IMG/VR virus record: IMGVR_UViG_3300034122_001045
DNA length: 64,000 bases
Direction: 5' to 3' (one strand)
DNA from: a virus
Lineage: Duplodnaviria > Heunggongvirae > Uroviricota > Caudoviricetes
Shown: positions 1 to 64,000 of the stretch, piece after piece
Position numbering within the stretch: the first letter of the stretch is position 1
Layout: each line of letters begins with the position of its first letter
Translations under genes and position numbers: made by a program
The notes under the pieces: generated by a model
What the model was told of the DNA's origin: nothing
The model's input: the letters and a program-made list of their open reading frames with translations, nothing else
Databases searched by the model: none

Positions 1-60
1 AAGGAATACTGCGCAAAGAACTTCTTCTCAAAGGATAATTTTACTTTAAGAGACTGATAT

Positions 61-68
61 TATAAATA
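61..68 (+). promoter_or_regulatory. T4-type late promoter motif TATAAATA, 27 nt upstream of the ATG at 96
   Basis: Exact TATAAATA at 61-68. The same octamer recurs upstream of the gp23, gp21 and gp18 homologs on the minus strand. Confidence 0.6.
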
Positions 69-95
69 GAAAGAACATACTCCTTAGAGGACAAG

Positions 96-2564
96 ATGGA
101 CGACAATAAAAAGATTGATCCAAAGAAAAAGAAGCAAAAAAGCTTTAAAGAATTTGACCCAACAAAATACATAGAAACAGAGCCAACTATGAACGAAGCT
201 GCAAGAGGTGTGGCTGTCGTTAGTTTTGGTCGTTTTAATCCAATTACAACCGGTCATGAAAAGTTAGTCAACACCGTCATGTCTGAAGCGATTAAGCGTA
301 AGGGCGAACCTGCGATCTATATGTCTCATACACAAGATCCTAAAAAGAACCCGCTATCGTACAATCAGAAGATATCTCTCGGTCAATCTGCATTTGGCAA
401 GATCGTTAAAAAGTCTACATCAAAAACACTCATAGAAGTAGCCAAAGAGCTCTCAGGAAAATATTCGGAACTCGTAATCGTTGTCGGTTCGGATCGAGTC
501 AATGAATTTGAGACTCTTATGAATAAGTATAACGGAAAAGAATACAATTTTGAGAATATATCAGTAGTATCTGCCGGAGAAAGAGATCCGGATTCTGACG
601 ATGTTTCTGGTATGTCAGCATCAAAGATGAGATCTCTTGCAGCTAAGAAGGACCTTGAAGCTTTTAAGAACGGTCTTCCAAAAAAGTTAAAATCGTCAGC
701 TAAGAAAGTGTATGACATGGTTAGAAACGGAATGAACATGACAGAAAGCACTGAAGAAGTAGTTTTAGAAGCAGCACCTCTTACTCTTGCTCAAAGACGT
801 AAACGTGGTCTTATAATGAAACGTTATAAGACAAAGATAAAGGCTGCTCGTGAGAGAGCTAAGAGAAAGATGGCGCCAAAAGAAAACCTTCTTAAGAGAG
901 CAAGAAAGCGAGCTTTAGAAGTTATTCGTGATCGCCTTATGAAGAACAAGAAGTATTCGGAAATGTCTCCTGCCGAAAAGATCAATCTAGACGCAAGACT
1001 TGCAAAAGTACCTAAGGCAGTCATTGGTCGTATTGCAGCAAAGCTTCTTCCTAAAGTTCGTGCCGCAGAAAAAGAAAGACTAAAGAATGTCCTTGCGCCT
1101 AAACAAGAATCTTTAGATACTGCGTTCGAAACTTTCTTAGAATCAAGAACCGTTAAACCGCAGGACAAAGACGTGGCACATATGCCGGGTTCGCAGCCTA
1201 AGGGATACTATGCTGGCGTTAAATCAAGTGTAAAGGATGATCGTGCTAGACACTTCGCAAAGTATTCTAAAAAGAGCGACGATGAGCAATCATCATATAA
1301 GCCAGCGCCTGGTGATAAAGGTGCTAAGACGAAGCCATCGGTTCACACAACAAAATTTAAACAGATGTTTGGCGAGTCTCTTAACGAAGCTTCACAGGCA
1401 GATACTAAGTTTCGTAAGAGACCGCATATGGCACTAGAAAAGAATGGTTCTGTTAAGTTTGATAAAAGATTTAAGATCTTTAAGAAACAGATTAACGAGA
1501 GCCACGAAGATTTTTCGTTTGAAATACTCGGTCTCATGGAAGATGTTGATAACTTTGTCATGTCTGAAGAGTACGATGTTCTTATGGAAAATAATCCAGA
1601 AGAAGCTCTCAAGAATAAAGCCGAAAAGAGCGGAATATCATACGGAATACTTAAGAAGGTGTTCGATCGTGGTGTAGCTGCTTGGAGAACTGGACACCGT
1701 CCAGGTACGACTCCAACTCAGTGGGGTCTCGCAAGAGTTAACTCGTTTGCCACAAAAGGCAAGGGTACTTGGGGTAAGGCAGACTCAGATCTTGCTGCTA
1801 AAGTAAGAAGCGAAGCAGTATCGCCAACAGCAGTTCATCCTTTTGTCCACATAAAGGACCCTGATAAAGCAGTTAAGATACCAAAGGCTCTAAAGCACAA
1901 GCTAGGTGTTGGTCTAACTCCAAAGCATATGATGATGCATGGAAGTAAAGCAATCGACTTAGATGTTGATGGCGACGTGGATAAGTTTGATAAGACTACA
2001 CCAGACGAAATCACTGGTACAGAGAAGAAGAACCTTACTCGTCAAATGCAAAAGAAGTATTCTGGAGAAGTCAAAACAGGTAAGATCGGAAACGCTTTTG
2101 AATCTGTTGACGAAGGCGTAGAACAAGCAAAGATGAAGATGAAGATCTCTCAAGAAAAGATGGCTGATGCAAGAAGGCACGATCGTATGCTTGATGCTGC
2201 AAAGCAAAGAGATAAATCTTCAAGCAAGAATCTATCTCGAGATATTCAAGAAGGTGATCCGAACCCTCATAATCGTGAGGATGGGACCGATAAGCTAGTC
2301 AAGACTTATAAGAAAGATACGCCCGGAGAGAAATCCCTTAAAGAGTTTATGCTCGCAGGATCGTTTGGCACATTCAAGAGAGGCGATAGAGTTCGTTTTA
2401 CGAAACACTCGATGGATATGTTCGACGGTCAACTACGTAAGGGTACTGTAGTAGGCGGAGACATTTCTTGGCTAAGAGTAAGAGACGACGACGGTACACT
2501 ATATAAAGTTCGCCATTACAACGCAGCTGCCGTCAATAACGACGATCCAGCCAATAAGTTTTAA
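96..2564 (+). CDS. Large lysine-rich protein (822 aa). N-terminal HIGH-motif nucleotidyltransferase domain (NMNAT/NadD/CoaD-like), followed by a ~600-aa basic low-complexity tail. Probable late, virion-packaged internal protein.
   Basis: GRFNPITTGHEKL (HxGH motif) at aa 45-58. SASKMRS (ISSTxIR-like motif) at about aa 174. Degenerate CTS-like KSFKEF at aa 15-20. Late promoter at 61-68. Paralog family with the downstream genes. Confidence 0.6.
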   Translation: MDDNKKIDPKKKKQKSFKEFDPTKYIETEPTMNEAARGVAVVSFGRFNPITTGHEKLVNTVMSEAIKRKGEPAIYMSHTQDPKKNPLSYNQKISLGQSAFGKIVKKSTSKTLIEVAKELSGKYSELVIVVGSDRVNEFETLMNKYNGKEYNFENISVVSAGERDPDSDDVSGMSASKMRSLAAKKDLEAFKNGLPKKLKSSAKKVYDMVRNGMNMTESTEEVVLEAAPLTLAQRRKRGLIMKRYKTKIKAARERAKRKMAPKENLLKRARKRALEVIRDRLMKNKKYSEMSPAEKINLDARLAKVPKAVIGRIAAKLLPKVRAAEKERLKNVLAPKQESLDTAFETFLESRTVKPQDKDVAHMPGSQPKGYYAGVKSSVKDDRARHFAKYSKKSDDEQSSYKPAPGDKGAKTKPSVHTTKFKQMFGESLNEASQADTKFRKRPHMALEKNGSVKFDKRFKIFKKQINESHEDFSFEILGLMEDVDNFVMSEEYDVLMENNPEEALKNKAEKSGISYGILKKVFDRGVAAWRTGHRPGTTPTQWGLARVNSFATKGKGTWGKADSDLAAKVRSEAVSPTAVHPFVHIKDPDKAVKIPKALKHKLGVGLTPKHMMMHGSKAIDLDVDGDVDKFDKTTPDEITGTEKKNLTRQMQKKYSGEVKTGKIGNAFESVDEGVEQAKMKMKISQEKMADARRHDRMLDAAKQRDKSSSKNLSRDIQEGDPNPHNREDGTDKLVKTYKKDTPGEKSLKEFMLAGSFGTFKRGDRVRFTKHSMDMFDGQLRKGTVVGGDISWLRVRDDDGTLYKVRHYNAAAVNNDDPANKF

Positions 2565-2573
2565 GAGGATAAA

Positions 2574-3371
2574 ATGAAATCTTTTAAGAAGTTTGTAAAA
2601 GAAGCATGCTGGACTGGATACAAGCAGGTTGGCATCAAAGAAAAGAATGGACGTAAAGTTCCTAATTGTGTTCCAGAAGAAGCTGATGTTGACGAAGCAT
2701 ATGTTCATACTGATTTTACTGATAAAACAACCCCAATGGGGAATAGAAAGGCATATGCAGCTGCAAAAGCAAATGATGAAAAGAAACCAGTTTCTTTAAA
2801 AAAGGCTCCTTGGGATAAGAAGAACGAAGAAGTTCAACTAGATGAAGTATCCGATAAGAAGCTAGATGTGTATCGTCAGAAGGCATTTGCGGATCAACCA
2901 TCTGGTGACGATGGTTCTGACAAGTATCGTAAGCGCAAGTTTGGTCGTGACCTAGCATTCGCTAAACAAACTGGTAGAGCTAAAGTTCTTGCTACAAAGG
3001 AATCTGTCGAAGAGCTTGATGAGCTTTCACCGAACACGCTTTCTTCTTATGCAAGTAAAGCTAACATAGACGCGTCAAAAGCTAGAAGTCATATGAGAGT
3101 TTCCGCTGGTGGAAAAGATTTTGCTACTCATAAGAAAAGATACGATAAGAGAACCGCCGGTGCTGTGAGGGCAGGAGAAAAGTATCGCAAGTTAGTAGCC
3201 AGAGAAGAAATCAAACTTGATGAAGCTTCAGATCTTCGCATCACCAAGGTCTACAATAAGTTTCCTAAGAAAGCGACCTATGCAGTTCACTCACCAGATC
3301 GCAAGTACTACAAAGAGTTTGACTCAATGGAAAAAGCAAAAGCTCATCACGCAGAAAAGACAGGTAAGTAA
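2574..3371 (+). CDS. Lysine-rich putative internal (capsid-targeted) protein
   Basis: N-terminus MKSFKKFVKE matches the T4 IP capsid-targeting sequence pattern (MKTYQEFIAE) with VxE at positions 8-10. Contains one copy of the EELDELS..TLSSYASKA repeat found in the 4326 gene. Confidence 0.6.
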   Translation: MKSFKKFVKEACWTGYKQVGIKEKNGRKVPNCVPEEADVDEAYVHTDFTDKTTPMGNRKAYAAAKANDEKKPVSLKKAPWDKKNEEVQLDEVSDKKLDVYRQKAFADQPSGDDGSDKYRKRKFGRDLAFAKQTGRAKVLATKESVEELDELSPNTLSSYASKANIDASKARSHMRVSAGGKDFATHKKRYDKRTAGAVRAGEKYRKLVAREEIKLDEASDLRITKVYNKFPKKATYAVHSPDRKYYKEFDSMEKAKAHHAEKTGK

Positions 3372-3372
3372 A

Positions 3373-3651
3373 ATGAAATCTTTTAAGGAATTCGTAGAAC
3401 ATCCAAACTGCGGAACGCCAGACTGCTGCGGACAATGCAGCACCGTCTCGGAAGCCGAGTCTTGGGAAGCAGGATACAAGCGTCGTGTCGTAAAGACTAC
3501 GAGTGCTGAGCATAAAGAAAAGGGAATGAACTGGCGCATCAAGGGTAAAGAGCGCCCAGAGATCTCAATCAAGCTCTATAAAGAAAAGCCATCACAGGCA
3601 GAGTTCAATAAGCAGATGCGTCGAGTCGCCGGCCACGAGTTTGGTGGATAA
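3373..3651 (+). CDS. Small putative internal protein with CTS-like N-terminus (MKSFKEFVEH)
   Basis: Internal start at 3373, with RBS AGGTAAGTAAA and ATG 1 nt after the upstream stop. Cys-rich (CGTPDCCGQC). The longer ORF 3217-3651 overlaps the upstream gene and was rejected. Confidence 0.5.
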   Translation: MKSFKEFVEHPNCGTPDCCGQCSTVSEAESWEAGYKRRVVKTTSAEHKEKGMNWRIKGKERPEISIKLYKEKPSQAEFNKQMRRVAGHEFGG

Positions 3652-3944
3652 TGATTCGTTTTAGTCAATACATCTCAGAAGCATATTTTGTTCAATATGT
3701 CCGTGATAAAGATATTGACGTATTAAAGTTGCGTGATACCAATCAAAGAGGCTGGGTTGAGGTTCGCGGTAAAAAGAACTATGAAGTTACATATGATAAG
3801 AACGATCCTATGCACAAAGCTATCGACGGTTTAGGCAAGGCAGCAAGTATATCAGATCTGATGAATGGTGATGTAGTAAGTATCAATCCTCATCATCCTC
3901 ATGGTAAAAAAGCAATCGAAAACATCCAAAGGTTAATGAAATGA
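3651..3944 (+). CDS. Small putative internal protein with CTS-like N-terminus (MIRFSQYISE)
   Basis: TAATG overlap with the upstream gene. IxE at positions 8-10. Confidence 0.45.
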   Translation: MIRFSQYISEAYFVQYVRDKDIDVLKLRDTNQRGWVEVRGKKNYEVTYDKNDPMHKAIDGLGKAASISDLMNGDVVSINPHHPHGKKAIENIQRLMK

Positions 3945-4249
3945 AGACGTTTAAGCAGTTTCTCGAAGAAAAGGATCCTCGTATCGAGAGAGCAGGAGTT
4001 GCCGGTTTCAATAAGCCAAAGGCGACTCCTAGTCATCCAGAAAAGAGTCACATAGTCGTTGCAAAGTCCGGCGATCAAGTAAAGACGATCCGCTTTGGAC
4101 AGCAAGGAGCCGAGACTGCGGGTGATCCTAAGGAAGGCGAATCCGAAAGAATGAAGATGAAGAGAAAGTCTTTCAAAGCTCGTCACGGTAAGAATATCGC
4201 TAAGGGAAAAATGTCGGCTGCTTATTGGGCCGATAAAGTTAAGTGGTAA
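3941..4249 (+). CDS. Small basic putative internal protein, CTS-like N-terminus (MKTFKQFLEE)
   Basis: ATGA overlap with the upstream gene. LxE at positions 8-10. Lysine-rich. Confidence 0.55.
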   Translation: MKTFKQFLEEKDPRIERAGVAGFNKPKATPSHPEKSHIVVAKSGDQVKTIRFGQQGAETAGDPKEGESERMKMKRKSFKARHGKNIAKGKMSAAYWADKVKW

Positions 4250-4252
4250 CTA

Positions 4253-4260
4253 CTTTTATA
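4253..4260 (+). promoter_or_regulatory. T4-type late promoter motif TATAAATA upstream of the 711-aa repeat protein gene
   Basis: Exact octamer, about 66 nt upstream of the ATG at 4326. Confidence 0.5.
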
Positions 4261-4325
4261 AATAAAGTAAGTAGATCTAGTATCAGCAATTCATGTTAGG
4301 CAATCAATTTCTAAGGACAGAATAA

Positions 4326-6461
4326 ATGAAGAGATTCAAATCTTATATTAACGAATCAGTTGAGCTCGATGAGTCAATCACGAAAATGTCTGATGCTCGT
4401 CTCAAGTTTCACGTTTTGAAAAATGTACCACATGGTAGCTATACCAAAAAAGAGCTATCGGCAGAACACGATCGTCGTAGAAAGACCCAAGGGCCTGCAT
4501 ATATGGCCGTAAAACCTTCACTCAACGAAGAAAATATTGATGAAGCAGTAAATGCTAAAAAGATTGCTGCAGATCATGACGCTGGTCATTCGATTGACGT
4601 TATTGTCCAAAAGCATCTCAATAAAAAGGGTGATAACAAGGATGAGATTCTAAAAGCTATTCAAGCTCACCGCTGGAATAAGCGTATGAAGAAAGAAGAA
4701 GCTGAACTTGACGAAGTTTCACAGGAGACGCTCCGTAATTATCACGCGAAGGCTGCTCTCGATTTAAGAAAGAAAAGAGAAAAACTTGATAAGGGTACTC
4801 TGACCTCTAAAGATTATAAGCAGGGACAAAACCGCGTAACTGGTTTGAATAGAGCTGCCAATAAAATGGAAGAAGTTGAACTTGATGAAGCTCGTAAGAG
4901 CGACTCATATCAATTTACTCACAAACCAGGCGATGCTGAATCTGAAAAAAGATTAGCCGACCTTAAAAAGTCAGTAAAAGGTACTGGTAAGCGTGTTGTA
5001 CTACAAGGTCGTTTGGGTAAAGACAATCCTAACGCACATAAGTATTCTAAGGATGCACCTAGTGCGAAATACAAAGACGGCAAGCGCGTAAATAGTGACG
5101 TTTCAGGAAAATCAGGTGGCCATTCTCATCAGCGCATTCAAAAAGCAGATGCAGCCCATCACGACGTATATGTCTACGACCGTAATGAGTCTGTTGAACT
5201 TGATGAAATTTCAAAAGCCACTTTACGTAAAGTGGGAGGCCAAATGCTACGTAAAGGCCTTTCAGACGACCCAAAAGCAGATAAGCACATGAAGTATGCA
5301 AATCTAGCGTCTGCAAAACTTTATCCTAACCAATATAAAAATTCTCCTCTAAAAGCGAAAGTTAACGCTACAGAAGAAGTCGAGTCCCTCGACGAACTTT
5401 CAAAGAAGACTCTTGGTTCATACGTGAAAAAAGCTGCTGGTGATGCTGTTACTAAAGCTTATAGAGCAGGTGACGTTCGAGATAAAGATAGTGGTAAGAA
5501 TTACATGAAAGCCCTAGGAAGACAGATTGGTATTTCTACAGCAACTAGTAAACTTGCGAAAGAAGAAGTTGAACTTGATGAAGTTTCGACCGCAACTTTG
5601 CAAAGATATAAATCTGCGGCAAGTAAAGCCATGGATCGTGCATCAGACTCAGCAATTGATAAAATGCTAGGCAGTAAGGATTCTCAGTCTGTAGACATTT
5701 CAAAAGAAAAAAAGACTATGGACAAGCGTAGCAAGGGAGTATCCCTCGCTTCAAATAAACTAGCTAAAGAAGAATTCGAACAGATCGACGAACTTTCAAA
5801 GAAGACCCTTGGTTCATATGTTAAGAAAGCCTCACGCAATCTAGCTGGAAGAGAATATAAGCGTGGAGCCGAAAAAGATACAAGCACGTCAAATCTCCAA
5901 AAATCCTATAAAAGAGATATGGGCATCGCTAAAGCAGTTGATAAACTAACTAAAGAAGAAGTTGAAAATCTTGATGAACTCAAGAAATCAACCCTCGGTT
6001 CATATGTGAAGAAGGCTGCTGGTAGTATGGCTGGTAAAACTGCTGTTGCTGCTGCACAAGCCTCATCCTCAATGGGAAAATCTTCGCCAGATATAAAGCG
6101 TGGTATAGTTAACCGTATGAAGGGTATTACTAGAGCTACTGATAAACTCGCAAAAGAAGAAGCAGATCTCGAAGAAAAACTGGTTGGCGGTCAAAAGAAG
6201 TTGGATCACAACAAGAACGGTAAAATCGACTCGCATGATTTTCATCTTATGAGAAAAAAGAAGATGAAGGAAGAAGTTGAAGGTCTTGACGAGATCTCTC
6301 GCGACCTAGCTCGTCGTTACATCCGTAAAATTGCTGATAAGACGAACACCGGAGAACTATCCGTCAAGCAAGTTGAGAAGCGTAGACCTGGTCTAAATCT
6401 TGCTGGTAAGAAAGCATACCCTTCGATCGCTGGTGAACCAAAGGTTCGTGCTACAGATTAA
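4326..6461 (+). CDS. 711-aa lysine-rich repeat protein, putative internal (capsid-targeted) protein
   Basis: N-terminus MKRFKSYINE (IxE at positions 8-10). At least 8 degenerate tandem repeats of the form EEVE(L/N/S)LDE(L/V/I)SKxTLGSYVKKAAG, spaced about 50-70 aa apart. Confidence 0.65.
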   Translation: MKRFKSYINESVELDESITKMSDARLKFHVLKNVPHGSYTKKELSAEHDRRRKTQGPAYMAVKPSLNEENIDEAVNAKKIAADHDAGHSIDVIVQKHLNKKGDNKDEILKAIQAHRWNKRMKKEEAELDEVSQETLRNYHAKAALDLRKKREKLDKGTLTSKDYKQGQNRVTGLNRAANKMEEVELDEARKSDSYQFTHKPGDAESEKRLADLKKSVKGTGKRVVLQGRLGKDNPNAHKYSKDAPSAKYKDGKRVNSDVSGKSGGHSHQRIQKADAAHHDVYVYDRNESVELDEISKATLRKVGGQMLRKGLSDDPKADKHMKYANLASAKLYPNQYKNSPLKAKVNATEEVESLDELSKKTLGSYVKKAAGDAVTKAYRAGDVRDKDSGKNYMKALGRQIGISTATSKLAKEEVELDEVSTATLQRYKSAASKAMDRASDSAIDKMLGSKDSQSVDISKEKKTMDKRSKGVSLASNKLAKEEFEQIDELSKKTLGSYVKKASRNLAGREYKRGAEKDTSTSNLQKSYKRDMGIAKAVDKLTKEEVENLDELKKSTLGSYVKKAAGSMAGKTAVAAAQASSSMGKSSPDIKRGIVNRMKGITRATDKLAKEEADLEEKLVGGQKKLDHNKNGKIDSHDFHLMRKKKMKEEVEGLDEISRDLARRYIRKIADKTNTGELSVKQVEKRRPGLNLAGKKAYPSIAGEPKVRATD

Positions 6462-6626
6462 GTTGAATAGTCAGGTGTTTCGTAGAGTAATAGAAGTACT
6501 GAACGGAAAATGGATCGAAGATGTCATAAATAACTTCGATCCATACGGAATAAAAGAACAGACTGATATTGAGTTAAATAAAAAACATCATGAAAAAACA
6601 AAACTCAATAATAAGGAGAAAATAAA

Positions 6627-7250
6627 ATGAGTTTATGGGGAAAAACAGATACGCTAGCTTCGGTGCCTAAGTGGCTCAATGCTAACGATCCAAACAAGTC
6701 CAACGACCTAGACAACGCATTCTTCGTTGACCTAACAGAAGCAGCAGTTGCTTCAAACATAGCAAAAGGCCTAGGTACTCCTGGCTGGAACCTTTATCAT
6801 ACATACGTCGATGGAACTGGAAATACACGTCACAAAGCTGAACCGCTTATCGTGATGAAGGTAACAGCTGCAGCCGCAGGCGACCTAGGTATTAGCGGTA
6901 ACACTAATATTGAAGATACTACTGTACCTGACACTATCATTGCGATTACAGTACAACCAGCTAGCGTTTCACGAGTTGCACCTAACACTGCAACATTTAC
7001 TGTTACCGCAACAGCGACACCTACCGCAACACTTACTTACCAGTGGCAGATTCAGCAATCTAACGAATCTGGAACTACATGGACTAACGTAGGTACGAAC
7101 GCCGCTAGCTATACCACAGGTGTAACTGCAGTGGCACCAGGATCTGGCGCAACTAACGGCGATAAGTATCGTGTACTTGTTTCAGCACCAAATAATACAC
7201 CTACTGTTGTAACATCTTCTACCGCAGTACTAACGGTAACTGCATCATAA
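6627..7250 (+). CDS. Ig-like domain protein, probable virion decoration or surface protein
   Basis: C-terminal half is T/S/A-rich beta-strand-like (TYQWQIQQSNESGTTWTNVGTNAASYTT, typical of I-set/Big domains). Strong RBS AAGGAGAAAATAAAATG. Confidence 0.45.
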   Translation: MSLWGKTDTLASVPKWLNANDPNKSNDLDNAFFVDLTEAAVASNIAKGLGTPGWNLYHTYVDGTGNTRHKAEPLIVMKVTAAAAGDLGISGNTNIEDTTVPDTIIAITVQPASVSRVAPNTATFTVTATATPTATLTYQWQIQQSNESGTTWTNVGTNAASYTTGVTAVAPGSGATNGDKYRVLVSAPNNTPTVVTSSTAVLTVTAS

Positions 7251-7256
7251 TTTGAA

Positions 7257-7631
7257 ATGAAACTAGGAGAATCAACCTTTCTTCTCTACGCTGCAAAACA
7301 CTATGATAATCCGCATTGTTCAGACATAGCAGAGTTTGAGGAAGACCTAAAAAGATTTCAGTACTTACGAAAGCTTTTTAGTAGATATAAGCAGACAGGA
7401 GATCTTAAGGAAAGGTTGATTCTCAATCATCTTATCATTCTGTATAATTGTTTTGGTGTAGATGCTACGAACATGCTCTTTATGAAGCTAGAAGAGTATC
7501 ATAAATACTTAAAACCGTTTGTTGAATACTTAAACTTCATGCCCGCTTTCATAGAGTATGAAAATAAAAAGATACACAACAACCATATCGAATCCGATAG
7601 AACAATTGAAGAAACTCTTAAAGGCATCTAA
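7257..7631 (+). CDS. hypothetical protein
   Basis: 124-aa ORF, in series with its neighbours. Confidence 0.4.
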   Translation: MKLGESTFLLYAAKHYDNPHCSDIAEFEEDLKRFQYLRKLFSRYKQTGDLKERLILNHLIILYNCFGVDATNMLFMKLEEYHKYLKPFVEYLNFMPAFIEYENKKIHNNHIESDRTIEETLKGI

Positions 7632-7633
7632 CA

Positions 7634-8188
7634 ATGGTCGTAGATCTTTTCCTTGTATATAGCTTTATTCGTAGACTTACAACTCCATTTGAAAAATGGG
7701 AAGCGTATGCACAAGGCGTAATCGATAAAGATGGAAATATTCTAAAGAAGAAAAAAGAAAGAAACACTAGAGGTGAAAAAGATTCCTTTGGTATATTCGA
7801 TCTTATGGTGCTAAAGCTTAAGAAGCTTCTTGCAAAGATCCCAGGTGGTTCCACTCGTCTTGCTTCATACACTGCTGCGTTGTGGCTCATAAAAGAGTGG
7901 AACCATTTTTCCGAGGATTCTTTACTCACTGAGTCTATCACCGATGAGCAACTCGATGAATCTCTAGATTTATTTTTTAGCAGATATTGCTATTATATCG
8001 GTATAGAAGAAGATGTCAAGGAAAAAATGATAGAAGAACCGACAGTAAATGTCGGGTCTGGTAACATAGCTGGTCTCGGTGTTGGACCGCAGGGCGAACC
8101 TGGATTAACACCTTCGCAGATGAAGAAGTATAAAAAGAAGAACCCCGGTCCTAAGAGACTTAGAGATATAATAGGAGCAAACACATGA
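7634..8188 (+). CDS. hypothetical protein
   Basis: 184-aa ORF, ATGA-coupled to the endolysin gene. Confidence 0.4.
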   Translation: MVVDLFLVYSFIRRLTTPFEKWEAYAQGVIDKDGNILKKKKERNTRGEKDSFGIFDLMVLKLKKLLAKIPGGSTRLASYTAALWLIKEWNHFSEDSLLTESITDEQLDESLDLFFSRYCYYIGIEEDVKEKMIEEPTVNVGSGNIAGLGVGPQGEPGLTPSQMKKYKKKNPGPKRLRDIIGANT

Positions 8189-9078
8189 TTACATTAGAAC
8201 AGTTCAGCGCAATGATACCGAAGAATAAAGAAGCTAAAGAATGGTATGATGTAGCTATCGACATGTTTGAAAAGTATGAAATCACAACACCACTTCGCAT
8301 TGCGGCTTTCATGGCACAGTGTGCTCACGAGTCAGCTGACTTTACAATGCTTGAAGAGAACCTTAACTATCGTGAAGAAACTCTTCTCAAGGTATTCCCA
8401 CGCTACTTCGGAGCTGGAAAGCGCAATGCAGCTGAGTATGCAAAGAACCCAGAGAAGATTGCGAACTACGTCTATATGGACGAGTTTAGAAGTAAGCAGG
8501 GTGCTATGGGAAATACTCAAGCAGGAGATGGTTGGAGATTCCGTGGTCGCGGAGTTAAGCAGTTAACTGGACGTAATAACTACACCGCATTCGCAAAGAC
8601 TGTTAACATGACCGCAGAACAGGCATCAGCTTATCTTGACACAAAGAAAGGTGCTCTTGAGTCCGCATGCTGGTTCTGGAAAACGAACAACATCGCTAAG
8701 TTTGCAGATGCAGACGACATTGTTGGAATGACTAAGAAAATCAATGGTGGAACGATTGGTCTTGAAGATCGTACTACTCGTTATACAAAAGCGAAAGCAC
8801 TACTTGGCGGTAAGGTTTCTGCACCTCCTGTTACTGAGCAAGCAAAACCAGCGTCGGCAGCAAAACCAGCGGCCGCTGCTCCTAAGGCTGCCCAGAGAAC
8901 TCTCACGAGAGGGATGAAGGGCGACGATGTTAAAAGAATGCAGCAAGCTCTCGGAATTGCCGCAGACGGTGACTTTGGTTTTGGAACTGCCGGCGCACTC
9001 AAGAAGTGGCAGCGAGAGAATGGATTAGAAGCCGACGGTGTCGCTGGGCCAGCGACTCTAGCAAAGCTACTCAAATAA
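8185..9078 (+). CDS. Endolysin: glycoside hydrolase family 19-like lysozyme domain plus C-terminal peptidoglycan-binding domain
   Basis: RIAAFMAQCAHESADF...LEENLNY is a GH19 catalytic signature. The C-terminus LTRGMKGDDVKRMQQALGIAADGDFGFGTAGALKKWQRENGLEADGVAGPATLAKL is a PG_binding_1 repeat. An Ala/Pro linker separates the domains. Confidence 0.8.
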   Translation: MITLEQFSAMIPKNKEAKEWYDVAIDMFEKYEITTPLRIAAFMAQCAHESADFTMLEENLNYREETLLKVFPRYFGAGKRNAAEYAKNPEKIANYVYMDEFRSKQGAMGNTQAGDGWRFRGRGVKQLTGRNNYTAFAKTVNMTAEQASAYLDTKKGALESACWFWKTNNIAKFADADDIVGMTKKINGGTIGLEDRTTRYTKAKALLGGKVSAPPVTEQAKPASAAKPAAAAPKAAQRTLTRGMKGDDVKRMQQALGIAADGDFGFGTAGALKKWQRENGLEADGVAGPATLAKLLK

Positions 9079-9118
9079 TAAATAGTAGGTTAGAAACCTA
9101 ATAGAAAAGGAGACAAAA

Positions 9119-9325
9119 ATGTCTGTTACTGATATTATAAAGCATTCAGTTGATAAAAATCCTCTAGCGATGAAGGAAGCTCTAGAAGCAGAGCTTGCAG
9201 CACGTATTCGTCTTGCTCTCGAAGCAAAGATGTCTGATGACGAAGAAGACGAAGATGAAGAAGAGGAAGATGAAGACGAAGACGAAGACGAAGAAGATGA
9301 GGACGAAGACGAAGCCAAAAAATAA
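9119..9325 (+). CDS. Small protein with a ~30-residue poly-Asp/Glu tail
   Basis: 68 aa, ending DDEEDEDEEEEDEDEDEDEEDEDEDEAKK. A GAA/GAC codon run. The reverse-strand poly-Ser ORF is its mirror image. Confidence 0.5.
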   Translation: MSVTDIIKHSVDKNPLAMKEALEAELAARIRLALEAKMSDDEEDEDEEEEDEDEDEDEEDEDEDEAKK

Positions 9326-9901
9326 ATGAAGATCTATATCATCATAGCAATGTTTATGGCGGCTTCTATGGTAAGTGGAGGCGTATACTATTATTACACC
9401 TCCACGCAAGCCAAGATAGAGCAGCTTACTCAATATAACGCCACTCTTATGGCGAATGTTGAACAGATGGAACAAGTGAACAAACAGAACATCGCTACGA
9501 TTAATAATCTTCAGGCTGGTTATCAGCAGGCACAGGAGAACTTTGCTGCGCTTCAGAATAACTTTACGGAAATACGTCGTCAGAATAACGAATTGAGAGA
9601 CAGACTCGGAAAGCACGAGTTGGATGTCCTCGCAGCTGCAAAACCGGGTTTGGTTGAAAAGATACTAAACAGCGCAGCTGAAAAAGCAATGAGATGTTTT
9701 GAACTTGAGTCTGGATCGGTTCTAACAGACAAAGAAAAGGAAGCAAAGAATGCAAGAGCGTTTAACAGCGAGTGTCCTTGGATTTATGATCGTCTTGTCG
9801 CTAGCGGCATGCTCACGCCCAGCGCCAGTGGAACCACCACCGAAGATAATAACGGAGACACAAATAGTGAAACCTCCGAAACCGTCGGTTCCAACCCCTG
9901 A
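9326..9901 (+). CDS. Putative i-spanin (type II membrane protein with periplasmic coiled coil)
   Basis: N-terminal TM IYIIIAMFMAASMVSGGVYYYY, then a Q/N-rich heptad coiled coil. Lies immediately downstream of the endolysin and overlaps the lipoprotein gene. Confidence 0.55.
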   Translation: MKIYIIIAMFMAASMVSGGVYYYYTSTQAKIEQLTQYNATLMANVEQMEQVNKQNIATINNLQAGYQQAQENFAALQNNFTEIRRQNNELRDRLGKHELDVLAAAKPGLVEKILNSAAEKAMRCFELESGSVLTDKEKEAKNARAFNSECPWIYDRLVASGMLTPSASGTTTEDNNGDTNSETSETVGSNP

Positions 9902-10106
9902 CGAATTGAATCTAAGAGAAGTAAAATTCGCGGTCATTACACCCGAAAACGCAGAAGAAATTTTCTCAAAGGTAAAGGGAGACAAAGTTCTCTTTGCTCT
10001 CACAGCGAAGGACTATGAGAACATTTCTCTCAACTTAAGTGACATTCGAGCATACATACAGCAGCAAAAAGAAATCATTGTGATATATGAAAAGCAGTGG
10101 GACTAA
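9750..10106 (+). CDS. Putative o-spanin (outer-membrane lipoprotein), overlapping the i-spanin in another frame
   Basis: Signal peptide plus lipobox LSLAAC. The mature N-terminus is Pro-rich (RPAPVEPPPKIITETQIVKPPKPSVPTP). Its start is embedded in the last 150 nt of the i-spanin gene. Confidence 0.5.
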   Translation: MQERLTASVLGFMIVLSLAACSRPAPVEPPPKIITETQIVKPPKPSVPTPDELNLREVKFAVITPENAEEIFSKVKGDKVLFALTAKDYENISLNLSDIRAYIQQQKEIIVIYEKQWD

Positions 10107-10132
10107 AATATAAATAGTCTCGATTGGTTTTA

Positions 10133-10161
10133 GATGGCCCTTCAGGGGCCATTGTTCTTTA
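10133..10161 (+). terminator. Rho-independent terminator hairpin after the spanin genes
   Basis: ATGGCCC-ttcag-GGGCCAT stem followed by TTGTTCTTTAT. Confidence 0.55.
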
Positions 10162-10189
10162 TAGAATGTGATTTCTTTCAGGAAACAAA

Positions 10190-10657
10190 ATGACTGACAC
10201 CGAAGTAAACGTTCTAAAGACAGATGTCGCTCTTATCAAAAAAGACATTAAACAGATAGAGAGAGTATTTAATAAAGTCGACCACGCAGTTGGTGACATG
10301 GCCGAGCTACATAAGATAGCTGCGGTTCAAGAGAAGATTCTTGAGAACGCTGAAAGAAGAATTGAAAACCTAGAAGATACCTTTATTAAACATGCCGATG
10401 ATGAGGCTGAGCATCGTAAAGAACTCAGCAAAGTAATCGCCGACATGAGAGAGGACGCTCAGATACAAAGAGAACGTCGTCACAAAGAAGTATTAGAGTC
10501 AATACAGAATATGCATACGGTCATAACTGCAAAACTTGAGACTCAGGATGCAAGAATACAAGCCCTTGAAAACTGGAGATGGTGGATCCTCGGTGCAGCC
10601 GCGGTCTTGATCTTCCTCTTTGACAGATATGAATCCCTGATGTCACTTTTTGGTTGA
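10190..10657 (+). CDS. Coiled-coil protein with a single C-terminal TM (lysis-associated or other membrane protein)
   Basis: 155 aa. C-terminus WRWWILGAAAVLIFLF. A TATAAATA octamer at 10109-10116 lies upstream. Confidence 0.4.
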   Translation: MTDTEVNVLKTDVALIKKDIKQIERVFNKVDHAVGDMAELHKIAAVQEKILENAERRIENLEDTFIKHADDEAEHRKELSKVIADMREDAQIQRERRHKEVLESIQNMHTVITAKLETQDARIQALENWRWWILGAAAVLIFLFDRYESLMSLFG

Positions 10658-10715
10658 CATTTGGGATATATGGAATATATTGTAATTCAATATCATGCAA
10701 CTAATGTGAGGCAAC

Positions 10716-11723
10716 GTGGTAGATTTTGTAGATCTCCAATACGCGACTATGCTTTCGAGCCGATTGGATCGGTTTAAAGTTCGGTCGACGAATCCGTATA
10801 AGATAAACTTCAGGTGCCCTGTCTGCGGCGACTCTCAGACGTCAAAGACGAAGGCACGAGGCTGGCTGCTCGAAAAAGATAACAGCTTCCACTTCTACTG
10901 CCATAACTGCGGCGCAAGCCAATCGTTCTCGTACTTTCTCAAGAGTATTGACGGTATGGCATATAATGATTACATCGCAGAAAAGTTTGTGAAGGACGCG
11001 AAGAAGTCCGATGCGTCCATCTTAGAAAAAACAAAATTTGAAAAGCCTGTGTTCAATGTTGACCCTCTTAAACAACTTAAGAAGGTGAGTCAACTATCCA
11101 CGGATCATCCTCTTAAAAAGTACGTAATGAAAAGAGGAATTCCACCACAGCACCACTATCGAATGTATTTTGCCCCAAAGTTTAAAACTTGGATCAATAG
11201 CATTATTCCAAATAAGTTTGAGAACGTAGGCAAAGACGAACCTCGTCTCGTAATTCCATTCTTTGATGAGAACGGAAAGATGTTTGGTGTGTCGGCTCGT
11301 GGTTTTGATCCGAACGGCGTAAGATACATTACCATTATGTTTGAAGAACGTTCTAAGATCTTTGGCCTCGACACTGTAAATTTTGAACAGACATACTTCG
11401 TAGTTGAAGGTGCTCTCGACTGTATGTTTCTTTCAAACGCTGTTGCAATGGCAGGTGCTGACGGAAACGTAAGTGGTCTGAAAAGAGCTGACAACGCGAT
11501 CTTTGTATTCGATGCTGAGCCTCGGAATAAAGAGATCCATAAAAGGATTGAGAGGCTCATCAACGCCGGTTATCGAGTGTGCGTATGGCCCTCTAGCGTG
11601 CCTGGCAAGGATATAAATGAAATGGTTCTAAACGGTATATCAAACGTTGAAGAAGTCATTCGAGAAAACACTTATAAGGGTCTTCAAGCGACACTTAAGT
11701 TAGCATCATGGAGAAAAGTATGA
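10716..11723 (+). CDS. DNA primase (T4 gp61-like): zinc ribbon plus TOPRIM
   Basis: CPVCGDS...CHNCG zinc-binding N-terminus. A TOPRIM-like acidic motif VVEGALDCMFL. Size of 335 aa. Confidence 0.75.
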   Translation: MVDFVDLQYATMLSSRLDRFKVRSTNPYKINFRCPVCGDSQTSKTKARGWLLEKDNSFHFYCHNCGASQSFSYFLKSIDGMAYNDYIAEKFVKDAKKSDASILEKTKFEKPVFNVDPLKQLKKVSQLSTDHPLKKYVMKRGIPPQHHYRMYFAPKFKTWINSIIPNKFENVGKDEPRLVIPFFDENGKMFGVSARGFDPNGVRYITIMFEERSKIFGLDTVNFEQTYFVVEGALDCMFLSNAVAMAGADGNVSGLKRADNAIFVFDAEPRNKEIHKRIERLINAGYRVCVWPSSVPGKDINEMVLNGISNVEEVIRENTYKGLQATLKLASWRKV

Positions 11724-12217
11724 AGAATGTAAATGCTATTTTAGCTCACGATGCTTTTTGGGGAATTGGAAAGGACGGTGATCTTCCTTGGCCAAAGAAT
11801 AGCGATGATCTTAAATGGTTTAAAGAAAAGACGCTCGGTGGTGTCGTTGTGATGGGTAGAAAGACTTGGGAGAGTCTACACGTCAAGCCATTACCTAATA
11901 GACTCAACTACGTTATCTCGTCTTCGAATAATATTTCGCGTGGCTATCATGGTACGTATGGCGGCAATGATATTGTAGAAGTAATTAAAGATAAGATTGT
12001 GAAACGATACTCGGATCATTCTAAAATCTGGATCATCGGTGGTGCGCAGCTCGTTGAGAGTTGTCTTGAAATCATTGATGAACTCTGGTTAAACGATGTC
12101 GGCGGTGTTTATGATTGCGATACATTCCTTCCTAAACAAAAGATCACGGAACAGTTTCATATGGGTAGCGTAGAAGTTTTAAGTTTTGGAATTATTACAA
12201 AGTGGGTTAAAAGATGA
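11708..12217 (+). CDS. frd: Dihydrofolate reductase
   Basis: NAILAHDAFWGIGKDGDLPWP...VVMGRKTWESL is a canonical DHFR N-terminus. ATGA-coupled to thyA. Confidence 0.85.
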   Translation: MEKSMKNVNAILAHDAFWGIGKDGDLPWPKNSDDLKWFKEKTLGGVVVMGRKTWESLHVKPLPNRLNYVISSSNNISRGYHGTYGGNDIVEVIKDKIVKRYSDHSKIWIIGGAQLVESCLEIIDELWLNDVGGVYDCDTFLPKQKITEQFHMGSVEVLSFGIITKWVKR

Positions 12218-13104
12218 AACAGTATCATAAATTACTCGAAGATATCCTAGAGTACGGAGAGGACGTAAATGACAGGACAGGAACAGGGACAAGATCCATA
12301 TTCGGTTACCAAATGCGATTTAATTTACAAGACGGATTCCCTGCAGTTACGACAAAAAAGCTCGCATGGAAAGCAGTCGTTGGAGAACTACTCTGGTTCC
12401 TCGAAGGTGGAACAGACGAACGGCGTTTGGCGGAACTCACTTTTAACAAACATCGCGTCGACCTTATCGGAAGATCTACAATTTGGACCGCCAATGCCGA
12501 CACTCAAGGGAAGGCTCTTGGATACATCAACAATGAATTCACCAAAGAGCTTGGCCCAGTCTATGGAGCTCAGTGGCGCAACTTCAACAACATCAAGGGT
12601 GGAGACTGGGGAGTCGACCAGATCGTGGATGTTATCCGACAGATACAAACCAACCCTGACTCAAGAAGAATTATCCTTTCAGCATGGAACCCTCTACAGA
12701 CCTCCGAAATGGCCCTACCGCCCTGTCACGTACTCACGCAGTTTCGGGTCGTTAACGGTAAGTTGAGTTGCCAGATGTATCAGAGAAGCGGCGACGCCGG
12801 TCTCGGAATTCCATTTAACATTGCTTCATACTCTCTATTAACTCATATCATAGCAAAAGAATGTAATCTAGGCGTTGGCGATTTTGTTCATACTATCGGA
12901 GACGCACATATCTATACGAACCATATCGAACAAGTAAGAGAACAATTGACTCGCGAAGAGTTTCCTCTTCCTACTCTACACATAGACACCGACTTTGATC
13001 TCATGGATAGACTTAAGAACGGATTTAGACTCGACGACGTAAATAAGTTTCAACTTATAAACTATTTTCATCATTCAACTATCAAAATGGACATGGCAGT
13101 GTGA
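12214..13104 (+). CDS. td: Thymidylate synthase
   Basis: DRTGTGTRSIFG and the PCH active-site motif (LPPCHVLTQF) and the DAHIY motif. Confidence 0.9.
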   Translation: MKQYHKLLEDILEYGEDVNDRTGTGTRSIFGYQMRFNLQDGFPAVTTKKLAWKAVVGELLWFLEGGTDERRLAELTFNKHRVDLIGRSTIWTANADTQGKALGYINNEFTKELGPVYGAQWRNFNNIKGGDWGVDQIVDVIRQIQTNPDSRRIILSAWNPLQTSEMALPPCHVLTQFRVVNGKLSCQMYQRSGDAGLGIPFNIASYSLLTHIIAKECNLGVGDFVHTIGDAHIYTNHIEQVREQLTREEFPLPTLHIDTDFDLMDRLKNGFRLDDVNKFQLINYFHHSTIKMDMAV

Positions 13105-13261
13105 AGTAAAATATTGTATATAACTTCAAAAAGCTCTTGAGATAAGAATAAATACTACATGTTGACTAAAACAGACTAAAATCCACAATATATGTATTTG
13201 ATAAACCCTATTCGTAGGGTGTTGATTCATTTTCACTAATAACGATAAGAGGTACTTACGC

Positions 13262-14542
13262 ATGCTGGACGTTTCGAATAACGAAATAAGAAAGACAGTG
13301 AGCTATGTTTCGAAAAGAGACGGTTCAACTGAAAACTTCGATAGAAATAAAATTGTTACCGCAGTTTCAAAAGCTATGAGATCAGTTGGAATTAAAAGTA
13401 AAACTATACCAGAAGAAGTTTCATTGGAAGTGGCCGATAAACTTAACAGCGATGCTCTCAATGATGTTATCGTAAGCGTCGACGCAATTCATAGAACAGT
13501 TGAAAACGTAATCATGGATATGGGTCTGCACGATCTCGCTCGAGAATACATCCTCTATCGTTATAACAATATGCCAAGTATCTTTCGTAAGAGAACAAAT
13601 CTTAAACCTTACGAATATCCACAACTCATCGAGTACCTTGAAGCAATCCGCCATTCCTATTGGGTTCATACAGAGTTTAACTATTCATCCGACATTCAGG
13701 ATATGAAGGTTCGTATGACTCCTCAGGAAGCAGATATTGTAAAGAAGGCAATGCTTGCTATCTCTCAGATCGAAGTTCAAGTCAAAACGTTCTGGGCGAA
13801 GGTTGGCGATAAGATGCCAAAGCCAGAAGTACAAGCCGTTGGTGTTACCTTTGGTGAGTCTGAAGTTCGTCATGCTGATGCGTATTCAAACCTTCTTGAG
13901 ATAATGGGTCTTAACTCTGAGTTTGAGAACCTAGTTGAAGTACCAGCGATTAAGAAGCGTATCGCATATCTCGAGCAGTCGCTTCAGACTCCAGTTGATG
14001 ATAAGGACTACTTCCATAAGATCATTCTCTTTTCTATGTTCGTTGAAAATGTATCGCTATTCTCTCAGTTCCTTATTATGATGGCATTCAATAAACATAA
14101 GAACGTCCTTAAGGGTATCTCTAACGCTGTTGAAGCTACCTCAAAAGAAGAAGACATTCACGCTCGTTTTGGTTTCGAACTCGTGAATATCATTAAAGCA
14201 GAGAACCCAGACTGGTGGAACAAGGATACCATATCCGAAGTCAACCGTCTCTGCAAAGAAGCATATAAGGCAGAAGCTATGATCGTTGATTGGATCTATG
14301 GTGATTCGGATCTTGACTTTCTTCCGAAAGAAACCGTAAAAGAATTCCTCAAGCACCGTTTCAATCAGTCGCTTCAGGCAATCGACCTTAAACCTATCTA
14401 TGAAACCGATGTCAATGTAGTGAAGAGCACGAACTGGTTTGTTGAAGAAATCCTCAGCACAAAGAACGTTGACTTCTTCGTCAAGCGTAGCACTGCATAC
14501 TCAAAGAAGACAAAGTCATTCACAGAATCAGATCTATTCTAA
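13262..14542 (+). CDS. nrdB: Ribonucleotide reductase small subunit (NrdB) with N-terminal ATP-cone domain
   Basis: The N-terminal ~90 aa, VSKRDGSTENFDRNKIVTAVSKAM, are ATP-cone-like. The remaining ~330 aa are a ferritin-like R2 (helical, conserved E/H iron-ligand positions). Followed by nrdA. Confidence 0.75.
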   Translation: MLDVSNNEIRKTVSYVSKRDGSTENFDRNKIVTAVSKAMRSVGIKSKTIPEEVSLEVADKLNSDALNDVIVSVDAIHRTVENVIMDMGLHDLAREYILYRYNNMPSIFRKRTNLKPYEYPQLIEYLEAIRHSYWVHTEFNYSSDIQDMKVRMTPQEADIVKKAMLAISQIEVQVKTFWAKVGDKMPKPEVQAVGVTFGESEVRHADAYSNLLEIMGLNSEFENLVEVPAIKKRIAYLEQSLQTPVDDKDYFHKIILFSMFVENVSLFSQFLIMMAFNKHKNVLKGISNAVEATSKEEDIHARFGFELVNIIKAENPDWWNKDTISEVNRLCKEAYKAEAMIVDWIYGDSDLDFLPKETVKEFLKHRFNQSLQAIDLKPIYETDVNVVKSTNWFVEEILSTKNVDFFVKRSTAYSKKTKSFTESDLF

Positions 14543-14761
14543 GGAGAACATATAATGAGAAAAGAAATCTTAATTGCGCTTCGAGACCACGCGATTGCGC
14601 ATATCAATAAGCATAAGGTAAACGTTGAAATCTATTTGAATAATCCAGTCGGAGTTGGTGAGCATTCAGATATCATGGACACAATAGAAAAGGAACTCGA
14701 GGAGATGGCAAAGTACCACGATCAACTCGAAATTATTAATACATATTTTAAGGAATAATAA

Positions 14762-16417
14762 ATGGAAAAATTCTATTGGCTCAACGATGACTCAAGAAAG
14801 TTTTTGTCTCGCGGATATCTAAGCGAAGGTGAAACTCCTGAGGAACGCATTCGTGCGATTGCTGATACTGCAGAAAAGTATTTGACCATGCCAGGATATG
14901 CTGACAAGTTCTATGACTACATGGCTCGTGGTTTCTACTCTCTGTCGTCGCCAGTCTGGGCAAACTATGGTAAGGAAAGAGGACTTCCAGTATCCTGCTT
15001 TGGTTCTTACATCGACGATAACATGGAATCCATTCTATACGGTGTCGCCGAGAACGGAATGCTTATGAAGAACGGCGGAGGTACTTCCGGTTACTTCGGT
15101 GCAGTACGTCATCGTGGTGCTCCTATTCGTGACTCGGGCGAGTCTTCGGGTTCTGTGCACTTTATGCAGCTATATGATTCGTTGGCTTCAGTCGTATCTC
15201 AGGGTTCTGTTCGTCGTGGCTTCTTTGCTGCATATCACGACATCGATCACCCAGACGCAGACGAGTTTCTTGACATCGGAACGGAAGGAAATCCAATTCA
15301 GGGACTAACGACCGGTGTTGTTGTTTCAAACGAATTCATTCAGGCAATGAAGGATGGAGACGCAGAAAAACGTCGTCTTTGGGCAAAGGTTCTTCAGCGT
15401 CGTTCTGAGATTGGTTATCCATATGTTCTCTTCGGAGATAATGTTAACAATAACAAGCCTCAAGTATATAAGGATAAAGACCTCAAGATCCATGCATCGA
15501 ACATGTGTATTGAGATCGCGCTTCCTTCTTCCGTAGAAGAAACCTTTACTTGCGTTCTATCGTCAATCAACGTTCTTCATTGGGATGAGATCATTAAGAC
15601 CGATGCGATCGAAGTCATGACTTATTTCCTCGACACAGTATGCGAGGAGTTCATTCGTAAGACTGAAGGCCAAGAATATCTCAAGAGAGCTCGTCAGTTC
15701 GCAATCAATCACAGAGCACTTGGTGTAGGAATACTTGGATGGCATTCATATCTTCAGTCAAAGATGATTGCATTTGAGTCAAAAGAAGCCGCTCAAAAGA
15801 ATCTTGAGATCGCAAAGGTCCTTCGTGAACAGAGCCATAGAGCTTCTAAAGTTCTCGCAGAAATGTTTGGCGAGGCTCCTCTTCTTGTTGGTTACGGAAT
15901 GCGCAATACGACTACGATGGCTATCGCTCCAACAAAGAGCAGCTCGTTCATCCTTGGTCAAGTAAGTCAATCCATCGAGCCAGAGTTCTCTAACTGCTAC
16001 GTGAAGGATCTCGCAAAGATGAAGGTTACGATTAAGAACCCTTATCTTCTTCAGCTGCTTCAGGAAAAAGGTATGGACACGGAAGAAGTTTGGGACTCCA
16101 TTAAGATAGCAGACGGTTCCGTTCAACACCTAAGCTTCTTGTCTCAGGAAGAGAAGGATGTATTCAAGACGTTCGCAGAAATCAATCCATACACGATCAT
16201 CGATCATGCGGCTGTCCGTCAAGAATATATAGATCAGGGGCAAAGCCTTAACCTCATGTTGGATCCTCACATGTCCGTGAAGGAAATAAACCAACTATAC
16301 CTATATGCGCATGAAATGGGTGTTAAGAGTCTCTACTACAGCTACTCGATGTCTGCTGCGCAGTCGTTGACTAGAAAAAGAGTGATGGCAAGCAGCTGCG
16401 CAGCCTGCGAAGCCTAA
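14762..16417 (+). CDS. nrdA: Ribonucleotide reductase large subunit (NrdA), short form lacking an ATP cone
   Basis: 551 aa. SNMCIEIALPS matches the SNLCxEI active-site motif. C-terminal CAACEA cysteine pair. No N-terminal ATP-cone. Confidence 0.75.
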   Translation: MEKFYWLNDDSRKFLSRGYLSEGETPEERIRAIADTAEKYLTMPGYADKFYDYMARGFYSLSSPVWANYGKERGLPVSCFGSYIDDNMESILYGVAENGMLMKNGGGTSGYFGAVRHRGAPIRDSGESSGSVHFMQLYDSLASVVSQGSVRRGFFAAYHDIDHPDADEFLDIGTEGNPIQGLTTGVVVSNEFIQAMKDGDAEKRRLWAKVLQRRSEIGYPYVLFGDNVNNNKPQVYKDKDLKIHASNMCIEIALPSSVEETFTCVLSSINVLHWDEIIKTDAIEVMTYFLDTVCEEFIRKTEGQEYLKRARQFAINHRALGVGILGWHSYLQSKMIAFESKEAAQKNLEIAKVLREQSHRASKVLAEMFGEAPLLVGYGMRNTTTMAIAPTKSSSFILGQVSQSIEPEFSNCYVKDLAKMKVTIKNPYLLQLLQEKGMDTEEVWDSIKIADGSVQHLSFLSQEEKDVFKTFAEINPYTIIDHAAVRQEYIDQGQSLNLMLDPHMSVKEINQLYLYAHEMGVKSLYYSYSMSAAQSLTRKRVMASSCAACEA

Positions 16418-16425
16418 TTTTCTAT

Positions 16426-16454
16426 TTACATTGTCCCCGAATCGGTATACTGTA
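16426..16454 (+). promoter_or_regulatory. Sigma70/T4-early-type promoter upstream of small gene 16486
   Basis: TTTACA, then a 15-17 nt spacer, then TATACT. Confidence 0.4.
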
Positions 16455-16704
16455 GTATTACAGAAACCGATAAGGGATAAATACAATGGAACTTCAATCC
16501 GCGATTGAGTTTGCCCGTAAAATGCGTAGTTTGGCTCGTCGGGCAGACTCCTTTGGTTATAGTCGCCAACAAATCCTAGAAGCCATTATTGATGTCGCTC
16601 AGAACTACGAAGAAGTTGCTGAACGTGTTGAACTGCAGATGATTATTCAAATGCAAAACGATTGGGTTGAAGCTTCGTAATCGAAACAACGAACAGGAAA
16701 TCTA

Positions 16705-17199
16705 ATGCGTTTATCAACACTAACATTTACGTTAACCATGCTTTTAAGTTCTTCTTTGGCATATGCTTCGGCTTGTGACACAGAGGATAAAATTCATGCT
16801 CTGGCACTCAACATGTATCACGAGGCAAGAGGTGAAGGAAGCGATGCAATGCAGATGGTCGGTGAAGTAACACTTAATCGAGCAGGAAATAACCTCTTTC
16901 CAAGTACCATATGCGATGTAGTCTATCAGGCGAAAACCGATTCTAACGGTAATCCACTTCGTGGAAAATGTCAGTTCTCTTGGTACTGCGATGGTAGATC
17001 TGATATGCCTCGTGATCGAGAGTTGTGGTCTGAATCAGTAGAGATTGCGACTGGTCTAGTTGATGGTACCGCAGACCTAATTGGTACTAACGCCACACAC
17101 TATCACACAAAACGTGTAAAGCCTCATTGGGCTAAACACTATACAAAAGTAGGATACTATGGTGGTCATGTCTTTTATCGTGTTGGAAGTAAACTATGA
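16705..17199 (+). CDS. Secreted cell-wall hydrolase, SleB-like domain
   Basis: Signal peptide MRLSTLTFTLTMLLSSSLAYA. LALNMYHEARGEGSDAMQMVGEVTLNRA...CQFSWYCDG matches the SleB/Hydrolase_2 pattern. Confidence 0.6.
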   Translation: MRLSTLTFTLTMLLSSSLAYASACDTEDKIHALALNMYHEARGEGSDAMQMVGEVTLNRAGNNLFPSTICDVVYQAKTDSNGNPLRGKCQFSWYCDGRSDMPRDRELWSESVEIATGLVDGTADLIGTNATHYHTKRVKPHWAKHYTKVGYYGGHVFYRVGSKL

Positions 17200-17387
17200 T
17201 TCGATGGTATGACTATGCGATGGCCTTTCTGGTTGCCGATCTTTTAACAGGATTGATTATAAATGCTGCGATAGCAGAGACTTTTTGGCTGCAGATAGGC
17301 ATAAGTTTACTTTTTGCTCTTATCTGGGATCTTTGGGCTAATATATATTGTCAGGTAAGGCTGCGTATGGAAGAAAAACGTGAGTAA
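17196..17387 (+). CDS. Small 2-TM membrane protein (holin-like candidate)
   Basis: 63 aa with two hydrophobic helices. ATGA-coupled to the SleB-like gene. Confidence 0.4.
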   Translation: MIRWYDYAMAFLVADLLTGLIINAAIAETFWLQIGISLLFALIWDLWANIYCQVRLRMEEKRE

Positions 17388-17808
17388 GTATTCAGAAGTA
17401 AAGAAATTGTTCTGGTTGATCCTAGGTATCGTGCTGTTAGGCATTGCATACCTAGGTATCATACTTCCTGGTATTCCATGGAGTACGCCAGCAGTTCTTG
17501 CTGCTATCTGTTTTGCAAAGTCAAGCAACCGAATGCACGCTTGGATCTATAACCATCGTGTGTTCGGTCCTTTTCTGACCAATTGGAATGAAAAGAAAGT
17601 CTTTCCTACGAAAGCAAAGTACCTTATGATAGGAACGATGTCGGTATCACTTCTTATGTTGTGGATCGCTACTCAGAACATCAACGCCGTTATGTGGTCT
17701 GCATTGTTTATGTTCTTCGTAGCAGTGTGGGGATGGAGATATCCAGGAAGTGTAGAAGAACACGATCAAAGAGTTAAAGAGGGTAAGAAGATAGCATGGC
17801 TGAAATAG
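17380..17808 (+). CDS. DUF454/YbaN-like inner-membrane protein
   Basis: LGIAYLGIILPGIPWSTPAVLAAICFAKSS is typical of the DUF454 family. Confidence 0.5.
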   Translation: MSKYSEVKKLFWLILGIVLLGIAYLGIILPGIPWSTPAVLAAICFAKSSNRMHAWIYNHRVFGPFLTNWNEKKVFPTKAKYLMIGTMSVSLLMLWIATQNINAVMWSALFMFFVAVWGWRYPGSVEEHDQRVKEGKKIAWLK

Positions 17809-17992
17809 AATTTGTACCGACCATCACTCCAGAAGAGTGGAAAGAATACGAGCAAAAGAGAGCTCAAATGATCGTGGATAATCCTGGGTACGAACCAGAG
17901 AATGACTATATGAAGGACTCGCTCAAGGCAGGCGAACTTCCAGAAAACGTTATGGAGACTCTAAAAAAGTCTTTATCATAACACTTTTCTAT

Positions 17993-18021
17993 TTACATTC
18001 GTTTAGAATCAGTGTAGATTG
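17993..18021 (+). promoter_or_regulatory. Early promoter (member of the conserved promoter-leader cassette family)
   Basis: CTATTTACATTCGTTTAGAATCAGTGTAGATT. A -35 TTTACA, a 17-nt spacer, then a -10. Confidence 0.6.
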
Positions 18022-18050
18022 ATAATATAAGGAATGGCAAGGAGGCCACC

Positions 18051-18401
18051 ATGATTACCATCTACCAGATCCAACTGACCGACGATCAGATCATCGCTAT
18101 CAACGCAGGTCGTGAGGTTGAAGCTTTTACGGTTCGCAACCGAATGCAGTTCGGCTTTGATAAGTCTAAGTTCTCTGAAGCTTATCTGAAGCACTACGTC
18201 AAAGGTTGGGAAATCGATACTACCGACCTGGACGAAGCGTTCGAAGTTTCGAATGGGATTGGTGATCGTTACAAGGGTAAGCGCATCGGCCGTGCTTATT
18301 CCAGTTCTGTCGGTGATATCTTCATCGACGATAGCGGTGATTGCTTCGTCTGCGATACCTTTGGCTTCGTCGCTGTTGGCAAATATCCGCAGCTGACCTA
18401 G
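18051..18401 (+). CDS. Small early protein, unknown function (C-ending codon usage)
   Basis: 116 aa. Preceded by the conserved cassette and the RBS GGAGG. Confidence 0.6.
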   Translation: MITIYQIQLTDDQIIAINAGREVEAFTVRNRMQFGFDKSKFSEAYLKHYVKGWEIDTTDLDEAFEVSNGIGDRYKGKRIGRAYSSSVGDIFIDDSGDCFVCDTFGFVAVGKYPQLT

Positions 18402-18949
18402 TTCATAGTCATAACTGTTGTGTTCACATCTGTAGGCCATCTTCTAACGGAGATGGCCTTTCTTGCTTCATATACCTTGTAGCTTACTTCGTTTCCTTGA
18501 TTTCCACCAAGAATAACATAGTACATCTTTCCTTCGTCGACATAGGAAGTAACAAAGAATCCGACGTGTCCTTGCCACTGTTGCCTTCCTCTCGGAAACA
18601 CGACTACATCTCCAGGTCGAGGACTCTCAGTAACTTCTTCACCCCACTTTAAAAAGCTTTTTGCCACGAGAGGATGATTACTGACTGACTCGGATCCTGG
18701 TATACCCTTTGTGGATAGAATTGAATTTACGAAGGCGGCGCACCACTCGAAACGTGATGGATCCATACCCATTAGACTCTTTAGTTGCTTTCTGTCTGTT
18801 ACCTCATGCATGCCTACGTAGTTACTAGCATAGTAAACCACCTTTTCACTATTTTCTTTTGCAAGCTTTTCTTCACGTTTAGCAAGATATTCAGGATTCG
18901 TGCAAGCAGTTAAGAATGTTAATATAAATAAAATCATGGTTATTTTCAT
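18398..18949 (-). CDS. Lipoprotein with NlpC/P60-CHAP-like cysteine peptidase domain (cell-wall peptidase)
   Basis: Signal plus lipobox LTAC. A Cys in FEWCAAFVNS and a His in GHVGFF are spaced as in papain-like peptidoglycan peptidases. An opposite-strand gene among plus-strand genes. Confidence 0.55.
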   Translation of the reverse strand: MKITMILFILTFLTACTNPEYLAKREEKLAKENSEKVVYYASNYVGMHEVTDRKQLKSLMGMDPSRFEWCAAFVNSILSTKGIPGSESVSNHPLVAKSFLKWGEEVTESPRPGDVVVFPRGRQQWQGHVGFFVTSYVDEGKMYYVILGGNQGNEVSYKVYEARKAISVRRWPTDVNTTVMTMN

Positions 18950-19201
18950 ATGAAAGGATTCCCTTGATGTTTACAGCAATGATCATGATATGTCTTATCG
19001 ACAATCCTATAAGCTCAAGTAACTGTATCATACTATCAAATCAAAATATTTTAGAGTCTGAAAGAGAATGCGAAGATGCGATTGCGTCTTTCGTCAGCAA
19101 CGAATATTTTCAGACGGCGTACGTTGGCTATGAGCCAAAGAAATATTCGTGTTATCACTGGGATGCTGCGGGTGCAGATTTGTAACTGCTAGTATTTATC
19201 T

Positions 19202-19230
19202 ATTTACAACCCTTTAGTTGTGTGATATTA
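19202..19230 (+). promoter_or_regulatory. Sigma70-like promoter upstream of the helicase gene
   Basis: TTTACA, then 17 nt, then TATTAT. Confidence 0.4.
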
Positions 19231-19260
19231 TGGTTTTGTATGGTAAGATAAGGGGCAGTT

Positions 19261-20361
19261 ATGTGGTCACCACAACAAGAGACCGCACTTAAAGCGGTCG
19301 ATAGATGGTTCTATACGGAATCAAAAAAGAAGCAGGTCTTTCGCATCTTTGGTTATGCTGGCACGGGAAAAACTACACTGGCCACACACTTCGCTCAAAA
19401 CATTGACGGTCTCGTCTTGTTTGCGGCATTCACCGGTAAAGCTGCGCTCGTAATGAGAAAGCGTGGTTGCGAAGGTGCAAGAACCATCCACAGTCTAATC
19501 TATATCGCCGAACCGGACAAAAAGACGGGCGAGGTTTGGTGGCGTCTGAATAAAGAGAGCATGCTCAAGGAAGCATCTCTTTTGATCATTGACGAGTGTT
19601 CGATGGTTGACGAAGAACTGGCGAAGGATCTTCTTTCGTTTGGAGTTCCTGTCTTGGTTCTAGGAGATCCGGCTCAGCTGCCTCCAGTCTCAGGAGCTGG
19701 TTTCTTCACAGAAGCAAAGCCTGACGTTATGTTGACTGAGATCCATCGTCAAGCACAAGACAATCCAATCGTCTATCTTGCGTCTCAGGTTCGCCAAGGA
19801 ATTCAACCAGACATTGGTGACTACGGAGATTCTCGTATCGTTTCGAAGGTGTCCTCGACTGATGCACTCGAGGCGAGCCAGATCCTCGTAGGAAGGAATG
19901 CGACTCGTGACACGATGAACTTAAAGGTTCGCAAACTTCTAAAGATCTATGATGAGTATCCAATCAAAGGAGAAAAACTCATCTGCCTTCGTAACGATCG
20001 CGATCGAGCAATCTTTAACGGCGGTATGTTTAATGTGGATCGTGTCTTTGAGTCAAAGTATAAGACTAGCTTTCTGAATATGAGTCTCAATCCAGAAGAC
20101 GACGACACGAGTCTTCCTGTGATGGTAAAGGTTCATAAGAGCTTCTTTAGTTCAGAAGTTGCAGTTCCAGATTGGAAGTTCTTAAAAGGAAGTCAAGAGT
20201 TCGACTTTGGATACGCGATCACGTGTCATAAGTCGCAGGGTTCGCAGTGGGAAAATGTTCTCATATATGACGAGTCTTGGTGTTTCCGAGACGACTGGCA
20301 AAGGTGGTTGTATACTGCAATCACTCGAGCTTCTGAAAAAATTACTCTAGTCAAATCGTAA
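19261..20361 (+). CDS. dda: Dda/RecD-like superfamily 1 DNA helicase
   Basis: Walker A GYAGTGKTT. LLIIDECSMV. C-terminal ITCHKSQGSQWENVLIY. Confidence 0.8.
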   Translation: MWSPQQETALKAVDRWFYTESKKKQVFRIFGYAGTGKTTLATHFAQNIDGLVLFAAFTGKAALVMRKRGCEGARTIHSLIYIAEPDKKTGEVWWRLNKESMLKEASLLIIDECSMVDEELAKDLLSFGVPVLVLGDPAQLPPVSGAGFFTEAKPDVMLTEIHRQAQDNPIVYLASQVRQGIQPDIGDYGDSRIVSKVSSTDALEASQILVGRNATRDTMNLKVRKLLKIYDEYPIKGEKLICLRNDRDRAIFNGGMFNVDRVFESKYKTSFLNMSLNPEDDDTSLPVMVKVHKSFFSSEVAVPDWKFLKGSQEFDFGYAITCHKSQGSQWENVLIYDESWCFRDDWQRWLYTAITRASEKITLVKS

Positions 20362-20759
20362 GGAGAAGAGACATGTATATCAAAAAACTGAAAGACATCA
20401 TGTGGGTTGAAGGTGATAATATGAACACTCAGCAGTACGAACCTATGGCAATCCATGAACAAGAGCCGACGATTGCTGAGTTGTTCGAAGACGTGTTGCG
20501 TCGTCTCGATGTTATCGAAGAAAAGATTAACCAGATAAAGGTGTAAGATGGCATACGCAACAATTGACATAAGCCTAAGAGAATTCGATGACGATGACTT
20601 GATCGATGAAATCGAAGATCGTGGGTATCGAGTCGTTGAAGATGATGAGTTTGTTCCTGGTGATTTGATTCCAGAAGAGGTTGACTTTATCCTAGCAACG
20701 TTTTCAACCCATGCGCCTGGAACGATGGGCTACCACATTTATGAGAAGATGAGGAAACG

Positions 20760-21410
20760 ATGACACTTACACGACTGATTGGCGATATCCACGGCCAGAT
20801 GGCTGAATACAAAGTATATGGCATTAATAATTTCGAAGGTCCTACGATTCAGATCGGTGACTTTGGCGTAGGCTTTGGTCAGTCGGACTATTGGCACGAG
20901 AGTATCAATAGCTTTCATTCTGATGGCACTCACCGCTTCATCCGTGGCAACCACGACAACCCTGCTAAGTGCAAAGAGATGGTTGGCTGGATCAAGGACG
21001 GCACTGTAGAGAACGATGTGATGTTCATCGGTGGTGCATGGAGCATTGATAACCCTGATGCTCCTCCTGGCTGGTACAAACGTACTAAGGATCTTGACTG
21101 GTGGGAAGACGAAGAGTGTTCGGATGAACAGTTTGACTTGATGTTAGATACATATCTGGCAGTCAAGCCTCGGATTATGATTACTCACGACTGCCCGCAT
21201 AACATCGCCACTGAAATGTTCTGGAACACCGGATTTCTAAAAGGACCTCGATACAACACTCGAACTGGCGACTTCTTGCAGAAACTATTCGAGCTTCATC
21301 AACCGGAAAGTTGGTATTTTGGTCATTGGCACAATACGATGCAATATAAATCTGGAAGAACCCTGTTTCATTGTATAGGAATATACGATCACGTGGACGT
21401 TGAACTCTAA
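20760..21410 (+). CDS. Calcineurin-like metallophosphoesterase (Ser/Thr phosphatase-like)
   Basis: GDIHGQ ... GNHDNP ... GHWH motifs. Confidence 0.65.
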   Translation: MTLTRLIGDIHGQMAEYKVYGINNFEGPTIQIGDFGVGFGQSDYWHESINSFHSDGTHRFIRGNHDNPAKCKEMVGWIKDGTVENDVMFIGGAWSIDNPDAPPGWYKRTKDLDWWEDEECSDEQFDLMLDTYLAVKPRIMITHDCPHNIATEMFWNTGFLKGPRYNTRTGDFLQKLFELHQPESWYFGHWHNTMQYKSGRTLFHCIGIYDHVDVEL

Positions 21411-21417
21411 AAAGTTG

Positions 21418-21446
21418 TTTACATTCGTTGCGAAATGGTTTATACT
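21418..21446 (+). promoter_or_regulatory. Early promoter (variant of the cassette)
   Basis: GTTTACATTCGTTGCG..TATACT, then a GGAACGAGAGGAAC leader. Confidence 0.5.
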
Positions 21447-21475
21447 GATTCTATAAGGAACGAGAGGAACCTATC

Positions 21476-21679
21476 ATGACTGATCGTGTTTTTGAAGATG
21501 ATCGTAGTTTTGAAGTCTCTGGTGGTGGCCGCAGCGTAGAAGCCTATGTGTTTGCGGGTGGTGATATTATGATCACTACGAATGAAGACAACGGTTGGGA
21601 TAGTCAACGAGCCAGCTTTACTATGACTGCAGAAGAAGCTACAGCTATGAAGAACTTCTTGATCAAGCAAGGGTACTGA
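21476..21679 (+). CDS. small early protein
   Basis: 67 aa, downstream of the promoter. Confidence 0.45.
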   Translation: MTDRVFEDDRSFEVSGGGRSVEAYVFAGGDIMITTNEDNGWDSQRASFTMTAEEATAMKNFLIKQGY

Positions 21680-21897
21680 GATGATGTATAGTATTATTGG
21701 ACATACTCCTGTCACTGTAGAACAGGTTAAGCAATGGCGTAAGCAAGGAACCGATAAAGAAGTTCCTATGATGGTCGCAAGACATAACGCACAAGTATCA
21801 AATCTGCTTGACGAATTGAATGATATTCGTTTTACGCGAGTGACCGACGTTGACGACGTGAACAATAAGATTGATAAACTAATCGAAATACTCATTC

Positions 21898-22290
21898 GTG
21901 GAGTCAATTTCAAGGATGGATGGTGATGAGTTCCGAGTCCTCGTCTGCGGAGGCAGAGACTATTCAGACTCCGTTCGACTTAGAAGAGTACTTGACGCAG
22001 TACATGAAGGAGTCCGGAATGCAGAAAAAGTTCTGGTCATCATTCATGGAAACGCACGAGGGGCGGATCTTCTCGCAGATCAATACGCAAGAGAGAGATC
22101 GCTTAAGGTTCTATCATTTCCTGCAGACTGGGCAAATCATGGAAGATCTGCAGGACCAATTCGCAATAAATTAATGTTGACATCTGGGCAACCGCATGTT
22201 ATAATAGCTTTTAGAGGTGGTAAAGGTACCGCTGATATGATTCGACAAGGAAAGAAAGCTGGAATTCCAGTATATGAGGTGAAGGAATGA
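21898..22290 (+). CDS. SLOG-superfamily (DUF2493-like) Rossmann nucleotide-binding protein
   Basis: VLVCGGRDY...IIHGNARGADLLADQYA matches the GGxRGAD signature. Confidence 0.5.
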   Translation: MESISRMDGDEFRVLVCGGRDYSDSVRLRRVLDAVHEGVRNAEKVLVIIHGNARGADLLADQYARERSLKVLSFPADWANHGRSAGPIRNKLMLTSGQPHVIIAFRGGKGTADMIRQGKKAGIPVYEVKE

Positions 22291-23325
22291 TTCGTCTAAT
22301 TCAACTACTCTTCTTTGGTCATATCCATAAGTGGAAGATCATTGATAAACTTAGAGTTGATTATGAAACCGACTTTTCAAAAGGGTCGTGTGATCGCTAT
22401 ACGTTGCAGTGCGATCACTGCGGCAATATTAAAGTAAAGGATGCTAAATGATGATCGACAATCGTAATTTTGAACGTCTTACGTTTGAACTCGAACAAGC
22501 TGCCCGTGACTACACGAAGGCTCAGAATGAGATTAAAAAGATCAAGGAAAATGCTCTCAACCGCATCAGAGAAGTTGGTACTGATGGTTTTGAGACGAAA
22601 GAAATCCTTGATAAAATGATTGAAGAAGTGACTGACTGGGAAAACACGATTCACTGGGCTCAAGACACGTTCCGCAAGGCGAAAGACAAGATGCTGGATA
22701 TGATTCGTAACATCGAGTTGCCAAGGAACTATTAATGAGAAACTATTTTCCTGATAACTGGGTCGTGATCAAATTCAAAGGTGATGATCCTCACTATCGT
22801 GTTCTTGCTGGTTGGTCCGGCGGTTACACCACTGGTGACTCTTGGCGTATGAACAGTGGTATTGTTCGAGTCACCGAGGACAAACACTGCTTCAACTTCT
22901 ATGGTTCCACTGGTTCTTGCTACCAGTGCCGCAAGACTTCGTATTGCCTTCGTATGAACAATGCTCATATCTGGTCGCGGCTACAAGATGAATATGGAGG
23001 CGAAGTTGAAATGATGCCAGAAGATACGGACTGGATGAATATGGATTGGATCATCGAAAAATGAAACAGTATCCTTGGAAGTTCAAACTAGAACGGGATG
23101 GTATTGAGTGGTGGCAGAGTGATGTAACTCTTGGTACTGACCATTACTTCTATTATTTTAAGTGGGATTGGATTAGTAAGACTGGAAGAGAGGCACGAAA
23201 AAAGTTAAAGTGGAAGATCTTTGGTATTAATCGGTTTTGGCATGATGGACCACATGCTCAACTTGACTTATACTTCTTCTGTTTTTATTGGTCTACTCCG
23301 TGGACAAAGTCGTAAAGGAAACCGA

Positions 23326-23697
23326 ATGAAACTAATTGAAAATCTCAAGGCTGTAGAAACCGGCAATCGTCGGCATATCTTCGAACCTCTTCATTCGATT
23401 AAGCTAACTTTTGACAAAGACCCAATTGACCACCGCTCCAGATTTGCTAGAGAATATGCAATCATTGTCACTATTGGTACTAATGAATGGATTGCAGAAG
23501 ATCTAATTCGAGCATCAGATGGTGAAGTGATCACGCATGCAGTCGAGAATATGAAACACGCAATCATTGAACATGTGTATGGCGAACTGCGTAGAGATCT
23601 ATTTGATTTGCGGATGGAAATGCGTAATGAGATGAATTACTATAATAGTCCTTCTTTGAAAAAACTTGAAAAGATTATGGAGAAAATTTCGCTATGA
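23326..23697 (+). CDS. hypothetical protein
   Basis: Internal start with RBS AAGGAAA. The longer ORF overlaps the upstream gene. Confidence 0.35.
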   Translation: MKLIENLKAVETGNRRHIFEPLHSIKLTFDKDPIDHRSRFAREYAIIVTIGTNEWIAEDLIRASDGEVITHAVENMKHAIIEHVYGELRRDLFDLRMEMRNEMNYYNSPSLKKLEKIMEKISL

Positions 23698-24685
23698 AAC
23701 TACTTGATTATACGGTAGAGATTCTTGTTGCAATTGTTGCAATCTTCTTCTTGTGGGGAGTTGGGTATATGATTCTGACTACTGAAGAACAAACAAGAGA
23801 GTTCAAGAAGCAATGCATTGAAAGTGGCATGCAATATATTAGTGGGAGCTGTGTGAAATGAAACCATTTAAAGTAAATCGTGACTCTTGGCACTATAAAC
23901 TGAATCAACACTTCTTTAACGAACGTGGTGATAACGAATGGTATATGCGAGACACTTGGGAGCAAAAGCACAATAACTTCTGCGCATACTGGCGAGTGAC
24001 TATGTTTCGTTTAGTGGCCGCAGCGGCCGGCACGGCCGGTATTCTATCGTTCCTTTTCGTTATTGGTGTAGTTGCCTATCAAAATCCTTGGGATACTTTT
24101 AAGGTTGTAGGTAGCGTAGTTGGTGTAATTTTTGCGTTTGGTACGATAATTGTATGTGGAATGTTCCTCAGCGAGTATTTTGAAAAGCGTAAATACCAAA
24201 ACAAAGAAGTTCCAGACTCTCTGTTCGTTGCAAAGTATAAGTCGTACAAGTCTAAGGTCTGCCCAATGGTGGAGTATGATAAATGAAACTCTATCTAATA
24301 GAAAAACCCGGAGACACTAGGGATTGGCCACACCCAACATTTAATCTAGTATATCCAGCACTCGTAGATGGTATTGAAGAAAGAACCATAGAACTTGTTG
24401 AAGATGAAAACGGCGAAATTTACATAGAACAATACACCAATCAAAAATCTATGAGAGTAACACACTTCAGAGTTTCTGGTTTGGGTCAAAAGTCAATTCA
24501 TTCGGACTGGATGAAACGATTTACCGCGGTGCAGAAATGAAAATACCTACTCTGTATCTATCATACGCCAAGAGCGTGCTTCGAGTCATCGCATTTGGTG
24601 GATTGGCTGCAGGGTTTCTGGTTGCCGAAGTAACTGCTGGTCTGTTGCTATTGGCTGAGTTAATTCGAATTGCGGAGGAACGCAA

Positions 24686-25048
24686 ATGACTAAGATCTTT
24701 GTCTTTGGTTCTAACCTTGCTGGTCGCCACGGTGCCGGGGCAGCTAAGTATGCACACGAGCGCTACGGCGCAGAGTATGGTGTAGGTGTTGGTCGGACTG
24801 GCTGTTCATATGCCATTCCCACCAAAGACTTTAGTCTTAAGACTCTTACTCTTGAAGCAATTGAGCAACACATCGCTGACTTTATCAAGTATGCATATGC
24901 TAATCCTGATGATGAGTTTCTACTGACTCCTATTGGTTGTGGTCTTGCTGGCTATCGTCGTGACCAGATCAAGCCACTGATTGAAAAGTACAACCGACCT
25001 TCAAATGTGATATACACCAAAGAATGGGAAGATGAGGATATTAACTAA
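24686..25048 (+). CDS. Putative Rossmann/SLOG-like nucleotide-binding protein (weak)
   Basis: FVFGSNLAGRHGAGAAKYA glycine-rich loop. The assignment is tentative. Confidence 0.3.
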   Translation: MTKIFVFGSNLAGRHGAGAAKYAHERYGAEYGVGVGRTGCSYAIPTKDFSLKTLTLEAIEQHIADFIKYAYANPDDEFLLTPIGCGLAGYRRDQIKPLIEKYNRPSNVIYTKEWEDEDIN

Positions 25049-25552
25049 TGAATAAAGAAGAACGCAATAAGGCAATCGAGAAGATTCAGTCTGATGTTGA
25101 AGATATCAAGCATGATGTTGCTTTGATCATTCAGCACCTCCTTAAGAAAGATGAACCTAATCCAATTCCTCCTCATGTTCCATATCCTCGTGACGGTATT
25201 CCAACTCCTCCAGTGAAATGTTCAAAGTGTGGAATGGAGTTTAGAGGAGTAATGGGATATGTCTGTGCTGATATTCACTGTCCTACGTTTATGAGACCGT
25301 ATTACGGCACGAAAATTGTCACCACAGGGTACACTCCCTGGCAATCATATAATGAGAAGCCTAAAGAATGAACTGGTATGAATGGCTTGGTTATCACAGT
25401 ATGGATATTGATACAGGTGAAGACTCGCTTGACCTTATGAAGAAAGCATACATCGCAGGGCTTCAAACTGCTTATGACCAAATGTATAAAAATGAAGATG
25501 GCGACTATGACTTCGTTATGTGGCGCTTGAAAAATCTAATAGAGGAAAGCAA

Positions 25553-26044
25553 ATGAGCAACATGTTGAAATGGGCGGAAGCCGAACTTAAACTGGCTGGA
25601 TATGATATTAATGATCCAGAAGATGGACCAAACCGTTGGCTTGCAGAAGGAACGCTTGAGCTTCTCAAAGTGTTCTCAGAACAAGGACACAGCGGTATGT
25701 CGGCACCGTATGCAGTAGCTTTGTTTGAGAAGCTCGCATCATGGAAACCTATTGCTCCTTTGACTGGCGAATCTGACGAGTGGACGGAAGTCAGCGCAGA
25801 TATGTGGCAGAACAAACGTAACAGTTCTGTCTTTAAGGATGAAGATGGGCGACCATACTGGATGGATGGTCGAGTGTTTTGGGAATGGTATTCATCGCCA
25901 GATATTGACGAAGGTAAACCATATAAGAGCTACTATACGGGTCGTGAAAGCCGAGTGTTTATTGAGTTTCCGTGGACACAACCAGAAAAGCCTGAGTATG
26001 TTTTTGTACCAACAGAACAGTTTCCAAACGAGGTAATCGAATGA
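25553..26044 (+). CDS. hypothetical protein
   Basis: 163 aa from the internal start with RBS AGAGGAAAGCAA. Confidence 0.35.
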   Translation: MSNMLKWAEAELKLAGYDINDPEDGPNRWLAEGTLELLKVFSEQGHSGMSAPYAVALFEKLASWKPIAPLTGESDEWTEVSADMWQNKRNSSVFKDEDGRPYWMDGRVFWEWYSSPDIDEGKPYKSYYTGRESRVFIEFPWTQPEKPEYVFVPTEQFPNEVIE

Positions 26045-26919
26045 CTGAGTTAGTATGTGAAGGGTGTAAACAGCCACTCACCGATTGTGGTCCTATCGGT
26101 TGGGAATGCTGCAATAAGGATTGTACATACGACCAAGATATCTATATCAGATGGCTGCGTAAAGACAAAGAACGTAAAGAACGAGCCGAACTTGCTCGAC
26201 TAAAAGAAAAATACGAGGGATAAAGATGCGTGTATACATAGGACCTTATCGCTACCGTTGGATTTCTAAAGTCCATGATCGTTGGATGGATAGAAAGTAC
26301 GCCGAGACATGGTGGGATATGGATGAAGACAAGTATACTTGGATGGACAAGTTTACTTACAAACTCGAGAGTGCCCTTCAAACTCTCTATAACAAAACTA
26401 TCAATAAGTATCTTGACAAAGCTCAACGCAAGGTTAAGATCCACGTTGACGGATACGATGTTTGGGGTGCGGATCATACGATCGCAATGCTTGTTCATCC
26501 TTTGCTGTTGAAGCTGAAAGAGAACAAGCACGGTGCACCTTATGTTGATGATGAGGATGTTCCTGAGCATCTTCGTAGCACTGCTGCACCACCAAAAAGG
26601 GATGAATGGGACATTGATGATAACCACGAAGCACGTTGGGACTGGGTTCTCGACGAGATGATCTGGGCATTCGAGCAATGCGCAAAGGACGACACTGGTG
26701 ACGATCAATTCTACTCTGGTGAGGTTGATTGGAAGTTTGTAAAAGAAGACGACAAATACTCTAGAATGGAATATGGCCCGAACCATACGTTCAAGGTAGA
26801 CGAAGAAGGTAAGAAAGCTCACTACGATCGCATCAAGAACGGCCACCGACTTTTTGGAAAGTATTATTTTTCACTTTGGGATTAATTTTACAAAAATTTA
26901 TTCCAACTGTTATACGATT

Positions 26920-26948
26920 GTTACATCTTCAATATAATATAGTAATAT
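26920..26948 (+). promoter_or_regulatory. Putative promoter of pstS, followed by a 5'UTR hairpin
   Basis: GTTACA, then 17 nt, then TAATAT. The hairpin ATATCCC-caatgaat-GGGATAT is at 26944-26966. Confidence 0.35.
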
Positions 26949-26986
26949 CCCCAATGAATAGGGATATTTAAACAAAGGAGAATTAT

Positions 26987-27952
26987 ATGAAAGCTTTACT
27001 ATCAGCGGCGGCAATTATTGCTTTGGCGTCCACGACTGCGTTTGCAAGAGATAACGTTCAAGTAACAGGATCGTCTACAGTACTACCATATGCAACCATT
27101 GTCGCAGAGGCATTTGGTGAAAATTTTGATTTTCCGTCGCCAGTAGTTGAAGGTGGTGGTTCGGGTGCAGGCCGTAAGAAGCTCTGCGAAGGTGTTGGTG
27201 AAAACACTGTTGACATCGCAAATAGTTCTTCAAAGATGAAGGATGAAGAAAGAGCCAAGTGTGAAGAAGCAATTGGTGAAGTGACTGAGGTTCGTATTGG
27301 TTATGACGGTATCGTGTTTGCATCGAACATCGATCAACTTAATATCGATAATCTAACAGTCGAACAACTCTATAGCGCTCTACACGAGTCGAGCACTGCA
27401 AAACTCTGGAGTGAAGTCGACTCGACTCTTCCAGAAGTAGCAATCCTTGCATACATTCCAGGTACCAAACACGGCACTCGTGAAGTGTTCGATGTAAAGG
27501 TGATGGAAGAAGGTTGTAAAGCAGCTCTCGGTGTTGAGAAACTCGATGACGATCAAAAGAAAGCTTGTGTGAAAGTAAGAACTGACGGTGCAGCAGTTGA
27601 CATCGATGGCGACTACACAGAAACACTTGCTCGTCTTGATGCTAATAAAACATCGCTAGGTGTGTTTGGTCTTAGCTTCTATCAGAACAACACTGATAAA
27701 CTAGAAGTTGCCACGGTAAGTGGCGTGGCACCAAGCGTAGAAACCATCTCAAGCGGTGACTATCCAATCAGCCGTCCACTTTACTTCTACGTGAAGAACG
27801 CTCACCTCAGCGTCATTCCTGGTCTGAAGGAATACATCGAGTTCTTCGTGAGTGATGAGATGGCAGGTCCTGATGGCGCTCTTGCACAGTATGGATTGGT
27901 TCCAGATCCAGAACTTGCAGCTACTCAGGCTGAAGTTTCTGCTCTTAAATAA
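26987..27952 (+). CDS. pstS: Periplasmic phosphate-binding protein PstS (auxiliary metabolic gene)
   Basis: Signal peptide. VTGSSTVLPYATIVAEAF is the PstS family N-terminal signature. 321 aa. Confidence 0.85.
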   Translation: MKALLSAAAIIALASTTAFARDNVQVTGSSTVLPYATIVAEAFGENFDFPSPVVEGGGSGAGRKKLCEGVGENTVDIANSSSKMKDEERAKCEEAIGEVTEVRIGYDGIVFASNIDQLNIDNLTVEQLYSALHESSTAKLWSEVDSTLPEVAILAYIPGTKHGTREVFDVKVMEEGCKAALGVEKLDDDQKKACVKVRTDGAAVDIDGDYTETLARLDANKTSLGVFGLSFYQNNTDKLEVATVSGVAPSVETISSGDYPISRPLYFYVKNAHLSVIPGLKEYIEFFVSDEMAGPDGALAQYGLVPDPELAATQAEVSALK

Positions 27953-27954
27953 GA

Positions 27955-28725
27955 ATGAAATATAAAAGCATCTTCATAAGTGATGTGCATTTAGGAACCA
28001 GAGGGTGTCAAGCAGACGCCCTCTGTGTTTTCTTAAAAAACAACACAAGCGAAAACCTATTCCTAGTTGGTGATATGCTGGATGGTTGGCGCTTAAAGAA
28101 ACGTTGGTACTTTCCACAGAGTCATGCCAATGTGATACGCAGAATACTCACGGCAGCTAAGCGTGGCACTAGAGTAGAATACATATTAGGTAATCACGAT
28201 GAAGCAGGCCGTAAGTTTTTAAACTTTGATATCAGCTTCGGTAATATTAAAGTAACTAACAGACAAGACTACATAGGTTTAGACGGCAAACGTTATCTGG
28301 TTATTCATGGTGACTTCTTTGACGTATTGATGCATGATAAAAAATGGTTGATGCACATTGGAGATACTTTGTATGACGCTATGATATATGCCAATGTTCA
28401 GTTTAATCGAGTAAGAAGTTTGTTTGGTATGGACTATTGGAGTTTAAGTAAATATCTAAAACAGAATACTAAACACGCGTTAAACTTTATCAATCGTTAC
28501 GAAGAACATCTAGCTGCCTATTGTAAGCAACATGGATATGACGGAATAATTTGTGGTCACATTCATCATGCTGAAATAAAAGAAATAAATGGTGTTATAT
28601 ACATGAACGATGGCGACTGGGTCGAGAGTGCCACCGCTCTGGTAGAACACTTTGATGGAAGATGGGAGATAGTGCATTATGCCGAAGATCTTAATAGTTA
28701 CAGACAACTTACCGAATCAGATTAA
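27955..28725 (+). CDS. Metallophosphoesterase (LpxH-like / phosphodiesterase)
   Basis: ISDVHLG, GDMLDGW, GNHDE, IHGDFFD and GHIHH motifs. Confidence 0.65.
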   Translation: MKYKSIFISDVHLGTRGCQADALCVFLKNNTSENLFLVGDMLDGWRLKKRWYFPQSHANVIRRILTAAKRGTRVEYILGNHDEAGRKFLNFDISFGNIKVTNRQDYIGLDGKRYLVIHGDFFDVLMHDKKWLMHIGDTLYDAMIYANVQFNRVRSLFGMDYWSLSKYLKQNTKHALNFINRYEEHLAAYCKQHGYDGIICGHIHHAEIKEINGVIYMNDGDWVESATALVEHFDGRWEIVHYAEDLNSYRQLTESD

Positions 28726-29686
28726 TGGTGTGGTTACGACCTACAAAAATATTGAGACGTATGCGATTCGCGACGGTTATACTGTTGATTATATTCATCC
28801 CGGGATGTACGGCCATATTGATTGCCCAAAGTACAATGAAGTTAAGCTTGCCTGGGCACCTCCTTGGGTTGTTGGGAAAGAGATCAAGAAGATTGATCCG
28901 GATTATATACACATCGCCACAGAAGGTCCTATGGGTATGTCTGCTAGAAGGTATCTTGCAATACGTGGGATTAAGTACAATACTGCTTACCATACTAAGT
29001 TTCCTGAAGGTGTAAGGACGTTACTAGGAATTCCTGAAGGAATTACTTGGGCAGTTGTGCGCTGGTTCCATAAGAATAGCAATAAGGTACTCACTACGAC
29101 AAAATCAATGGTCGATGAACTTCATGCGCATGGATTTAATAACAATGTTATTCATTGGACTCGAGGAGTTGATAGGGATATATTCAAACCGGCAGTGAAA
29201 GAACCATGCTCGCACATTAACCTCGTTTGCGTGAGTCGAGTAAGCAAAGAAAAAAATCTGGAAGCTTTTCTTGAGATAAACTACCCCAATGCAGTTAAAA
29301 CTATCGTAGGCGATGGTCCTATGTTAGAAACATACAAGAAGCAATATCCTTACGTGAACTTTGTAGGTGCCAAACGTGGTGCTGAACTCGCGCATTATTA
29401 TCAACAGGCTGATGTTTTTGTGTTTCCTAGTCGTTGGGATACATTTGGATTGGTGATGATTGAGGCAATGGCATGCGGTACTCCGGTCGCTGCTTATCCT
29501 GTGCAAGGACCATTAGACGTAATAGATCAAGATGTAACTGGTTATATGGATGAGGATATCACTATCGCTATTAAAAAATCTCTTGACCTCGATAGAGAAT
29601 CAGTATACAAATTCAGCATGAAATGGGATTGGGGAAACGCTTGGAACATTTTTCGAGACAATCTTATAAACTGTAAAACTAACTAG
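28679..29686 (+). CDS. Glycosyltransferase family 4 (GT-B fold)
   Basis: C-terminal E-x7-E motif, FGLVMIEAMACGTPV. Confidence 0.7.
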   Translation: MPKILIVTDNLPNQINGVVTTYKNIETYAIRDGYTVDYIHPGMYGHIDCPKYNEVKLAWAPPWVVGKEIKKIDPDYIHIATEGPMGMSARRYLAIRGIKYNTAYHTKFPEGVRTLLGIPEGITWAVVRWFHKNSNKVLTTTKSMVDELHAHGFNNNVIHWTRGVDRDIFKPAVKEPCSHINLVCVSRVSKEKNLEAFLEINYPNAVKTIVGDGPMLETYKKQYPYVNFVGAKRGAELAHYYQQADVFVFPSRWDTFGLVMIEAMACGTPVAAYPVQGPLDVIDQDVTGYMDEDITIAIKKSLDLDRESVYKFSMKWDWGNAWNIFRDNLINCKTN

Positions 29687-29696
29687 AGGATAAACC

Positions 29697-30455
29697 ATGA
29701 TTGTACTATTAGGATACGGCTTCGTTGGTAAAGCTCACTATAAAGCGTTTAGCCCTCATCACGAAATGTCTATCGTAGATCCGGCCTTCAGCAATATTCG
29801 TATCAAAGACATAGAAAACATTAGTGGTGCTATCGTCTGTGTTTCGACTCCATCATCTGAAGATGGAAGCTGTGATATGAGCATAATCTATAATGTAATT
29901 CAAGACATTCCAAAAGAAGCTCCAATTCTCATTAAGAGCACGATATCGATGGAGGGATGGGAAACTCTCGAAAGAAACTTTCCTGAACACTCCATCACAT
30001 TTAGTCCAGAATTTCTTCGAGCTGCAAGCGCAGACGACGACCTTAAGAACCTCACTCATGCGTTCTTGGCTGGCGGTAACGTTCAATACTGGTTAGATTT
30101 TTACACGACGGTGTATCCAGACATCAGCATAACTGTATGTAAGCCAAAGCACGCAATTGCCATCAAGTATTTTCGAAACTCGTTTCTTGCGGCAAAGTGT
30201 AGCTTCTTCAACGAGATCTACGATTTCTGTGAAACGCTCGGATTGGATTACGAGTCGGTTCGCTCTGGTGTCACGTTAGACTCTCGTATCGGTGAGAGCC
30301 ATACTTTTGTAAATGAGAACGATAGAGGCTGGGGCGGAGCGTGTTTTCCAAAGGATACCGCGGCGATTCTGCAGACGGCAAAGAACTCAGGCGTCGAGCT
30401 ACAGACGCTAGAAGCTGCCGTAAAATATAATGAGTCTGTTCGAAAAAAAGTTTAA
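29697..30455 (+). CDS. Nucleotide-sugar dehydrogenase (UDP-glucose/GDP-mannose dehydrogenase family), short form
   Basis: N-terminal Rossmann GYGFVGKA. Catalytic-Cys motif GGACFPKDTAAI. Only 252 aa, so no C-terminal UDP-binding domain. Confidence 0.55.
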   Translation: MIVLLGYGFVGKAHYKAFSPHHEMSIVDPAFSNIRIKDIENISGAIVCVSTPSSEDGSCDMSIIYNVIQDIPKEAPILIKSTISMEGWETLERNFPEHSITFSPEFLRAASADDDLKNLTHAFLAGGNVQYWLDFYTTVYPDISITVCKPKHAIAIKYFRNSFLAAKCSFFNEIYDFCETLGLDYESVRSGVTLDSRIGESHTFVNENDRGWGGACFPKDTAAILQTAKNSGVELQTLEAAVKYNESVRKKV

Positions 30456-30463
30456 GAAAGCCA

Positions 30464-30492
30464 TTGACATTTGCTTCTACATTGATTATATC
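30464..30492 (+). promoter_or_regulatory. Sigma70-like promoter
   Basis: TTGACA, then 17 nt, then TATATC, upstream of ORF 30519. Confidence 0.45.
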
Positions 30493-30789
30493 TATATTGT
30501 AAGCAATGGAGAACAACTATGGCTATCGCAATCGTGACCCCCGAAGAAGTTGAAGTCGACGTCTGCTACGGCAACTTTGACGGTTCCTATACCAAAACTA
30601 TGTATGTAGTTGACTTCTTTAGAACTGAAGTAGGTATGTTGCACGGCGATCTCGACACATCGATGTATATCAAGACTGAACACGATGCAAAGATGATGGC
30701 CCGACTTTATGAACTCGGCATGACCGGCCGTGGCGAATACAACGAGATTACCTTTAACAAGATTTTTGAAGATGCAGAGGTTGGCGAAG

Positions 30790-31314
30790 ATGCCTAAGGT
30801 TGAAGTTCTCGTAGGTCTGCCTGGTTCAGGTAAGTCGACTCGATTGTCGTTTGTTGACGATCCGGAGTTTGGTGGAGACGTCTTTGTGTATAGCACTGAT
30901 GCATATATCGAAGCTCGAGCCAAAGAAGCTGGTAAGTCTTACGACGACGTGTTCGGTGATCACATCAACGAAGCAACTAAGCATATGAATAATGTGCTTG
31001 CAATTGCTATCAGCGCAGGGATTGATGTGTACTGGGATCAGACTAATATGTCTTCGAAGAAGCGTAAGAGCATCTTGTCGAAGTTCCCTAAGAACTATCA
31101 CAAGGAATGTTGGTGCGTTCGTGTTCCTCAGACTGCTGAAGAGTGGGCTGAACTCGATCGTCGCCTTGATTCTCGTCCTGGGAAGACTATCCCTCATCAC
31201 ATCATTGAAGCTATGGCTGATTCCTATGTTGAACCTGAACTCGATGAAGGCTTCGATAAGATCACCATTGTCGACATCTTTTGCAATGTAATTATGGAGA
31301 AGAAAAATGCATGA
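30790..31314 (+). CDS. pnk: Polynucleotide 5'-kinase (T4 Pnk kinase domain only)
   Basis: VLVGLPGSGKST aligns with T4 Pnk LTIGCPGSGKST. WDQTNMSSKKR aligns with ISDTNLNPERR. Start taken at the internal Met, which has ATGCCTAA overlap with the upstream ORF. Confidence 0.7.
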   Translation: MPKVEVLVGLPGSGKSTRLSFVDDPEFGGDVFVYSTDAYIEARAKEAGKSYDDVFGDHINEATKHMNNVLAIAISAGIDVYWDQTNMSSKKRKSILSKFPKNYHKECWCVRVPQTAEEWAELDRRLDSRPGKTIPHHIIEAMADSYVEPELDEGFDKITIVDIFCNVIMEKKNA

Positions 31315-31616
31315 TATTGCGTACTTAGTTATTAATTGGAAATTGGAGGAATAGATGGCTTTTTATACTATGATTGGCTTCATTGTCGTTGCGGCTGTGA
31401 TTGGTGTTGGTGCGTATTGGGTGGTGTCAAATATCACGTTTAAACGCCAGCCTGAACGCTTCACGTATACCAAAGATGAAGATGGTAATGAATACGTCCG
31501 TGATAACACTGTAACAACGAAAGATAAACCTGATGTTTAAACCTGATCGCTATGACTTTAACACTAAAGCTGAGTATGAAGCAGCACTAAATCAATATAA
31601 TGAACGTAAAAGGAAA

Positions 31617-32489
31617 ATGAAAATGAATGCTATCGTTGGTGGAACTATCGCTACTGTCGTCGGTCTTACTGCACTGACTGTAATTGGCGGATCGTGGTAT
31701 ACTGTTGATGAAGGTTACCGTGGTGTAACTCTTCGTAACGGTGCCGTGGTTGGTACTGCAGAACCAGGTCTTGGATTTAAAATCCCTTTGATCGAAAAGG
31801 TGGTTGATATTTCTGTTCAATCACAGGCTCAGTTGTACGAGAACATCCTTGCTTACTCTCGTGATCAACAGACTGCGGGTCTAAACCTGTCTGTTAACTA
31901 TCGCTTCCCTGCAGATCAAGTTGAGACGATCTATCGTGAATATGGTGGCGAAGCTGGCGTGATCTCTCGCTTGCTTGATCGTCAGGTTCTTGAAGAAGTC
32001 AAGAACGTCTTTGGTAAGTTCAACGCAGCAACCGCTATTCAGGAACGTGAACGTCTTGCTGCAGAAGTTCAGATGGCAATCCAGAAAGCTGTAATTGGTC
32101 CTATCATCGTTGAGTCGGTTCAAATTGAGAACATCGACTTCTCTGATGCTTATGAACAATCGATTGAAGCTCGTATGCTTGCAGAAGTCGAAGTGCAAAA
32201 GGTTCGGCAGAACGCAGAACGTGAAAAGGTTCAGGCTGAGATCGTCGTGACTCAGGCACAGGCACAAGCCGACGCTCAACTAGCTCAAGCAGTTGCGGCC
32301 GCAGAAGCAACTCGTATTCAAGGTGAAGCAGAAGCAAGCGCGATTAAGGCGAAAGCAGAAGCTCTGAAGGATAACGCAGGTTTGATTGCTCTAGTTCAAG
32401 CTGAAAAGTGGAACGGTGCTCTTCCTACCACTATGATCCCAGACTCGACTGTTCCATTCATGGACGTTGTTGCTAAGCCAGCCCAGTAA
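31617..32489 (+). CDS. SPFH/Band-7 (prohibitin/HflKC-like) membrane protein
   Basis: N-terminal TM, a Band-7 core (YTVDEGYRGVTLRNG...) and a C-terminal Ala/Gln-rich coiled coil. The start could be as early as 31533. Confidence 0.75.
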   Translation: MKMNAIVGGTIATVVGLTALTVIGGSWYTVDEGYRGVTLRNGAVVGTAEPGLGFKIPLIEKVVDISVQSQAQLYENILAYSRDQQTAGLNLSVNYRFPADQVETIYREYGGEAGVISRLLDRQVLEEVKNVFGKFNAATAIQERERLAAEVQMAIQKAVIGPIIVESVQIENIDFSDAYEQSIEARMLAEVEVQKVRQNAEREKVQAEIVVTQAQAQADAQLAQAVAAAEATRIQGEAEASAIKAKAEALKDNAGLIALVQAEKWNGALPTTMIPDSTVPFMDVVAKPAQ

Positions 32490-32503
32490 GATAAAAATAT
32501 GAA

Positions 32504-32532
32504 GAAAAAGAGCGCTTCGGCGCTCTTTTTTG
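32504..32532. terminator. Rho-independent terminator (bidirectional; A-run/hairpin/T-run)
   Basis: AAAAAGAGCGC-ttcg-GCGCTCTTTTTT. Confidence 0.7.
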
Positions 32533-32592
32533 TTTACAATCTCATAAAACTAGTTTATACAGAACAAGTATGAACCAATTCGGAGAATCGTT

Positions 32593-33717
32593 ATGGAAGT
32601 TAAAACAAGCACTGAGAACCTGTATAAGGTAGATACAAAAGGTAAGACGCGAGTCTGGCGAGCAGAGACCGGCACTGATGGAACTCGATGGGGTCTACGG
32701 ACGATCTCAGGGCTTCAGGACGGAAAACAGATTACTTCTGAATGGACCTTCGTTGAACAAAAGAACGTCGGACGCTCAAACGAGACGTCTCTCGAAGCGC
32801 AAGCAAACGCTGAGATGGTATCTGAAATGCAGAAGAAAGAAGATACTGGCTATTTCTCTAACATCGATATGATCCATACCTTTGATAAGTTCAAGCCGAT
32901 GTTGGCTGAGAAGTATGAAGAGGTTCCGGTTAACTGGTCAAAGGGATACATCTATAGTCAACCGAAGCTCGATGGCATTCGTTGCATCGCTCGTAAGGAT
33001 GGTCTATGGACTCGCGCAGGAAAAGAAATCGTCGCTGTTCCTCACGTCTGGGAGTCGCTGCAGTCTTATTTTGAAAAGAATCCAAACTTAATTCTTGACG
33101 GCGAACTCTATAATCACGAGCTGAAGGATGACTTCAACACCATCACCTCGATGGTTCGTAAGACAAAACCGAAGCCCGAAGACATCATGAAATCGAAGGA
33201 ACTCGTGCAGTATCACGTCTATGACGTCTATGTGACTGATAGTCCGGATCTGCCGTTCCGTAAGCGTGAGCTGTTGCGCTACGAAGCTTCGAACGAATTC
33301 GTAAAGATGGTTCCGACCATGCAGGTCAACGATCCGCAGTCGATCGATACTCTGTATGAGGGTTATCTCGAACATGGATACGAAGGTCAGATGATCCGCA
33401 TCGATGGTCGTTACGAGAACAAGCGTACGAAAAACTTGCTGAAGCGTAAAGAGTTCTTGACCGACGAGTTCGAAGTCAAGGAAATGATGTCTGGTATTGG
33501 AAACTGGCAGGGATGCACTAAACATTTTGTTTTGAAACTGAATGATACTCGTGACTTCCAAGCTGGTGTTCGTGGTGACATGGACACTCTACGTGCTCTC
33601 TGGGATGCAGGCAAGAAACCCGATTGGGTTACTCTTCGCTACTTCACTCCGACTCCGGATGGCGTTCCTCGGTTTCCAGTCGTAATCGATTGGGGCTTTG
33701 GAAAAAGAGAAGATTAA
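32593..33717 (+). CDS. ATP-dependent DNA ligase (compact, T7-like size)
   Basis: KxDG adenylation motif SQPKLDGIRCIARKDG. 374 aa. Confidence 0.8.
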   Translation: MEVKTSTENLYKVDTKGKTRVWRAETGTDGTRWGLRTISGLQDGKQITSEWTFVEQKNVGRSNETSLEAQANAEMVSEMQKKEDTGYFSNIDMIHTFDKFKPMLAEKYEEVPVNWSKGYIYSQPKLDGIRCIARKDGLWTRAGKEIVAVPHVWESLQSYFEKNPNLILDGELYNHELKDDFNTITSMVRKTKPKPEDIMKSKELVQYHVYDVYVTDSPDLPFRKRELLRYEASNEFVKMVPTMQVNDPQSIDTLYEGYLEHGYEGQMIRIDGRYENKRTKNLLKRKEFLTDEFEVKEMMSGIGNWQGCTKHFVLKLNDTRDFQAGVRGDMDTLRALWDAGKKPDWVTLRYFTPTPDGVPRFPVVIDWGFGKRED

Positions 33718-33740
33718 ATGAAAAAGAGTGCACTTTCCTA

Positions 33741-33769
33741 TTTACATTCATTTAGAATCAGTATATTCT
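33741..33769 (+). promoter_or_regulatory. Early promoter, conserved cassette
   Basis: CACTTTCCTATTTACATTCATTTAGAATCAGTATATTCTAATAATGTAAGGAACGAAAGGAAC. Confidence 0.6.
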
Positions 33770-33798
33770 AATAATGTAAGGAACGAAAGGAACATCCG

Positions 33799-33984
33799 AT
33801 GTTTGTACTCACTCTTGCTGCTGACTACGAAGGTGAAACCCTTCTAGGCGTATACTCGTCTCGTGAACTCGCAGAAGCTGCTTCGCAACAGTATCTGGTT
33901 GATGCTGAACGTGATCTGCCATCTTATGAGCAGTTCGTTGTTCGTGAAGTCGCAGTTGATGCACCTGCAGAATATCGCTTCTAA
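33799..33984 (+). CDS. Small early protein, unknown function
   Basis: 61 aa, directly after the cassette. Confidence 0.55.
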   Translation: MFVLTLAADYEGETLLGVYSSRELAEAASQQYLVDAERDLPSYEQFVVREVAVDAPAEYRF

Positions 33985-33994
33985 GGAGAATCAG

Positions 33995-34156
33995 ATGTAC
34001 AAGGTCTACGCACACTACGAAGAGTTCGATCGTTACGGCGATCGACTCGAGTCTTACGACATGTTTAGAGCAGACACAAAAGAAGAGGTCGAAAAGATCG
34101 TTGAAGGTCTCGACAAAGAGTACTATGTTTTTATTGAAATCGCAAAGGTGATCTAA
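33995..34156 (+). CDS. small protein
   Basis: 53 aa, RBS GGAGAA. Confidence 0.35.
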   Translation: MYKVYAHYEEFDRYGDRLESYDMFRADTKEEVEKIVEGLDKEYYVFIEIAKVI

Positions 34157-34506
34157 GATGACTTGGAACCTGTTTCTTGATGACGAACGTAACCTCGAGG
34201 ATGCCACTTGGGCACCTTGGCAGGTTCGCGAGAAGTATCGTAACGAAGAGTGGGTGATCTGCCGCAATTTTTATGAAGTTGTTATAGCTGTTAGGACGAG
34301 AGGAATGCCATCATATATTTCATTTGATCACGATCTTGGTCAAGATGAACCCACCGGTCACGATGTCGCTAAACGTATTATGTATTGGGATATGAATGAT
34401 AAGCGCTACCCGCTTCCAGACAACTTTGACTTCTACGTCCACTCACAAAACCCTATCGGCAAAGCAAACATCGAAGGCTTGCTGAACAACTATCTGAGGA
34501 TTATAA

Positions 34507-34953
34507 ATGCTAATCGTATTTGACTTGGACGGAACACTCGCTAACATCGAGCATCGTTTGGACTATGTTCGTAGCAAGCCTAAGAACTGGGCTGCATTTG
34601 ATGCTGGCATTCCGAATGATAAAGTGAACCGATTTGTTGCGGAAGCCTTTCACTCTCTAAGTGCTGCTAGGAACACCATTGTCCTAGCGAGCGGTCGCAA
34701 CGAGCGCAGTCGTGAAGCCACAGTCGCATGGTTGACTAAGAACAACCTGCATACGTGGGACAAGCTCTACATGCGTCCCGCAGATGACTTCCGTGGTGAT
34801 GATATTGTAAAGCGTGAAATGCTGGATCAAATCATCTCTGACTTTGGTAAGAAGCCAGACATGGTGTTTGACGATCGTCCTCGCGTGGTTCGCATGTGGC
34901 GTGATGCTGGTATCTTTGTGTTTAACGTCTATCAAGGTGAGGAGGACTTCTAA
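34507..34953 (+). CDS. pnk: Polynucleotide 3'-phosphatase (T4 Pnk phosphatase domain only; HAD-like)
   Basis: VFDLDGTLA (DxDxT). ASGRNERS aligns with T4 VVSGRESG. DDRPRVVRMWRDAGIFVFNV aligns with T4 [20 protein letters not shown]. Confidence 0.75.
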   Translation: MLIVFDLDGTLANIEHRLDYVRSKPKNWAAFDAGIPNDKVNRFVAEAFHSLSAARNTIVLASGRNERSREATVAWLTKNNLHTWDKLYMRPADDFRGDDIVKREMLDQIISDFGKKPDMVFDDRPRVVRMWRDAGIFVFNVYQGEEDF

Positions 34954-35519
34954 TGGGTAAACATATCAAAACTCAACTGGACTACGATCTAATCGAAACT
35001 CTTGCACAGGAGTTGCATCGAGTGGATCCAGATAATGCTAAACTGAAACACTATCTGGCAATGGATAACTTTGAAGGTGGAGAGCTGCGTAAGGCAGTTA
35101 CAAAGGTGAGCAAATGATTGACACAGCAGGCGCATATATTCTTATTCTAATCAGCTCTTATAACGGAGCTGCTATTACAACACTGGAATTCCCTAATTAT
35201 GATTCTTGCAAATCTGCTATTACACAGCTTGAGCCGGTGCGCGCCTTGGAAGGATATTGTATTGCAAAGGAAGTAAAATGACTGACGAAGAACTGGTGAA
35301 GCGGCTGCGGAAGCGGCAAGAGTTTGAGTCTATTGACGGGTACAAGCGGATTGAGTGGAAAGATGAAGATGCTCTCGAAGCCGCCGACCGCATCGAAGAA
35401 CTAGAGGACAATCTGGCGAAGGCCGTCGGGGGTCTTAATGCAATCTATGTTTGGGGAGAAGACACGTATGCAAGAGATATGGCCCGCACCACGCTGGGCG
35501 AGATTGCGGGAAAGAAGAC

Positions 35520-35816
35520 ATGGTAAGTAACGAAGAACTAAAATCTCCAATTAATGCCTTCCAACAGTTAATGGCAATTACAGCAGAAGAATCGGGCGAA
35601 TTAACTCAAGTCTGCATGAAAATTATGCGTAAGTATGATAACATGGAAGATATGTCTAAAGACAAATATAGGTATCAACTAGTTGAAGAAGCAGGTGATG
35701 TGCTTTGTATGATTAAACTAATGGTAGAACACGGCGTCTTGACTAATGATGAATTAGATGATAGAGTAGATGTAAAGCGAAATAAACTTAAAACTTGGAG
35801 TAATTTAATTAAATGA
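35520..35816 (+). CDS. MazG-like nucleotide pyrophosphohydrolase (putative)
   Basis: EEAGDVLCMIKLM resembles the EExxD MazG helix. 98 aa. Confidence 0.4.
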   Translation: MVSNEELKSPINAFQQLMAITAEESGELTQVCMKIMRKYDNMEDMSKDKYRYQLVEEAGDVLCMIKLMVEHGVLTNDELDDRVDVKRNKLKTWSNLIK

Positions 35817-36150
35817 CCAAATATGTAATCGTAACTGCTATCTCGTCTTACCGTATGCGGTATTGTATTCCTGTAGATGAACTGCAGGAATTGAACGTTG
35901 AAGTTCCTGTCGAAGGACGTGAGATCGAATGGGCTGAAGACTGTGTTACCTGTGACGAGGTAGTAGAGTTTTCTCAGAAGCACGTTGGCGAGACTATCAT
36001 CGACTCGGAGATTCTCACCGAAGAACAGATGCTCGAGAAGTTCGACGCTGACAACGACTATCTTAAAGATTGGACTCGTGAGAAGAAGGTCGAATACGTT
36101 CGCAATTGGAAAAATATTTCCTAAAAAATCGTGGTCAGTGCACTTTCCTA

Positions 36151-36179
36151 TTTACATTCGTTTAGAATCAGTGTATTCT
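36151..36179 (+). promoter_or_regulatory. Early promoter, conserved cassette
   Basis: Near-identical to 33731-33790. Confidence 0.6.
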
Positions 36180-36209
36180 AATAATGTAAGGAACGAAAGG
36201 AAACTGACC

Positions 36210-36416
36210 ATGATGACCTTCAACGAACACAACGAAGCTACCAACTCCATCAAGCCGGTTATGATCCATAAGACTTTCAAAGGTTACATGGTCTTTACCC
36301 CCGAGGGTCGTCTGCTCGACAACTTCACCTCAGCCGGTCCTTTCGTGGACTTCGAAGCTGCTAAGCGTAACGCCGAAACGAATGTCGGTATGGCAATGAA
36401 CTGGAGTGACTTCTAA
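36210..36416 (+). CDS. Small early protein, unknown function
   Basis: 68 aa. C-ending codons. Confidence 0.55.
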   Translation: MMTFNEHNEATNSIKPVMIHKTFKGYMVFTPEGRLLDNFTSAGPFVDFEAAKRNAETNVGMAMNWSDF

Positions 36417-36918
36417 TGACCGCTGTAATGATCCCCGTCGTCTTTCTTATCGTACTCGTTGTGTACGGTGCAATCGAAGATCTTGTGCTAGGAAAAGCAG
36501 AATGACTTGTTCTTCGTGTAACAGTGACTGCAACCAGGGTCGTGCCTGCCCAAGCCGAAGTAGTATTGAAAGAGTAGGCTTCCTTCGGATTAAGTGGTCC
36601 GGTTTTCATTGGTATCGTGCCGAAGATTTTGAAGAAGTCACTGATGGTTACAGCTATGCAGATGGTGCCATCGTGTTGGGTTTGTTTGTCTATCGGTATC
36701 GTGTATGGCGCAAAGCAAAGATTAAAAATGACTGACGAAAAACAATACGAAGTGGCGAATGGTCTCTGGATTGGTTCTAAATTTGGAGACCTCCGCCGCG
36801 AACGAGAGAAGCTTATGAAGAAACTCGTTCAAGATAATGACGCTTCGGTAAAGCCACGAATTCGTGAACTCACTCTTGAGATGACAGAGTATCTATCGAG
36901 TCGAAAAAGGAACACCTA

Positions 36919-38061
36919 ATGCACTACGCCTTTCCTATCATACGCACCATCGAAGACGTCCTTCCTCACATCGAAGGTCGTCCTGAGTTCGTTGTGGCAG
37001 AACGTGAAGGGTATACCATCGTCAACTATGTGGTGGCGATGGCTGACACCTTTGATATGACTGGCCCCGATGACCTTGGTGGCGCGATCCGCCGTGAATG
37101 CCGTGGTCTTATCTTTGATGCTGATGGTAACCTGATGAGCCGCCCGTTTCACAAGTTCTTCAACGTGAACGAACGTGAAGAGACTCAAGCACATCGGTTG
37201 GATCTCAGTGTTTTGTTTGATCACGTGATCATGGAAAAGCTCGATGGTTCGATGATCCGTCCTATCTTGGTCGATGGTTACCTTCGTCTTGCTACCAAGA
37301 TGGGCGTGACTGAAGTGGCTATGCAGGCTGAGACCTGGCTTGCTGCTCAGGACCCTTCGTTGAACGAATGGCTTCGTCAGTGTGTACACGACTCGGTGAC
37401 TCCGATCTTTGAGTGGGTAAGCCCGTTCAACCAGATCGTGTTGGCATACGAAGAAGCAGACCTCGTGTATCTTGGTACTCGTGACAACGCAACCGGTGCG
37501 TATGTAATGGATAAGTCTTGTCCGTTCTCCACTGTTCCTCGTTATGGTAGTGTAGAAGGCAACCTTGCTGACTACATTAGCCGTCAGCGCGGTGCAGAAG
37601 GTCGTGAGGGTGACATCATTCGTTTTGCTGATGGCCATATGGTTAAGGTCAAGAATGATTGGTATGTGCGTATCCACAAGACTGTGGATCGTATCGTGTT
37701 CGACCGTAACATCGTTGCTCTTATCCTCAACGAGGAAATGGACGACGTGATGCCGATGCTACCTGTCATTCAGGCAAACCGTGTTCGTAACTTTGAGGTT
37801 CGTTTTGCAGAGCGGCTTCATGCTGTCGTAGAAATCTACGATCGCTACTGGAACACCGTGGTCGCAAGCGGTCTCGACCGCAAGCGTTACGCTTTGGAGT
37901 GGATGCCGTCCATCAAGGACAACGACTCATTCGCTCCTAACTATGTGTTTGGGCGTTTCGCTGGCCGTGACGGTCGCGAGATGATCCTTGATCATATCGA
38001 AAAGCAATTGTCGTCTAACGTCAAGTGGGATGAATGCGCAACTTGGATGGGAATGAAGTAA
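36919..38061 (+). CDS. rnlA: RNA ligase 1 (T4 RnlA-like)
   Basis: ECRGLIFDADGNLMSRPFHKFFNVNE aligns with T4 ECRGIMFEMDG..SRPMEKFFNLNE. KxDG motif MEKLDGSM. 380 aa. Confidence 0.85.
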   Translation: MHYAFPIIRTIEDVLPHIEGRPEFVVAEREGYTIVNYVVAMADTFDMTGPDDLGGAIRRECRGLIFDADGNLMSRPFHKFFNVNEREETQAHRLDLSVLFDHVIMEKLDGSMIRPILVDGYLRLATKMGVTEVAMQAETWLAAQDPSLNEWLRQCVHDSVTPIFEWVSPFNQIVLAYEEADLVYLGTRDNATGAYVMDKSCPFSTVPRYGSVEGNLADYISRQRGAEGREGDIIRFADGHMVKVKNDWYVRIHKTVDRIVFDRNIVALILNEEMDDVMPMLPVIQANRVRNFEVRFAERLHAVVEIYDRYWNTVVASGLDRKRYALEWMPSIKDNDSFAPNYVFGRFAGRDGREMILDHIEKQLSSNVKWDECATWMGMK

Positions 38062-39201
38062 ATGACTTATTGGGCTACACTATGGTACTCTGGTGCGGTC
38101 GTGATGCAGCTTGGCTATGAAGGTCAAACTGCCGACGAGTGTTTGTCACTCACGCGAACGATGACGTTAGACCTTGAGCAGAGTTATGCGGAACCGGAAA
38201 ATATCGATCCGCAAACTTTGTTCATGTTTCCGACGAATGAATTCGCCGTGAGCTGCGAGATGGAAGAGCTCGGCATCGATGAAAAATACGCTAAAGAGAA
38301 TTGAAAGATGGTCGAATTTGTAGATGTAGCAATTAGCGACCTTGTTTCAGTTACAAAGTTCCTTCGCAGCATCAATCCATCCTTTAAGGATAAGCTCGTT
38401 GTAGGTATTGAAAAACCACAAAGCATGGACCGAAGCGTGGTGTTTCATCTGTCTTCAAAAGAAGACGTAGAAGAAGACATCATCTTTATGCTATGTGCCG
38501 AATATATTCTTGAACATCCCTATTGGAAACAAAATAAATAGTTCTTTAATAGGATGGGAGTGATTGCATGTCTTTGGTACAGGAACTAGAAGATCTCATA
38601 AGAAGAACTGGCTCTCATCACGACAGAGAGATCCTGACGAGAGTTTTAGAACAACTAAGTAAATCTGCAAAAAGCTCTTCGTGAAATTTCACGAAGAGCG
38701 CAAGGTTGTAAGAAAGTAACTTTAGAATAAGAGGGCGATATGGCAACGAAGCAAGAATATGCAAAATGGTGTATGATGCTAATCGAGGGTGAGGATTTCA
38801 TGGTGGATGATATCTTTGAAGCAATGCACGATGATGGTTTTATTGACGAAGCTCAAGAATGGGTATATGATGAAGACGAAGATAACTGAAGCAGAGATGC
38901 TGAATGATATTCTTTGGTTGCTTACTATCGTAAAGCAAGTATCCGACTATCGGATTGATAATGAAAAACTAAAAGAGATACGAGAAAAATATGAATGAAT
39001 TTGTTGTTCTAGGCATTGTGTTATTGCTCGTAGCTACATTCATTCGTGGCGCGATCATCGTGTTTTCAAAAAATTTTTGGTTAGCGCTAGCGCTATTCTT
39101 TTTAATCCTTCCTCTCTTTGTACTATGGGCATTCGTCGAAGGATTTTTTAACTGGTCGGACTGATAAATAAGTTAGGTATTTCAATAGGATTGGAGCATA
39201 A

Positions 39202-39453
39202 ATGATTACAATATACGGTAAGGACAACTGCCACTGGTGCCAAGAAGCAAAAAAGATCGCCGAGCAATACGACTTAAAGTACGAATACAAGAATACCGGG
39301 TTTACAGATAACCGCGATGAAATGTTTGAACGTTATCCAGAAGTAAAGACGGTTCCGCAGATCTGGTGGGATGAGAGACACATCGGAGGATACTCGGAAT
39401 TCGTAAAAGAGATCGAAGATACACTAGGAAATTACGGCCAGTCAGCTTTTTGA
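39202..39453 (+). CDS. Glutaredoxin/NrdH-like redoxin
   Basis: ITIYGKDNCHWCQEAKK (CxxC). 83 aa. Confidence 0.7.
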   Translation: MITIYGKDNCHWCQEAKKIAEQYDLKYEYKNTGFTDNRDEMFERYPEVKTVPQIWWDERHIGGYSEFVKEIEDTLGNYGQSAF

Positions 39454-39455
39454 GT

Positions 39456-39484
39456 TGACATTCTGATAGAATCAGTATACTCTA
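39456..39484 (+). promoter_or_regulatory. Early promoter (variant cassette)
   Basis: TTGACATTCTGATAGAATCAGTATACTCT. Confidence 0.5.
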
Positions 39485-40097
39485 GTAAATATCATATGGA
39501 GATAGACATGGCTACCAAGACAGAAGCTTCTGACTATGAGATTCATCTTGTTACTCTTATGAGGGACTATCATCTAACTCTATCGGAAGCACTCAGCTTT
39601 GACTTTGAAGCAGAATGCATCGATATATCAAACGTCTTTGATCCGTGCGAATTTCTTGAAGAAAAACTTGTTGACCTTGAAAAGGTCATGTACTACATGA
39701 TGGTATGGACCGGCCAAGAGCTGGATATTGAACTGAAGAAGATCCAATAATGACTATGCATTTGATTCGAGGGATGACTTCCCTCAACACTCGTAAGAGA
39801 AAGCCAAAGACCAAAACGAAGCGTATGATCGAAGCCGAAGCGGAACACGCTCGGTTTCTTGCTCGTGCTGGCTATAAAGGAAACTCAAAGGACTACCGTT
39901 ACGAGATTCCGGACTACAACACTGGCCCTCGAGTCACAAGCGATGTTGTTGCCGCCAACGGCGCAAAGAAAGCTAGCGTTAAGTACACAGGCAATGAGAT
40001 CCTCGGCATTGCGACCACGCACAAGTCCAACATGGTTCCTATTCGTAAAGACAATAAACAGGCTGCGGTTGATGCAGCGAGTATGAGAAGATAGATA

Positions 40098-40925
40098 TTG
40101 AAGAGATTACTGTACCAGTTTCACGTCGACTTTAAAGATAGAAGTAAGAATGTTTTCGGCGAAAGCTTTGATCGAGTTTCGGTTGGAGAATACTGGAAAC
40201 ATAGCACAACTTTTGCAAAAGCATACTGTGAGAGATATGGTATCGACTATAAGTTTGAGTTCCTAAGTGAAGAGGAATATAAACCTTGGGCATTTGGCGT
40301 TGAGACCTTTGATAAGTATAGAGCAGTTCAACATCTAAAGGATTACGATCAGGTTCTATACGTAGACACCGACGTGATCATACACCAAAATGCCGATAAC
40401 ATCTTTGAAGAATTTATGCATAGCGGACTCGTCGGTTACTTTGATAATGTCGCTGATAGATATATTCATAGGGATAGCAGCTCGCTCGGAAAGATAAATT
40501 CTGGTGTCATACTGTTTAATAACACAAATAGAAATTTAAAGAACGGACATGGAAAACTATATAACATGGATATATTTTCTGGTAACTATCCATGCAGAGG
40601 AACTCCATCTGAAACTCATATACTTGAGAAATTTTCAAAGGGCAAATGGTGGGAGCATTGGGAAGAAAAGCATTCTGAAAACGTAATTTATCTAAAGAAC
40701 AAAACAGCTTCAGATGAAAATTTCTTTCACTACATTGTGAACTTATATACTCTACTTCCATTCCATATCGGAAGAAAGTATAACTATCGCAGAAAATTTA
40801 GCGAAAAGCCATTCTTTAGAAGTGGATCGGAAATGATTGAGGTGTCTCCAAGCTTTATTCATTATGAAGGCGCATCTAAAAAACTAATTTATAAAGACTT
40901 CGAAGAAGGTTTATTTTTTAAATGA
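40098..40925 (+). CDS. Putative nucleotide-diphospho-sugar glycosyltransferase (GT-A, GT8-like)
   Basis: DxD-containing LYVDTDVII. Confidence 0.35.
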   Translation: MKRLLYQFHVDFKDRSKNVFGESFDRVSVGEYWKHSTTFAKAYCERYGIDYKFEFLSEEEYKPWAFGVETFDKYRAVQHLKDYDQVLYVDTDVIIHQNADNIFEEFMHSGLVGYFDNVADRYIHRDSSSLGKINSGVILFNNTNRNLKNGHGKLYNMDIFSGNYPCRGTPSETHILEKFSKGKWWEHWEEKHSENVIYLKNKTASDENFFHYIVNLYTLLPFHIGRKYNYRRKFSEKPFFRSGSEMIEVSPSFIHYEGASKKLIYKDFEEGLFFK

Positions 40926-41857
40926 AAAGAGTTCTTGTAACTGGTGCAGCAGGATTTATTGGAGCTTCACTATCCGCTCGTCTTCGCGATTGCGGTTACG
41001 AGATAATTGGTATTGACAACTATTGTGATTACTATCCAGCTACACTTAAGGTGGATAGAGTTAAGCATTTTCGCTTGCCTCCAGTACACCTAGTAGATAT
41101 CATTCATAAAGAAGCTCTATCTCGCTTTATTAAGAGTGCGAAGCCAGACATTGTTGTACACCTAGCAGCGATGGCGGGTGTAAGATATTCTATGAAGAAC
41201 CCTGGTATCTACCATAAGGTAAACATAGACGGAACTCAAAACGTTATTGATGCGTGCAAAGAAAACGGCATAGAAAAAGTCGTCTATGCATCTACTTCTA
41301 GCGTCTGCGCTGGAATCGAACAACTTCCATGGAGAGAAGACGAACCGGTTCTTCATCAGATAAGTCCGTATGGATACACTAAGTTTGTTAATGAATGCCA
41401 GTTTAAGATGTCTGGCCTGAACGACATCGGTCTTCGTTTCTTCACAGTATATGGACCTTGGGGTAGACCCGACATGGCTCTCTATGACTTCACAAAGAAC
41501 ATTCTCAATCGTGAAAAGATAAAGCTGTATAACTATGGAAACATGAAGCGCGATTTCACGTACATTGATGATATCGTGAAAGGTGTTCAGATAGTGATGG
41601 AAAACGACAGTATTCCTTCGAACGAGATCTTTAACATAGGTAACACTCAGCAAGTCACTCTTAAACGTTTCGTAGAAGCAATCGAAACGGCGACTGGAAA
41701 GAAAGCTGATATTGAGTATATCGAACACCAAGCAGGCGATTGTCTTGAGACTCAGTCTGACGTATCAAAACTTGTAAAGTATGGTTATCAACCTTCAGTC
41801 AATATCGAAGAAGGTGTTGCTTCATTCGTTGATTGGTACACTTCATATCATAAGTAG
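40922..41857 (+). CDS. NAD-dependent nucleotide-sugar epimerase/dehydratase (extended SDR)
   Basis: VLVTGAAGFIGASL. The YxxxK motif within YGYTK. Confidence 0.8.
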   Translation: MKRVLVTGAAGFIGASLSARLRDCGYEIIGIDNYCDYYPATLKVDRVKHFRLPPVHLVDIIHKEALSRFIKSAKPDIVVHLAAMAGVRYSMKNPGIYHKVNIDGTQNVIDACKENGIEKVVYASTSSVCAGIEQLPWREDEPVLHQISPYGYTKFVNECQFKMSGLNDIGLRFFTVYGPWGRPDMALYDFTKNILNREKIKLYNYGNMKRDFTYIDDIVKGVQIVMENDSIPSNEIFNIGNTQQVTLKRFVEAIETATGKKADIEYIEHQAGDCLETQSDVSKLVKYGYQPSVNIEEGVASFVDWYTSYHK

Positions 41858-41893
41858 TCTAAGATAAATATCTCTACAAGATGGAGATATTTT

Positions 41894-42460
41894 ATGATAG
41901 TTGCTGGTATTGATTATAGTTTGACGAGCCCCGCTATATGCGTTCACGAGGGCGATGAATGGAACGTGAAAAACTGCCGTTTCTACTATGTCGTACATCG
42001 AGAGAAATCAGTCGTTGTCTCTGGGCAGTTCTATGGAGAGATGTATCAAGAGTATCTTTGCGACGCGCATCGATACGATAACCTCTCAAAGTGGTCACTC
42101 AAGACTCTCACATCAAACAACGTAACTAAGTGCTTCATTGAAGGATACGCCTTCAATGCTGTCGGCCGAGTCTTTCAGATAGCAGAGAACACCGGCCAAC
42201 TAAAGTATCGTCTTTGGAAAGACAAGATTCCCTTTCAAGTGTTTGCGCCACCCGAGATCAAAAAGTTTGCTACCACGAAGGGAAACGCAAACAAAGAAAA
42301 GATGTATGAAAGCTTTTTTGAAGAAACAATGGTTGACATTCGCGTAGAATTGGATATATTAAATAAGAATCAATGGAATCCGGTTTCGGACATTGTTGAT
42401 TCCTACTATATCGCAAAGCTAGGCTTCATAAAGGAAAAAGAAAATGTGGATCAAGCGTAA
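41894..42460 (+). CDS. Hypothetical protein; possible RuvC/YqgF-like fold (weak)
   Basis: N-terminus IVAGIDYSLTSPAICV resembles the RNase H-like resolvase start. Confidence 0.25.
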   Translation: MIVAGIDYSLTSPAICVHEGDEWNVKNCRFYYVVHREKSVVVSGQFYGEMYQEYLCDAHRYDNLSKWSLKTLTSNNVTKCFIEGYAFNAVGRVFQIAENTGQLKYRLWKDKIPFQVFAPPEIKKFATTKGNANKEKMYESFFEETMVDIRVELDILNKNQWNPVSDIVDSYYIAKLGFIKEKENVDQA

Positions 42461-42661
42461 GAGCATTCTGACTGGTGTTGAGCGTACTCGCAACATTCCG
42501 GTTAACCCTGACGACATGGCTGCTTGGGAAACTGGCCTAGGCAACATTCAGGAGCTGATGCCGTATCTTAACGATACCGACCGCGAGTTCATTCTTTCCG
42601 GTATCACTGCCAAGGAGTGGGATGAAGCATTTGCAGAAGCATCGACGGAGGAGCATAGGTT

Positions 42662-43297
42662 TTGATCGTAATTTTTAATGGTCCTCCTGGATCTGGTAAA
42701 GATGAATCTGCGGCGTATTTCGCTCGCCGCGGATTTACTCATTTAAGTTTTAAGGATGTTCTATTCGAAGAGACCATCTCTTTCTTTGGCGTTGACAAAG
42801 AATGGTTCATGGATGGCTATAACGATAGATCCGTCAAAGAGAGAAAAGAAGAACTTCTCGAAGACATGTCGAGACGAGAAGCTATGATCTATGTATCAGA
42901 AGTGATCACGAAACCTGCCTTCGGTAAGGACGTATTTGGTGTCGCAGTGGCATCGAAGATCGAAGATGGCGTTGACTACGCGATCTCAGACGGCGGCTTC
43001 GAAGAGGAATTAGTTCCATTAATAAATAGAGTTAGAGCTGAAAATATACTATTGGTTCAGCTTACACGCAATGGGTGCGACTACTCTTCAGACTCACGCC
43101 GATATTTCAATGGAAGATTAGAAAAAGAATACGTTATTCGCGAGACGACAGAGATCGATAGCGAACACGTGCTCTCTCACAAATTTCCAATCCGTACCTA
43201 TCGTGTACATAACAATGGTTCTCTTGAGGAGTTCCATGATGTTCTCCAAGATATTTACGATAAGGAACGTGATGCAAAAACAGAAAACAAAACCTAG
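42662..43297 (+). CDS. Deoxynucleoside monophosphate kinase (T4 gp1-like P-loop kinase)
   Basis: IVIFNGPPGSGKDESAAYF resembles T4 gp1 LIFLSGVKRSGKDTTADF. Confidence 0.5.
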   Translation: MIVIFNGPPGSGKDESAAYFARRGFTHLSFKDVLFEETISFFGVDKEWFMDGYNDRSVKERKEELLEDMSRREAMIYVSEVITKPAFGKDVFGVAVASKIEDGVDYAISDGGFEEELVPLINRVRAENILLVQLTRNGCDYSSDSRRYFNGRLEKEYVIRETTEIDSEHVLSHKFPIRTYRVHNNGSLEEFHDVLQDIYDKERDAKTENKT

Positions 43298-44056
43298 GGT
43301 TTTCTATGAAAATCCATACGACTTAGAGACATTATTCGAATCGTTATCAATTGCGTCAGAACATGATAAGGAACTTATATTCGTCGATAGACTCATCTCT
43401 CTATTGAGATTAGACCCAGAAGTCGATCTAACAACTCTTAACTTCAAGATACTTAAAGATCTTAACCTCGTAACACTTGAAATGACCAACTAAGGAGATA
43501 CTATATTATGGCAAAGGGAAAGAGCTCGTCCGGTAAAAATTATGTTTCTAAGGGCGAAAACAAAAACGTTAACTCCAAGCTTTTGAATAGCATTCGCGCC
43601 GAAAGAACTGGCGCCGATGACATGCTCAATAAGCAGCGTGCATGGGTGAATGGATCGAACCCATGGCTGACCATCGAGAATCCAAACAAAGAACAGACGA
43701 ATAAGCGTTTCATTCGTGTTCGAATGAACGATCTGAACGGTGGACCCGCAAAAGAGCGCTCCAAAAAAATCTTTGCTATGACCTAAGGAAACAGTTATGA
43801 ATTATGATAAAGACGATATCATTAAAAAGCTAAACGAAACGATCTGCAAGGTCGTTTTCACAAAAGCAAACGGTGAGACTCGAGTGATGCACTGCACTCT
43901 ATCAAATGAGTTTCTGCCAGCTCAAGTAGATCTTGAAGAAGCAATTCAAAAGAAGATTCCAAACCACACTGTGCTTGCGGTCTGGGATGTTGAAGCAAAC
44001 GGATGGCGTTCTTTCCGTTGGGACTCTCTTAAAGAGTTCAGCACAGTAGACAAATA

Positions 44057-45010
44057 ATGAGCTGTATTTACAAGGGAAACATTGTAGATACAAACCTCTC
44101 TCGCAATGCTCGTGGAGGCACTGAGATGATGCGAGAGAGGCTGCTTAATAATGTTCCGCCGGAACTTCTACAGAATTTTGCAGTTCACTTCTCGAGGCCT
44201 CGTGAGATGCACAAAGATGTGAAAAACATTTTCTACTGCCATGATTTAGTTTTTGATCCAGAGAATGCTGTTCTTCGTGACGGCGGTTGGCAAAAGTTCG
44301 ATCACTTTGTTTTCGTTTCGTATTGGCAGCGTGATCAATACATGCTCATCTATCAGATTCCATACTCGAAGTGTAGCGTAATACACAATGCGATTGAGTT
44401 GGAGTATCACCCGCATCAAAAGAGAACCGATCAAATTCGTTTCATCTATCACACGACTCCGCATCGTGGATTGGAACTCGTCTATCCGATCTTTGATGCT
44501 CTCAGCAAACAATACGACAACATTCATCTGGATGTATACTCATCCTTTAAGATTTATGGTTGGGAACAACGTGATAAGCCATATGAAAACTTGTTCGAAA
44601 AACTCAAAGCTCATCCACGAATTACATATCATGGATCAAAGAGTAACGAAGAAGTTCTCGAAGCTCTGAAGGAATCTCATATCTTCCTTTTCCCTTCAAT
44701 ATGGCAGGAAACGTCTTGTATCGCGATGATAGAAGCGATACGTTCTGGTGTATTGGTGATCCATCCTAATTATGCAGCTCTGCCAGAAACGTCTTCTAAC
44801 GCTACTCTAATGTATGAATATACTGAGGATAGAAACGAGCATGCGAACCGTTCTTTTTCTGCAGTAAAGAACATACTTGATGCCCAGCGTATCGACGAAA
44901 ACTTCATTAATAAGATAACGAATTCGGACGCATGTAACCTTCCACGGAATAGCATAAATACCTTTAAGAACTCTTGGATTAACTTGTTGAGGCGTTTAAG
45001 TAATGGCTGA
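44057..45010 (+). CDS. Putative glycosyltransferase (GT-B, GT4-like C-terminal domain)
   Basis: FLFPSIWQETSCIAMIEAIRSGVLVI (E-x7-E). Confidence 0.45.
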   Translation: MSCIYKGNIVDTNLSRNARGGTEMMRERLLNNVPPELLQNFAVHFSRPREMHKDVKNIFYCHDLVFDPENAVLRDGGWQKFDHFVFVSYWQRDQYMLIYQIPYSKCSVIHNAIELEYHPHQKRTDQIRFIYHTTPHRGLELVYPIFDALSKQYDNIHLDVYSSFKIYGWEQRDKPYENLFEKLKAHPRITYHGSKSNEEVLEALKESHIFLFPSIWQETSCIAMIEAIRSGVLVIHPNYAALPETSSNATLMYEYTEDRNEHANRSFSAVKNILDAQRIDENFINKITNSDACNLPRNSINTFKNSWINLLRRLSNG

Positions 45011-45386
45011 AATCATAAAATTCCCTCGAATGAAACTCGACTCACCACCACAATCACTCGAAGAGTTATCCGAAAAACTTACGGAATACAGAACGAGTTT
45101 TTCGAACGACGTCGCAGAAAGTCTTTGGAACCTTGTTCTTATCGAGATGGTAAGGTCTGGGTGCAGGTTCGAACAAGACACCGAAAGGTACTACCCGTCC
45201 ATCATTCTTCTTCTCGAATCAATTCGCTCGCTTCATTTAATGGCAAGCGACATATATCATCCTCTGCAAGACTTTGCAGATGAATTTATAGAAAATGAAG
45301 AAATCGACAAAGAAATGATTGACATTGGTGAATTACTAGAGTAGTATAGACTCATAAGATCCAAATATAAGAGAAACACATACAAC

Positions 45387-46247
45387 ATGGCAATACTCAT
45401 TGACTTCAACCAAGTGATCCTAGCATCACTATTTGTCGGTATCGGCAATCACCACAACATTGACTTGGATGAAAATCTTCTTCGTCATATGTTTCTAAAC
45501 TCAATCCGTTCAAACCGAAAAAAGTTTCATAAAGAGTTCGGTGAGATCGTTATCTGCGCCGACGGTAAGAACTCTTGGCGGCGAGAAACCTTTCCTTACT
45601 ACAAAGCAAACCGCAGAAAGTCTCGTGAAGAGTCTGAGCTCGATTGGAACGAACTGTTTCGAATGATCAATACCATTCGTTCTGAGCTTAAAGATCACTT
45701 CCCTTATAAGGTCATTCATATCGACCACTGTGAAGCAGACGACATCATCGGTGCTGTCGTCCATGAGCATGGAACAGAACTAAACATCGGCGCTGAGCAG
45801 TTCCTTATCCTTTCGGGTGATAAAGACTACATCCAATTGCATAAGTATGCAAACGTAAAGCAGTACGATCCGGTTCGCAAGAAATGGGTTCAGAATTCAG
45901 ATCCCGATAAATACCTCATGGAACATATCATTAAAGGCGACAGCGGTGACGGTGTACCGAACATTCTATCTCCAGACAACTGTCTTGCGATTGGTGAACG
46001 CCAAAAAATGATGACTGCGAATCGCCTGGCCAATTTTTTGAAAGGCCCTGATCACATGGATGAAAATACAGTTAGAAACTATCATCGTAATAAGATGATG
46101 ATTGATCTGACTGAGATTCCAGATGCTTATAAAAAGAAAATCCTTGAAGACTACAGCGTGGATAAAGAAGTTGGGAGATCTCAACTATTTGATTACTTTA
46201 TGAAGAACAAACTTAAAAATTTAATCACTGATATACAGGACTTTTGA
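45387..46247 (+). CDS. rnh: RNase H / 5'-3' exonuclease (T4 rnh, FEN family)
   Basis: ILIDFNQVILASLFV...IVICADGKNSWRRETFPYYKANRRKSREES.DWNELF...HIDHCEADDIIGAVV aligns closely with T4 RNase H. Confidence 0.85.
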   Translation: MAILIDFNQVILASLFVGIGNHHNIDLDENLLRHMFLNSIRSNRKKFHKEFGEIVICADGKNSWRRETFPYYKANRRKSREESELDWNELFRMINTIRSELKDHFPYKVIHIDHCEADDIIGAVVHEHGTELNIGAEQFLILSGDKDYIQLHKYANVKQYDPVRKKWVQNSDPDKYLMEHIIKGDSGDGVPNILSPDNCLAIGERQKMMTANRLANFLKGPDHMDENTVRNYHRNKMMIDLTEIPDAYKKKILEDYSVDKEVGRSQLFDYFMKNKLKNLITDIQDF

Positions 46248-47506
46248 ATGTTACTCTCCCTATCGGAAATTGTAAATAAAGCGGCAGAACTAAAGACGAA
46301 TCAAGAAAAGATCGAATGGCTTCGTAAGAATGATTCTGTTCCACTTCGAACAATACTTAAGAACACCTATGATAAGAGTGTGGAATTCCTTATTCCAAAC
46401 ACTCCTCCGCCTTGGAAGAAGAACAGCTACATCGGCGTTGAAGGTATGCTTTTGAAAGAAGCAAGACGTCTTCGTATCTTTGTGAAGGGTGGCGGCTACG
46501 ATACTCTTAATCAAGTCAAACGCGAAAACCTTTTCATCAGTCTTTTAGAAGATATTGATAATGGTGATGCAGAACTTTTGTGTAAGATGATTGCACAAAA
46601 ACCATTGACAGGTCTGCCTCGAAGTGTTATAGTACAATCGTTCCCAGGATTAATCGAAGGAGTAAAAGAGGAACAAGATGGCAAAGTCGTTTAAGAAATT
46701 CCGCGAGCAGTGGGATGATGATTGGAATGACGATTCTGATGACAAGGATCGTGAACTTCAGAAACGTCGCGATCAGCGTCGAAAAAAGACCGCTGAGAAA
46801 TTTTCTCGATTTGATGAAAAGGCTGATGATTAATGTCTAAGGTGATACTATCTGACGTCGATGGTTGTATGGTTGTTTGGAAAAACGAATTCAACAATTT
46901 CATGGAGAGACACGGTTTCGAAAACGTTGTCGAAAGAGATAATAATATTCATCCGTGGTTGTATCGCGACGACGTATATGAGATTGAAGATCTCTATGGT
47001 ATCAGTAAACAGCAAGCTGACTTTATGGTCGATATGTTTAACGAGAGTATCCACCTAGGCCATCTACCTCCTCTGAAAGATGCGATTAAGTACATTCGAA
47101 AGCTACACGAAGAGCACGGATATGTATTCCATTGCATCACTGCCTGTGGTACTCATCATCGCGTACATGATCTTCGCCTCAAGAATCTTAACGATCTCTT
47201 TGGTTCTAATGTGATTAAACGGCTTGTATGTACAGAGTCAAGTAGGGCAAAGAGACCAATCCTTGAAGAGTACAAAGACTCTAGACTCTACTGGGTAGAG
47301 GATAAAGTATCGAATGCTATCATGGGGCACGAACTTGGCCTGCGATCAATTCTCATCAATCATTCATACAACCTAAATTACATTGAACATCCATTTGATG
47401 AACCTCAGTACCTAAGAGTAAATAATTGGAAACAAATCTACGATATCGTCGTAGACTCAGAGTAGTACAGGAATAAATACAATTAAGCAGATCTATATCA
47501 TGATGT

Positions 47507-47536
47507 GGCGATCTTGCGGGATCGCCCTTTGTTATT
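47507..47536 (+). terminator. Rho-independent terminator
   Basis: GGCGATC-ttgcgg-GATCGCC followed by CTTTGTTATT. Confidence 0.6.
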
Positions 47537-47799
47537 AACAGGAGACTAAATGCCGGTATATAGCTTTAGAGATACTGAAACTAAAGAAGAATACGAAGCT
47601 ACAATGCGATACTCTGAGCTTGATGAGTATCTAAAAAACAACTCCCACATAGTACAAATATTTACTCGATTCCCGGGGACAGTTGACTCGGTACGCATCG
47701 GCATTCGCAAGCCCGATGATAATTTTCGTGATGTGTTGAAAAAAGCAAAGGTTCATAAACATAACACAATCAATGACTTTTAAGTCATAAGGAGGCCGC

Positions 47800-48549
47800 A
47801 TGGTAGTATCACGTCGTCTATCTCGAAAAGAAAAAAGAAGACATGAAAGAAATCTAGATAATATAGTGAACGTAGTTAATCAGAAGTTCACAATGAAAAA
47901 GATACAACCAATTACTTCAACTCAAGAGATGCTATTCGACGATTATAAACAAGGATACAACATAGCGGCCATCGGAACAGCAGGAACAGGTAAAACAATG
48001 TGTGCTCTCTATCTCGCGTTGAACGACGTGATGGAGACAAAGAACTACGAAAAGGTCATAGTCATTCGATCTGCGGTTCAGACTCGCGATCAAGGATTTA
48101 TGCCAGGTAGTCTTAAGGAAAAAATAGCATACTATGAGACGCCATATATAGATATAGTAAACGATTTGTTTGGAAGATCTGATGGCTATAGCATTATGAA
48201 ACAGCAAGGATGCATCGAATTCATGAGCTCTTCGTTTGTTCGTGGTCTTACTTTCGATAACTCAGTCATCGTAGTTGACGAATGCCAGAACATGACATAC
48301 GAAGAAATAAGATCAATTATGACTCGTGTTGGCGAGTCTTCTAAGATTATTTTCTGTGGTGATACGAAGCAGGACGACCTTCGAAATTCTAAGAACCGAT
48401 TGGATCGCTCTGGACTATCGAGCTTTATCAATGTGTTGAAAGAGATAAGAGAGTTTAAAACGATAGAATTCACAGTCGATGACATCGTAAGATCTGGTCT
48501 CGTGAAGTCGTTTATCCTCGCAGAAGAAAAAGTTTTAGACTACGCGTAA
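47800..48549 (+). CDS. phoH: PhoH-like ATPase
   Basis: Walker A GTAGTGKT. VIVVDECQNMT. 249 aa, typical of marine phage PhoH. Confidence 0.85.
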   Translation: MVVSRRLSRKEKRRHERNLDNIVNVVNQKFTMKKIQPITSTQEMLFDDYKQGYNIAAIGTAGTGKTMCALYLALNDVMETKNYEKVIVIRSAVQTRDQGFMPGSLKEKIAYYETPYIDIVNDLFGRSDGYSIMKQQGCIEFMSSSFVRGLTFDNSVIVVDECQNMTYEEIRSIMTRVGESSKIIFCGDTKQDDLRNSKNRLDRSGLSSFINVLKEIREFKTIEFTVDDIVRSGLVKSFILAEEKVLDYA

Positions 48550-48564
48550 AGAGGAGAATTACGT

Positions 48565-48870
48565 ATGCCAGCGGTTGCCGTCTGTACTGTTGATACGATC
48601 ACCACCGGTCACGGTTGTGACGGCACCGCTCTCATACAAGGTTCTCTTCAGACAAAGGTTACGATAGGTGGAAAGAGAGTCGCTGTGCAAGGTGATGCAA
48701 TTGCACCTCATACTATTAATGCGGGACCAGTTTGTGTCCCGCATTCTTCTGTTATCAATGCGGGTTCTTCAAAAGTAACGATAGCAGGAATACCGGTTGC
48801 GCGTGTAGGAGACTCGGCCGACGCTGGGTCTGTGGCAACTGGGTCAGGTAAAGTATCATGCGGAGGGTGA
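48565..48870 (+). CDS. PAAR-repeat-like small protein (gp5.4-like spike tip candidate)
   Basis: 101 aa. Gly/Val/Ala-rich beta repeats (VAVQGDAIAPH, IPVARVGDSADAG). Confidence 0.4.
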   Translation: MPAVAVCTVDTITTGHGCDGTALIQGSLQTKVTIGGKRVAVQGDAIAPHTINAGPVCVPHSSVINAGSSKVTIAGIPVARVGDSADAGSVATGSGKVSCGG

Positions 48871-49542
48871 ATGTTTCAACACGTAGATCATGGGTTGGTG
48901 CTTCCTGTTATCACTAGGAAGACTACCGAAAGTGGAAGAAAGTATTATACGCCAGAAGGCAATGCGTATCCGTCAATCACGACGGTTTTGTCTGTTATGG
49001 ACAAAGATGGCCTAATCGAATGGCGTAAGAGAGTCGGCGAAGAAGAAGCGAACCGTATCTCTAAACAAGCCGCAGGGCGAGGTACCGCAGTACACAAGCT
49101 AGCCGAGGACTATCTCAATAACGAACCAGAATGGCAAAAAGATCATATGCCGGGGAACCTATTCTCGTTCAATCAGATCAAAAAGATACTTGATGAAAGA
49201 GTAAACAATGTATGGTTCCAAGAAACCTTTCTATACAGCGATAGCCTAAAGTGCGCAGGTCAGACTGACTGTATAGCCGAGTTCGACGGCGAACTCTCTA
49301 TCATAGATTTCAAAACATCAAGAAAAGAAAAGAAGAAGGAATGGATCCTTGGGTATTTCATTCAGGCTGCGTTCTATGCGGCTGCTTTCTACGAGATGAC
49401 TGGCATACCTATCAAGCAAGCTGCCATAGTCATAATGGTTGACGACTCAGAGCCACAAGTCTTTAAAGTCAACACATACGATTACTTGCCAGAGTTCTTA
49501 AAGGTTCGAAAAAAGTACAAACTTCTTCATGAAAACGGTTGA
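48871..49542 (+). CDS. PD-(D/E)XK nuclease superfamily protein (Cas4/RecB-like fold)
   Basis: DCIAEFDG...IIDFKTSRK (D..E.K) and the QAAFYAAAFY (QxxxY) motif. Confidence 0.45.
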   Translation: MFQHVDHGLVLPVITRKTTESGRKYYTPEGNAYPSITTVLSVMDKDGLIEWRKRVGEEEANRISKQAAGRGTAVHKLAEDYLNNEPEWQKDHMPGNLFSFNQIKKILDERVNNVWFQETFLYSDSLKCAGQTDCIAEFDGELSIIDFKTSRKEKKKEWILGYFIQAAFYAAAFYEMTGIPIKQAAIVIMVDDSEPQVFKVNTYDYLPEFLKVRKKYKLLHENG

Positions 49543-49567
49543 CATTCGTTCAGAATCAGTATAGACT
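49539..49567 (+). promoter_or_regulatory. Early promoter, conserved cassette (variant)
   Basis: TTGACATTCGTTCAGAATCAGTATAGACT. Confidence 0.55.
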
Positions 49568-49594
49568 GTTCTATATCAAACGAAAGGATACACC

Positions 49595-49825
49595 ATGTAC
49601 GTCGCCGAACTCGACATCTCCGCCGAAGCCTCGCAAGAATCCATTCATCAGTTCGCAACCGAACACGGCTGCACCGCTCTTCTTATCATGGAATACGGCC
49701 CTGCCGGCGGTAACCCTCTCTATCAGTTCTCGTCTAACAGTCAAGACTGCCTCGAGGAACTCGTCTCTCAAGTACTAGGTGACATCGACTATCAACATAT
49801 CCTCGACGCAATCCGAGAAATCTAA
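49595..49825 (+). CDS. small early protein
   Basis: 76 aa. C-ending codons. Confidence 0.5.
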   Translation: MYVAELDISAEASQESIHQFATEHGCTALLIMEYGPAGGNPLYQFSSNSQDCLEELVSQVLGDIDYQHILDAIREI

Positions 49826-49832
49826 AAAGTAG

Positions 49833-49861
49833 TTGACATTCGTTTAGAATCAGTGTATTCT
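49833..49861 (+). promoter_or_regulatory. Early promoter, conserved cassette
   Basis: TTGACATTCGTTTAGAATCAGTGTATTCTAATAATGTAAGGAACGAAAGGAAC. Confidence 0.6.
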
Positions 49862-49890
49862 AATAATGTAAGGAACGAAAGGAACCTCCT

Positions 49891-50250
49891 ATGAAATTCT
49901 CCAAGTTTGACCGTACCAATCTGAATGCTCTTCGTGCCGAGATGGCCGTTCTTCTGAATAAGTACGGCGTTGACTCGAACCTTGAGTTTGAAGTCGGCAA
50001 TATGAAGTTCAGCGCGAACGAAGTTGAGATTAAAGTCAAAGCGAAGGTCAAAGGTGCAAAGACTCTCACCAATGTGATCCTTGAGTCTCGTGTAGCTGCT
50101 CTCGGCATCAAGCTGAAGAATAAAGCAGGTGACGAGCTCGTTGACTATAACACTCGCGCCCCGAAGATGCCGTTCGTCTATCGTAACGCTGCAGACGGTA
50201 AGCTCTATAAGTGCACCGAAATGATGACTAAGATCCGCTTCGCAGCTTAA
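49891..50250 (+). CDS. Early protein, unknown function
   Basis: 119 aa, lysine-rich. C-ending codons. Confidence 0.55.
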   Translation: MKFSKFDRTNLNALRAEMAVLLNKYGVDSNLEFEVGNMKFSANEVEIKVKAKVKGAKTLTNVILESRVAALGIKLKNKAGDELVDYNTRAPKMPFVYRNAADGKLYKCTEMMTKIRFAA

Positions 50251-50878
50251 TCGAAAGAAACATCATGAAATACGCAATCGTTCTCTTTGCTTTGACTATG
50301 TCGGCTTGCTCTTCGATGGACCCCGAGCTGAAAGCTCATCTTGAAGCCGAAGCTGACTTTGCTCGCCATCAGTATCATACTCAGCAAGCTCATGAAAAGG
50401 ATTACGATCCTGAATATGTAGACGACTGCTACTATCACGAAGAACTCGTCTGTGAATTCGAATGACGCTGTTTCAGTCTAAGTCAATCAATACGAATGGA
50501 CACCAGTTCATTGGATATGTCTGGAAGTTTCGTGGATGCCAAGTAGAGATGCATGCGAATGGCTTTTCTTGTAACTGCAAGAAGCGCCACTTTGCAAAGT
50601 GCAATCACGTAAAGAGCGTAGAACTTGGCATTCTAGGTGTAAATCAGATTAAGTATAAACTATAGAGGAAATCCTATGTTCACGACTATTGTTGCATGGA
50701 TCGCATTTGTTGTTGGATCTTTTTTATCTTCATTGCGCTATTGGACAGCATTTTTCAGTTTACAGTAAGTGACTTTCAGCGTAGAATGAAAATACGTAAG
50801 CATTATTTCACTGGGCGGATGGGGTTCATTCTCATTGCCTGGTTCTTGTCAGGAATGCATCTTTTTGGATAAATCATC

Positions 50879-51436
50879 ATGAATCTTTTTATTTTGGATA
50901 AAGACCCAGTTGTCGCAGCGCAACTGCAGTGTGATAAGCACGTAGTCAAAATGATCGTGGAGTCGGCACAGATGTTGTCGACTGCGCATCGTATGCTTGA
51001 TGGTGTTCTTAAACGTGCGCCATCGAAGTCGGGTAAGACGATGTCAAAGCATTGGACTCTTCCTGATGAGCGCGAACATATTCTATACAAAGCAGTTCAC
51101 ATGGCGCACCCTTGTACCGTATGGACTACTCAGTCGAATAACAACTACACTTGGCACTGGGTTCACTTCGCTGCTCTCTGCGACGAGTACACCTATCGTT
51201 ATGGCAAGGTTCATTCGACTGACAAACTTCTTCGCGAAAAGCTGAAGGAACTACCACGAAACATTCCTATCGGATATCTAACTCAGCAGCCGCTCGCAAT
51301 GAAAGCTAATCCTGAGTGCATGTTCCCTAACGATCCTGTTCGTTCTTATCGAGAGTTCTATCAGACGAAACAAGCAAGGTTCAAAATGGTGTGGACTAAA
51401 CGTGATATCCCTGAGTGGTTTAAAGTAGCAGCTTAA
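50879..51436 (+). CDS. Hypothetical protein; possible pyrimidine-dimer DNA glycosylase-like protein (weak)
   Basis: The N-terminal MNLFILDKDPVVAAQLQCDKHVV loosely resembles the Pyr_excise N-terminus. Confidence 0.25.
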   Translation: MNLFILDKDPVVAAQLQCDKHVVKMIVESAQMLSTAHRMLDGVLKRAPSKSGKTMSKHWTLPDEREHILYKAVHMAHPCTVWTTQSNNNYTWHWVHFAALCDEYTYRYGKVHSTDKLLREKLKELPRNIPIGYLTQQPLAMKANPECMFPNDPVRSYREFYQTKQARFKMVWTKRDIPEWFKVAA

Positions 51437-51751
51437 TGAGATACGCGATTGCAGAAGAAGATCTAGGTTTCTTTCTGGGCGCGTTCCAGAAGTATGGAAT
51501 CTTTGCTAAGAATGATGTCATAGGTCTCTCAAAGGCAATCGCATTTGATACCGAGGATGAAGCGAATCTATACATCGACGATTTTCTCGGACGAGATCGT
51601 GGAGTCTGGAAAGTAATTCCGGTCGACACGAAAGACGAATACGTTAGTGTCGTATACCTAGTGAAGAATGGTTATGGAAAGTATACTCATAAGATGATTG
51701 ATTTCATTCCTATGACTTCTACAACTATGCACTAATTTTTTCATTTAATGG

Positions 51752-51780
51752 TTGACATTCGTTTAGAATCAGTGTATTCT
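51752..51780 (+). promoter_or_regulatory. Early promoter, conserved cassette
   Basis: Identical core to the cassette at 49833. Confidence 0.6.
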
Positions 51781-51816
51781 AATAATGTAAGGAACACAAA
51801 CTGAAAGGTCTACAGA

Positions 51817-52773
51817 ATGGCTCACATGATTGAAATGATCGACGGCGTTGCCCAGATGGCTTACCGCTCGTCGAAAGGCAAACCTTGGCATGGCCTTGGT
51901 ACTCCGGTTGGCGACGATATGACTCCTGCCGAAATGATGAAGGCCGCTGGCCTTGATTGGAATGTTCAGAAGGTTGACTCCTTCGTCGAATTCAACGGCA
52001 AGCGCATTCCGACCGGTCAGCAGTCGCTCATTCGCGAAACTGACGGTAAGATCCTGACTCAGGTCGGTCCTGGTTGGAATCCGGTTCAGAACGAAGAAGC
52101 CTTTAACTTCTTCACCGACTTTGTTTCCAAAGGCGACATGGTGATGGACACCGCTGGTTCGCTCCGCGACGGTCGTATCGTCTGGGCTCTTGCAGATGTT
52201 CGTGACGGTTTCACTCTGTTCGGTGGCGATGAAGTGAAGGGTTACTTGCTCTTCTCCAACCCGCACCAGTACGGTAAGTCGATCGACGTTCGTTTCGTAC
52301 TTGAGCGCGTTGTCTGCAACAACACTCTGACTGTTGCTCTGGCTGAGAGCGGTCAGGCTGCTGTTCGTGTCAACCACCGTTCGGTCTTCGACGCTGAGCG
52401 CGTGAAAGAACTGCTCGGCATCTCGCACCGTAAGGTCGAAACCTTCAAATCGGCTGCTGAACTGCTTGGTTCGAAGCAGTACGGTCAGAAAGATCTGGAA
52501 AAGTACTTCGGTAAGATCTTCGGTGAGTCGACGAAGGAAGGTAAGCTTCTGTCGCCGACCGCTGAACGTGCCCTCGAAGTCGTCGAGACTCAGCCCGGCG
52601 CAGAGTTCAAGAAGGGTTCGTTCTGGCAGATGTTCAACGCAGTTACCTACCTGACTGACCATGAACTCGGCCGTTCGAACGACACTCGTCTTTCGTCGGC
52701 TTGGTTCGGTGCCAACGCAAAGCGCAAGGTTGACGCTCTAAACCTGGCAGTAGAAATGGCAGAGGCTGCGTGA
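51817..52773 (+). CDS. DUF932-family (phage/plasmid-related) protein, strongly codon-optimised
   Basis: The KPWHGLG motif near the N-terminus is typical of DUF932/TIGR03299. 318 aa. Confidence 0.5.
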   Translation: MAHMIEMIDGVAQMAYRSSKGKPWHGLGTPVGDDMTPAEMMKAAGLDWNVQKVDSFVEFNGKRIPTGQQSLIRETDGKILTQVGPGWNPVQNEEAFNFFTDFVSKGDMVMDTAGSLRDGRIVWALADVRDGFTLFGGDEVKGYLLFSNPHQYGKSIDVRFVLERVVCNNTLTVALAESGQAAVRVNHRSVFDAERVKELLGISHRKVETFKSAAELLGSKQYGQKDLEKYFGKIFGESTKEGKLLSPTAERALEVVETQPGAEFKKGSFWQMFNAVTYLTDHELGRSNDTRLSSAWFGANAKRKVDALNLAVEMAEAA

Positions 52774-53397
52774 GCAGCCTCTCTTTACTTTAGAAAGAGT
52801 ACTATGAATAAGATCCTTAACGAACCGGTTCTATTTAACCGAGAACAGATCGCAAAGATCGAAGATCTGAAGCGAGCAAGATATGTATGCGCAACCGAAA
52901 GAGACGATAAGACTATCGAGATATTCTACTCAGAGGATGCGCATGTTGCTGGCGGACGATACTTTGGCCTATACTTTAGCAGTCTAGATAATCAACTCTA
53001 TATTACTAACGGCGGATTCGTTGAAGATCAAGAGATCTCTGCCGTGATCGCTGATGACGGCGAGATTGTATATAGTAGGTTTCGACACGACTATCGATCC
53101 TCATCCGATGGTTCTGTTTTCATTGACGGCGGTCGATCCTATACAAGAGTTAGCTTGGTTGATGAATCTCGATATGCAACACTTATCGTAAAAGAGGGAG
53201 TTCTACAGGTAAAGAATGTCTGACTTTAAGATCTCAGACTATGACTATATTGGAAGCTCGATTGGAAATGCGTTTTTCAGTGGAGTTTCCTTTGAACAAC
53301 TTTGGGATTGTGTATCACTGTCCCAAACAAGAGAAGAATTGGATGCCGCAGTTACTGCAACCATTCGATTGAATGAATTAACAAAAGGAGAAGAGAT

Positions 53398-53643
53398 ATG
53401 AACGATGCATATAACGTAACCGCCGATGAACTTCGTCAGTTCATCGAACGCTACGAACAGCTTGAGTCAGAAAAGAAAGACGTCACAAATTCTCAAAAGG
53501 AATTGATGGCAGAAGCTAAGGGTCGTGGATACGACACGAAAGTCATGAAGAAGATCATCGCCATTCGTAAACGTAAAGCAGATGCAATCGCCGAAGAAGA
53601 AGCAGTTCTTGAGATGTACAAAGCTGCATTGGGTATGATCTAA
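53398..53643 (+). CDS. gapR: GapR-like nucleoid-associated DNA-binding protein (DUF2312)
   Basis: LRQFIERYEQLESEKKDV..ELMAEAKGRGYDTKVMKKIIAIRKRK aligns residue-by-residue with Caulobacter GapR (LKSIIDRVERLEVEKAEI..EVYAEAKGNGFDVKVLKKVVRIRKQD). Confidence 0.85.
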   Translation: MNDAYNVTADELRQFIERYEQLESEKKDVTNSQKELMAEAKGRGYDTKVMKKIIAIRKRKADAIAEEEAVLEMYKAALGMI

Positions 53644-54278
53644 TGAGTAAGGAAGAAAGTAAACGCCTTATTGAAAAGATATATCCTGACTTCGATAATC
53701 GTTTTGGCGAGTGGGGCTGGTGTTCTCTAAACAAAGCTGGGTGTATTATTGACTGTATTGATGATATCTTTACTCACGTGAAAGATCCGGTATGCGTAGA
53801 GATTGGCGTCTATGGTGGAAAGAGTGTCATTCCTGCAGTTCTAGAACTTAAGAGAATGAACTCTGGCAAGTTCTATGCGATTGATCCATGGGATAACGTA
53901 GAGGCAACCAAGGGCTATGACGGCGACAACTACAAGTTTTGGACCAACGTCAACATGCCTTGGATCTATAATGTCTTTACTACAGTCTTGGAAGAAAACG
54001 ACTGTGGAAAGTACGTAGAGATCATTCGAAAGCCAAGCGACGATGCGCCTGTTATCTTCGATATTGATTTTCTTTATATTGATGGTCAGCATACAATCCA
54101 AGCAATTCGTGATGTAAATAAGTATGCGCGCCAAGTAAAACTTGGTGGTTACTGTATTGCGGACGATATTAACTGGGGAGATGTTTCTCTCGTTCCTGAT
54201 GCTCTTAAAGAGATTGGGTTCGAAGAACAACGATGGATTGACGGCGCTATCATCTTTAAGCGGACGTCTATTAAATAA
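53643..54278 (+). CDS. Class I SAM-dependent methyltransferase (O-methyltransferase-like)
   Basis: VCVEIGVYGGKSVIPA (glycine-rich motif I). Acidic motif II near DPWDN. Confidence 0.45.
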   Translation: MSKEESKRLIEKIYPDFDNRFGEWGWCSLNKAGCIIDCIDDIFTHVKDPVCVEIGVYGGKSVIPAVLELKRMNSGKFYAIDPWDNVEATKGYDGDNYKFWTNVNMPWIYNVFTTVLEENDCGKYVEIIRKPSDDAPVIFDIDFLYIDGQHTIQAIRDVNKYARQVKLGGYCIADDINWGDVSLVPDALKEIGFEEQRWIDGAIIFKRTSIK

Positions 54279-54280
54279 AA

Positions 54281-54340
54281 GGCGGATCCGAAGACCCGCC
54301 GAGTTATTAGAAGGGGCCGGTTGTTTCCGGCCTCTTTTAT
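54281..54340. terminator. Bidirectional terminator between the convergent plus-strand genes and the minus-strand structural module
   Basis: Two hairpins: GGCGG-atccgaagac-CCGCC, and GGCCGG-ttgttt-CCGGCC followed by TCTTTTATTATT. There is an A/T run on the other side for the minus strand. Confidence 0.7.
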
Positions 54341-54342
54341 TA

Positions 54343-55653
54343 TTAGAATAGGTTCGAAACGCGAACTCTACGGTAGTAGACGTTGCTGTTAGCGGTAAGA
54401 GCACCTTCGCTACGGGTTGGGCCGAAAGCGAATGGGTTAGCAACCATACCGTAACGGGTTTTGAAGCCGATCTTTGGCTGGAAGCTGTTTTCACCAACTG
54501 CGCGGTACATCTGTAGTGGAACGTATGGGCAGTAGAAGAGACCTGCGTCGAATGCGGAGGATCCCTTATAGCCAACTACGAGGTAGTTTGCACCAGCGTA
54601 TGGGTCGATGTAAACTCTGTAACGACCGTTTAGAACACCAGCGAAGGTGTTTCCGGTGTCGTCAACGTTTAGAGCGTTGCTGTTAAGAGCTGGGGTGTAA
54701 TCGAGAACACCTGCCATCTGAAGAGCAGAAGCTACGTCAGAAGAACAGATAACGATGTTACCCTTGCCTCTACGAGTTGCTTTTGCAATCGCGTTGGCTT
54801 CGAGTTCGATCTGGAACATAAGACCCTTGAACTTCTCAACTGACCAACGGCCGTTTGAGTCAACGTCAAGATCGAAGATACCAGTTACAGCAGTGTTTGC
54901 ACCACCGGTTACGGCTGAGGTGTAAACAGTACGAACAACTTCACGGTTGATTTCTGCAAGGATTTCAGACTGTAGAATGTTTGCAAGTTCTGTTTCAGCG
55001 TCAAGACCGTGAACAGCGCGGAGATCCTGTGCAAGTTCACTGGTATATTCTGCTTTAAGAGCGCGGCTCTTTGCAGACACAGTAACTTTTTCGATAGCAA
55101 GAGCCATCTCTGCGAAGTTTGTTCCGTTTCCGTCGCCAAGCGCTTCAGCAGCAGCGGTTGTTAGACCAGTACCGGTTGGTGCTGTTGCAGCAGAACCAGT
55201 AACGCCAGTCATAGAGCCAGTACCGGAGAAGTCAGTGTCAGCTTCGTTGTAGAATGCTTCAACTGCGGTGTTACCTGACATTGCGTTGTAGTTAGAACGC
55301 ATTGCGAAGATAAGACCAGTTGGGCCAGTCATTGGCTGAACACCAGCGATGTCGTATGCCATTAGGTTTGGCATAGCACGACGAACTAGGCTGATAAGGA
55401 TTGGATCGTAACCAGCTTGTGGTGTGCTAGCACCAGCACCAAAACCGCCGGTTCCAGCGAAGTTGGTTGGTGTTTCCTGAAGAAGCGAAGTCATGTTGAT
55501 TGACGCGTCGCTGGTCTCAAGAAGTGCTTTCTCTGTGTTCTCTAGAAGAGTAGCAGTTACTGCTTTTCTGTGGTTGTCTGTGATTGGCGAGAAGGAAGAG
55601 TGCTCAAGAAGAGGACCCCACTTTTCGACTAAAGTTTTATTAGATTGACTCAT
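54343..55653 (-). CDS. 23: Major capsid protein (T4 gp23 homolog)
   Basis: LVEKWGPLLEH aligns with T4 LLNKWKPLLEG. LVRRAMPNLMAYDIAGVQPMTGPTGLIFAMR aligns with MVRRAIPNLIAFDICGVQPMNSPTGQVFALR. Confidence 0.9.
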   Translation of the reverse strand: MSQSNKTLVEKWGPLLEHSSFSPITDNHRKAVTATLLENTEKALLETSDASINMTSLLQETPTNFAGTGGFGAGASTPQAGYDPILISLVRRAMPNLMAYDIAGVQPMTGPTGLIFAMRSNYNAMSGNTAVEAFYNEADTDFSGTGSMTGVTGSAATAPTGTGLTTAAAEALGDGNGTNFAEMALAIEKVTVSAKSRALKAEYTSELAQDLRAVHGLDAETELANILQSEILAEINREVVRTVYTSAVTGGANTAVTGIFDLDVDSNGRWSVEKFKGLMFQIELEANAIAKATRRGKGNIVICSSDVASALQMAGVLDYTPALNSNALNVDDTGNTFAGVLNGRYRVYIDPYAGANYLVVGYKGSSAFDAGLFYCPYVPLQMYRAVGENSFQPKIGFKTRYGMVANPFAFGPTRSEGALTANSNVYYRRVRVSNLF

Positions 55654-55689
55654 TTTGTCTCTCCTTTGGCTGTTGTTATTGTCTGGTTG

Positions 55690-55697
55690 TATTTATA
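55690..55697 (-). promoter_or_regulatory. T4-type late promoter TATAAATA upstream of gp23
   Basis: The reverse complement of tatttata at 55690-55697, about 37 nt upstream of the start. Confidence 0.65.
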
Positions 55698-55709
55698 ATT
55701 TTGTTGTTT

Positions 55710-56696
55710 TCACTTAATAGTTTTGTTATTTAGAGCTTCAACGATAGCATTAACGGTTGAGTAAGAAGATACTGGCTTTTTGGCGGTGTCTTCCTGAACA
55801 ACTTCTTCTGCTTCTTCGTTAATCACCTGAGCTTTTTTAGTCTTAAAGAATGACTCCTTAAGAGTTGCAAGATCTGACTTATAACCATCGATTTCATCTA
55901 CATCGAGCTTTTCTGAAAGAACCTTAAGTCTCTCTTTTTGAGAAACGGTAAGACCTTCTGAAACTTCTTCGAAAGCGATTTCAGCTTTTAGTGCAGCAAC
56001 CTCTTTCTTAAGTTCGATGTTTTCGTTGATTATTTCGTTAGCTTGTTCTGTGATAGAAGCGTTATCTTCTTCTAGACTTGCTACAACATCGATTGTCTCA
56101 TCATCGATTTCAATGTTGTGCTCAGTGAATAGTTCTCTAAGTCCATCCATTAGGGACTCTGCCATTTCTACTTTGATACCAGCTTCAATAGCAACTTTAT
56201 TCTCAGTCATCCACTCTTCGACTACGTAGTCAAGATATGAATCGAGGTTCTCTACAACTTCTGCCATCGCTTCATTGAGCGACTCATTAAGATCATTTTC
56301 GAACTGCTCTTCAAGAGAAGCGGTAGCTTCTTCTAGACGAAGAGTAACAGCTTCGTTTACAGCTGCTTCAAATACAAGTGTTACCTTTGATCTGAACTCT
56401 TCTGAAAGATCCATTCCTTCGAACATGTTCTTAATCGATTCTTCGACAGAGATTACCTCTTCTTCGATTACTTCTTCGTCTGAAGCTTCTTCAGCTTCGG
56501 ACATTGGTGGCTTTGCCACTGTTCCTGCCTTTGCGTCAACGACTTTGCTTACATCTGCCTTACGCTTCTTGATCTCTCCACCTACTGGTGTGACTGGACC
56601 AGGAACGGTAGATATTCCGTCGTCACTTACAAAATTTTGTTCGTCTAACCCTGACATATTTACTCTCCTTTTATTGGATTCGTGTTTCATATCCAT
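55710..56696 (-). CDS. 22: Prohead scaffolding protein (gp22-like), acidic coiled coil
   Basis: 328 aa, highly acidic and helical. Lies between the gp23 and gp21 homologs. Confidence 0.7.
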   Translation of the reverse strand: MDMKHESNKRRVNMSGLDEQNFVSDDGISTVPGPVTPVGGEIKKRKADVSKVVDAKAGTVAKPPMSEAEEASDEEVIEEEVISVEESIKNMFEGMDLSEEFRSKVTLVFEAAVNEAVTLRLEEATASLEEQFENDLNESLNEAMAEVVENLDSYLDYVVEEWMTENKVAIEAGIKVEMAESLMDGLRELFTEHNIEIDDETIDVVASLEEDNASITEQANEIINENIELKKEVAALKAEIAFEEVSEGLTVSQKERLKVLSEKLDVDEIDGYKSDLATLKESFFKTKKAQVINEEAEEVVQEDTAKKPVSSYSTVNAIVEALNNKTIK

Positions 56697-56707
56697 ATTT
56701 ATAAAAC

Positions 56708-57382
56708 TTAGTTCTTCAGAGAACGAATGAAGTTTTCGAATAGACGCGCAGCATATGCTTCGTCTACCTTTCTTACAGTTCTCTTATACTCTTTTTTCAC
56801 TTCTTGAACGGCCTGCTCAATCATCTGCTGAGCTCTCCAAGTTCCAGATACTATATCGTAATAGTAGTCCGTGTTTTCCATAATACCGTTCACAAAGCAG
56901 TTTGGACCCGATGGATCTGTGACGATATCGACAGTCGCAAGATGAAAGTCGTTTTGAACTTCCATGATGCCTTCTTTCGTTGCCTTTACAGATCCAAGGC
57001 CGCGAGTAGAAACACCAACCTTGACACCCTCGTCAATGAACGTCTTTACAATGTTACCCATTGGAGTACCTAGGATCTTTGCCTTACCAACGAAGTTTGA
57101 ACCGTCGCGCTTCATCTCAGTAATAAGGTGAGATACGCGATCACCGTTGATCTGAGGACCATCTGGGTGCCCAAGTTCTCCAAGAGCTCTTTTAGTCTTA
57201 ATGAACTGCTCGCCGTATCTCATCATTTCTTTTTCTAGAATCGTCGATGGATATATTCTTCCATTACGGTTCTTGATATCTCCTTGCATGAAGATACCTT
57301 CGATGAAATACTGCTTTGGCTCGTGTTCGCTTGTTTCAGTTAGAACTCTAACTTCTTCAATTGTTTCCGTGATCAGTTTCAT
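56708..57382 (-). CDS. 21: Prohead protease (T4 gp21 homolog)
   Basis: YFIEGIFMQGDIKNRNGRIYP..LGELGHP...GVSTRGLGSV aligns with T4 gp21 YIEGIFMQAEVVNRNKRLYP..LGELNHP..GVSSRGLGSL. Start set at the internal Met, which has RBS AAGGAGAAATCAT and a late promoter 21 nt upstream. The track ORF extends to 57496. Confidence 0.85.
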   Translation of the reverse strand: MKLITETIEEVRVLTETSEHEPKQYFIEGIFMQGDIKNRNGRIYPSTILEKEMMRYGEQFIKTKRALGELGHPDGPQINGDRVSHLITEMKRDGSNFVGKAKILGTPMGNIVKTFIDEGVKVGVSTRGLGSVKATKEGIMEVQNDFHLATVDIVTDPSGPNCFVNGIMENTDYYYDIVSGTWRAQQMIEQAVQEVKKEYKRTVRKVDEAYAARLFENFIRSLKN

Positions 57383-57402
57383 ATGATTTCTCCTTTGTTC
57401 TT

Positions 57403-57410
57403 TATTTATA
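57403..57410 (-). promoter_or_regulatory. T4-type late promoter TATAAATA upstream of gp21
   Basis: The reverse complement of tatttata. Confidence 0.6.
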
Positions 57411-57413
57411 CTT

Positions 57414-57656
57414 TTAGTACTTATATGAAACTGGAGTGCAACGAAGAGTAGTGGTGCCAGCGATTGTTTCGGTTGGCAGCTTTTCCACAATTTCAACAGT
57501 TCCCTGATGCATCGTAAACGTAGTATTTGCGTGTGCTTCAGTTACAATAGTAACTACAGAATTTGCTGCGGCATAGATACGAACGAGTTTTGCATCGTAT
57601 ACTGTGTTTGCAGTCGTGAATGAAATTTCTACATCAGTAGGTTTGATTATCATCAT
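57414..57656 (-). CDS. Small head-module protein (gp67/gp68 position)
   Basis: 80 aa. Its position between the portal and the protease is as in T4. Confidence 0.4.
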   Translation of the reverse strand: MMIIKPTDVEISFTTANTVYDAKLVRIYAAANSVVTIVTEAHANTTFTMHQGTVEIVEKLPTETIAGTTTLRCTPVSYKY

Positions 57657-58786
57657 AGTGCTTCCCTCGCAAATCCTAGGATCTCATTAAAGCCAACTTT
57701 ATCTTTGAGTGCTACTTCTTCCATCTTTTTACGATTTGCAGAAGAAAGATCTTTAAGCATCTGGTTTAGAAGATCGGCGTCTTCTTTCTTAAGAATAACT
57801 GAACCACCGTCCTTGAGCTTAACAATACCCTGGCTAAAAACTTCAGTTAGTTCTGCAGATTCACGGATCTTTTCTTCACCATCGTCGTCGCGTTCCACTT
57901 TACGAATAGGAACATTTCGAGTATGAGACTTTCCGTCTGCACCTGTATAGGATACTGTTTTCTTTATTGCAGAACGAGTTACTTCACCGAGGTTTGTTTC
58001 TTCGCCATACATATCTTCGTAATCCATGGCTGACATCATACGTCTGTCACCTTCCATGTAAGCGTGTAGGCTCATCATTTCTTTATGTACGGCAGAAAGT
58101 TTATTTTGGAACCACTCTTCTGGATCAAAATCCATACCCTCGAGATATCCCATGATTTCTTCAGCACCGTATGCGATGTAATATAGCTGATTCATCATCA
58201 TTGGAATTTCTTCCATCGCGTCTTCGGCAACTAGGTCGGCTTGCTCATTCTTTGCGATTGACTTTGCAATCTTATGAGCCTTAGTGATTGTGCTTTTCTT
58301 TAGAGGTGGCTTATCTCCGGTTGCCTTCATAGCAGCAGCCATACCAATCGCGTATGGTTCTCTTACTCTTTCAGACATGGCCTTACCAATCGCTTTACGA
58401 CGAGCGTGAAGGTACTTATCAGACTTGTCCGTGTCGCCGTCGTTATCAATGTCGTCATCTTCCTTGCCGACCGGGTCCATCTTCTTTGCTTCTTTCATTG
58501 TCTTAGAAGACTTGTTACTTTTTTTATACTTCTGGTGACTATCTTCTGAGTCGTATTCTCCGCCAGCTGCAGTTGGCGATTTAAAGCTATTTTCATAGAC
58601 AGCTTCGTCCTCGCCCTTGTTATAATCCGCACGACGCTTAGGAGCCTTTCCGAGCTTTCCAGTGAAAGTATGATCTGTAGCTACAGGATGCTGAACCTTT
58701 GTTACGATATGCTTATCTTTGAAATCTTTTTCGTCGTCTGCTTTTGGCTGAGAGACCTCTGATATTATTTGACGTAGAGTCTTCAT
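57653..58786 (-). CDS. Prohead core/internal protein with N-terminal capsid-targeting sequence
   Basis: N-terminus MKTLRQIISE (IxE at 8-10) matches the T4 CTS pattern. K/D/E-rich, 377 aa. Lies in the head-gene cluster. Confidence 0.55.
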   Translation of the reverse strand: MKTLRQIISEVSQPKADDEKDFKDKHIVTKVQHPVATDHTFTGKLGKAPKRRADYNKGEDEAVYENSFKSPTAAGGEYDSEDSHQKYKKSNKSSKTMKEAKKMDPVGKEDDDIDNDGDTDKSDKYLHARRKAIGKAMSERVREPYAIGMAAAMKATGDKPPLKKSTITKAHKIAKSIAKNEQADLVAEDAMEEIPMMMNQLYYIAYGAEEIMGYLEGMDFDPEEWFQNKLSAVHKEMMSLHAYMEGDRRMMSAMDYEDMYGEETNLGEVTRSAIKKTVSYTGADGKSHTRNVPIRKVERDDDGEEKIRESAELTEVFSQGIVKLKDGGSVILKKEDADLLNQMLKDLSSANRKKMEEVALKDKVGFNEILGFAREAL

Positions 58787-60450
58787 CTTTTAAGCCCTCT
58801 TTTGAATGGTTTTACTTTATTATTTATAACTTTTAATGATTCTTCGGCCTCTTGATCATTCTGAGGAGGCTGTTGCTGATTTTCTGGCGGCTGATCTGCT
58901 GGTGCTGGAGGTTGTTCATCATCAGGCATACCAACGTCGTACAAGCCTTCGTCAGTTTCTTTCTTGATCTGCTTTTTCATTTCACGTATGTCTTCATCTG
59001 ACATGAATAGAACGTTTTTGATAACCCATTCTCTTGAGTAGTACTTACCGATCTGTTCCTCGATATCTCTAAGCATCGTTACTTTTTCACGAAGTATTTC
59101 CGTCTGCTTGAGTTCTTCGAAGTAGTTATCTTTCATGAAGTCATATCGTATCTTATTCTTTATGTCAGCCCATTCCTCAGGATCGAGAATACCTTTAAGA
59201 ATGAGTTGCTTTTCTAAGAAGAGATCAAATATACCAGAGAAACGTAGTCTTTGACGGCGAATGAACTTACTAAATTTGAGTTCGTCTCTTGATATCTCGG
59301 ACACTCTGCCGAAGCTATACATAGTCTCTGGTTCTAAACGTGATATCGGAACTTTAAGGGACTTATAAAGCTTTCTTTGGAAGTACTGAAGGTTTTCGTC
59401 ACCGCTTAGAGCGGGCGCGGATCCACCAGCAAGAATGTCAACTTCTGTGGAACGCTCGCCGCCACGACGAGGGAACCAGAAGTCTTCAGTCATTGTCATA
59501 AACTTACGACCGTCTGTAATGTCACCGCTGTCGGAGTCGTACTGTAGTTTGTTCTTATGGCGAGTCATCATATCGTGTAGATACTGCTCAGCCTTAGCCT
59601 TTGGTAACTGACCGACGTCGATATAGAAAATTCTTCTTTCCGGAGCACGGGTAATCGTATAGATAACAGTCGCATCTTCAAGCATACGCAGTTGGTTTAG
59701 AGGTTTAATACCAGGATGCAGGTGCGATAGTACAAGCGAATTCGTCTCATTCATGAGACCAGACGTTACACGAGCAACGGAATCTTTTGCGATGCGGTAT
59801 CCCTGAACCGTCTGACCAGAGTTAACATTGCTCGTTGTTGACTTTGAACCAAAACCAGAATCGGAGTATAGATAGTACTCCTTCTTGATCTTCTTAAGAG
59901 GTATACCGGAGTGCGGATCCTTTGACTTCTCGTCCATCTCTTTGACGAGACGAAGCTTACGTGGGTCAATGTAGCGTAGCTCTTTGATGCCAGCTTTCAG
60001 ATCTTCGTTATCAATAATGATATGATAATTCAATCTTCCATCTACATAGAACTTCTGAAAAATATCATAGCCGTAGTTGGAAAAGTCGAGAAGACGTAGC
60101 ACTTCTTCAAACTCTTCGACGATACGATCTTTTACTTTGTCTGGTAATTCTGTATCGTCAAGAATAATCTCTACAACATTCTCATGACTATCGACGTTAA
60201 TTGCTTCGTTTACAATTTCGTCTACGGCCTGTGCAATCTCAGGCTGCATTACCATTCCACGATACTTGGTGATAAGCTCGCCTTCAGTCTTGGCGTCGCC
60301 TTCCATATTAATAGCGATACCATAGGATCCTCCTAGAGAGTTTCCTATGGTGATTGCGCCTTCGTCGTTGTTAGGTTCTACAAAAGAGACAGCTCTTTCT
60401 TCTTCGGCTCCGCCGATTTCTCTTTTGATTTCAAATCCAAATACACGCAT
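58783..60450 (-). CDS. 20: Portal protein (gp20-like)
   Basis: 555 aa, in the T4-colinear position. RBS AAGGAGATTGAAATAATG. Confidence 0.75.
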   Translation of the reverse strand: MRVFGFEIKREIGGAEEERAVSFVEPNNDEGAITIGNSLGGSYGIAINMEGDAKTEGELITKYRGMVMQPEIAQAVDEIVNEAINVDSHENVVEIILDDTELPDKVKDRIVEEFEEVLRLLDFSNYGYDIFQKFYVDGRLNYHIIIDNEDLKAGIKELRYIDPRKLRLVKEMDEKSKDPHSGIPLKKIKKEYYLYSDSGFGSKSTTSNVNSGQTVQGYRIAKDSVARVTSGLMNETNSLVLSHLHPGIKPLNQLRMLEDATVIYTITRAPERRIFYIDVGQLPKAKAEQYLHDMMTRHKNKLQYDSDSGDITDGRKFMTMTEDFWFPRRGGERSTEVDILAGGSAPALSGDENLQYFQRKLYKSLKVPISRLEPETMYSFGRVSEISRDELKFSKFIRRQRLRFSGIFDLFLEKQLILKGILDPEEWADIKNKIRYDFMKDNYFEELKQTEILREKVTMLRDIEEQIGKYYSREWVIKNVLFMSDEDIREMKKQIKKETDEGLYDVGMPDDEQPPAPADQPPENQQQPPQNDQEAEESLKVINNKVKPFKRGLKR

Positions 60451-60642
60451 TATTTCAATCTCCTTGCTTCGCCATTCTTTAGTATCTTATTGATAAAACA
60501 ATCAGCAGTGCCTAAAGAGGTCGCAGCGTCTTTCATAATATCTATCATGTGGCGGGATTTGATCCCGCCGTGAAATATATCGTTCTGTGATTTACCAAAC
60601 GGTATTACAAAACAGTCCAATTAGCAATTCCTTTATCAACTA

Positions 60643-61176
60643 TTAAGTAGTGGAAATGCCAGTCGAGCCTTCAACTCTCCACATATCGTATTGGAATGTG
60701 ACATCAAAGTTTTCAATTTGATCTGTGTTTTCCCAAGCAACCGGTATCGCACCGATACTGATAGGATAAATTCCTTCGAATACATACGTGCGAAGAGGTC
60801 TACCATCTTTGCTGTACTGAGTTATGATTGCGTTCGACTTATAAGTCTGTGGTAGAGCTCTCGTATTTGAGTCGTGAGAGTTAATTGCGTTTGACCAAGC
60901 TTCCATCGCGTTACGAACAAGGAAGTCCTCGTCGTTGATGATTGTAGCTGTCCAGTCGGCAAACGTTCTATCTCCAGCATACTTTATGAAACGTCCAAAG
61001 TATGGTATCTGATATGATCCTGTAGTTGACTCAGGAAGAGCAGCTGCTCTTACCATGAAAGGAACTTTAAAGTCGGCGATAGCATTGATTGGGTTTGTAA
61101 TTTGGACTTGGAAGAGCGATGGTCTCGCTCCTCCTCCTACTAGTTGTGATTTGAATTCGTTTATATTGAAGGCCAT
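60643..61176 (-). CDS. 19: Tail tube protein (T4 gp19 homolog)
   Basis: RPSLFQVQI aligns with T4 RPNLFQVEI. AGDRTFADWTATIINDE aligns with AGDRTFDDWTVTVMNDE. Confidence 0.9.
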   Translation of the reverse strand: MAFNINEFKSQLVGGGARPSLFQVQITNPINAIADFKVPFMVRAAALPESTTGSYQIPYFGRFIKYAGDRTFADWTATIINDEDFLVRNAMEAWSNAINSHDSNTRALPQTYKSNAIITQYSKDGRPLRTYVFEGIYPISIGAIPVAWENTDQIENFDVTFQYDMWRVEGSTGISTT

Positions 61177-61201
61177 GTTTATACTCCTTTTTCTTTATTT
61201 A

Positions 61202-63061
61202 TTAGAGTGGCTGACCAACGATTTCATCGAATTCTACACCGGTTCTAGTCGCAACGAATGTAAGCTCGATCACGTTGATTGAACGCGCTGGCTTAATGAA
61301 GATGTTGCCTCTAAAGATGTTACGGTCGATTACGTCTGGTGTATTTACTGTAGCATCAGAGACGACTCTAAAGTCTATGATACCTCTTCTTCCTTGAATG
61401 TCACGAAGGAACGGTTCGACCAAGTTCTTGAACTGTGTCTGAGTGAACTCGTCGTTGAAGTCAAAGAGGAACGAAGCAGCCACAGTGGCGATTGCTTTCT
61501 CAACAGTGATGAAGAGTCTGCGAACATTGATGCGAGTGAACGCGCTTCCTGTCGCAGTTCCAAGAGCAGTCTTATCACCGAACAGAAGAACACCTTGCCC
61601 AACCTGCGCGATGACTGGGTTAATGTCGCTGCCGTAAAGTTGATCTCGCTGTGCTTTGTTTGGATTGAATGCAAGCTTTACGACGTTCTTGATAACACCA
61701 CGCTTGTATCCAGCCGGAGACTCCCATGACTCGATGCGAGCTGATAGACCTGCAATGTCACCGTTAAGTGGAACCCAACGATATGCATCGTTATACTTAT
61801 CGTAACGATACTTGTATCCAGTGTCAATCACAAGATAGGATGACGATGTACAGCTATTTCTAAATGCAATCGCGTTGTTCATCTTATCGGTTGGATTTGC
61901 TGGTGTTACAACGTTAGCATACGTCGGAGACGCATACACAACGCAGTCTTTACGTGACTCTGCTATGTTCTGTGTTAGATAGTTAGCAAGGTTAGAACTT
62001 GATGACTTGCCGGTTAGAAGCGCAGAGATGTCAACCTCGTTAGGATCCTTATAGAGATCGTATCCAAGAGCAACTTTTCCAAGAGAGATTGCAGCTTCAC
62101 CGTCACCGTCAGAACCACCGCTTAGAGCTCCATAGATCGGGGATGTAAACGTTCCTGTGAGTGCAGCGGATGGCGTGTTATCGCCTAGCGCAGCGTCAGT
62201 CCCGATCGCTTTAATGTATGCGGAACGGTTTGCAATTACGTCAACATAGTAGTTTGTCGTTCCATCTGGAAGTTTTGCAGACGATGAAACTGATACGTTT
62301 TCGTATAGTTCAAGAACGCTTCCTACGATACCGCTGATTGTTCCTAGTTTATCAATAACAGAGATATGAACTAGAGTATTGTTAGATGGAGCAGCACCTA
62401 CGCGGTCGCCGTATCCCCATCTTCTTTCTAGGCTAAGAAACGCCATATCCGTTTCCGTTAGAGTGTATCTGTTCTTAAAACTAACACTGTATGTAAACGG
62501 CGTAGTGTTTGCTTCGTTGTCCGTGAAAGCGGTGACGATTAAATCTTGATAACCAATCGTTGGATTGCCGATACGAACTATATCATCTACTTGAAGCGCA
62601 GTTGTGATCTCGTCTTCAAGAGATAGGTTTACCGTGTTAGAGTTAAAGTTAAAGATACCTGTCGCGTCTCCAACCGCAGCAAGTGTATCAGAAAACGAAG
62701 CGGAAGATACTACCGCAACCTGGAGAGAGTTACCGAGTGCACCTTCATACTTTGCTTCGAAGTATGTGCTGTTAGCAGATGCAGCAGAATCTGACGTTAC
62801 TCGAGTTATATATAGAGCATTCGAGTATGACAGAAAGTCAGCTGCGGTAAAGAATGTCTCATGATTCTGCCATGTTGTGTTAGCAAACGGCTTTCCAAAA
62901 CGTGAAGCAAGTTCATCTTCTGATGTGATTAGAATGCGTTCGTTGGTTGGTCCCCAGCGAAACACACCGGCAACAGCAGCAGGAGGTGTAGCTACGGCCG
63001 GTATTACGGCAGTCGCGTCCACTTCTCTAACAATGACGGATGGGCTTACAGAAAAAACCAT
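61202..63061 (-). CDS. 18: Tail sheath protein (gp18-like)
   Basis: 619 aa, immediately upstream of gp19 and downstream of the terminase, colinear with T4. Confidence 0.75.
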   Translation of the reverse strand: MVFSVSPSVIVREVDATAVIPAVATPPAAVAGVFRWGPTNERILITSEDELASRFGKPFANTTWQNHETFFTAADFLSYSNALYITRVTSDSAASANSTYFEAKYEGALGNSLQVAVVSSASFSDTLAAVGDATGIFNFNSNTVNLSLEDEITTALQVDDIVRIGNPTIGYQDLIVTAFTDNEANTTPFTYSVSFKNRYTLTETDMAFLSLERRWGYGDRVGAAPSNNTLVHISVIDKLGTISGIVGSVLELYENVSVSSSAKLPDGTTNYYVDVIANRSAYIKAIGTDAALGDNTPSAALTGTFTSPIYGALSGGSDGDGEAAISLGKVALGYDLYKDPNEVDISALLTGKSSSSNLANYLTQNIAESRKDCVVYASPTYANVVTPANPTDKMNNAIAFRNSCTSSSYLVIDTGYKYRYDKYNDAYRWVPLNGDIAGLSARIESWESPAGYKRGVIKNVVKLAFNPNKAQRDQLYGSDINPVIAQVGQGVLLFGDKTALGTATGSAFTRINVRRLFITVEKAIATVAASFLFDFNDEFTQTQFKNLVEPFLRDIQGRRGIIDFRVVSDATVNTPDVIDRNIFRGNIFIKPARSINVIELTFVATRTGVEFDEIVGQPL

Positions 63062-63113
63062 ATTTTTCTCCTTTTTCGTAAGATTTATTTGATAAGTTTC
63101 AATCTTTTCTTCT

Positions 63114-63121
63114 TTATTTAT
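63114..63121 (-). promoter_or_regulatory. T4-type late promoter TATAAATA upstream of gp18
   Basis: The reverse complement of tatttata. Confidence 0.55.
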
Positions 63122-63133
63122 AATAACGAGATT

Positions 63134-64000
63134 TTACATCATCCAGTTGTCTGATTTATCGGATGCCTGCTTCCAACCAGGTTTTAGGTCGTCGGCGCCT
63201 ATATCAATAAACCCAAAGGGAAGAAGATCATCTTCGATCTGTTCTTCGGTCTTCTCTCTTAATCTGTGCAGCGTATTAATGTCAGTAATCTCTTTGAAAT
63301 ACGCCTGGTTAGTCAACCAAGCAAATAATACGAGGTTCATAACTAAATCGTCGTGAGATCCCGGTTCTGCTTCGTATGAGTTCGCCTTTTTTGAAAAACG
63401 TGATAGTTCTTGGATAGTTTGAAAATCATTAATGAGTAACTGGTTCTGTTCGATTAATAGCTTAAGCATAGAACACCCAACGGCCTTCACAGATTTTGTG
63501 GTTCTTATTCCTGTATCGGTTATTTTTCCGAAACCATTTGAAATACGCTTTCCTTCTCTTCCAGCGTTCTCAGTGTAAAGCATATTTTCATATCCAAAAT
63601 CCATGATAAGAGTATCAGACACTTGAGCTCCGATGTCGTTAATCTCAGTTAGAATCAAGGCTCCATTATATGCGGTACCTACTCTATATATTATCGAAGC
63701 GAAATCAATCGGCGATACAAAGTTATCTCTAAATGTACATACCTGTTTATATGGCATAGAAGTTATATCTATCACGCTAAAGGTAGAATAGTCTAGACCC
63801 TTTCCTCTCGATACGTCAACAGTCATCGCATACACATGATTACCGACTGGCTTTTCATATTGTGAAAGACCTTCGTTTGCGTATAGTGGTGTTGAGTATG
63901 ACAGCTCTTTGAGCTTTGAACCCGATATGAGAGTACCAGAAGATCCGAGGAACTGACAGCAGTATTCCTGATTGAACTTTTCCTCGTCGTGATCGAGCGA
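63134..64000 (-). CDS. 17: Terminase large subunit (gp17-like), C-terminal nuclease part; gene continues beyond the window end
   Basis: GSHDDLVMNLVLFAW aligns with T4 gp17 GYHDDLVMSLVIFGW. The reading frame stays open upstream to position 64000. Confidence 0.75.
   Translation of the reverse strand, partial: SLDHDEEKFNQEYCCQFLGSSGTLISGSKLKELSYSTPLYANEGLSQYEKPVGNHVYAMTVDVSRGKGLDYSTFSVIDITSMPYKQVCTFRDNFVSPIDFASIIYRVGTAYNGALILTEINDIGAQVSDTLIMDFGYENMLYTENAGREGKRISNGFGKITDTGIRTTKSVKAVGCSMLKLLIEQNQLLINDFQTIQELSRFSKKANSYEAEPGSHDDLVMNLVLFAWLTNQAYFKEITDINTLHRLREKTEEQIEDDLLPFGFIDIGADDLKPGWKQASDKSDNWMM

Follow-up and report, generated by a model that had tools for sequence, protein, structure and literature searches.

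Putative early-promoter cassettes with short ribosome-binding leaders at shuffled gene joints in an uncultured T4-like phage

Introduction

The early promoters of bacteriophage T4 have been reviewed in depth (Hinton 2010, PMC2988021) and compared across T4-like phages (Nolan et al. 2006, PMC1524935), and their consensus extends beyond the two hexamers to a G at -36 and, ahead of -12, a stretch rich in GT (PMC2988021; PMC1524935). Promoter-early stem-loops (PeSLs) have been described in the T4-type phages RB49/phi1, PST/T4 and nt-1/KVP40 (Arbiol et al. 2010, PMC2839356; Comeau et al. 2014, PMC4122927), with inverse PCR and lacZ fusions documenting mini-circles and promoter/terminator activity (PMC2839356); the phage replication/recombination system needs only homology patches of <50 bp (PMC2839356). 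Differences in codon usage between early and late phage genes are also documented (Mioduser et al. 2017, PMC5683454). A study of pelagimyophages predicted early promoters with the generic BPROM program and was unable to predict middle or late promoters (PMC7029224). Here we analyze a repeated promoter-plus-leader sequence in a 64,000-nt stretch of viral DNA (the window) and compare it with these systems.

Results

The window originates from a new, uncultured T4-like myovirus. It encodes homologs of gp20 and gp23 and a tail sheath protein, with Pfam matches to Portal_T4 (7.5e-154) and Gp23 (6.6e-145) as well as to sheath, RNR, ligase and Rnl1. The portal protein is 54% identical to that of phiM12, and among cultured phages the virus stands closest to the Sinorhizobium phiM12 group and to Melnitz, a Kyanoviridae phage. 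The T4-type late-promoter motif TATAAATA occurs nine times in the window, against 2.8 occurrences expected, and some of these sites directly precede the genes for capsid, portal and sheath. No tRNA genes and no Rfam families at gathering score were detected within the window.

The original prediction placed near-identical repeats at 33731, 36141, 49831 and 51750, and these are present: a 44-nt core, TTKACATTCGTTTAGAATCAGTGTATTCTAATAATGTAAGGAAC, was identified on the forward strand at 33741, 36151, 49833 and 51752 (at most two mismatches), that is, four copies for an expectation of zero in 100 shuffles. The starts at 33731 and 36141 are offset rather than wrong, since they take in a flank of ~10 nt, CACTTTCCTA, that these two copies share upstream of the core. 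A position-weight matrix (PWM) scan retrieved ten strong members and one weak member, all on the forward strand and before rightward genes, the ten strong ones 40-110 nt upstream of forward-strand ORFs; it returned no reverse-strand members in the window. All ten strong members combine a -35 element of TTGACA or TTTACA with a -10 element of TAnnnT, separated by a spacer of 17 nt in nine of them and of 16 nt in the tenth. Additional positions recur as GTTGACA or ATTTACA, as ctaaaaagt or cttttcta upstream, and as CAGTRTA before the -10 element. The variants proposed at 17988, 21415, 39454 and 49537 are likewise real (17991, 21417, 39454 and 49538), except that 21417 represents a different promoter flavor, and the original prediction had overlooked the members at 16424 and 42332 and the weak one at 32532. 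Conservation reaches well beyond the hexamers into the transcribed leader, as had been claimed, and the view of these repeats as promoter-plus-leader expression cassettes before early-region genes is supported.

All promoters and genes described below lie on the forward strand. The leftmost member is diverged (16414..16488; PWM score 30.8), with -35 TTTACA at 16425-16430, -10 TACTGT at 16448-16453 and the ATG at 16486 of a gene spanning 16486-16680; its ortholog in L010 is nearer the family consensus (TTGACATTTCATTAGAATCAGTATAGATT). A flavor-1 promoter and leader follow at 17981..18053 (-35 TTTACA 17992-17997, box AGAATCAGT 18005-18013, -10 TAGATT 18015-18020, SD AAGGAGG, ATG 18051), with a core identical to the L010 ortholog at 29/29 positions. 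The gene at 18051, encoding 116 aa with a third-position GC content (GC3) of 0.57, leads into an intrinsic terminator hairpin at 18434-18459 (dG -18.4 kcal/mol, z -4.9), so that gene and hairpin span 18051..18459 and, with the promoter, make up a self-contained promoter-gene-terminator unit. The flavor-2 promoter at 21407..21478 has -35 TTTACA at 21418-21423, -10 TATACT at 21441-21446, the inverted box ACTGATTCT at 21444-21452, the leader ATAAGGAACGAGAGGAAC and an ATG at 21476. The weak relative (32532..32595; PWM score 18.6) precedes the DNA ligase gene (32593-33717; Pfam DNA_ligase_A_M). Copies of the core cassette are found at 33727..33801 (-35 TTTACA 33741-33746, box 33754-33762, -10 TATTCT 33764-33769, AAGGAACGAAAGGAAC 33778-33793, ATG 33799) and at 36137..36212 (-35 TTTACA 36151-36156, box 36164-36172, -10 TATTCT 36174-36179, double SD box 36188-36202, ATG 36210), the latter before a gene of 68 aa with a GC3 of 0.66.

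Further downstream, a flavor-1 promoter at 39444..39498 (-35 TTGACA 39455-39460, box 39468-39476, -10 TACTCT 39478-39483, ATG 39496) has its own short leader, which contains the ATATCA motif of the type-B leader, and a core identical to the L012 ortholog at 27/29 positions. A diverged member at 42322..42446 (-35 TTGACA 42333-42338, -10 TATATT 42355-42360; PWM score 25.2) lies in the 3' end of the ORF at 41894-42460 and precedes a gene at 42444-42665. Two cassettes then stand in tandem, the region 49528..49825 comprising a flavor-1 promoter with a type-B leader (-35 49539-49544, box 49552-49560, -10 TAGACT 49562-49567) and gene A (49595-49825; 76 aa, GC3 0.59), and the region 49822..50250 comprising a core cassette (-35 49833-49838, box 49846-49854, -10 49856-49861, double SD box 49870-49884) and gene B (49891-50250; 119 aa, GC3 0.58). 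The last unit, at 51741..52791, consists of a core cassette (-35 51752-51757, box 51765-51773, -10 51775-51780), a DUF932 gene (51817-52773; 5.8e-37, GC3 0.62) and a terminator hairpin with a T-rich tail (52762-52781; dG -18.3 kcal/mol, z -3.6). Two cassettes, those of genes 18051 and 51817, hence close with strong terminators. The downstream proteins are mostly without known function, in agreement with the original prediction, which had also described them all as small; gene 51817 encodes 318 aa.

The core is better preserved than its surroundings. In five intergenic orthologous cores, 27-29 of 29 positions are identical, against 75-89% identity in the adjacent 240 nt of coding DNA, where alignable, and 15-25 of 30 positions in the 30 nt upstream. 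The pattern TTKACATTCNNNNAGAATCAGTRTA was found at 75 loci on uncultured-virus contigs (66 unique 170-mers, the window's own copies counted in); a search of 185,579 genomes of bacteria and archaea returned none. Across the clade, a logo built from 122 sites gives AAAAAAActGTTGACATTT...TATAAT. Orthologs of the DUF932 gene (67-100% amino acid identity) provide 45 unique upstream regions, most of them with a TTGACA promoter, and this series displays a homogeneous spacer that is particular to each lineage. Within one genome, the copies are mosaics of each other, which, together with a core better kept than coding DNA, indicates that their near-identity results from selection plus recombination or gene conversion and not from a one-off duplication. 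Recent duplication of an expression cassette, as initially suggested, can therefore be only part of the explanation, with the core retained at 75 viral loci.

The most constant component is the spacer box AGAATCAGT, which is conserved far above coding DNA and is invariant in ~50 unique contexts whose -10 hexamers differ freely in their central positions. This invariance exceeds any known sigma-70 contact, so that another factor may read the spacer. In flavor 1 the box occupies -22 to -14; in flavor 2 its exact reverse complement, ACTGATTCT, occupies -9 to -1, the mirror position about the T-12/A-11 step. 

Leaders are less uniform. The double GGAAC boxes that had been attributed to the leader in general occur, as a double AAGGAAC box, at just three sites (33778, 36188 and 49870); a copy with one mismatch lies at 21455. 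In the copy at 51751 the likeness to the cassette ends at the first GGAAC (AAGGAAC), the copies at 39454 and 49538 carry a different leader of the TATATCAAACGAAAGGAT type, and half of the family has other leaders. The leader types ATAATGTAAGGAAYGAAAGGAAC and TATATCAAAYGAAAGGAT recur upstream of unrelated genes in divergent phages. Alignment of the leaders, suggested earlier as a check for structure or covariation, yielded zero consensus base pairs with RNAalifold. Single-copy folds differ between copies and are mostly no better than shuffles: among eight copies folded, a set to which the copy at 33740, of the same type as 36150, does not belong, only 36150 gave a clear signal (z -2.9, dG -11.7 kcal/mol) and 17991 a weaker one (z -2.0), and the other six ranged from z -0.8 to +1.4. 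A modest hairpin, rich in A/T, is confined to the pair of core copies with TTTACA, and the predicted 5' UTRs with the start of the coding sequence fold worse than shuffles (z +0.3 to +1.8). The idea of a shared post-transcriptional control element is thus not supported, given the lack of consensus pairs, 5' UTRs less folded than shuffles and folds specific to individual copies.

Several promoter-proximal genes differ in codon usage from the rest of the window. GC3 ranges from 0.57 to 0.66 in genes 18051, 36210, 49595, 49891 and 51817 and is 0.56 in 42444, and none of the 69 other forward-strand genes (mean 0.41) reaches 0.57. The shift, initially ascribed to seven genes, therefore holds for five of these and also for 42444, but not for 21476 (GC3 0.38) or 33799 (GC3 0.30), and is missing in four of the ten first genes. 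The shifted set is enriched in ATC (0.79 vs 0.43), CTG (0.35 vs 0.08), ACC (0.53 vs 0.17) and TTC (0.80 vs 0.41). CTG usage in the phage's own highly expressed late genes is 0.03; G-ending codons such as CTG are avoided by the capsid and sheath genes, so the bias differs from that of highly expressed late genes. The GC3 of the DUF932 gene lies above that of its neighbors in 41 of 45 relatives, and gene B belongs to a conserved family on phage-sized metagenomic contigs and is not a recent host import. We infer that the G/C-ending codons most simply reflect selection on highly expressed immediate-early genes.

Comparison with relatives revealed gene rearrangements at the promoters. The order P-A-P-B of the window appears as P-B-P-A plus an extra gene in L009, L004, L006, L052 and L077; one upstream flank adjoins three different genes and one gene adjoins four different flanks; and gene 33799-33984 is interposed between a promoter and the gene that directly follows that promoter in L012. 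The choice of TTTACA or TTGACA goes with the upstream flank, and the -10 hexamer and leader go with the downstream gene. Gene-swap junctions fall inside the 25-nt core, and the 3' junctions of moved genes lie just past their stop codons and involve no second site. A family member is touched by six of the 94 similarity-breakpoint clusters, compared with 2.1 for random positions, which is no more than if breaks fall at gene boundaries (~10% of which carry a member). By analogy, this behavior resembles that of the PeSL mobile regulatory cassettes of coliphages RB49/phi1.

Discussion

The repeats probably constitute a family of at least ten T4-type early promoters, each with a short ribosome-binding leader, that may serve as portable joints between genes; the labels "early" and "sigma-70" derive from the sequence and from the analogy with T4. 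The members precede early-region genes and point in their direction, and the same T4-like genome bears TATAAATA late promoters. A host sigma-70-type -35 element (TTGACA/TTTACA, in many cases preceded by a G at -36), separated by a 17-nt spacer from a -10 element of TAnnnT, would direct transcription to start ~7 nt past the -10 hexamer. The resulting 5' UTR, some 25-30 nt long, would be rich in A/G, without structure and endowed with one or two SD-like boxes (AAGGAAC). Judging from these elements, the combination of a strong promoter and an unstructured SD leader would allow unmodified host RNA polymerase to transcribe the first gene strongly, with efficient translation, straight after infection. 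Because all copies share the same 25-60 nt, the promoters could act as portable joints at which genes are permuted, inserted and replaced.

Early mRNAs of T4 are regulated at their ribosome-binding sites, and the two leader types ATAATGTAAGGAAYGAAAGGAAC and TATATCAAAYGAAAGGAT precede unrelated genes in divergent phages, so that the leader might be a post-transcriptional element, acting either through RNA structure or as a site recognized by a repressor of translation or a nuclease similar to RegA/RegB of T4. We find this very doubtful, since consensus pairs and Rfam matches in the window both number zero, the predicted 5' UTR spans only ~25-30 nt and folds below shuffles, half of the family has other leaders, and SD boxes together with the initial transcribed region of a strong promoter account for the conserved part. 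Recent import of the shifted genes from a higher-G+C host or phage, in place of expression-linked selection, seems very improbable as well. The region is highly mosaic and the shift includes CTG, avoided in highly expressed late genes; however, GC at codon positions 1 and 2 hardly differs, the DUF932 gene is syntenic clade-wide and yet exceeds its neighbors in GC3 in most relatives, the gene B family is seen on phage-sized contigs with only phage-type neighbors, and the sole clearly inserted gene (33799-33984) has a low GC3 of 0.30.

Other readings concern the core itself. The box AGAATCAGT could be bound by a protein, either encoded by the phage or injected, that switches the promoter class, for example in early shut-off, its conservation then reflecting an operator and not just promoter strength. 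Such an operator, compatible with promoter function but in our estimate unlikely, would fit a box that stays invariant where the -10 middle varies and that is absent from bacterial genomes, a spacer flavor specific to each phage lineage, as expected from co-evolution with a lineage-specific protein, and a co-resident second flavor carrying ACTGATTCT mirrored about T-12/A-11. A candidate regulator was nevertheless not found, and none of 235 promoters has both half-sites, unlike a dimeric operator. Dyad symmetry about -11.5 is no higher than at other centers once the forced T-12/A-11 pair is removed, and an inverted-repeat test against scrambled motifs gave p ~0.13. In some lineages, moreover, the box is displaced by 1 nt with respect to the -10 hexamer; orthologs of a single gene carry flavor 1 in L050 and flavor 2 in the window; and concerted evolution via recombination predicts equal lineage-specific homogeneity. 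Junctions inside the 25-nt core and a 9-mer in both orientations around a central TA could also suggest the target of a site-specific recombinase in an integron-like cassette system, a possibility that the PeSL authors raised for PeSLs (PMC2839356). We consider it extremely improbable here: no recombinase adjoins the elements, 3' junctions fall just after stop codons without a second site, breakpoints at the motif do not exceed those at other gene boundaries, and homology patches of <50 bp are enough for the phage recombination system (PMC2839356).

The repeat is real but essentially a known kind of phage regulatory cassette. Read as an early-promoter family, it provides a promoter model, TTGACA-TTC-N4-AGAATCAGT-R-TAnnnT, variable between lineages, that applies to a large clade of T4-like phages from aquatic habitats without cultured members. 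It also extends promoter-linked gene shuffling, of which earlier descriptions concern T4-likes of coliphage, Yersinia and Vibrio type, to a distant, mainly metagenomic branch. Genes 18051, 36210, 49595, 49891 and the DUF932 gene 51817, being conserved, promoter-proximal and codon-shifted, are likely immediate-early candidates for host takeover. If any single feature points to something new, it would be the mirrored 9-mer. Very tentatively, a clade-specific phage factor might read AGAATCAGT in either orientation and on either side of -12/-11, one protein thereby switching two co-resident early-promoter classes differently, or the site might also be where an enzyme dedicated to cassette shuffling makes its crossovers.

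As in the phages analyzed by Mioduser et al. 2017 (PMC5683454), the presumed first-expressed genes and the late structural genes differ in their codon sets. Unlike in that study, the shift is limited to about half of the promoter-proximal genes and does not involve the whole early region. Compared with PeSLs, most window copies are without the defining stable, G+C-rich stem-loop (often a G-tract/C-tract and a terminator), and no terminator-like site abuts a copy in the window, though one does in some relatives (L001, L073). Terminators, where present, come after the gene and not against the next promoter, conservation is highest in the spacer 9-mer and the leader, and breakage at the motif (6/94 clusters) is at about gene-boundary level. 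In common with PeSLs, these are repeated intergenic motifs, conserved over tens of bases with a lineage-specific consensus, in which an upstream region rich in A/T is combined with a sigma-70-like early promoter (17-nt spacer), an SD and a start codon. The composite motif of ~60-100 bp, ending in the SD and start codon, is present in many copies concentrated in plastic regions upstream of genes of unknown function, and in individual cases insertions, deletions, replacements and order changes have their junctions in the motif.

The family differs from T4 early promoters in having no TGn extended -10 element, with GTR at -15 to -13 instead, in a nearly invariant spacer 9-mer where the T4 spacer has only weak preferences, and in a second flavor with the 9-mer inverted downstream of -12/-11. 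Like T4 early promoters, its members match the host -35 and -10 elements strongly, have GTTTAC or GTTGAC with its G at -36, show an upstream element rich in A and a GT-rich run just ahead of -12, and keep extra conserved positions outside the hexamers, and they are co-oriented with, and upstream of, early genes and novel ORFs.

A family of repeated, probable promoter cassettes

The repetition of a promoter-plus-leader cassette, put forward in the original prediction, is real and highly non-random. The 44-nt core TTKACATTCGTTTAGAATCAGTGTATTCTAATAATGTAAGGAAC is present four times on the + strand of the window (33741, 36151, 49833 and 51752) with at most two mismatches, and none of 100 dinucleotide-preserving shuffles contained a match. 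Repeat finding and a position-weight scan, using a matrix derived from the repeat copies themselves, identified ten strong members of the family (16424, 17991, 21417, 33740, 36150, 39454, 42332, 49538, 49832 and 51751), and the scan added one weak member (32532). Neither approach detected a member on the - strand of the window, and a + strand ORF is located 40-110 nt downstream of every member. The common plan comprises a -35 element (TTGACA or TTTACA), a 17-nt spacer made up of TTC, four variable bases, the 9-mer AGAATCAGT and R, and a -10 hexamer TAnnnT. Transcription would start about 7 nt past the -10 hexamer, leaving a predicted 5'UTR about 25-30 nt long. Each of the four core copies is a mosaic of the others: TTTACA and 13 further upstream bases are common to 33740 and 36150, GTTGACA is common to 49832 and 51751, and 51751 departs from the common leader past the first GGAAC, continuing into a leader specific to its gene, with orthologues in relatives. 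The double GGAAC box that had been ascribed to the leader in general is limited to three copies (AAGGAACGAAAGGAA at 33778, 36188 and 49870) and a one-mismatch version at 21455, the other copies lacking it. Taken together with the analyses below, the best explanation for the feature is a lineage-specific family of cassettes, each combining a T4-type early promoter with a ribosome-binding site and also serving as a recombination joint.

Genomic context of the family

The window derives from a T4-like myovirus without a close cultured relative. A megablast search of 50,697 phage records returned no match, indicating no near-identical DNA in cultured phages, and Pfam searches identified the T4 portal (7.5e-154), the Gp23 capsid (6.6e-145), tail sheath, both ribonucleotide reductase chains, DNA ligase, RNA ligase 1, a Dda-like helicase, RNase H, PhoH, a PstS-like protein and sugar-modifying enzymes. 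Sinorhizobium phages phiM12 and phiM7 have a portal 54% identical to that of the window, and the DUF932 protein (gene 51817) shows 54% identity to its phiM12 homologue and 51% to that of Methylophilales phage Melnitz, of the family Kyanoviridae. A motif scan of the window located nine instances of the T4 late-promoter motif TATAAATA, versus 2.8 expected, on the + strand (61, 4257, 10109 and 18923) and the - strand (55690, 56696, 57403, 58821 and 63115), immediately preceding the genes for capsid, portal and sheath as well as several + strand genes. Given this gene set and these motifs, the T4 regulatory scheme applies to the window, and the repeat family takes up its rightward early/plastic region.

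Auxiliary genes typical of aquatic T4-like phages were also observed (26987-27952, 47800-48549, 28679-30455 and 40922-45010), encoding the PstS-like phosphate-binding protein, PhoH, glycosyltransferases, an epimerase and a UDP-glucose dehydrogenase-like protein, the ORF of which, at 252 aa, is short and possibly truncated. Several families of 30-100 nt direct repeats, such as units encoding KEEVELDE and 94-nt units (5359, 5755 and 5941), occupy 2570-6461, both inside and between the large ORFs 2574-3371 and 4326-6461. These ORFs follow late-promoter motifs and appear to encode proteins of unknown function with internal repeats. At 9236-9325, a run of GAAGAC/GAAGAT codons gives the small ORF 9119-9325 an extremely acidic Asp/Glu tail. 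No Rfam families or tRNA genes were found in the window.

Conservation across related viruses

The pattern TTKACATTCNNNNAGAATCAGTRTA was recovered at 75 loci from uncultured-virus contigs, corresponding to 66 unique 170-mers, the window's own copies counted, with very different flanks and downstream genes. A search of bacteria and archaea, using one genome for each of 185,579 species, gave zero matches with about one expected by chance, and hence the motif pointed to no host or host regulon; a literature search for the 9-mer returned unrelated primer sequences only. In a series without ascertainment bias, gathered via the DUF932 protein (80 loci, 67-100% amino-acid identity), a TTGACA promoter lies 60-75 nt upstream at most loci. 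Some lineages keep the GAATCAG box at protein identities as low as 68%, others presenting AAATGAT, AAACGAT or similar, and neighbouring promoters of one lineage share the same lineage-specific spacer. The logo of 122 unique sites reads AAAAAAActG-TTGACA-TTTgtTTTtAAATggta-TATAAT, and the sequence upstream of the Melnitz DUF932 gene reads TTGACT-TTTGTTTTAATAACGTA-TATAAT. Five intergenic orthologous cores were compared between the window and a relative with adjacent coding DNA 75-89% identical where alignable. The cores are identical at 29/29, 27/29, 29/29, 29/29 and 27/29 positions, versus only 15-25/30 in the 30 nt upstream, and the constraint on the core is therefore stronger than that on proteins. 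The copies within one genome are homogenised. One useful product is a promoter model for a large clade of uncultured phages.

First genes and their codon usage

Of the ORFs directly downstream of family members (first genes), seven had been predicted to share a shifted codon usage. This is the case for 18051, 36210, 49595, 49891 and 51817 (GC3 0.57-0.66), but not for 21476 and 33799, which are unshifted, as is 16486; 42444 reaches 0.56 and 39496 only 0.45. None of the 69 other + strand genes attains 0.57 (mean 0.41, maximum 0.55), and the ten first genes as a whole differ from these 69 in GC3 (Mann-Whitney p = 0.009). Usage in the shifted first genes (33799 counted here within the set too), the rest of the window and the late structural genes, respectively, is 0.79, 0.43 and 0.52 for ATC; 0.35, 0.08 and 0.03 for CTG; 0.53, 0.17 and 0.19 for ACC; 0.80, 0.41 and 0.61 for TTC; and 0.47, 0.16 and 0.14 for CCG. 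In 41 of 45 relatives the DUF932 gene has a higher GC3 than its neighbours (Wilcoxon p = 7e-11), a difference that is largest in higher-G+C lineages and absent in A+T-rich ones, and the family of the 49891 product comprises 170 clusters from phage-sized metagenomic contigs, with no Pfam domain. Both observations lead us to favour expression-linked selection over recent import as the source of the shift, although the bias is unlike that of the capsid gene. Early versus late codon differences have been documented in phages (PMC5683454).

The only protein families assigned to first genes are DUF932 (51817), a weak DUF7336 match (33799) and a PHROG of unknown function (42444), and the proteins of 18051 and 49891 had no tblastn match in cultured phages. 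The codon-shifted genes 18051, 36210, 49595, 49891 and 51817 provide a short list of likely immediate-early genes. Two long - strand ORFs (18009-18440, 143 aa; 51769-52662, 297 aa), picked by greedy ORF calling opposite GC3-rich genes, are most likely shadow ORFs due to the codon bias of those genes and were treated as artefacts.

Leader RNA and terminators

The suggestion of a shared post-transcriptional control structure in the leader, to be checked by aligning the copies, was not borne out. RNAalifold predicted no consensus pair in the leader, and single-copy folds are dissimilar; among eight copies folded, a clear signal was obtained only for 36150 (dG -11.7 kcal/mol, z -2.9) and a weaker one for 17991 (z -2.0), the remaining six folding no better than shuffles. 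When joined to the initial 30-35 coding nucleotides, the predicted 5'UTR folds worse than shuffles in five of five cases (z +0.3 to +1.8), which suits an open ribosome-binding site. A family-wide hairpin or leader structure was rejected on these grounds. A start-stop mini-ORF, read from the ATG-TAA where the core leader is predicted to begin, was also rejected, since relatives show ATA, CTG or TTG there. Strong terminators directly 3' of the first gene close two cassettes (18434-18459, dG -18.4 kcal/mol, z -4.9; 52762-52781, dG -18.3 kcal/mol, z -3.6).

A mirrored 9-mer

The 9-mer AGAATCAGT occurs nine times in the window, versus 1.1 expected, one occurrence being on the - strand (21444-21452) within the 21417 promoter. 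On the + strand this promoter reads TAT-ACTGATTCT-ATAAGG, placing the inverted box, an exact reverse complement, at -9 to -1. Relatives (L016, L025, L045, L050, L056, L061 and L087) have this second flavour in at least ten further unique promoters, often in genomes that also harbor the first, with the box in the spacer, and the box positions of the two flavours mirror each other across the T-12/A-11 step. Of 235 unique sites resembling promoters, 89 contain the left box (at least 8/9 matching), about 15 the right box and none both, with about 5.7 expected under independence, although the sites are related by descent and hence do not constitute a clean test.

The mirrored 9-mer could be the footprint of a factor reading it, or the product of quasi-palindrome templated mutation. 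It could also be partly chance on a shared consensus, since the flavour-1 region 3' of the -10 (nYTGATAAT) is already a 6/9 match. A general dyad symmetry about -11.5 was rejected, as it does not rise above other centres without the forced T-12/A-11 pair. An inverted repeat between the box and the -10 region was likewise discarded: it reaches at least 5 bp in 33% of unique sites, mainly from the related ATTCTA class, but also in 64 of 500 scrambled motifs. The mirrored 9-mer is a lead.

Gene shuffling at the predicted promoters

In the window, one flank is followed by a family member, gene 49595, a second member and gene 49891; five loci of a relative lineage present the same flank followed by the two promoter-gene units in reverse order and an extra gene. 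In this swap the -10 hexamer and leader travel with the gene, and the 5' junction lies within the shared core. A single upstream flank precedes three different genes (in the window, L004 and L023), and a gene with N-terminus MTRTSAYRFT has four different upstream flanks, the TTTACA/TTGACA variant going with the flank and not the gene, which places the crossovers in the spacer. Gene 33799-33984 (GC3 0.30) stands between its promoter and 33995-34156, the counterpart of which is directly preceded by the promoter in L012, and gene 21476 is preceded by a flavour-2 promoter in the window, its L050 orthologue by one of flavour 1. An enrichment of synteny breakpoints at the motif was not demonstrated: in a crude count, 6 of 94 similarity-breakpoint clusters touch a family member, versus 2.1 for random positions, but this shows no preference because about 10% of gene boundaries carry a member.

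In a contig 99% identical to the window, a 667-nt A+T-rich insertion (L030 1062-1729, window 52769/52804) sits between the DUF932 gene and the next gene; besides an opposite-strand ORF it carries a hairpin resembling a terminator and a generic TTGACA promoter of its own, and it may be a homing-endonuclease-type mobile gene. The L087 contig is 97% identical to window 50477-51422 over about 950 nt (genes 50462-51436), its adjacent DUF932 gene being only 71% identical, and this mosaic junction lies near 51430-51610, away from all promoter copies.

Comparison with known early promoters

Early promoters of T4 are described as very strong promoters of the sigma-70 type whose consensus extends beyond the hexamers, with G at -36 and GT-rich sequence ahead of -12, and in T4-like phages such promoters stand before novel ORFs (PMC2988021; PMC1524935). 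All these features are also seen in the window repeats, which fit T4-type early promoters. The shuffling at the window promoters is the behaviour described for PeSLs, the promoter-early stem-loops that act as mobile regulatory cassettes in T4-type phages (PMC2839356; PMC4122927), but the defining G+C-rich terminator stem-loop is absent at the window copies. Because of this absence, the family is assigned to the T4-type early promoter kind, despite its PeSL-like working.

Follow-up and report, generated by a model that had tools for sequence, protein, structure and literature searches.

What does it mean that a T4-like phage carries the two halves of T4 polynucleotide kinase (Pnk) as separate genes? 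An earlier note on the 64,000-nucleotide stretch of DNA analyzed here (the window), part of the ~205–218-kb genome of an abundant T4-like myovirus that is uncultured, proposed that T4 Pnk has been split into kinase and phosphatase genes that form a dispersed RNA-repair set with RnlA. All three ORFs are present on the + strand, with 3.2 kb from the kinase end to the HAD phosphatase start and 2.0 kb from the HAD end to the Rnl1 start (Table 1). On the strength of family assignments, catalytic residues that are conserved, overlapping genes, and the repeated linkage and fusion of these families in other phages, we favor, with a probability of roughly 70%, a model in which these genes encode an RNA end-healing and end-sealing toolkit with one activity per small protein. 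In this model, the PNKP-type HAD phosphatase would take off the phosphate at the 3′ end, probably after the cREC protein has converted a cyclic phosphate to a monoester; the stand-alone P-loop kinase would phosphorylate the 5′-OH; and Rnl1 would unite the resulting 3′-OH and 5′-PO4 ends via a lysyl-AMP intermediate at K107. The proposed repair set stands as a plausible heal-and-seal set with Rnl1 but was incomplete, as cREC and the small gene lead92 had been overlooked. The earlier note also passed over the MazG-like gene and the promoter-like cassettes.

Table 1. Predicted features of the locus (positions in the window)
Feature	Position	Strand	Basis or remark
Sigma-70-like promoter candidate (TTGACA, 17 nt, TATATC), 5′ of lead92 and kinase	30464..30492	+	Read from sequence
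lead92, 92 aa, acidic (pI 4.25), candidate accessory gene of repair set	30519..30797	+	Conserved ORF
Stand-alone P-loop kinase, 174 aa, predicted polynucleotide/RNA 5′-OH kinase	30790..31314	+	PF13671 AAA_33, 46.6 bits
Band_7 protein	31533–32489		Pfam; between kinase and HAD
G+C-rich palindromic hairpin with A and T runs on its flanks, possible terminator of kinase unit	32505..32530	.	Between Band_7 and DNA ligase
ATP-dependent DNA ligase	32593–33717		Pfam; between kinase and HAD
Promoter-like cassette (TTTACA, 17 nt, TATTCT and conserved leader with AAGGAA)	33727..33792	+	Heads unit with cREC and HAD
cREC protein, 121 aa, predicted metal-independent 2′,3′-cyclic phosphodiesterase	34158..34523	+	PF20274, 77 bits
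Stand-alone PNKP-type HAD phosphatase, 148 aa, predicted RNA 3′/2′-phosphatase	34507..34953	+	PF25109 HAD_PNKP
MazG-like NTP pyrophosphohydrolase, possible associate of repair set	35520..35816	+	Likely ATG 35520, inside ORF 35451–35816
Second promoter-like cassette copy	36137..36202	+	Heads unit ending in Rnl1
T4-type RNA ligase 1 (Rnl1/RnlA), full-length, 380 aa	36919..38061	+	PF09511, 89.3 bits

The kinase belongs to a family of stand-alone kinases

The kinase, whose ATG at 30790 is the start in all homologues, contains GLPGSGKST at residues 9–17 and WDQTN at 82–86. As claimed earlier, only the kinase half of T4 Pnk is matched: residues 1–148 align with residues 1–145 of authentic T4 Pnk (27% identity, pairwise E 1e-5, BLASTP), and the kinase family profile compared with T4 Pnk by hhalign again covers the N-terminal half (probability 95.8%, E 7.5e-9). 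In the alignment, K15, S16, D37, D83, and R129 correspond to T4 K15, S16, D35, D85, and R126, while I40 stands where T4 has R38, so that five of the six essential T4 residues are kept (residue roles from PMC2831316). An R38 equivalent is also missing from mammalian PNKP (PMC2831316).

The kinship with T4 is remote. A phmmer search of the PDB places T4 Pnk at E 0.43, and the search for a family that fits the kinase half better than Pnk narrowly finds some: phrog_6931 (4.4e-19, best), which has a CP20-type member consisting of HD and kinase, and phrog_2071 (1e-17) score ahead of phrog_505 Pnk (5.5e-9), and among solved structures the family profile matches PSTK (3e-6, best) and RazKIN (8e-6) ahead of T4 Pnk (1.8e-4). 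These higher-scoring families are kinases of nucleic-acid ends or of tRNA in their own right; PSTK is a Ser-tRNA kinase and not a Pnk. The closest solved structures to the AF2 model (pLDDT 92) are T4 Pnk by rmsd (3.2–3.4 Å) and C. thermocellum Pnk by TM-score (0.66). By Foldseek E-value, Zeta toxins come first, and matches extend to PFKFB and gluconate kinase; judged from this predicted model, the fold search does not discriminate among families.

Kinase homologues were listed in 108 of the 50,697 phage records searched by tblastn; neither the organism summary nor the best 40 of the 108 include an Escherichia record. The ORF is of stand-alone size in 79 of 80 kinase loci from IMG/VR, and in other phages members lie beside Rnl1 ligases or PNKP-type HAD genes, some being fused to HD or HAD. 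On these sequence comparisons, the kinase is a member of a large family of stand-alone kinases of ~170 aa and not a piece of T4 Pnk.

A phosphatase coupled to cREC, and an RNA ligase

The HAD protein matches PF25109 HAD_PNKP with 102.8 bits (cut-off 27.6) and carries the motifs FDLDGTL, ASGR, and FDDRP...MWRDAG. It aligns with T4 Pnk over residues 162–300 only (29% identity, E 2e-12), in line with the claim that it corresponds to the HAD half, and its PDB matches include 4xrp (1.4e-9) and the T4 phosphatase domain (8e-7). D6, D8, S62, K102, and D123 equal T4 D165, D167, S211, K258, and D278, every checked T4 phosphatase residue being kept (residue roles from PMC3592404). Among the nearest 150 HAD cluster representatives, 109 are at most 170 aa long; together with the stand-alone size of the kinase ORFs, this makes separate genes the norm for both families.

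The cREC gene is translationally coupled to the HAD gene, its stop overlapping the HAD start by 17 nt, and the overlap also occurs in relatives, with the adjacency seen again in L012, L014–L016, and L018/L019. The protein keeps the conserved D8, D9, D57, H58, D59, H95, S96, and K102 of its family, in which D9 and K102 are present in at least 90% of sequences and the other six positions in all. The predicted function is that proposed in PMC7824862 and PMC9503650, which call cREC experimentally uncharacterized. The HAD domain of T4 takes RNA>p to RNA-OH alone (PMC3592404), and cREC would therefore not be strictly needed.

The cREC authors' alternative, action on ADP-ribose derivatives (PMC9503650), opens a different reading of the pair, in which cREC, possibly with HAD and MazG, would destroy nucleotide or ADP-ribose molecules (ADPr>p, cyclic ADPR-type signals, or other cyclic nucleotides) as an anti-defense measure, leaving only the kinase and Rnl1 to repair RNA. 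ADPr>p and cADPr were proposed as alternative substrates by those who defined cREC, who also reported Nudix fusions and sirtuin links (PMC7824862, PMC9503650). Neighbors are diverse in 80 IMG/VR cREC loci, with HAD adjacent in just 5; among them are an AAA protein of 376 aa, a protein that resembles Sir2 in its sequence motif, and one with calcineurin-phosphoesterase motifs. Moreover, the gene for the Thoeris inhibitor Tad3 lies 8 kb upstream, placing anti-defense genes in the region. We nevertheless consider this reading unlikely, given that the HAD belongs specifically to the PNKP type, with its checked T4 phosphatase residues intact, that the cREC stop and HAD start overlap in the window and in relatives, and that L019 has the pair immediately next to the kinase, with Rnl1 beyond; one cREC neighbor also has HNH-like cysteines and a ligase KxDG motif (sequence inspection only).

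Rnl1, whose start overlaps the stop of a small upstream ORF (TAATG), is 29% identical to T4 RnlA over 332 columns (E 2e-33, BLASTP), upholding its assignment as RnlA. Residues 59–369 match residues 52–368 of T4 Rnl1 in PDB 2c5u (E 6e-30), with K107 (KxDG), E165, E230–G231, and K243/K245 as motif residues, and the C-terminal tRNA-specificity domain scores 21.9 bits, under the Pfam cut-off of 27.

lead92 and the promoter-like cassettes

The stop of lead92 overlaps the kinase ATG by 8 nt (ATGCCTAA). The protein has no match in Pfam or PHROG, and each of its 52 homologues is 87–96 aa long. In 11 IMG/VR loci fetched with lead92 itself, Rnl1 lies directly 3′ in six and the kinase in three, while in the remaining two lead92 lies ~0.8 kb 5′ of cREC–HAD; between the window and L019, DNA homology stops exactly at the downstream start codon. 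lead92 may have an accessory role in the repair set. Its AF2 model (pLDDT 67) is beta-rich and found no fold match in the structure search.

A small, acidic, translationally coupled upstream gene would also suit an epsilon/zeta-like arrangement, with the kinase as a Zeta-toxin-like or other small-molecule or nucleotide kinase, lead92 as its antitoxin or inhibitor, and neither tied to RNA repair. The kinase scores 27.2 bits against PF06414 Zeta_toxin (cut-off 22.3), Zeta and PezT toxins have the top Foldseek E-values (3e-7), and a homologue in one phage record is annotated as "zeta toxin". However, the toxins superpose poorly (rmsd 5–7 Å, target TM 0.38–0.49, versus rmsd 3.2–3.7 Å and TM up to 0.69 for Pnk), the kinase is ~100 aa shorter than zeta toxins, and its family is fused to PNKP-HAD and HD and adjoins RNA ligases. 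Furthermore, lead92 is found more often directly 5′ of Rnl1 without an adjacent kinase, and the epsilon antitoxin is a three-helix bundle, at odds with the beta-rich prediction. We therefore regard this arrangement as very improbable.

The promoter candidate ahead of lead92 and the kinase was missed by the consensus scanner owing to the C at the final base of its −10 hexamer. The two promoter-like cassettes are 97% identical over 66 nt, and their 44-nt core occurs in four copies in the window versus none expected. Because near-identical cassettes head the cREC–HAD and Rnl1 units, the sequence suggests that these units are co-regulated, which speaks against the earlier idea that the split may let healing and sealing be regulated independently.

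The MazG-like gene matches phrog_4856 (4.8e-18) and Pfam MazG weakly (E 0.003, below cut-off), and lead92 is directly preceded by a MazG gene in locus L183. MazG is also a member of published cREC, tRNA-ligase, and kinase neighborhoods (PMC9503650). No tRNA genes or RNA families were found in the window.

Linkage and fusions in other phages

In 80 kinase loci from IMG/VR, a count that includes near-duplicates and contigs cut off at an end, an Rnl1-family ligase lies within 6 kb in 27, a PNKP-HAD in 25, and cREC in 7; the ligase is at most 300 nt from the kinase in 12. All of these neighbors are on the same strand. Neither a ligase nor a HAD gene occurs within 6 kb of the nearest kinase homologues (L094–L104). 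In the close relative L012, the genes stand in the same order as in the window, and L019 has cREC, HAD, a 115-aa ORF, and the kinase, followed 1.2 kb on by Rnl1, all in ~4 kb; related phages thus carry as a compact cassette the same modules that the window spreads across 7.5 kb. RpAliso and DSS3P8, both Ruegeria phages, encode the kinase just after an Rnl1-type ligase, whose stop overlaps the kinase start; HAD_PNKP is a separate gene 2.4–3.5 kb upstream. The Bacillus phages Nate and KoopaTroopa have an RNA ligase followed by a kinase–HD fusion (AAA_33 and HD domains Pfam-confirmed for Nate), Campylobacter phage CP20 has a fused HD and kinase, and Xanthomonas phage XacN1 has the order kinase, Hen1, PNKP_ligase-domain protein.

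Fusions of kinase and HAD also exist: the kinase profile matches P0396 and P0489 with E 7e-33 and 2e-22, and P0396 (320 aa) has the T4 domain order, its kinase part matching the window kinase with E 7e-22 and the whole protein aligning full-length with T4 Pnk (E 4e-27). Kinase and HAD each have a modular relative in one of the two T4 Pnkp domains; they do not stem from a recent break of T4 pseT. Of the proposed split, the match to the Pnkp halves and their fusion in T4 order hold, but the kinase is only remote kin of T4.

The same surroundings bear on whether the kinase and HAD instead heal DNA ends (5′-OH and 3′-phosphate nicks) for the DNA ligase encoded between them, serving phage DNA replication or repair in the manner of mammalian PNKP. 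A DNA ligase is near the kinase also in RpAliso, Nate, KoopaTroopa, and L001, the kinase shares with mammalian PNKP the absence of a T4 R38 equivalent (PMC2831316), and DNA is also a substrate of T4 Pnkp and the Mucorales kinase (PMC11571804). Yet a DNA ligase lies within 300 nt of the kinase in only one of the 80 loci, against 12 for Rnl1-family RNA ligases, the fusion and neighbor partners HD, Hen1, PNKP_ligase, and cREC are members of RNA-repair systems, and Rnl1 is encoded 2 kb from HAD, making this explanation decidedly unlikely.

Relation to known repair systems

The three chemical steps predicted for the toolkit are those of tRNA repair by T4 Pnkp (pseT) and Rnl1 (rnlA). HAD and Rnl1 are clear homologues of the T4 proteins (29% identity each), Rnl1 has all nucleotidyltransferase motifs, and each set is found close to a DNA ligase gene among the early, nucleotide-metabolism genes of a T4-like genome. 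Unlike in T4, the phosphatase and the kinase have a gene each, with cREC coupled to the first and lead92 to the second, and the kinase is remote and without R38. The homotetramer that T4 Pnkp forms contains both domains, an architecture that cannot apply to separate proteins. That the host has PrrC/RloC-type defenses, as the earlier note supposed, was pure inference; many tRNA- or RNA-cleaving defenses would fit.

The same split set, with stand-alone HAD_PNKP, Rnl1-type ligase, and stand-alone kinase, occurs in the cultured phages RpAliso and DSS3P8 (~147–149 kb), which by annotation are not T4-like myoviruses. The kinases of these Ruegeria/Roseobacter phages are 44% and the HAD proteins 40% identical to those of the window, and both genes are already annotated as "polynucleotide kinase" in RpAliso. 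There, unlike in the window, ligase and kinase are adjacent and overlapping; cREC was not detected by profile search in an 18-kb stretch of RpAliso and is not annotated in the DSS3P8 stretch. In end-healing enzymes of the HD-Pnk type, such as Runella slithyformis HD-Pnk and the fused proteins of CP20 and Nate, the 3′-healing partner is a fused HD phosphoesterase in place of a separate HAD and cREC; their kinase module is of the same family as the window kinase. In XacN1, a kinase homologue (44% identical) stands directly before Hen1 and the PNKP_ligase-domain protein, so that the kinase family there replaces the Pnkp kinase domain of the bacterial Pnkp/Hen1 system; the window has neither Hen1 nor a Pnkp-type ligase, and Rnl1 instead.

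The neighborhoods described by Iyer, Burroughs, Aravind, and colleagues contain a T4-like tRNA ligase, cREC, a nucleotide kinase, MazG, and sometimes a phosphoesterase, all of which the window has (PMC7824862, PMC9503650). Unlike those neighborhoods, the window ORFs that were scanned include no partner of the sirtuin, 2H, or Nudix kind, and cREC overlaps specifically a PNKP-type HAD gene. The tRNA-splicing enzyme KIN of Mucorales, with its separate RNA ligase, is a precedent for a normally fused heal-and-seal enzyme occurring as monofunctional proteins, and its stand-alone RNA 5′-OH kinase has been validated biochemically (PMC11571804), RazKIN (176 aa in PDB 9d8a) being the one that the family profile matches. 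This kinase is eukaryotic and GTP-preferring and acts in a pathway of the 2′-phosphate-generating Trl1 type, and the sequence similarity is only remote.

With the split set already known from cultured Ruegeria phages, the cREC, kinase, and ligase neighborhoods published, and separate genes common to many other phages, the arrangement is of modest novelty. Where T4 has a fused enzyme, this phage would use one small protein per activity: an end-kinase, an end-phosphatase, an RNA ligase, and a likely cyclic-phosphate opener.

Results

Three separate repair genes

An earlier note had described a T4 polynucleotide kinase (Pnk) split into a kinase gene and a phosphatase gene, which together with RnlA form a dispersed RNA-repair set whose functions might be regulated independently. 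The three ORFs lie on the plus strand where that note placed them, confirming the observation of a kinase, a HAD phosphatase and an RnlA homolog (Rnl1). Absent from that account were a cREC_REC gene, a 92-aa acidic gene (lead92), a MazG-like gene and the 66-nt promoter-like cassettes described below.

Features of the RNA-repair region and of the cassette family in the window
Feature	Position	Strand	Description
lead92	30519-30797	+	acidic 92-aa ORF; stop overlaps kinase ATG (ATGCCTAA)
Kinase	30790-31314	+	174 aa; AAA_33 match; motifs GLPGSGKST and WDQTN
Hairpin	32505-32530		perfect palindrome AAAAAGAGCGC TTCG GCGCTCTTTTT, between Band_7 and DNA ligase genes
cREC_REC	34158-34523	+	PF20274, 77 bits (cut-off 27)
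HAD phosphatase	34507-34953	+	148 aa; PF25109 (HAD_PNKP), 102.8 bits
MazG-like gene	between HAD and Rnl1 genes		
Rnl1	36919-38061	+	380 aa; full-length T4-type RNA ligase 1, PF09511
Promoter-like cassette, 66 nt	33727-33792 and 36137-36202		97% identical; head cREC-HAD unit and Rnl1 unit
Further cassette copies	49819-49884 and 51738-51803		44-nt core at 49833 and 51752
Weaker cassette copies	17978, 16411, 21404, 39454, 42332, 49538		

The RNA ligase is a full-length T4-type RNA ligase 1: the protein matches T4 RnlA by BLASTP (E 2e-33), PDB 2c5u over residues 59-369 (E 6e-30) and PF09511 with 89.3 bits (cut-off 28.3). The nucleotidyltransferase domain of this family carries a motif I lysine (KxDG), a motif III glutamate, EG in motif IV and KxK in motif V; in the alignment with T4 these positions are occupied by K107, E165, E230-G231 and K243/K245 of the window protein. 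PF20819, the C-terminal all-helical tRNA-specificity domain, scores 21.9 bits, below its cut-off of 27, and the pairwise alignment reaches residue 369 of 380, equivalent to T4 residue 368. In a locus on the 279-kb JGI contig Ga0643543_0000005 (L176, 8271-10214), Rnl1 follows an 89-aa gene and appears interrupted, its 196-aa N-terminal part being separated from its 184-aa C-terminal part by an oppositely oriented gene of 228 aa; the interruption may be an inserted mobile element.

The HAD protein matches PF25109 well above the cut-off of 27.6 bits, with residues 3-145 covering profile positions 4-142 of 143. Its alignment with T4 Pnk is confined to residues 162-300 (29% identity, E 2e-12), the C-terminal half that the earlier note had named, and its D6, D8, S62, K102 and D123 fall on the T4 phosphatase site residues D165 (nucleophile), D167 (acid-base), S211, K258 and D278 (PMC3592404). 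Likewise in line with that note, the T4 Pnk of NC_000866 is matched by the kinase over residues 1-145 and no further (27% identity, pairwise E 1e-5).

A T4-type bifunctional Pnkp on one polypeptide is rejected for the window: kinase and HAD are two genes 3.2 kb apart. Among the 150 nearest HAD representatives, 109 are at most 170 aa and only 21 are at least 250 aa, and a stand-alone-sized kinase ORF is present in 79 of 80 kinase loci; separate genes are therefore the common state of both families. The separate state in the window may have arisen by fission or be ancestral, the data favoring neither. The close relative L012 has the same gene order as the window, and other relatives carry the same modules in a tighter order: cREC, HAD, a 115-aa ORF and kinase, with Rnl1 1.2 kb further on, in L019; and contiguous HAD, kinase and Rnl1, with cREC 1-3 kb further on, in L106 and L109-L111.

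Identity of the kinase

Sequence by itself argues only weakly for a polynucleotide kinase. The match to AAA_33 (46.6 bits, cut-off 27) is to a generic Pfam family, and phrog_6931 and phrog_2071 outscore the Pnk family phrog_505, so that the earlier assignment to Pnk narrowly fails as a statement about the best-scoring family. All motifs of the phrog_2071/phrog_6931 clade (P-loop, YSTD, WDQTN, KKR and RxxxRxGK) are present and are invariant or nearly so across 40 homologues, all of which align with the ATG at 30790 as their start. A single-sequence phmmer search of PDB gave nothing significant (T4 Pnk, E 0.43). The family profile reached T4 Pnk by hhalign with a probability of 95.8% (E 7.5e-9), and every one of its best matches among solved structures is a kinase of nucleic-acid ends or of tRNA: PSTK (3e-6), RazKIN (8e-6), Capnocytophaga Pnkp1 (5e-5), T4 Pnk (1.8e-4) and mammalian PNKP (3e-3). 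RazKIN is a stand-alone RNA 5'-OH kinase of Mucorales (PMC11571804). Of the six essential kinase residues of T4 Pnk, K15, S16, D35, R38, D85 and R126 (PMC2831316), five are kept as K15, S16, D37, D83 and R129, which are invariant in the 40 homologues; the position of R38 is I40 in the window protein and variable across the family, and mammalian PNKP also lacks this arginine (PMC2831316). A tblastn search of all phage records listed 108 records with kinase matches; neither the organism summary nor the 40 rows shown contained an Escherichia record.

The AF2 model (pLDDT 92) superposes best, by both rmsd and TM-score, on the Pnk proteins of T4 and C. thermocellum, and the best Foldseek E-values against PDB belong to zeta toxins. 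Because of the latter the fold is non-discriminating; as judged from the model, Foldseek confirms membership of the P-loop kinase group that includes Pnk, zeta, PSTK and gluconate kinases and makes no choice among these. PSTK and Kti12, which combine a kinase with a C-terminal tRNA-binding domain in PDB chains of about 260 aa, were rejected as identities: the profile covers only the PSTK kinase domain (chain residues 12-150 of 259), and the window protein, which stops at residue 174, lacks a second domain. The JGI label of the clade (homologues P0001-P0120), "tRNA uridine 5-carbamoylmethylation protein Kti12", is misleading, as is the label "polynucleotide kinase" often given to stand-alone PNKP-type phosphatases in phage records.

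We also considered that the kinase is a zeta-like toxin with lead92 as its antitoxin. Zeta toxins act as UDP-GlcNAc kinases, and Zeta_toxin (PF06414) does match the protein, marginally (27.2 bits, cut-off 22.3). The protein has 174 aa against 240-272 residues in the matched PDB chains, and it superposes worse on zeta than on Pnk structures. Its fusions and neighbors point to RNA repair.

Gene context of the kinase

Gene context is what decides the question, and the predicted polynucleotide 5'-OH kinase activity draws its support from that context and from fusions. In P0396 and P0489, which are among the 150 representatives nearest to the window HAD protein, the N-terminal part is a kinase of the window family (E 7e-33 and 2e-22), and P0396 aligns end to end with T4 Pnk (E 4e-27). 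Such fusions tie the window kinase and HAD genes together functionally and connect the window kinase with the kinase domain of T4 Pnk. Several other HAD representatives have an apparent reverse order, HAD-kinase, with weaker matches to the kinase profile (E 2e-7 to 3e-4).

Linkage or fusion to repair functions recurs in named phages. Ruegeria phages RpAliso and DSS3P8 have an Rnl1-type ligase gene whose stop overlaps the start of the kinase gene behind it, and a few kb upstream they carry HAD_PNKP as a stand-alone gene. The kinase of Bacillus phages Nate and KoopaTroopa is a kinase-HD fusion encoded after an RNA ligase, and that of Campylobacter phage CP20 is an HD-kinase fusion with the architecture of HD-Pnk. 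Xanthomonas phage XacN1 (AP018399, 4992-8066) encodes the kinase, Hen1 and a PNKP_ligase-domain protein in three consecutive genes, a disassembled Pnkp/Hen1 system; its third gene is annotated "metallophosphoesterase", yet only the Pnkp ligase domain is matched in Pfam.

Across 80 IMG/VR kinase loci, which include some near-duplicate contigs, an Rnl1-family ligase lies within 6 kb in 27 (within 300 nt in 12), a PNKP-type HAD within 6 kb in 25 and cREC in seven; all linked ligase, HAD and cREC genes are on the same strand. These counts weigh against an alternative in which kinase and HAD heal DNA ends for the neighboring DNA ligase; in the window, an ATP-dependent DNA ligase gene does lie, with a Band_7 gene, between the three repair genes. 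In the more distant relatives L010 and L011, the kinase is directly followed by a 387-aa protein, a ligase candidate without a family match in Pfam; a protein of 386 aa resembling it is encoded about 2.4 kb downstream in L004, next to a Thg1-like gene that comes after it.

cREC is coupled to the phosphatase

The cREC gene overlaps the HAD start by 17 nt. Its product has D8, D9, D57, H58, D59, H95, S96 and K102; among 28 homologues D9 and K102 occur in at least 90% and the other residues checked in all, and a receiver-like acidic pocket (D8, D9, D57, S96 and K102) is kept. In the papers that define it, the domain is experimentally uncharacterized and its activity is a prediction, that of a metal-independent 2',3'-cyclic phosphodiesterase whose substrates would be RNA ends or ADPr>p; the neighborhoods published there combine a T4-like tRNA ligase, cREC, a nucleotide kinase and MazG (PMC7824862, PMC9503650), a description that the window matches. 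Overlap of cREC with a PNKP-type HAD is found in the nearest relatives (five of 80 IMG/VR cREC loci, plus L012). Because the T4 HAD domain removes the cyclic phosphate unaided (PMC3592404), a coupled cREC would be either an accelerator or specialist for this first step or an enzyme for another substrate.

We also considered a rival in which cREC, HAD and MazG act on nucleotide or ADP-ribose signals rather than on RNA ends. The search for sirtuin, 2H, Nudix, KptA, Thg1 and RlaP partners gave no Pfam match among 49 window ORFs, ten of which, including the 822-aa ORF 96-2564, were scanned against PHROGs only. In more distant relatives (L001, L004, L010, L020 and L040), cREC is followed by a conserved AAA-type ATPase of 369-377 aa and not by HAD.

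lead92 precedes different repair genes

lead92 has 52 close homologues and no family match in Pfam or PHROG; its model is mediocre (pLDDT 67), with no fold match at an E-value below 0.4. Among 11 IMG/VR loci fetched with the protein, it lies directly before Rnl1 in six, directly before the kinase in three and about 0.8 kb before cREC-HAD in two. The DNA of the window and of L019 is about 87% identical through the ORF, and the homology ends exactly at the next start codon, that of the kinase in the window and of Rnl1 in L019. Either lead92 works together with the repair genes, or it marks a junction at which recombination is favored. A role as universal kinase partner is rejected, the protein upstream of the phiN3 kinase being unrelated. 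Genes of this family, of about 90 aa, occur in the window, L019 (8630-8899), L176-L178 and L182-L192.

Shared promoter-like cassettes

In each cassette, TT[G/T]ACA and TATTCT are separated by a spacer of 17 nt, and both this spacer and the leader, which contains a ribosome-binding site, are conserved; the family sits in intergenic gaps. They were obtained by repeat finding: a scan of 30000-38600 for consensus promoters and terminators gave counts no higher than in shuffled sequence, and the 44-nt core has four copies in the window against none expected. The cassettes are probably phage early promoters and possibly also sites of modular gene shuffling. The suggested independent regulation of the repair functions finds no support: a nearly identical cassette heads two of the three units. 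The hairpin could terminate transcription in either direction.

Phage setting

By its PHROG matches to major head, portal, scaffold and sheath proteins, the window belongs to a T4-like myovirus; RNase H, ribonucleotide reductase, thymidylate synthase and DHFR of T4 type are encoded as well. No isolate among 50,697 phage records is a sequenced close relative: megablast with 30500-38100 gave no match, and blastn gave only short patches of 67-78% in the DNA ligase and Band_7 genes. The exact window proteins occur on 43-60 metagenomic contigs of up to 217,966 bp, where they are annotated as hypothetical except for the ligase ("RNA ligase"). Scans of the whole window for tRNAs and Rfam families found nothing. 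A host bearing PrrC/RloC, as supposed in the earlier note, would be conjecture.

Elsewhere in the window, 25520-26044 matches the Thoeris inhibitor Tad3 (PF25185, E 6.7e-39), which is also present in L012, L177 and L178. Directly upstream of the repair set, 26987-30455 holds a run of host-like genes for a PstS-type phosphate-binding protein, a calcineurin-like phosphoesterase, a UDP-glucose-dehydrogenase-like protein and a family-4 glycosyltransferase, for which the "GT4-conflict" model gives a further match. Within 2994-6172, inside two large ORFs (2574-3371 and 4326-6461), direct repeats of 32-68 nt form several imperfect families, and the encoded proteins are repetitive and rich in motifs such as EELDELSKKTLGSY.

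Discussion

Altogether, the window set is best filed as modular phage RNA-repair genes of a known kind, of which cultured Ruegeria phages offer annotated examples and which earlier literature has surveyed; the small additions made here are the coupled cREC-HAD pair and the traveling 92-aa gene. In the mechanism proposed for the set, the kinase would make the 5'-phosphate and Rnl1 would then seal the break. In a more novel joint reading, to which we give a probability of about one in five, the three activities of T4 Pnkp would reside on three single-domain proteins, lead92 would be a fourth, non-enzymatic component and promoter cassettes would permit the modules to be reshuffled between phages. 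In this joint reading, cREC would act as cyclic phosphodiesterase and HAD as monoesterase, beside the kinase. lead92 would always be coupled to or beside the next repair gene, be it Rnl1, the kinase or cREC-HAD, and could be an adaptor, a specificity factor or an inhibitor of a host RNA-cutting defense.

The known picture of phage counter-defense against RNA-cutting immunity is unchanged by the window, and members of this clade mostly stand in public annotations as "hypothetical protein" or under a misleading name. The window provides a clean natural test bed for the predicted cREC activity, in that the gene overlaps that of a phosphatase whose T4 counterpart needs no helper, and it draws attention to a small conserved protein encoded in the company of repair genes. 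Finally, RNA heal-and-seal in T4-like phages is not bound to a fused Pnkp and can be built from interchangeable single-domain modules.

Follow-up and report, generated by a model that had tools for sequence, protein, structure and literature searches.

The window analysed here is a stretch of 64,000 nucleotides (64 kb) from a tailed virus (IMG/VR record IMGVR_UViG_3300034122_001045). A gapR homologue lies on its + strand, in a co-directional group of genes that meets the convergently transcribed major capsid gene gp23. The features of the locus are the following.

51752..51780, + strand: candidate sigma-70-like promoter, TTGACA-17-TATTCT, in the gap before the DUF932 gene (10 of 12 consensus matches)
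51817..52773, + strand: DUF932 gene (TIGR03299, phage/plasmid-like), first in the putative unit (PF06067, E 5.8e-37)
52761..52782, + strand: G+C-rich hairpin over the DUF932 stop codon, a possible attenuator or terminator with a weak T tail
52804..53223, + strand: DUF7695 gene, in the co-directional block with gapR (PF24749, E 3.7e-6; phrog_12504)
53216..53401, + strand: reading frame of 61 amino acids with no function assigned, its stop overlapping the gapR start (ATGA)
53385..53390, + strand: AAGGAG, Shine-Dalgarno-like, 7 nt 5' of the gapR ATG (read from the sequence)
53398..53643, + strand: gapR homologue, 81 amino acids, a single GapR_DNA-bd domain (PF10073 and PDB GapR matches)
53643..54278, + strand: class I methyltransferase gene of the Methyltransf_24 type (PF13578, E 2.4e-12; weak phrog_2675 match)
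54281..54332: a pair of hairpins resembling terminators, in the 64 nt that separate the convergent methyltransferase gene and gp23; one is at 54281-54300 (- strand, 8 pairs, T run), the other at 54319-54332 (+ strand)
54343..55653, - strand: gp23, major capsid gene and convergent neighbour (PF07068, E 6.6e-145), the landmark for the conserved synteny

The gapR reading frame fits these coordinates exactly, starting with ATG and stopping with TAA; the ATG of the methyltransferase gene (position 53643) overlaps its stop codon. The 61-amino-acid reading frame has no Pfam or PHROG match, and its homologues are located 5' of gapR in related phage contigs (59-100% identity). The DUF932 gene is kept 5' of gapR across the phage clade (72-100% identity), and the methyltransferase gene follows gapR in most of the related contigs (57-100% identity).

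The window is part of a T4-like myophage with a GC content of 42.6%, and the identical GapR protein is found on contigs of 205-218 kb. The opposite strand directly 3' of the gapR block codes for gp23, a T4_CASP family protein, the prohead protease, portal, tail tube, sheath and terminase. A long + strand block 5' of gapR includes the genes of ribonucleotide reductase, thymidylate synthase, DHFR, DNA ligase, RNA ligase, an SF1 helicase, RNase H and PhoH. With the gp23, portal, sheath and terminase genes flanking it, gapR is phage-borne, as the earlier note on this DNA had it. Megablast of the locus gave no match in 50,697 phage records, therefore no annotated close relative exists; the best capsid match among the phage records was 66.5%, to Sinorhizobium phages phiM12 and phiN3. 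The window represents a new T4-like myophage, its genome being about 205-218 kb long with 43% GC.

Some other genes of the window deserve mention. The early block (window positions 1-51000, e.g., 28679..29686 and 48565..48870) codes for several domains of the conflict or anti-defence type, namely Tad3 (anti-Thoeris), cREC_REC, YAcAr/SLOG, a GT4-conflict glycosyltransferase and PAAR, and two relatives (L007 and L009) also have Acb1. A pstS-like gene for a periplasmic phosphate-binding protein (26987..27952, PBP_like_2, E 8e-54) is an auxiliary gene of a kind typical for aquatic phages. In ribonucleotide reductase, the small subunit (13262..14542) carries an N-terminal ATP-cone, a domain normally found on the large subunit.

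The GapR (DUF2312) homology claimed in the earlier note is borne out. The 81-amino-acid protein matches Pfam PF10073, GapR_DNA-bd (formerly DUF2312, UPF0335), with E 1.3e-30 and 105.3 bits (cut-off 22.6); its residues 8-79 cover the whole profile (positions 1-72 of 72), and phrog_4212 is matched with E 1.7e-34. Among solved structures, Bosea GapR (6CFX and 6CFY) is matched at E about 7e-21 and Caulobacter GapR (6JYK, 6OZX and 6CG8, the last being the comparison that the note had proposed) at E 3e-16 to 6e-16. The end-to-end alignment with Caulobacter GapR also holds, residues 3-80 being paired with Caulobacter residues 10-88, though identity is only 41%. At the level of sequence, the match to the GapR family is far beyond chance.

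An AlphaFold2 monomer model of the protein (pLDDT 76.6) has four short helices folded back on each other and not the three-helix fold of GapR, and a Foldseek search with it gave nothing in the PDB at E <= 0.001; for obligate oligomers, models of the monomer are unreliable. We set this model aside as uninformative and take the sequence match to solved GapR as decisive.

To look at the residues relevant for function, we mapped those listed by Huang 2020 (PMC7498317) by aligning the window protein to Caulobacter GapR. In the latter, DNA is contacted by K34, K42, K49, K56, K59, K60, R63 and K66, while R26-E47, E28-R65 and E31-K66 form salt bridges between subunits (PMC7498317). Seven of the eight contact residues are kept in the window protein: K26, K34, K41, K48, K51, K52 and K58 correspond to Caulobacter K34, K42, K49, K56, K59, K60 and K66, respectively. 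The eighth, R63, corresponds to A55, and alanine is found here in the closest cellular GapRs too. All three dimer salt-bridge pairs are kept (R18-E39, E20-R57 and E23-K58). Compared with Caulobacter GapR, nine of the 14 hydrophobic positions of the dimer interface carry the same residue or a conservative replacement (one of the others is Q33 for I41), and 13 of the 14 match Tabrizicola GapR, the exception being I53, which is V in cells. The tetramer-interface residues are identical or conservatively replaced as well. Since the contact and dimer-interface residues are kept, a working clamp is most likely, and the window protein is almost certainly a working GapR homologue. Its oligomer architecture is a prediction from sequence alignment.

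The high identity of this protein to cellular ones (see below) raises the question of whether it belongs to the phage at all: the contig could be an assembly chimera, or the gene a very recent functionless passenger taken from the host. Such an origin would readily explain very high amino-acid identity to cellular proteins, and it is refuted by codon usage and synteny. The GC3 of gapR is 0.45, which is phage-like (the window mean is 0.42), against 0.73-0.86 in cellular gapR genes. At the nucleotide level gapR is only 74-76% identical to these cellular genes, and synonymous sites are saturated (pS 0.87-0.95) at a dN of 0.09. Between the gapR genes of two phage lineages dN/dS is 0.036. Furthermore, gapR occupies the same place in about 30 T4-like contigs that come independently from ENA, JGI and IMG/VR, have a GC content of 0.37-0.46 and share 70-100% major capsid protein identity with the window. 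The order conserved in them is DUF932, a few small genes, gapR, usually the Methyltransf_24 gene, and the convergent gp23. A chimera or passenger is thus hardly credible. Codon usage, saturated synonymous sites, dN/dS and synteny all show that gapR is not a recent pickup. Evidently, a host nucleoid protein can persist in a phage with little change in its amino acids even when its codons were rewritten long ago, and conservation of the protein despite the rewritten codons argues for real work during infection.

The gene block is not general to T4-like phages. We scanned IMG/VR with the major capsid protein; among the capsid matches listed, which did not include the closest relatives, at least 80 T4-like contigs (53-77% major capsid protein identity) have neither gapR nor DUF932 nor the methyltransferase gene near gp23. 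The absence of these genes beside gp23 in other T4-like contigs implies that the block marks a sub-clade. Within it, the phage GapRs share derived residues. At position 61, 13 of 14 distinct phage sequences have A, whereas P is found in 54 of the 73 cellular sequences; position 63 is D or E in all 73 and non-acidic in 12 of the 14; and position 53 is I or L in the phage copies and V in cells. In a neighbour-joining tree of 90 GapR sequences (79 columns) the phage copies come almost together with weak support: their monophyly was recovered in 23 of 200 bootstraps, and the ...KADAI subgroup in 89 of 200. As support from the tree is weak, the case for a single acquisition is made by synteny and the common residues and not by the tree. 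One divergent member (L124) is nearest to different Rhodobacteraceae.

The earlier note took the gene as a clue to an alphaproteobacterial host, and our results support this and sharpen it to Rhodobacteraceae/Paracoccaceae, whose cellular GapRs are up to 90% identical to the window protein. GapR forms of 81 amino acids (85-100% identity) are found on phage-sized contigs, and forms of 84-85 amino acids (about 84-91%) on contigs that reach 3.3 Mb and bear the names Tabrizicola, Pseudorhodobacter, Fuscovulum or Rhodobacteraceae. In a scan of cellular genomes, limited to one genome per species and the best 80 loci, Tabrizicola and unnamed Paracoccaceae came first (89-90%), followed by Gemmobacter, Rhodobacter, Fuscovulum and Falsigemmobacter (about 85%). 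These best 80 loci all belong to Rhodobacteraceae/Paracoccaceae except four: three MAG contigs whose titles give only Alphaproteobacteria or Pseudomonadota, and one with the label Variovorax. The last of these, CALRPT020000002.1, is a MAG contig assigned to the betaproteobacterium Variovorax paradoxus that carries a Rhodobacteraceae-type gapR (85%) and is probably mis-binned or mislabelled. In the nearest lineages gapR is located 3' of aroK-aroB in chromosomes of 62-67% GC, so these copies are genuinely cellular.

A small calibration supports, at the sequence level, the reading of host lineage from GapR similarity. GapR of the Caulobacter phage phiCr30 is nearest to Caulobacter GapR (68%, vs 40% to Tabrizicola), and the GapRs of phiM9 and RHph_N34 are nearest to that of Bosea, the Rhizobiales reference (64-68%). 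A GapR homologue is present in 140 phage records, and the names of at least 114 of them refer to alphaproteobacterial hosts. The clue has exceptions, as GapR is also carried by Synechococcus phage S-ESS1 and four Microcystis phage records. The S-ESS1 protein (NC_052968, 40976-41284) is of the Rhodobacteraceae type, with 71% identity to Tabrizicola and 52% to Caulobacter GapR, and is encoded in a locus of 61% GC. This is either a case of horizontal transfer or a host assignment worth re-examining.

As a possible second host marker we chose the DUF932 gene, whose GC3 of 0.61 is the highest of the larger genes (mean 0.42). Its homologues were found only on phage-like metagenomic contigs, none with an organism name, and carried no host signal; they are 73-99% identical across many such contigs, including a Tara Oceans sequence. 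The window has no tRNA genes to aid the host call. On the basis of this one gene, gapR, the likely host is an inland-water member of Rhodobacteraceae from the Tabrizicola/Gemmobacter/Rhodobacter group. The large T4-like phages of this clade, uncultured and present in many metagenomes, thereby receive a specific host assignment that can be put to the test.

Close similarity to GapR of the presumed host can also be read as a sign of host takeover by mimicry, with phage GapR co-assembling with host GapR into mixed tetramers, or competing with it, and so diverting or disabling replication and segregation of the host chromosome. The protein is 86-91% identical to GapR of the host lineage despite saturated synonymous divergence, and its dimer-interface and salt-bridge residues are those of Tabrizicola GapR except I53 for V. 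The phage-specific changes (I/L53, I56, A61 instead of P, a non-acidic residue 63) cluster in residues 53-63, i.e., in the alpha2-alpha3 tetramerisation region, although this clustering is a post hoc observation. However, conservation of cellular GapR across the family is strong in any case (73-95%), so high identity needs no special cause. The DNA-contact lysines are all kept and the whole length of the protein is under purifying selection, which a normal working GapR fits as well or better. We consider mimicry rather improbable and continue with a phage GapR that works on DNA in the usual way.

To see when gapR could be expressed, we examined the promoter and terminator signals of the region. 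The T4 late-promoter motif TATAAATA is present in nine copies against 2.8 expected, a number reached in none of 100 shuffles. Five copies are located just 5' of structural genes, the gp23 copy being at 55690-55697, and none was found on the + strand between 18930 and gapR. Sigma-70-like sites are as numerous in the region as expected by chance, and the candidate in front of the DUF932 gene is a weak consensus match only. The sequence suggests that gapR is probably expressed early or in the middle of infection together with the replication and nucleotide-metabolism genes. The role in packaging mentioned as possible in the earlier note finds nothing to support it: gapR is near the head genes but on the opposite strand, beyond the terminator-like hairpins, and has no late-promoter motif.

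The use of T4-type TATAAATA late promoters by this phage also fits another reading, where phage GapR would be the counterpart of T4 DsbA, a dsDNA-binding accessory factor for replication-coupled late transcription. T4 DsbA has been claimed in publications to be a remote GapR homologue. It matches PF10073 below the threshold (E 0.026), and hhalign pairs 49 columns of the GapR and DsbA alignments at E 1.2e-3, but with a probability of only 19%, which does not establish homology. The DsbA profile PF11126 did not match the window protein at E <= 0.01 (T4 DsbA itself has E 4e-41), and BLASTP of the window protein against T4 DsbA was not significant. Neither a PF11126 DsbA nor gp33 was found among the 62 small reading frames of the window. 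An absent DsbA would favour the counterpart, but the window is a third of the genome and the other two thirds could hold DsbA or gp33.

T4 and seven diverse Straboviridae share the order rnh - dsbA - gene 33. The gene next to rnh (45387..46247) in the window is of the DUF6433 type (phrog_461, no function assigned; region 45387..46694) and not dsbA, as could be expected if another protein did its work; but gapR is 7 kb further on and not in the rnh-dsbA-33 slot, and the gapR genes of phiM9, RHph_N34 and Cr30 are found in three other contexts, suggesting repeated independent captures. Going by the host names listed, and at the sensitivity of tblastn, phages of gammaproteobacteria have DsbA and phages of alphaproteobacteria have GapR, the two sets not overlapping. 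In vivo, DsbA itself has only a minor, poorly defined role, which counts against this reading too. All in all, we find it improbable that phage GapR is the counterpart of DsbA, and return to GapR as a factor of replication topology.

Caulobacter GapR is known from the literature as a tetrameric clamp that encircles overtwisted DNA with a preference for AT-rich sequences. It stimulates gyrase and topo IV and is present in only about 500 tetramers per cell. By analogy, we propose the following sequence of events for the phage. An ancestor of this T4-like clade would have taken gapR from a Rhodobacteraceae host, and the clade has kept it under strong purifying selection. The 81-amino-acid protein may form a dimer-of-dimers clamp round DNA, as Caulobacter GapR does, and this clamp would prefer overtwisted, AT-rich DNA. 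Made together with the early or middle replication and nucleotide-metabolism genes, phage GapR could load onto the replicating genome (about 43% GC vs 62-67% in the cellular contigs with the closest gapR), top up the small host GapR pool and help host gyrase and topo IV to clear positive supercoils ahead of the phage forks.

A role for the protein in DNA topology during replication is plausible because the contact and oligomer residues are kept and the gene belongs to a non-late block. We infer clamp assembly, DNA preference, topoisomerase stimulation, timing of expression and benefit to the phage, the biochemical properties (DNA preference and stimulation of gyrase and topo IV) being known for Caulobacter GapR only. 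The argument from dependence on host enzymes would be weaker if the phage had a type II topoisomerase of its own; no topoisomerase gene is present within the 64-kb window, out of a genome of about 205 kb. A captured, selected and working GapR that aids the topology of phage replication is the best explanation as a whole, and we give it a probability of about 50%. Its mechanistic part, the replication-topology role, is a tentative prediction that we hold slightly less firmly.

The same difference in base composition could be interpreted otherwise: phage GapR may coat the low-GC phage DNA and shield it from host nucleoid proteins, silencers and nucleases. The phage has 43% GC while the cellular contigs with the closest gapR have 62-67%, AT-rich DNA is preferred by GapR according to the literature, and the window codes for several anti-defence-type domains such as Tad3. 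Yet silencing or protection of DNA is not known for GapR, the literature noting no clear evidence of a xenogeneic silencer, and GapR does not form extended filaments. A shield of this kind seems very unlikely to us, and assistance to topoisomerases at the phage forks is preferred.

We can also speculate on a broader scheme. Phage GapR may be held at about 90% identity to the host protein since it must work with host GapR or with gyrase and topo IV on AT-rich phage DNA, and it may at the same time be the DsbA equivalent that links fork topology to replication-coupled late transcription in alphaproteobacterial T4-like phages. This combination is unlikely. If it were true, the genus of the host could be predicted from GapR similarity, and DsbA, obscure for so long, would gain a function.

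GapR in phages is already known, from phiCr30, the 140 phage records, PHROG 4212 and homologues listed in a review. The phiCr30 gapR was described earlier and is transcribed during infection. A 2025 paper (PMC12185513) states that it presents the first GapR in a phage genome; given the 140 phage records and the earlier phiCr30 reports, this claim is mistaken.

Some of the other phage homologues are unusual. In two IMG/VR contigs of 51-54% GC (L134 and L149) and in Ruegeria phage 45A6, where the match is annotated as FtsK, an FtsK-gamma-like winged-helix segment (KCSTSYIQRKLSIGYNKA...) is joined to a C-terminal GapR domain; these fusion reading frames are 284-361 amino acids long, with starts set by simple extension. 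In the Rhodobacter capsulatus phages RcPutin, RcIroh and others, the match to GapR is confined to its N-terminal half (residues 2-50, 71-74% identity). The gene of this group is annotated as DsbA-like and may be a truncated or rearranged GapR derivative.

Compared with the characterised archetype, GapR of Caulobacter crescentus (CCNA_03428; structures 6CG8, 6JYK and 6OZX), the window protein belongs to the same family and length class and aligns end to end, but lacks the 8-residue N-terminal extension and has RKRKADA instead of RKQDRAK in the alpha2-alpha3 turn. It is much closer to the cellular GapR of Tabrizicola (T. oligotrophica and Tabrizicola sp. MAGs), with 86-90% identity over the whole protein and the same DNA contacts, including A at the R63 position. 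Differences from the cellular proteins of Rhodobacteraceae are an N-terminus three residues shorter and the residues I53, I56, A61 (P in cells) and A63 (D/E in cells), while the gene differs in having phage codon usage and a phage gene block instead of aroK-aroB.

Like T4 DsbA (PF11126, 88-89 amino acids), the window protein is a small, helical, presumably dsDNA-binding protein of a T4-like phage, and the weak profile-profile match between DsbA and GapR aligns the pattern AK..G..K..K...R...E.E..LY. The closest parallel among phages is the T4-like Caulobacter phage phiCr30, also a low-GC phage of a high-GC alphaproteobacterium with a GapR nearest to that of its own host (68%). Its GapR is about 44% identical to the window protein and is encoded 5' of the gp45 clamp gene, not beside gp23, and probably represents an acquisition independent from that of the window clade. 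The PHROG 4212 homologues (of roseophages Ruegeria DSS3-P1 and 45A6 and of Rhizobium and Agrobacterium phages) have the same domain and come mostly from alphaproteobacterial phages. Other phage GapRs are 39-75% identical to the window protein, none exceeding 75%, and occur in varied contexts, some being fused to other domains. Placed among these systems, the locus is no new kind of system and adds a case to the question of what phage GapR does and of its possible link to T4 DsbA; it is of value in that it predicts the host of an uncultured phage clade sharply and clearly shows long-term selection on gapR.
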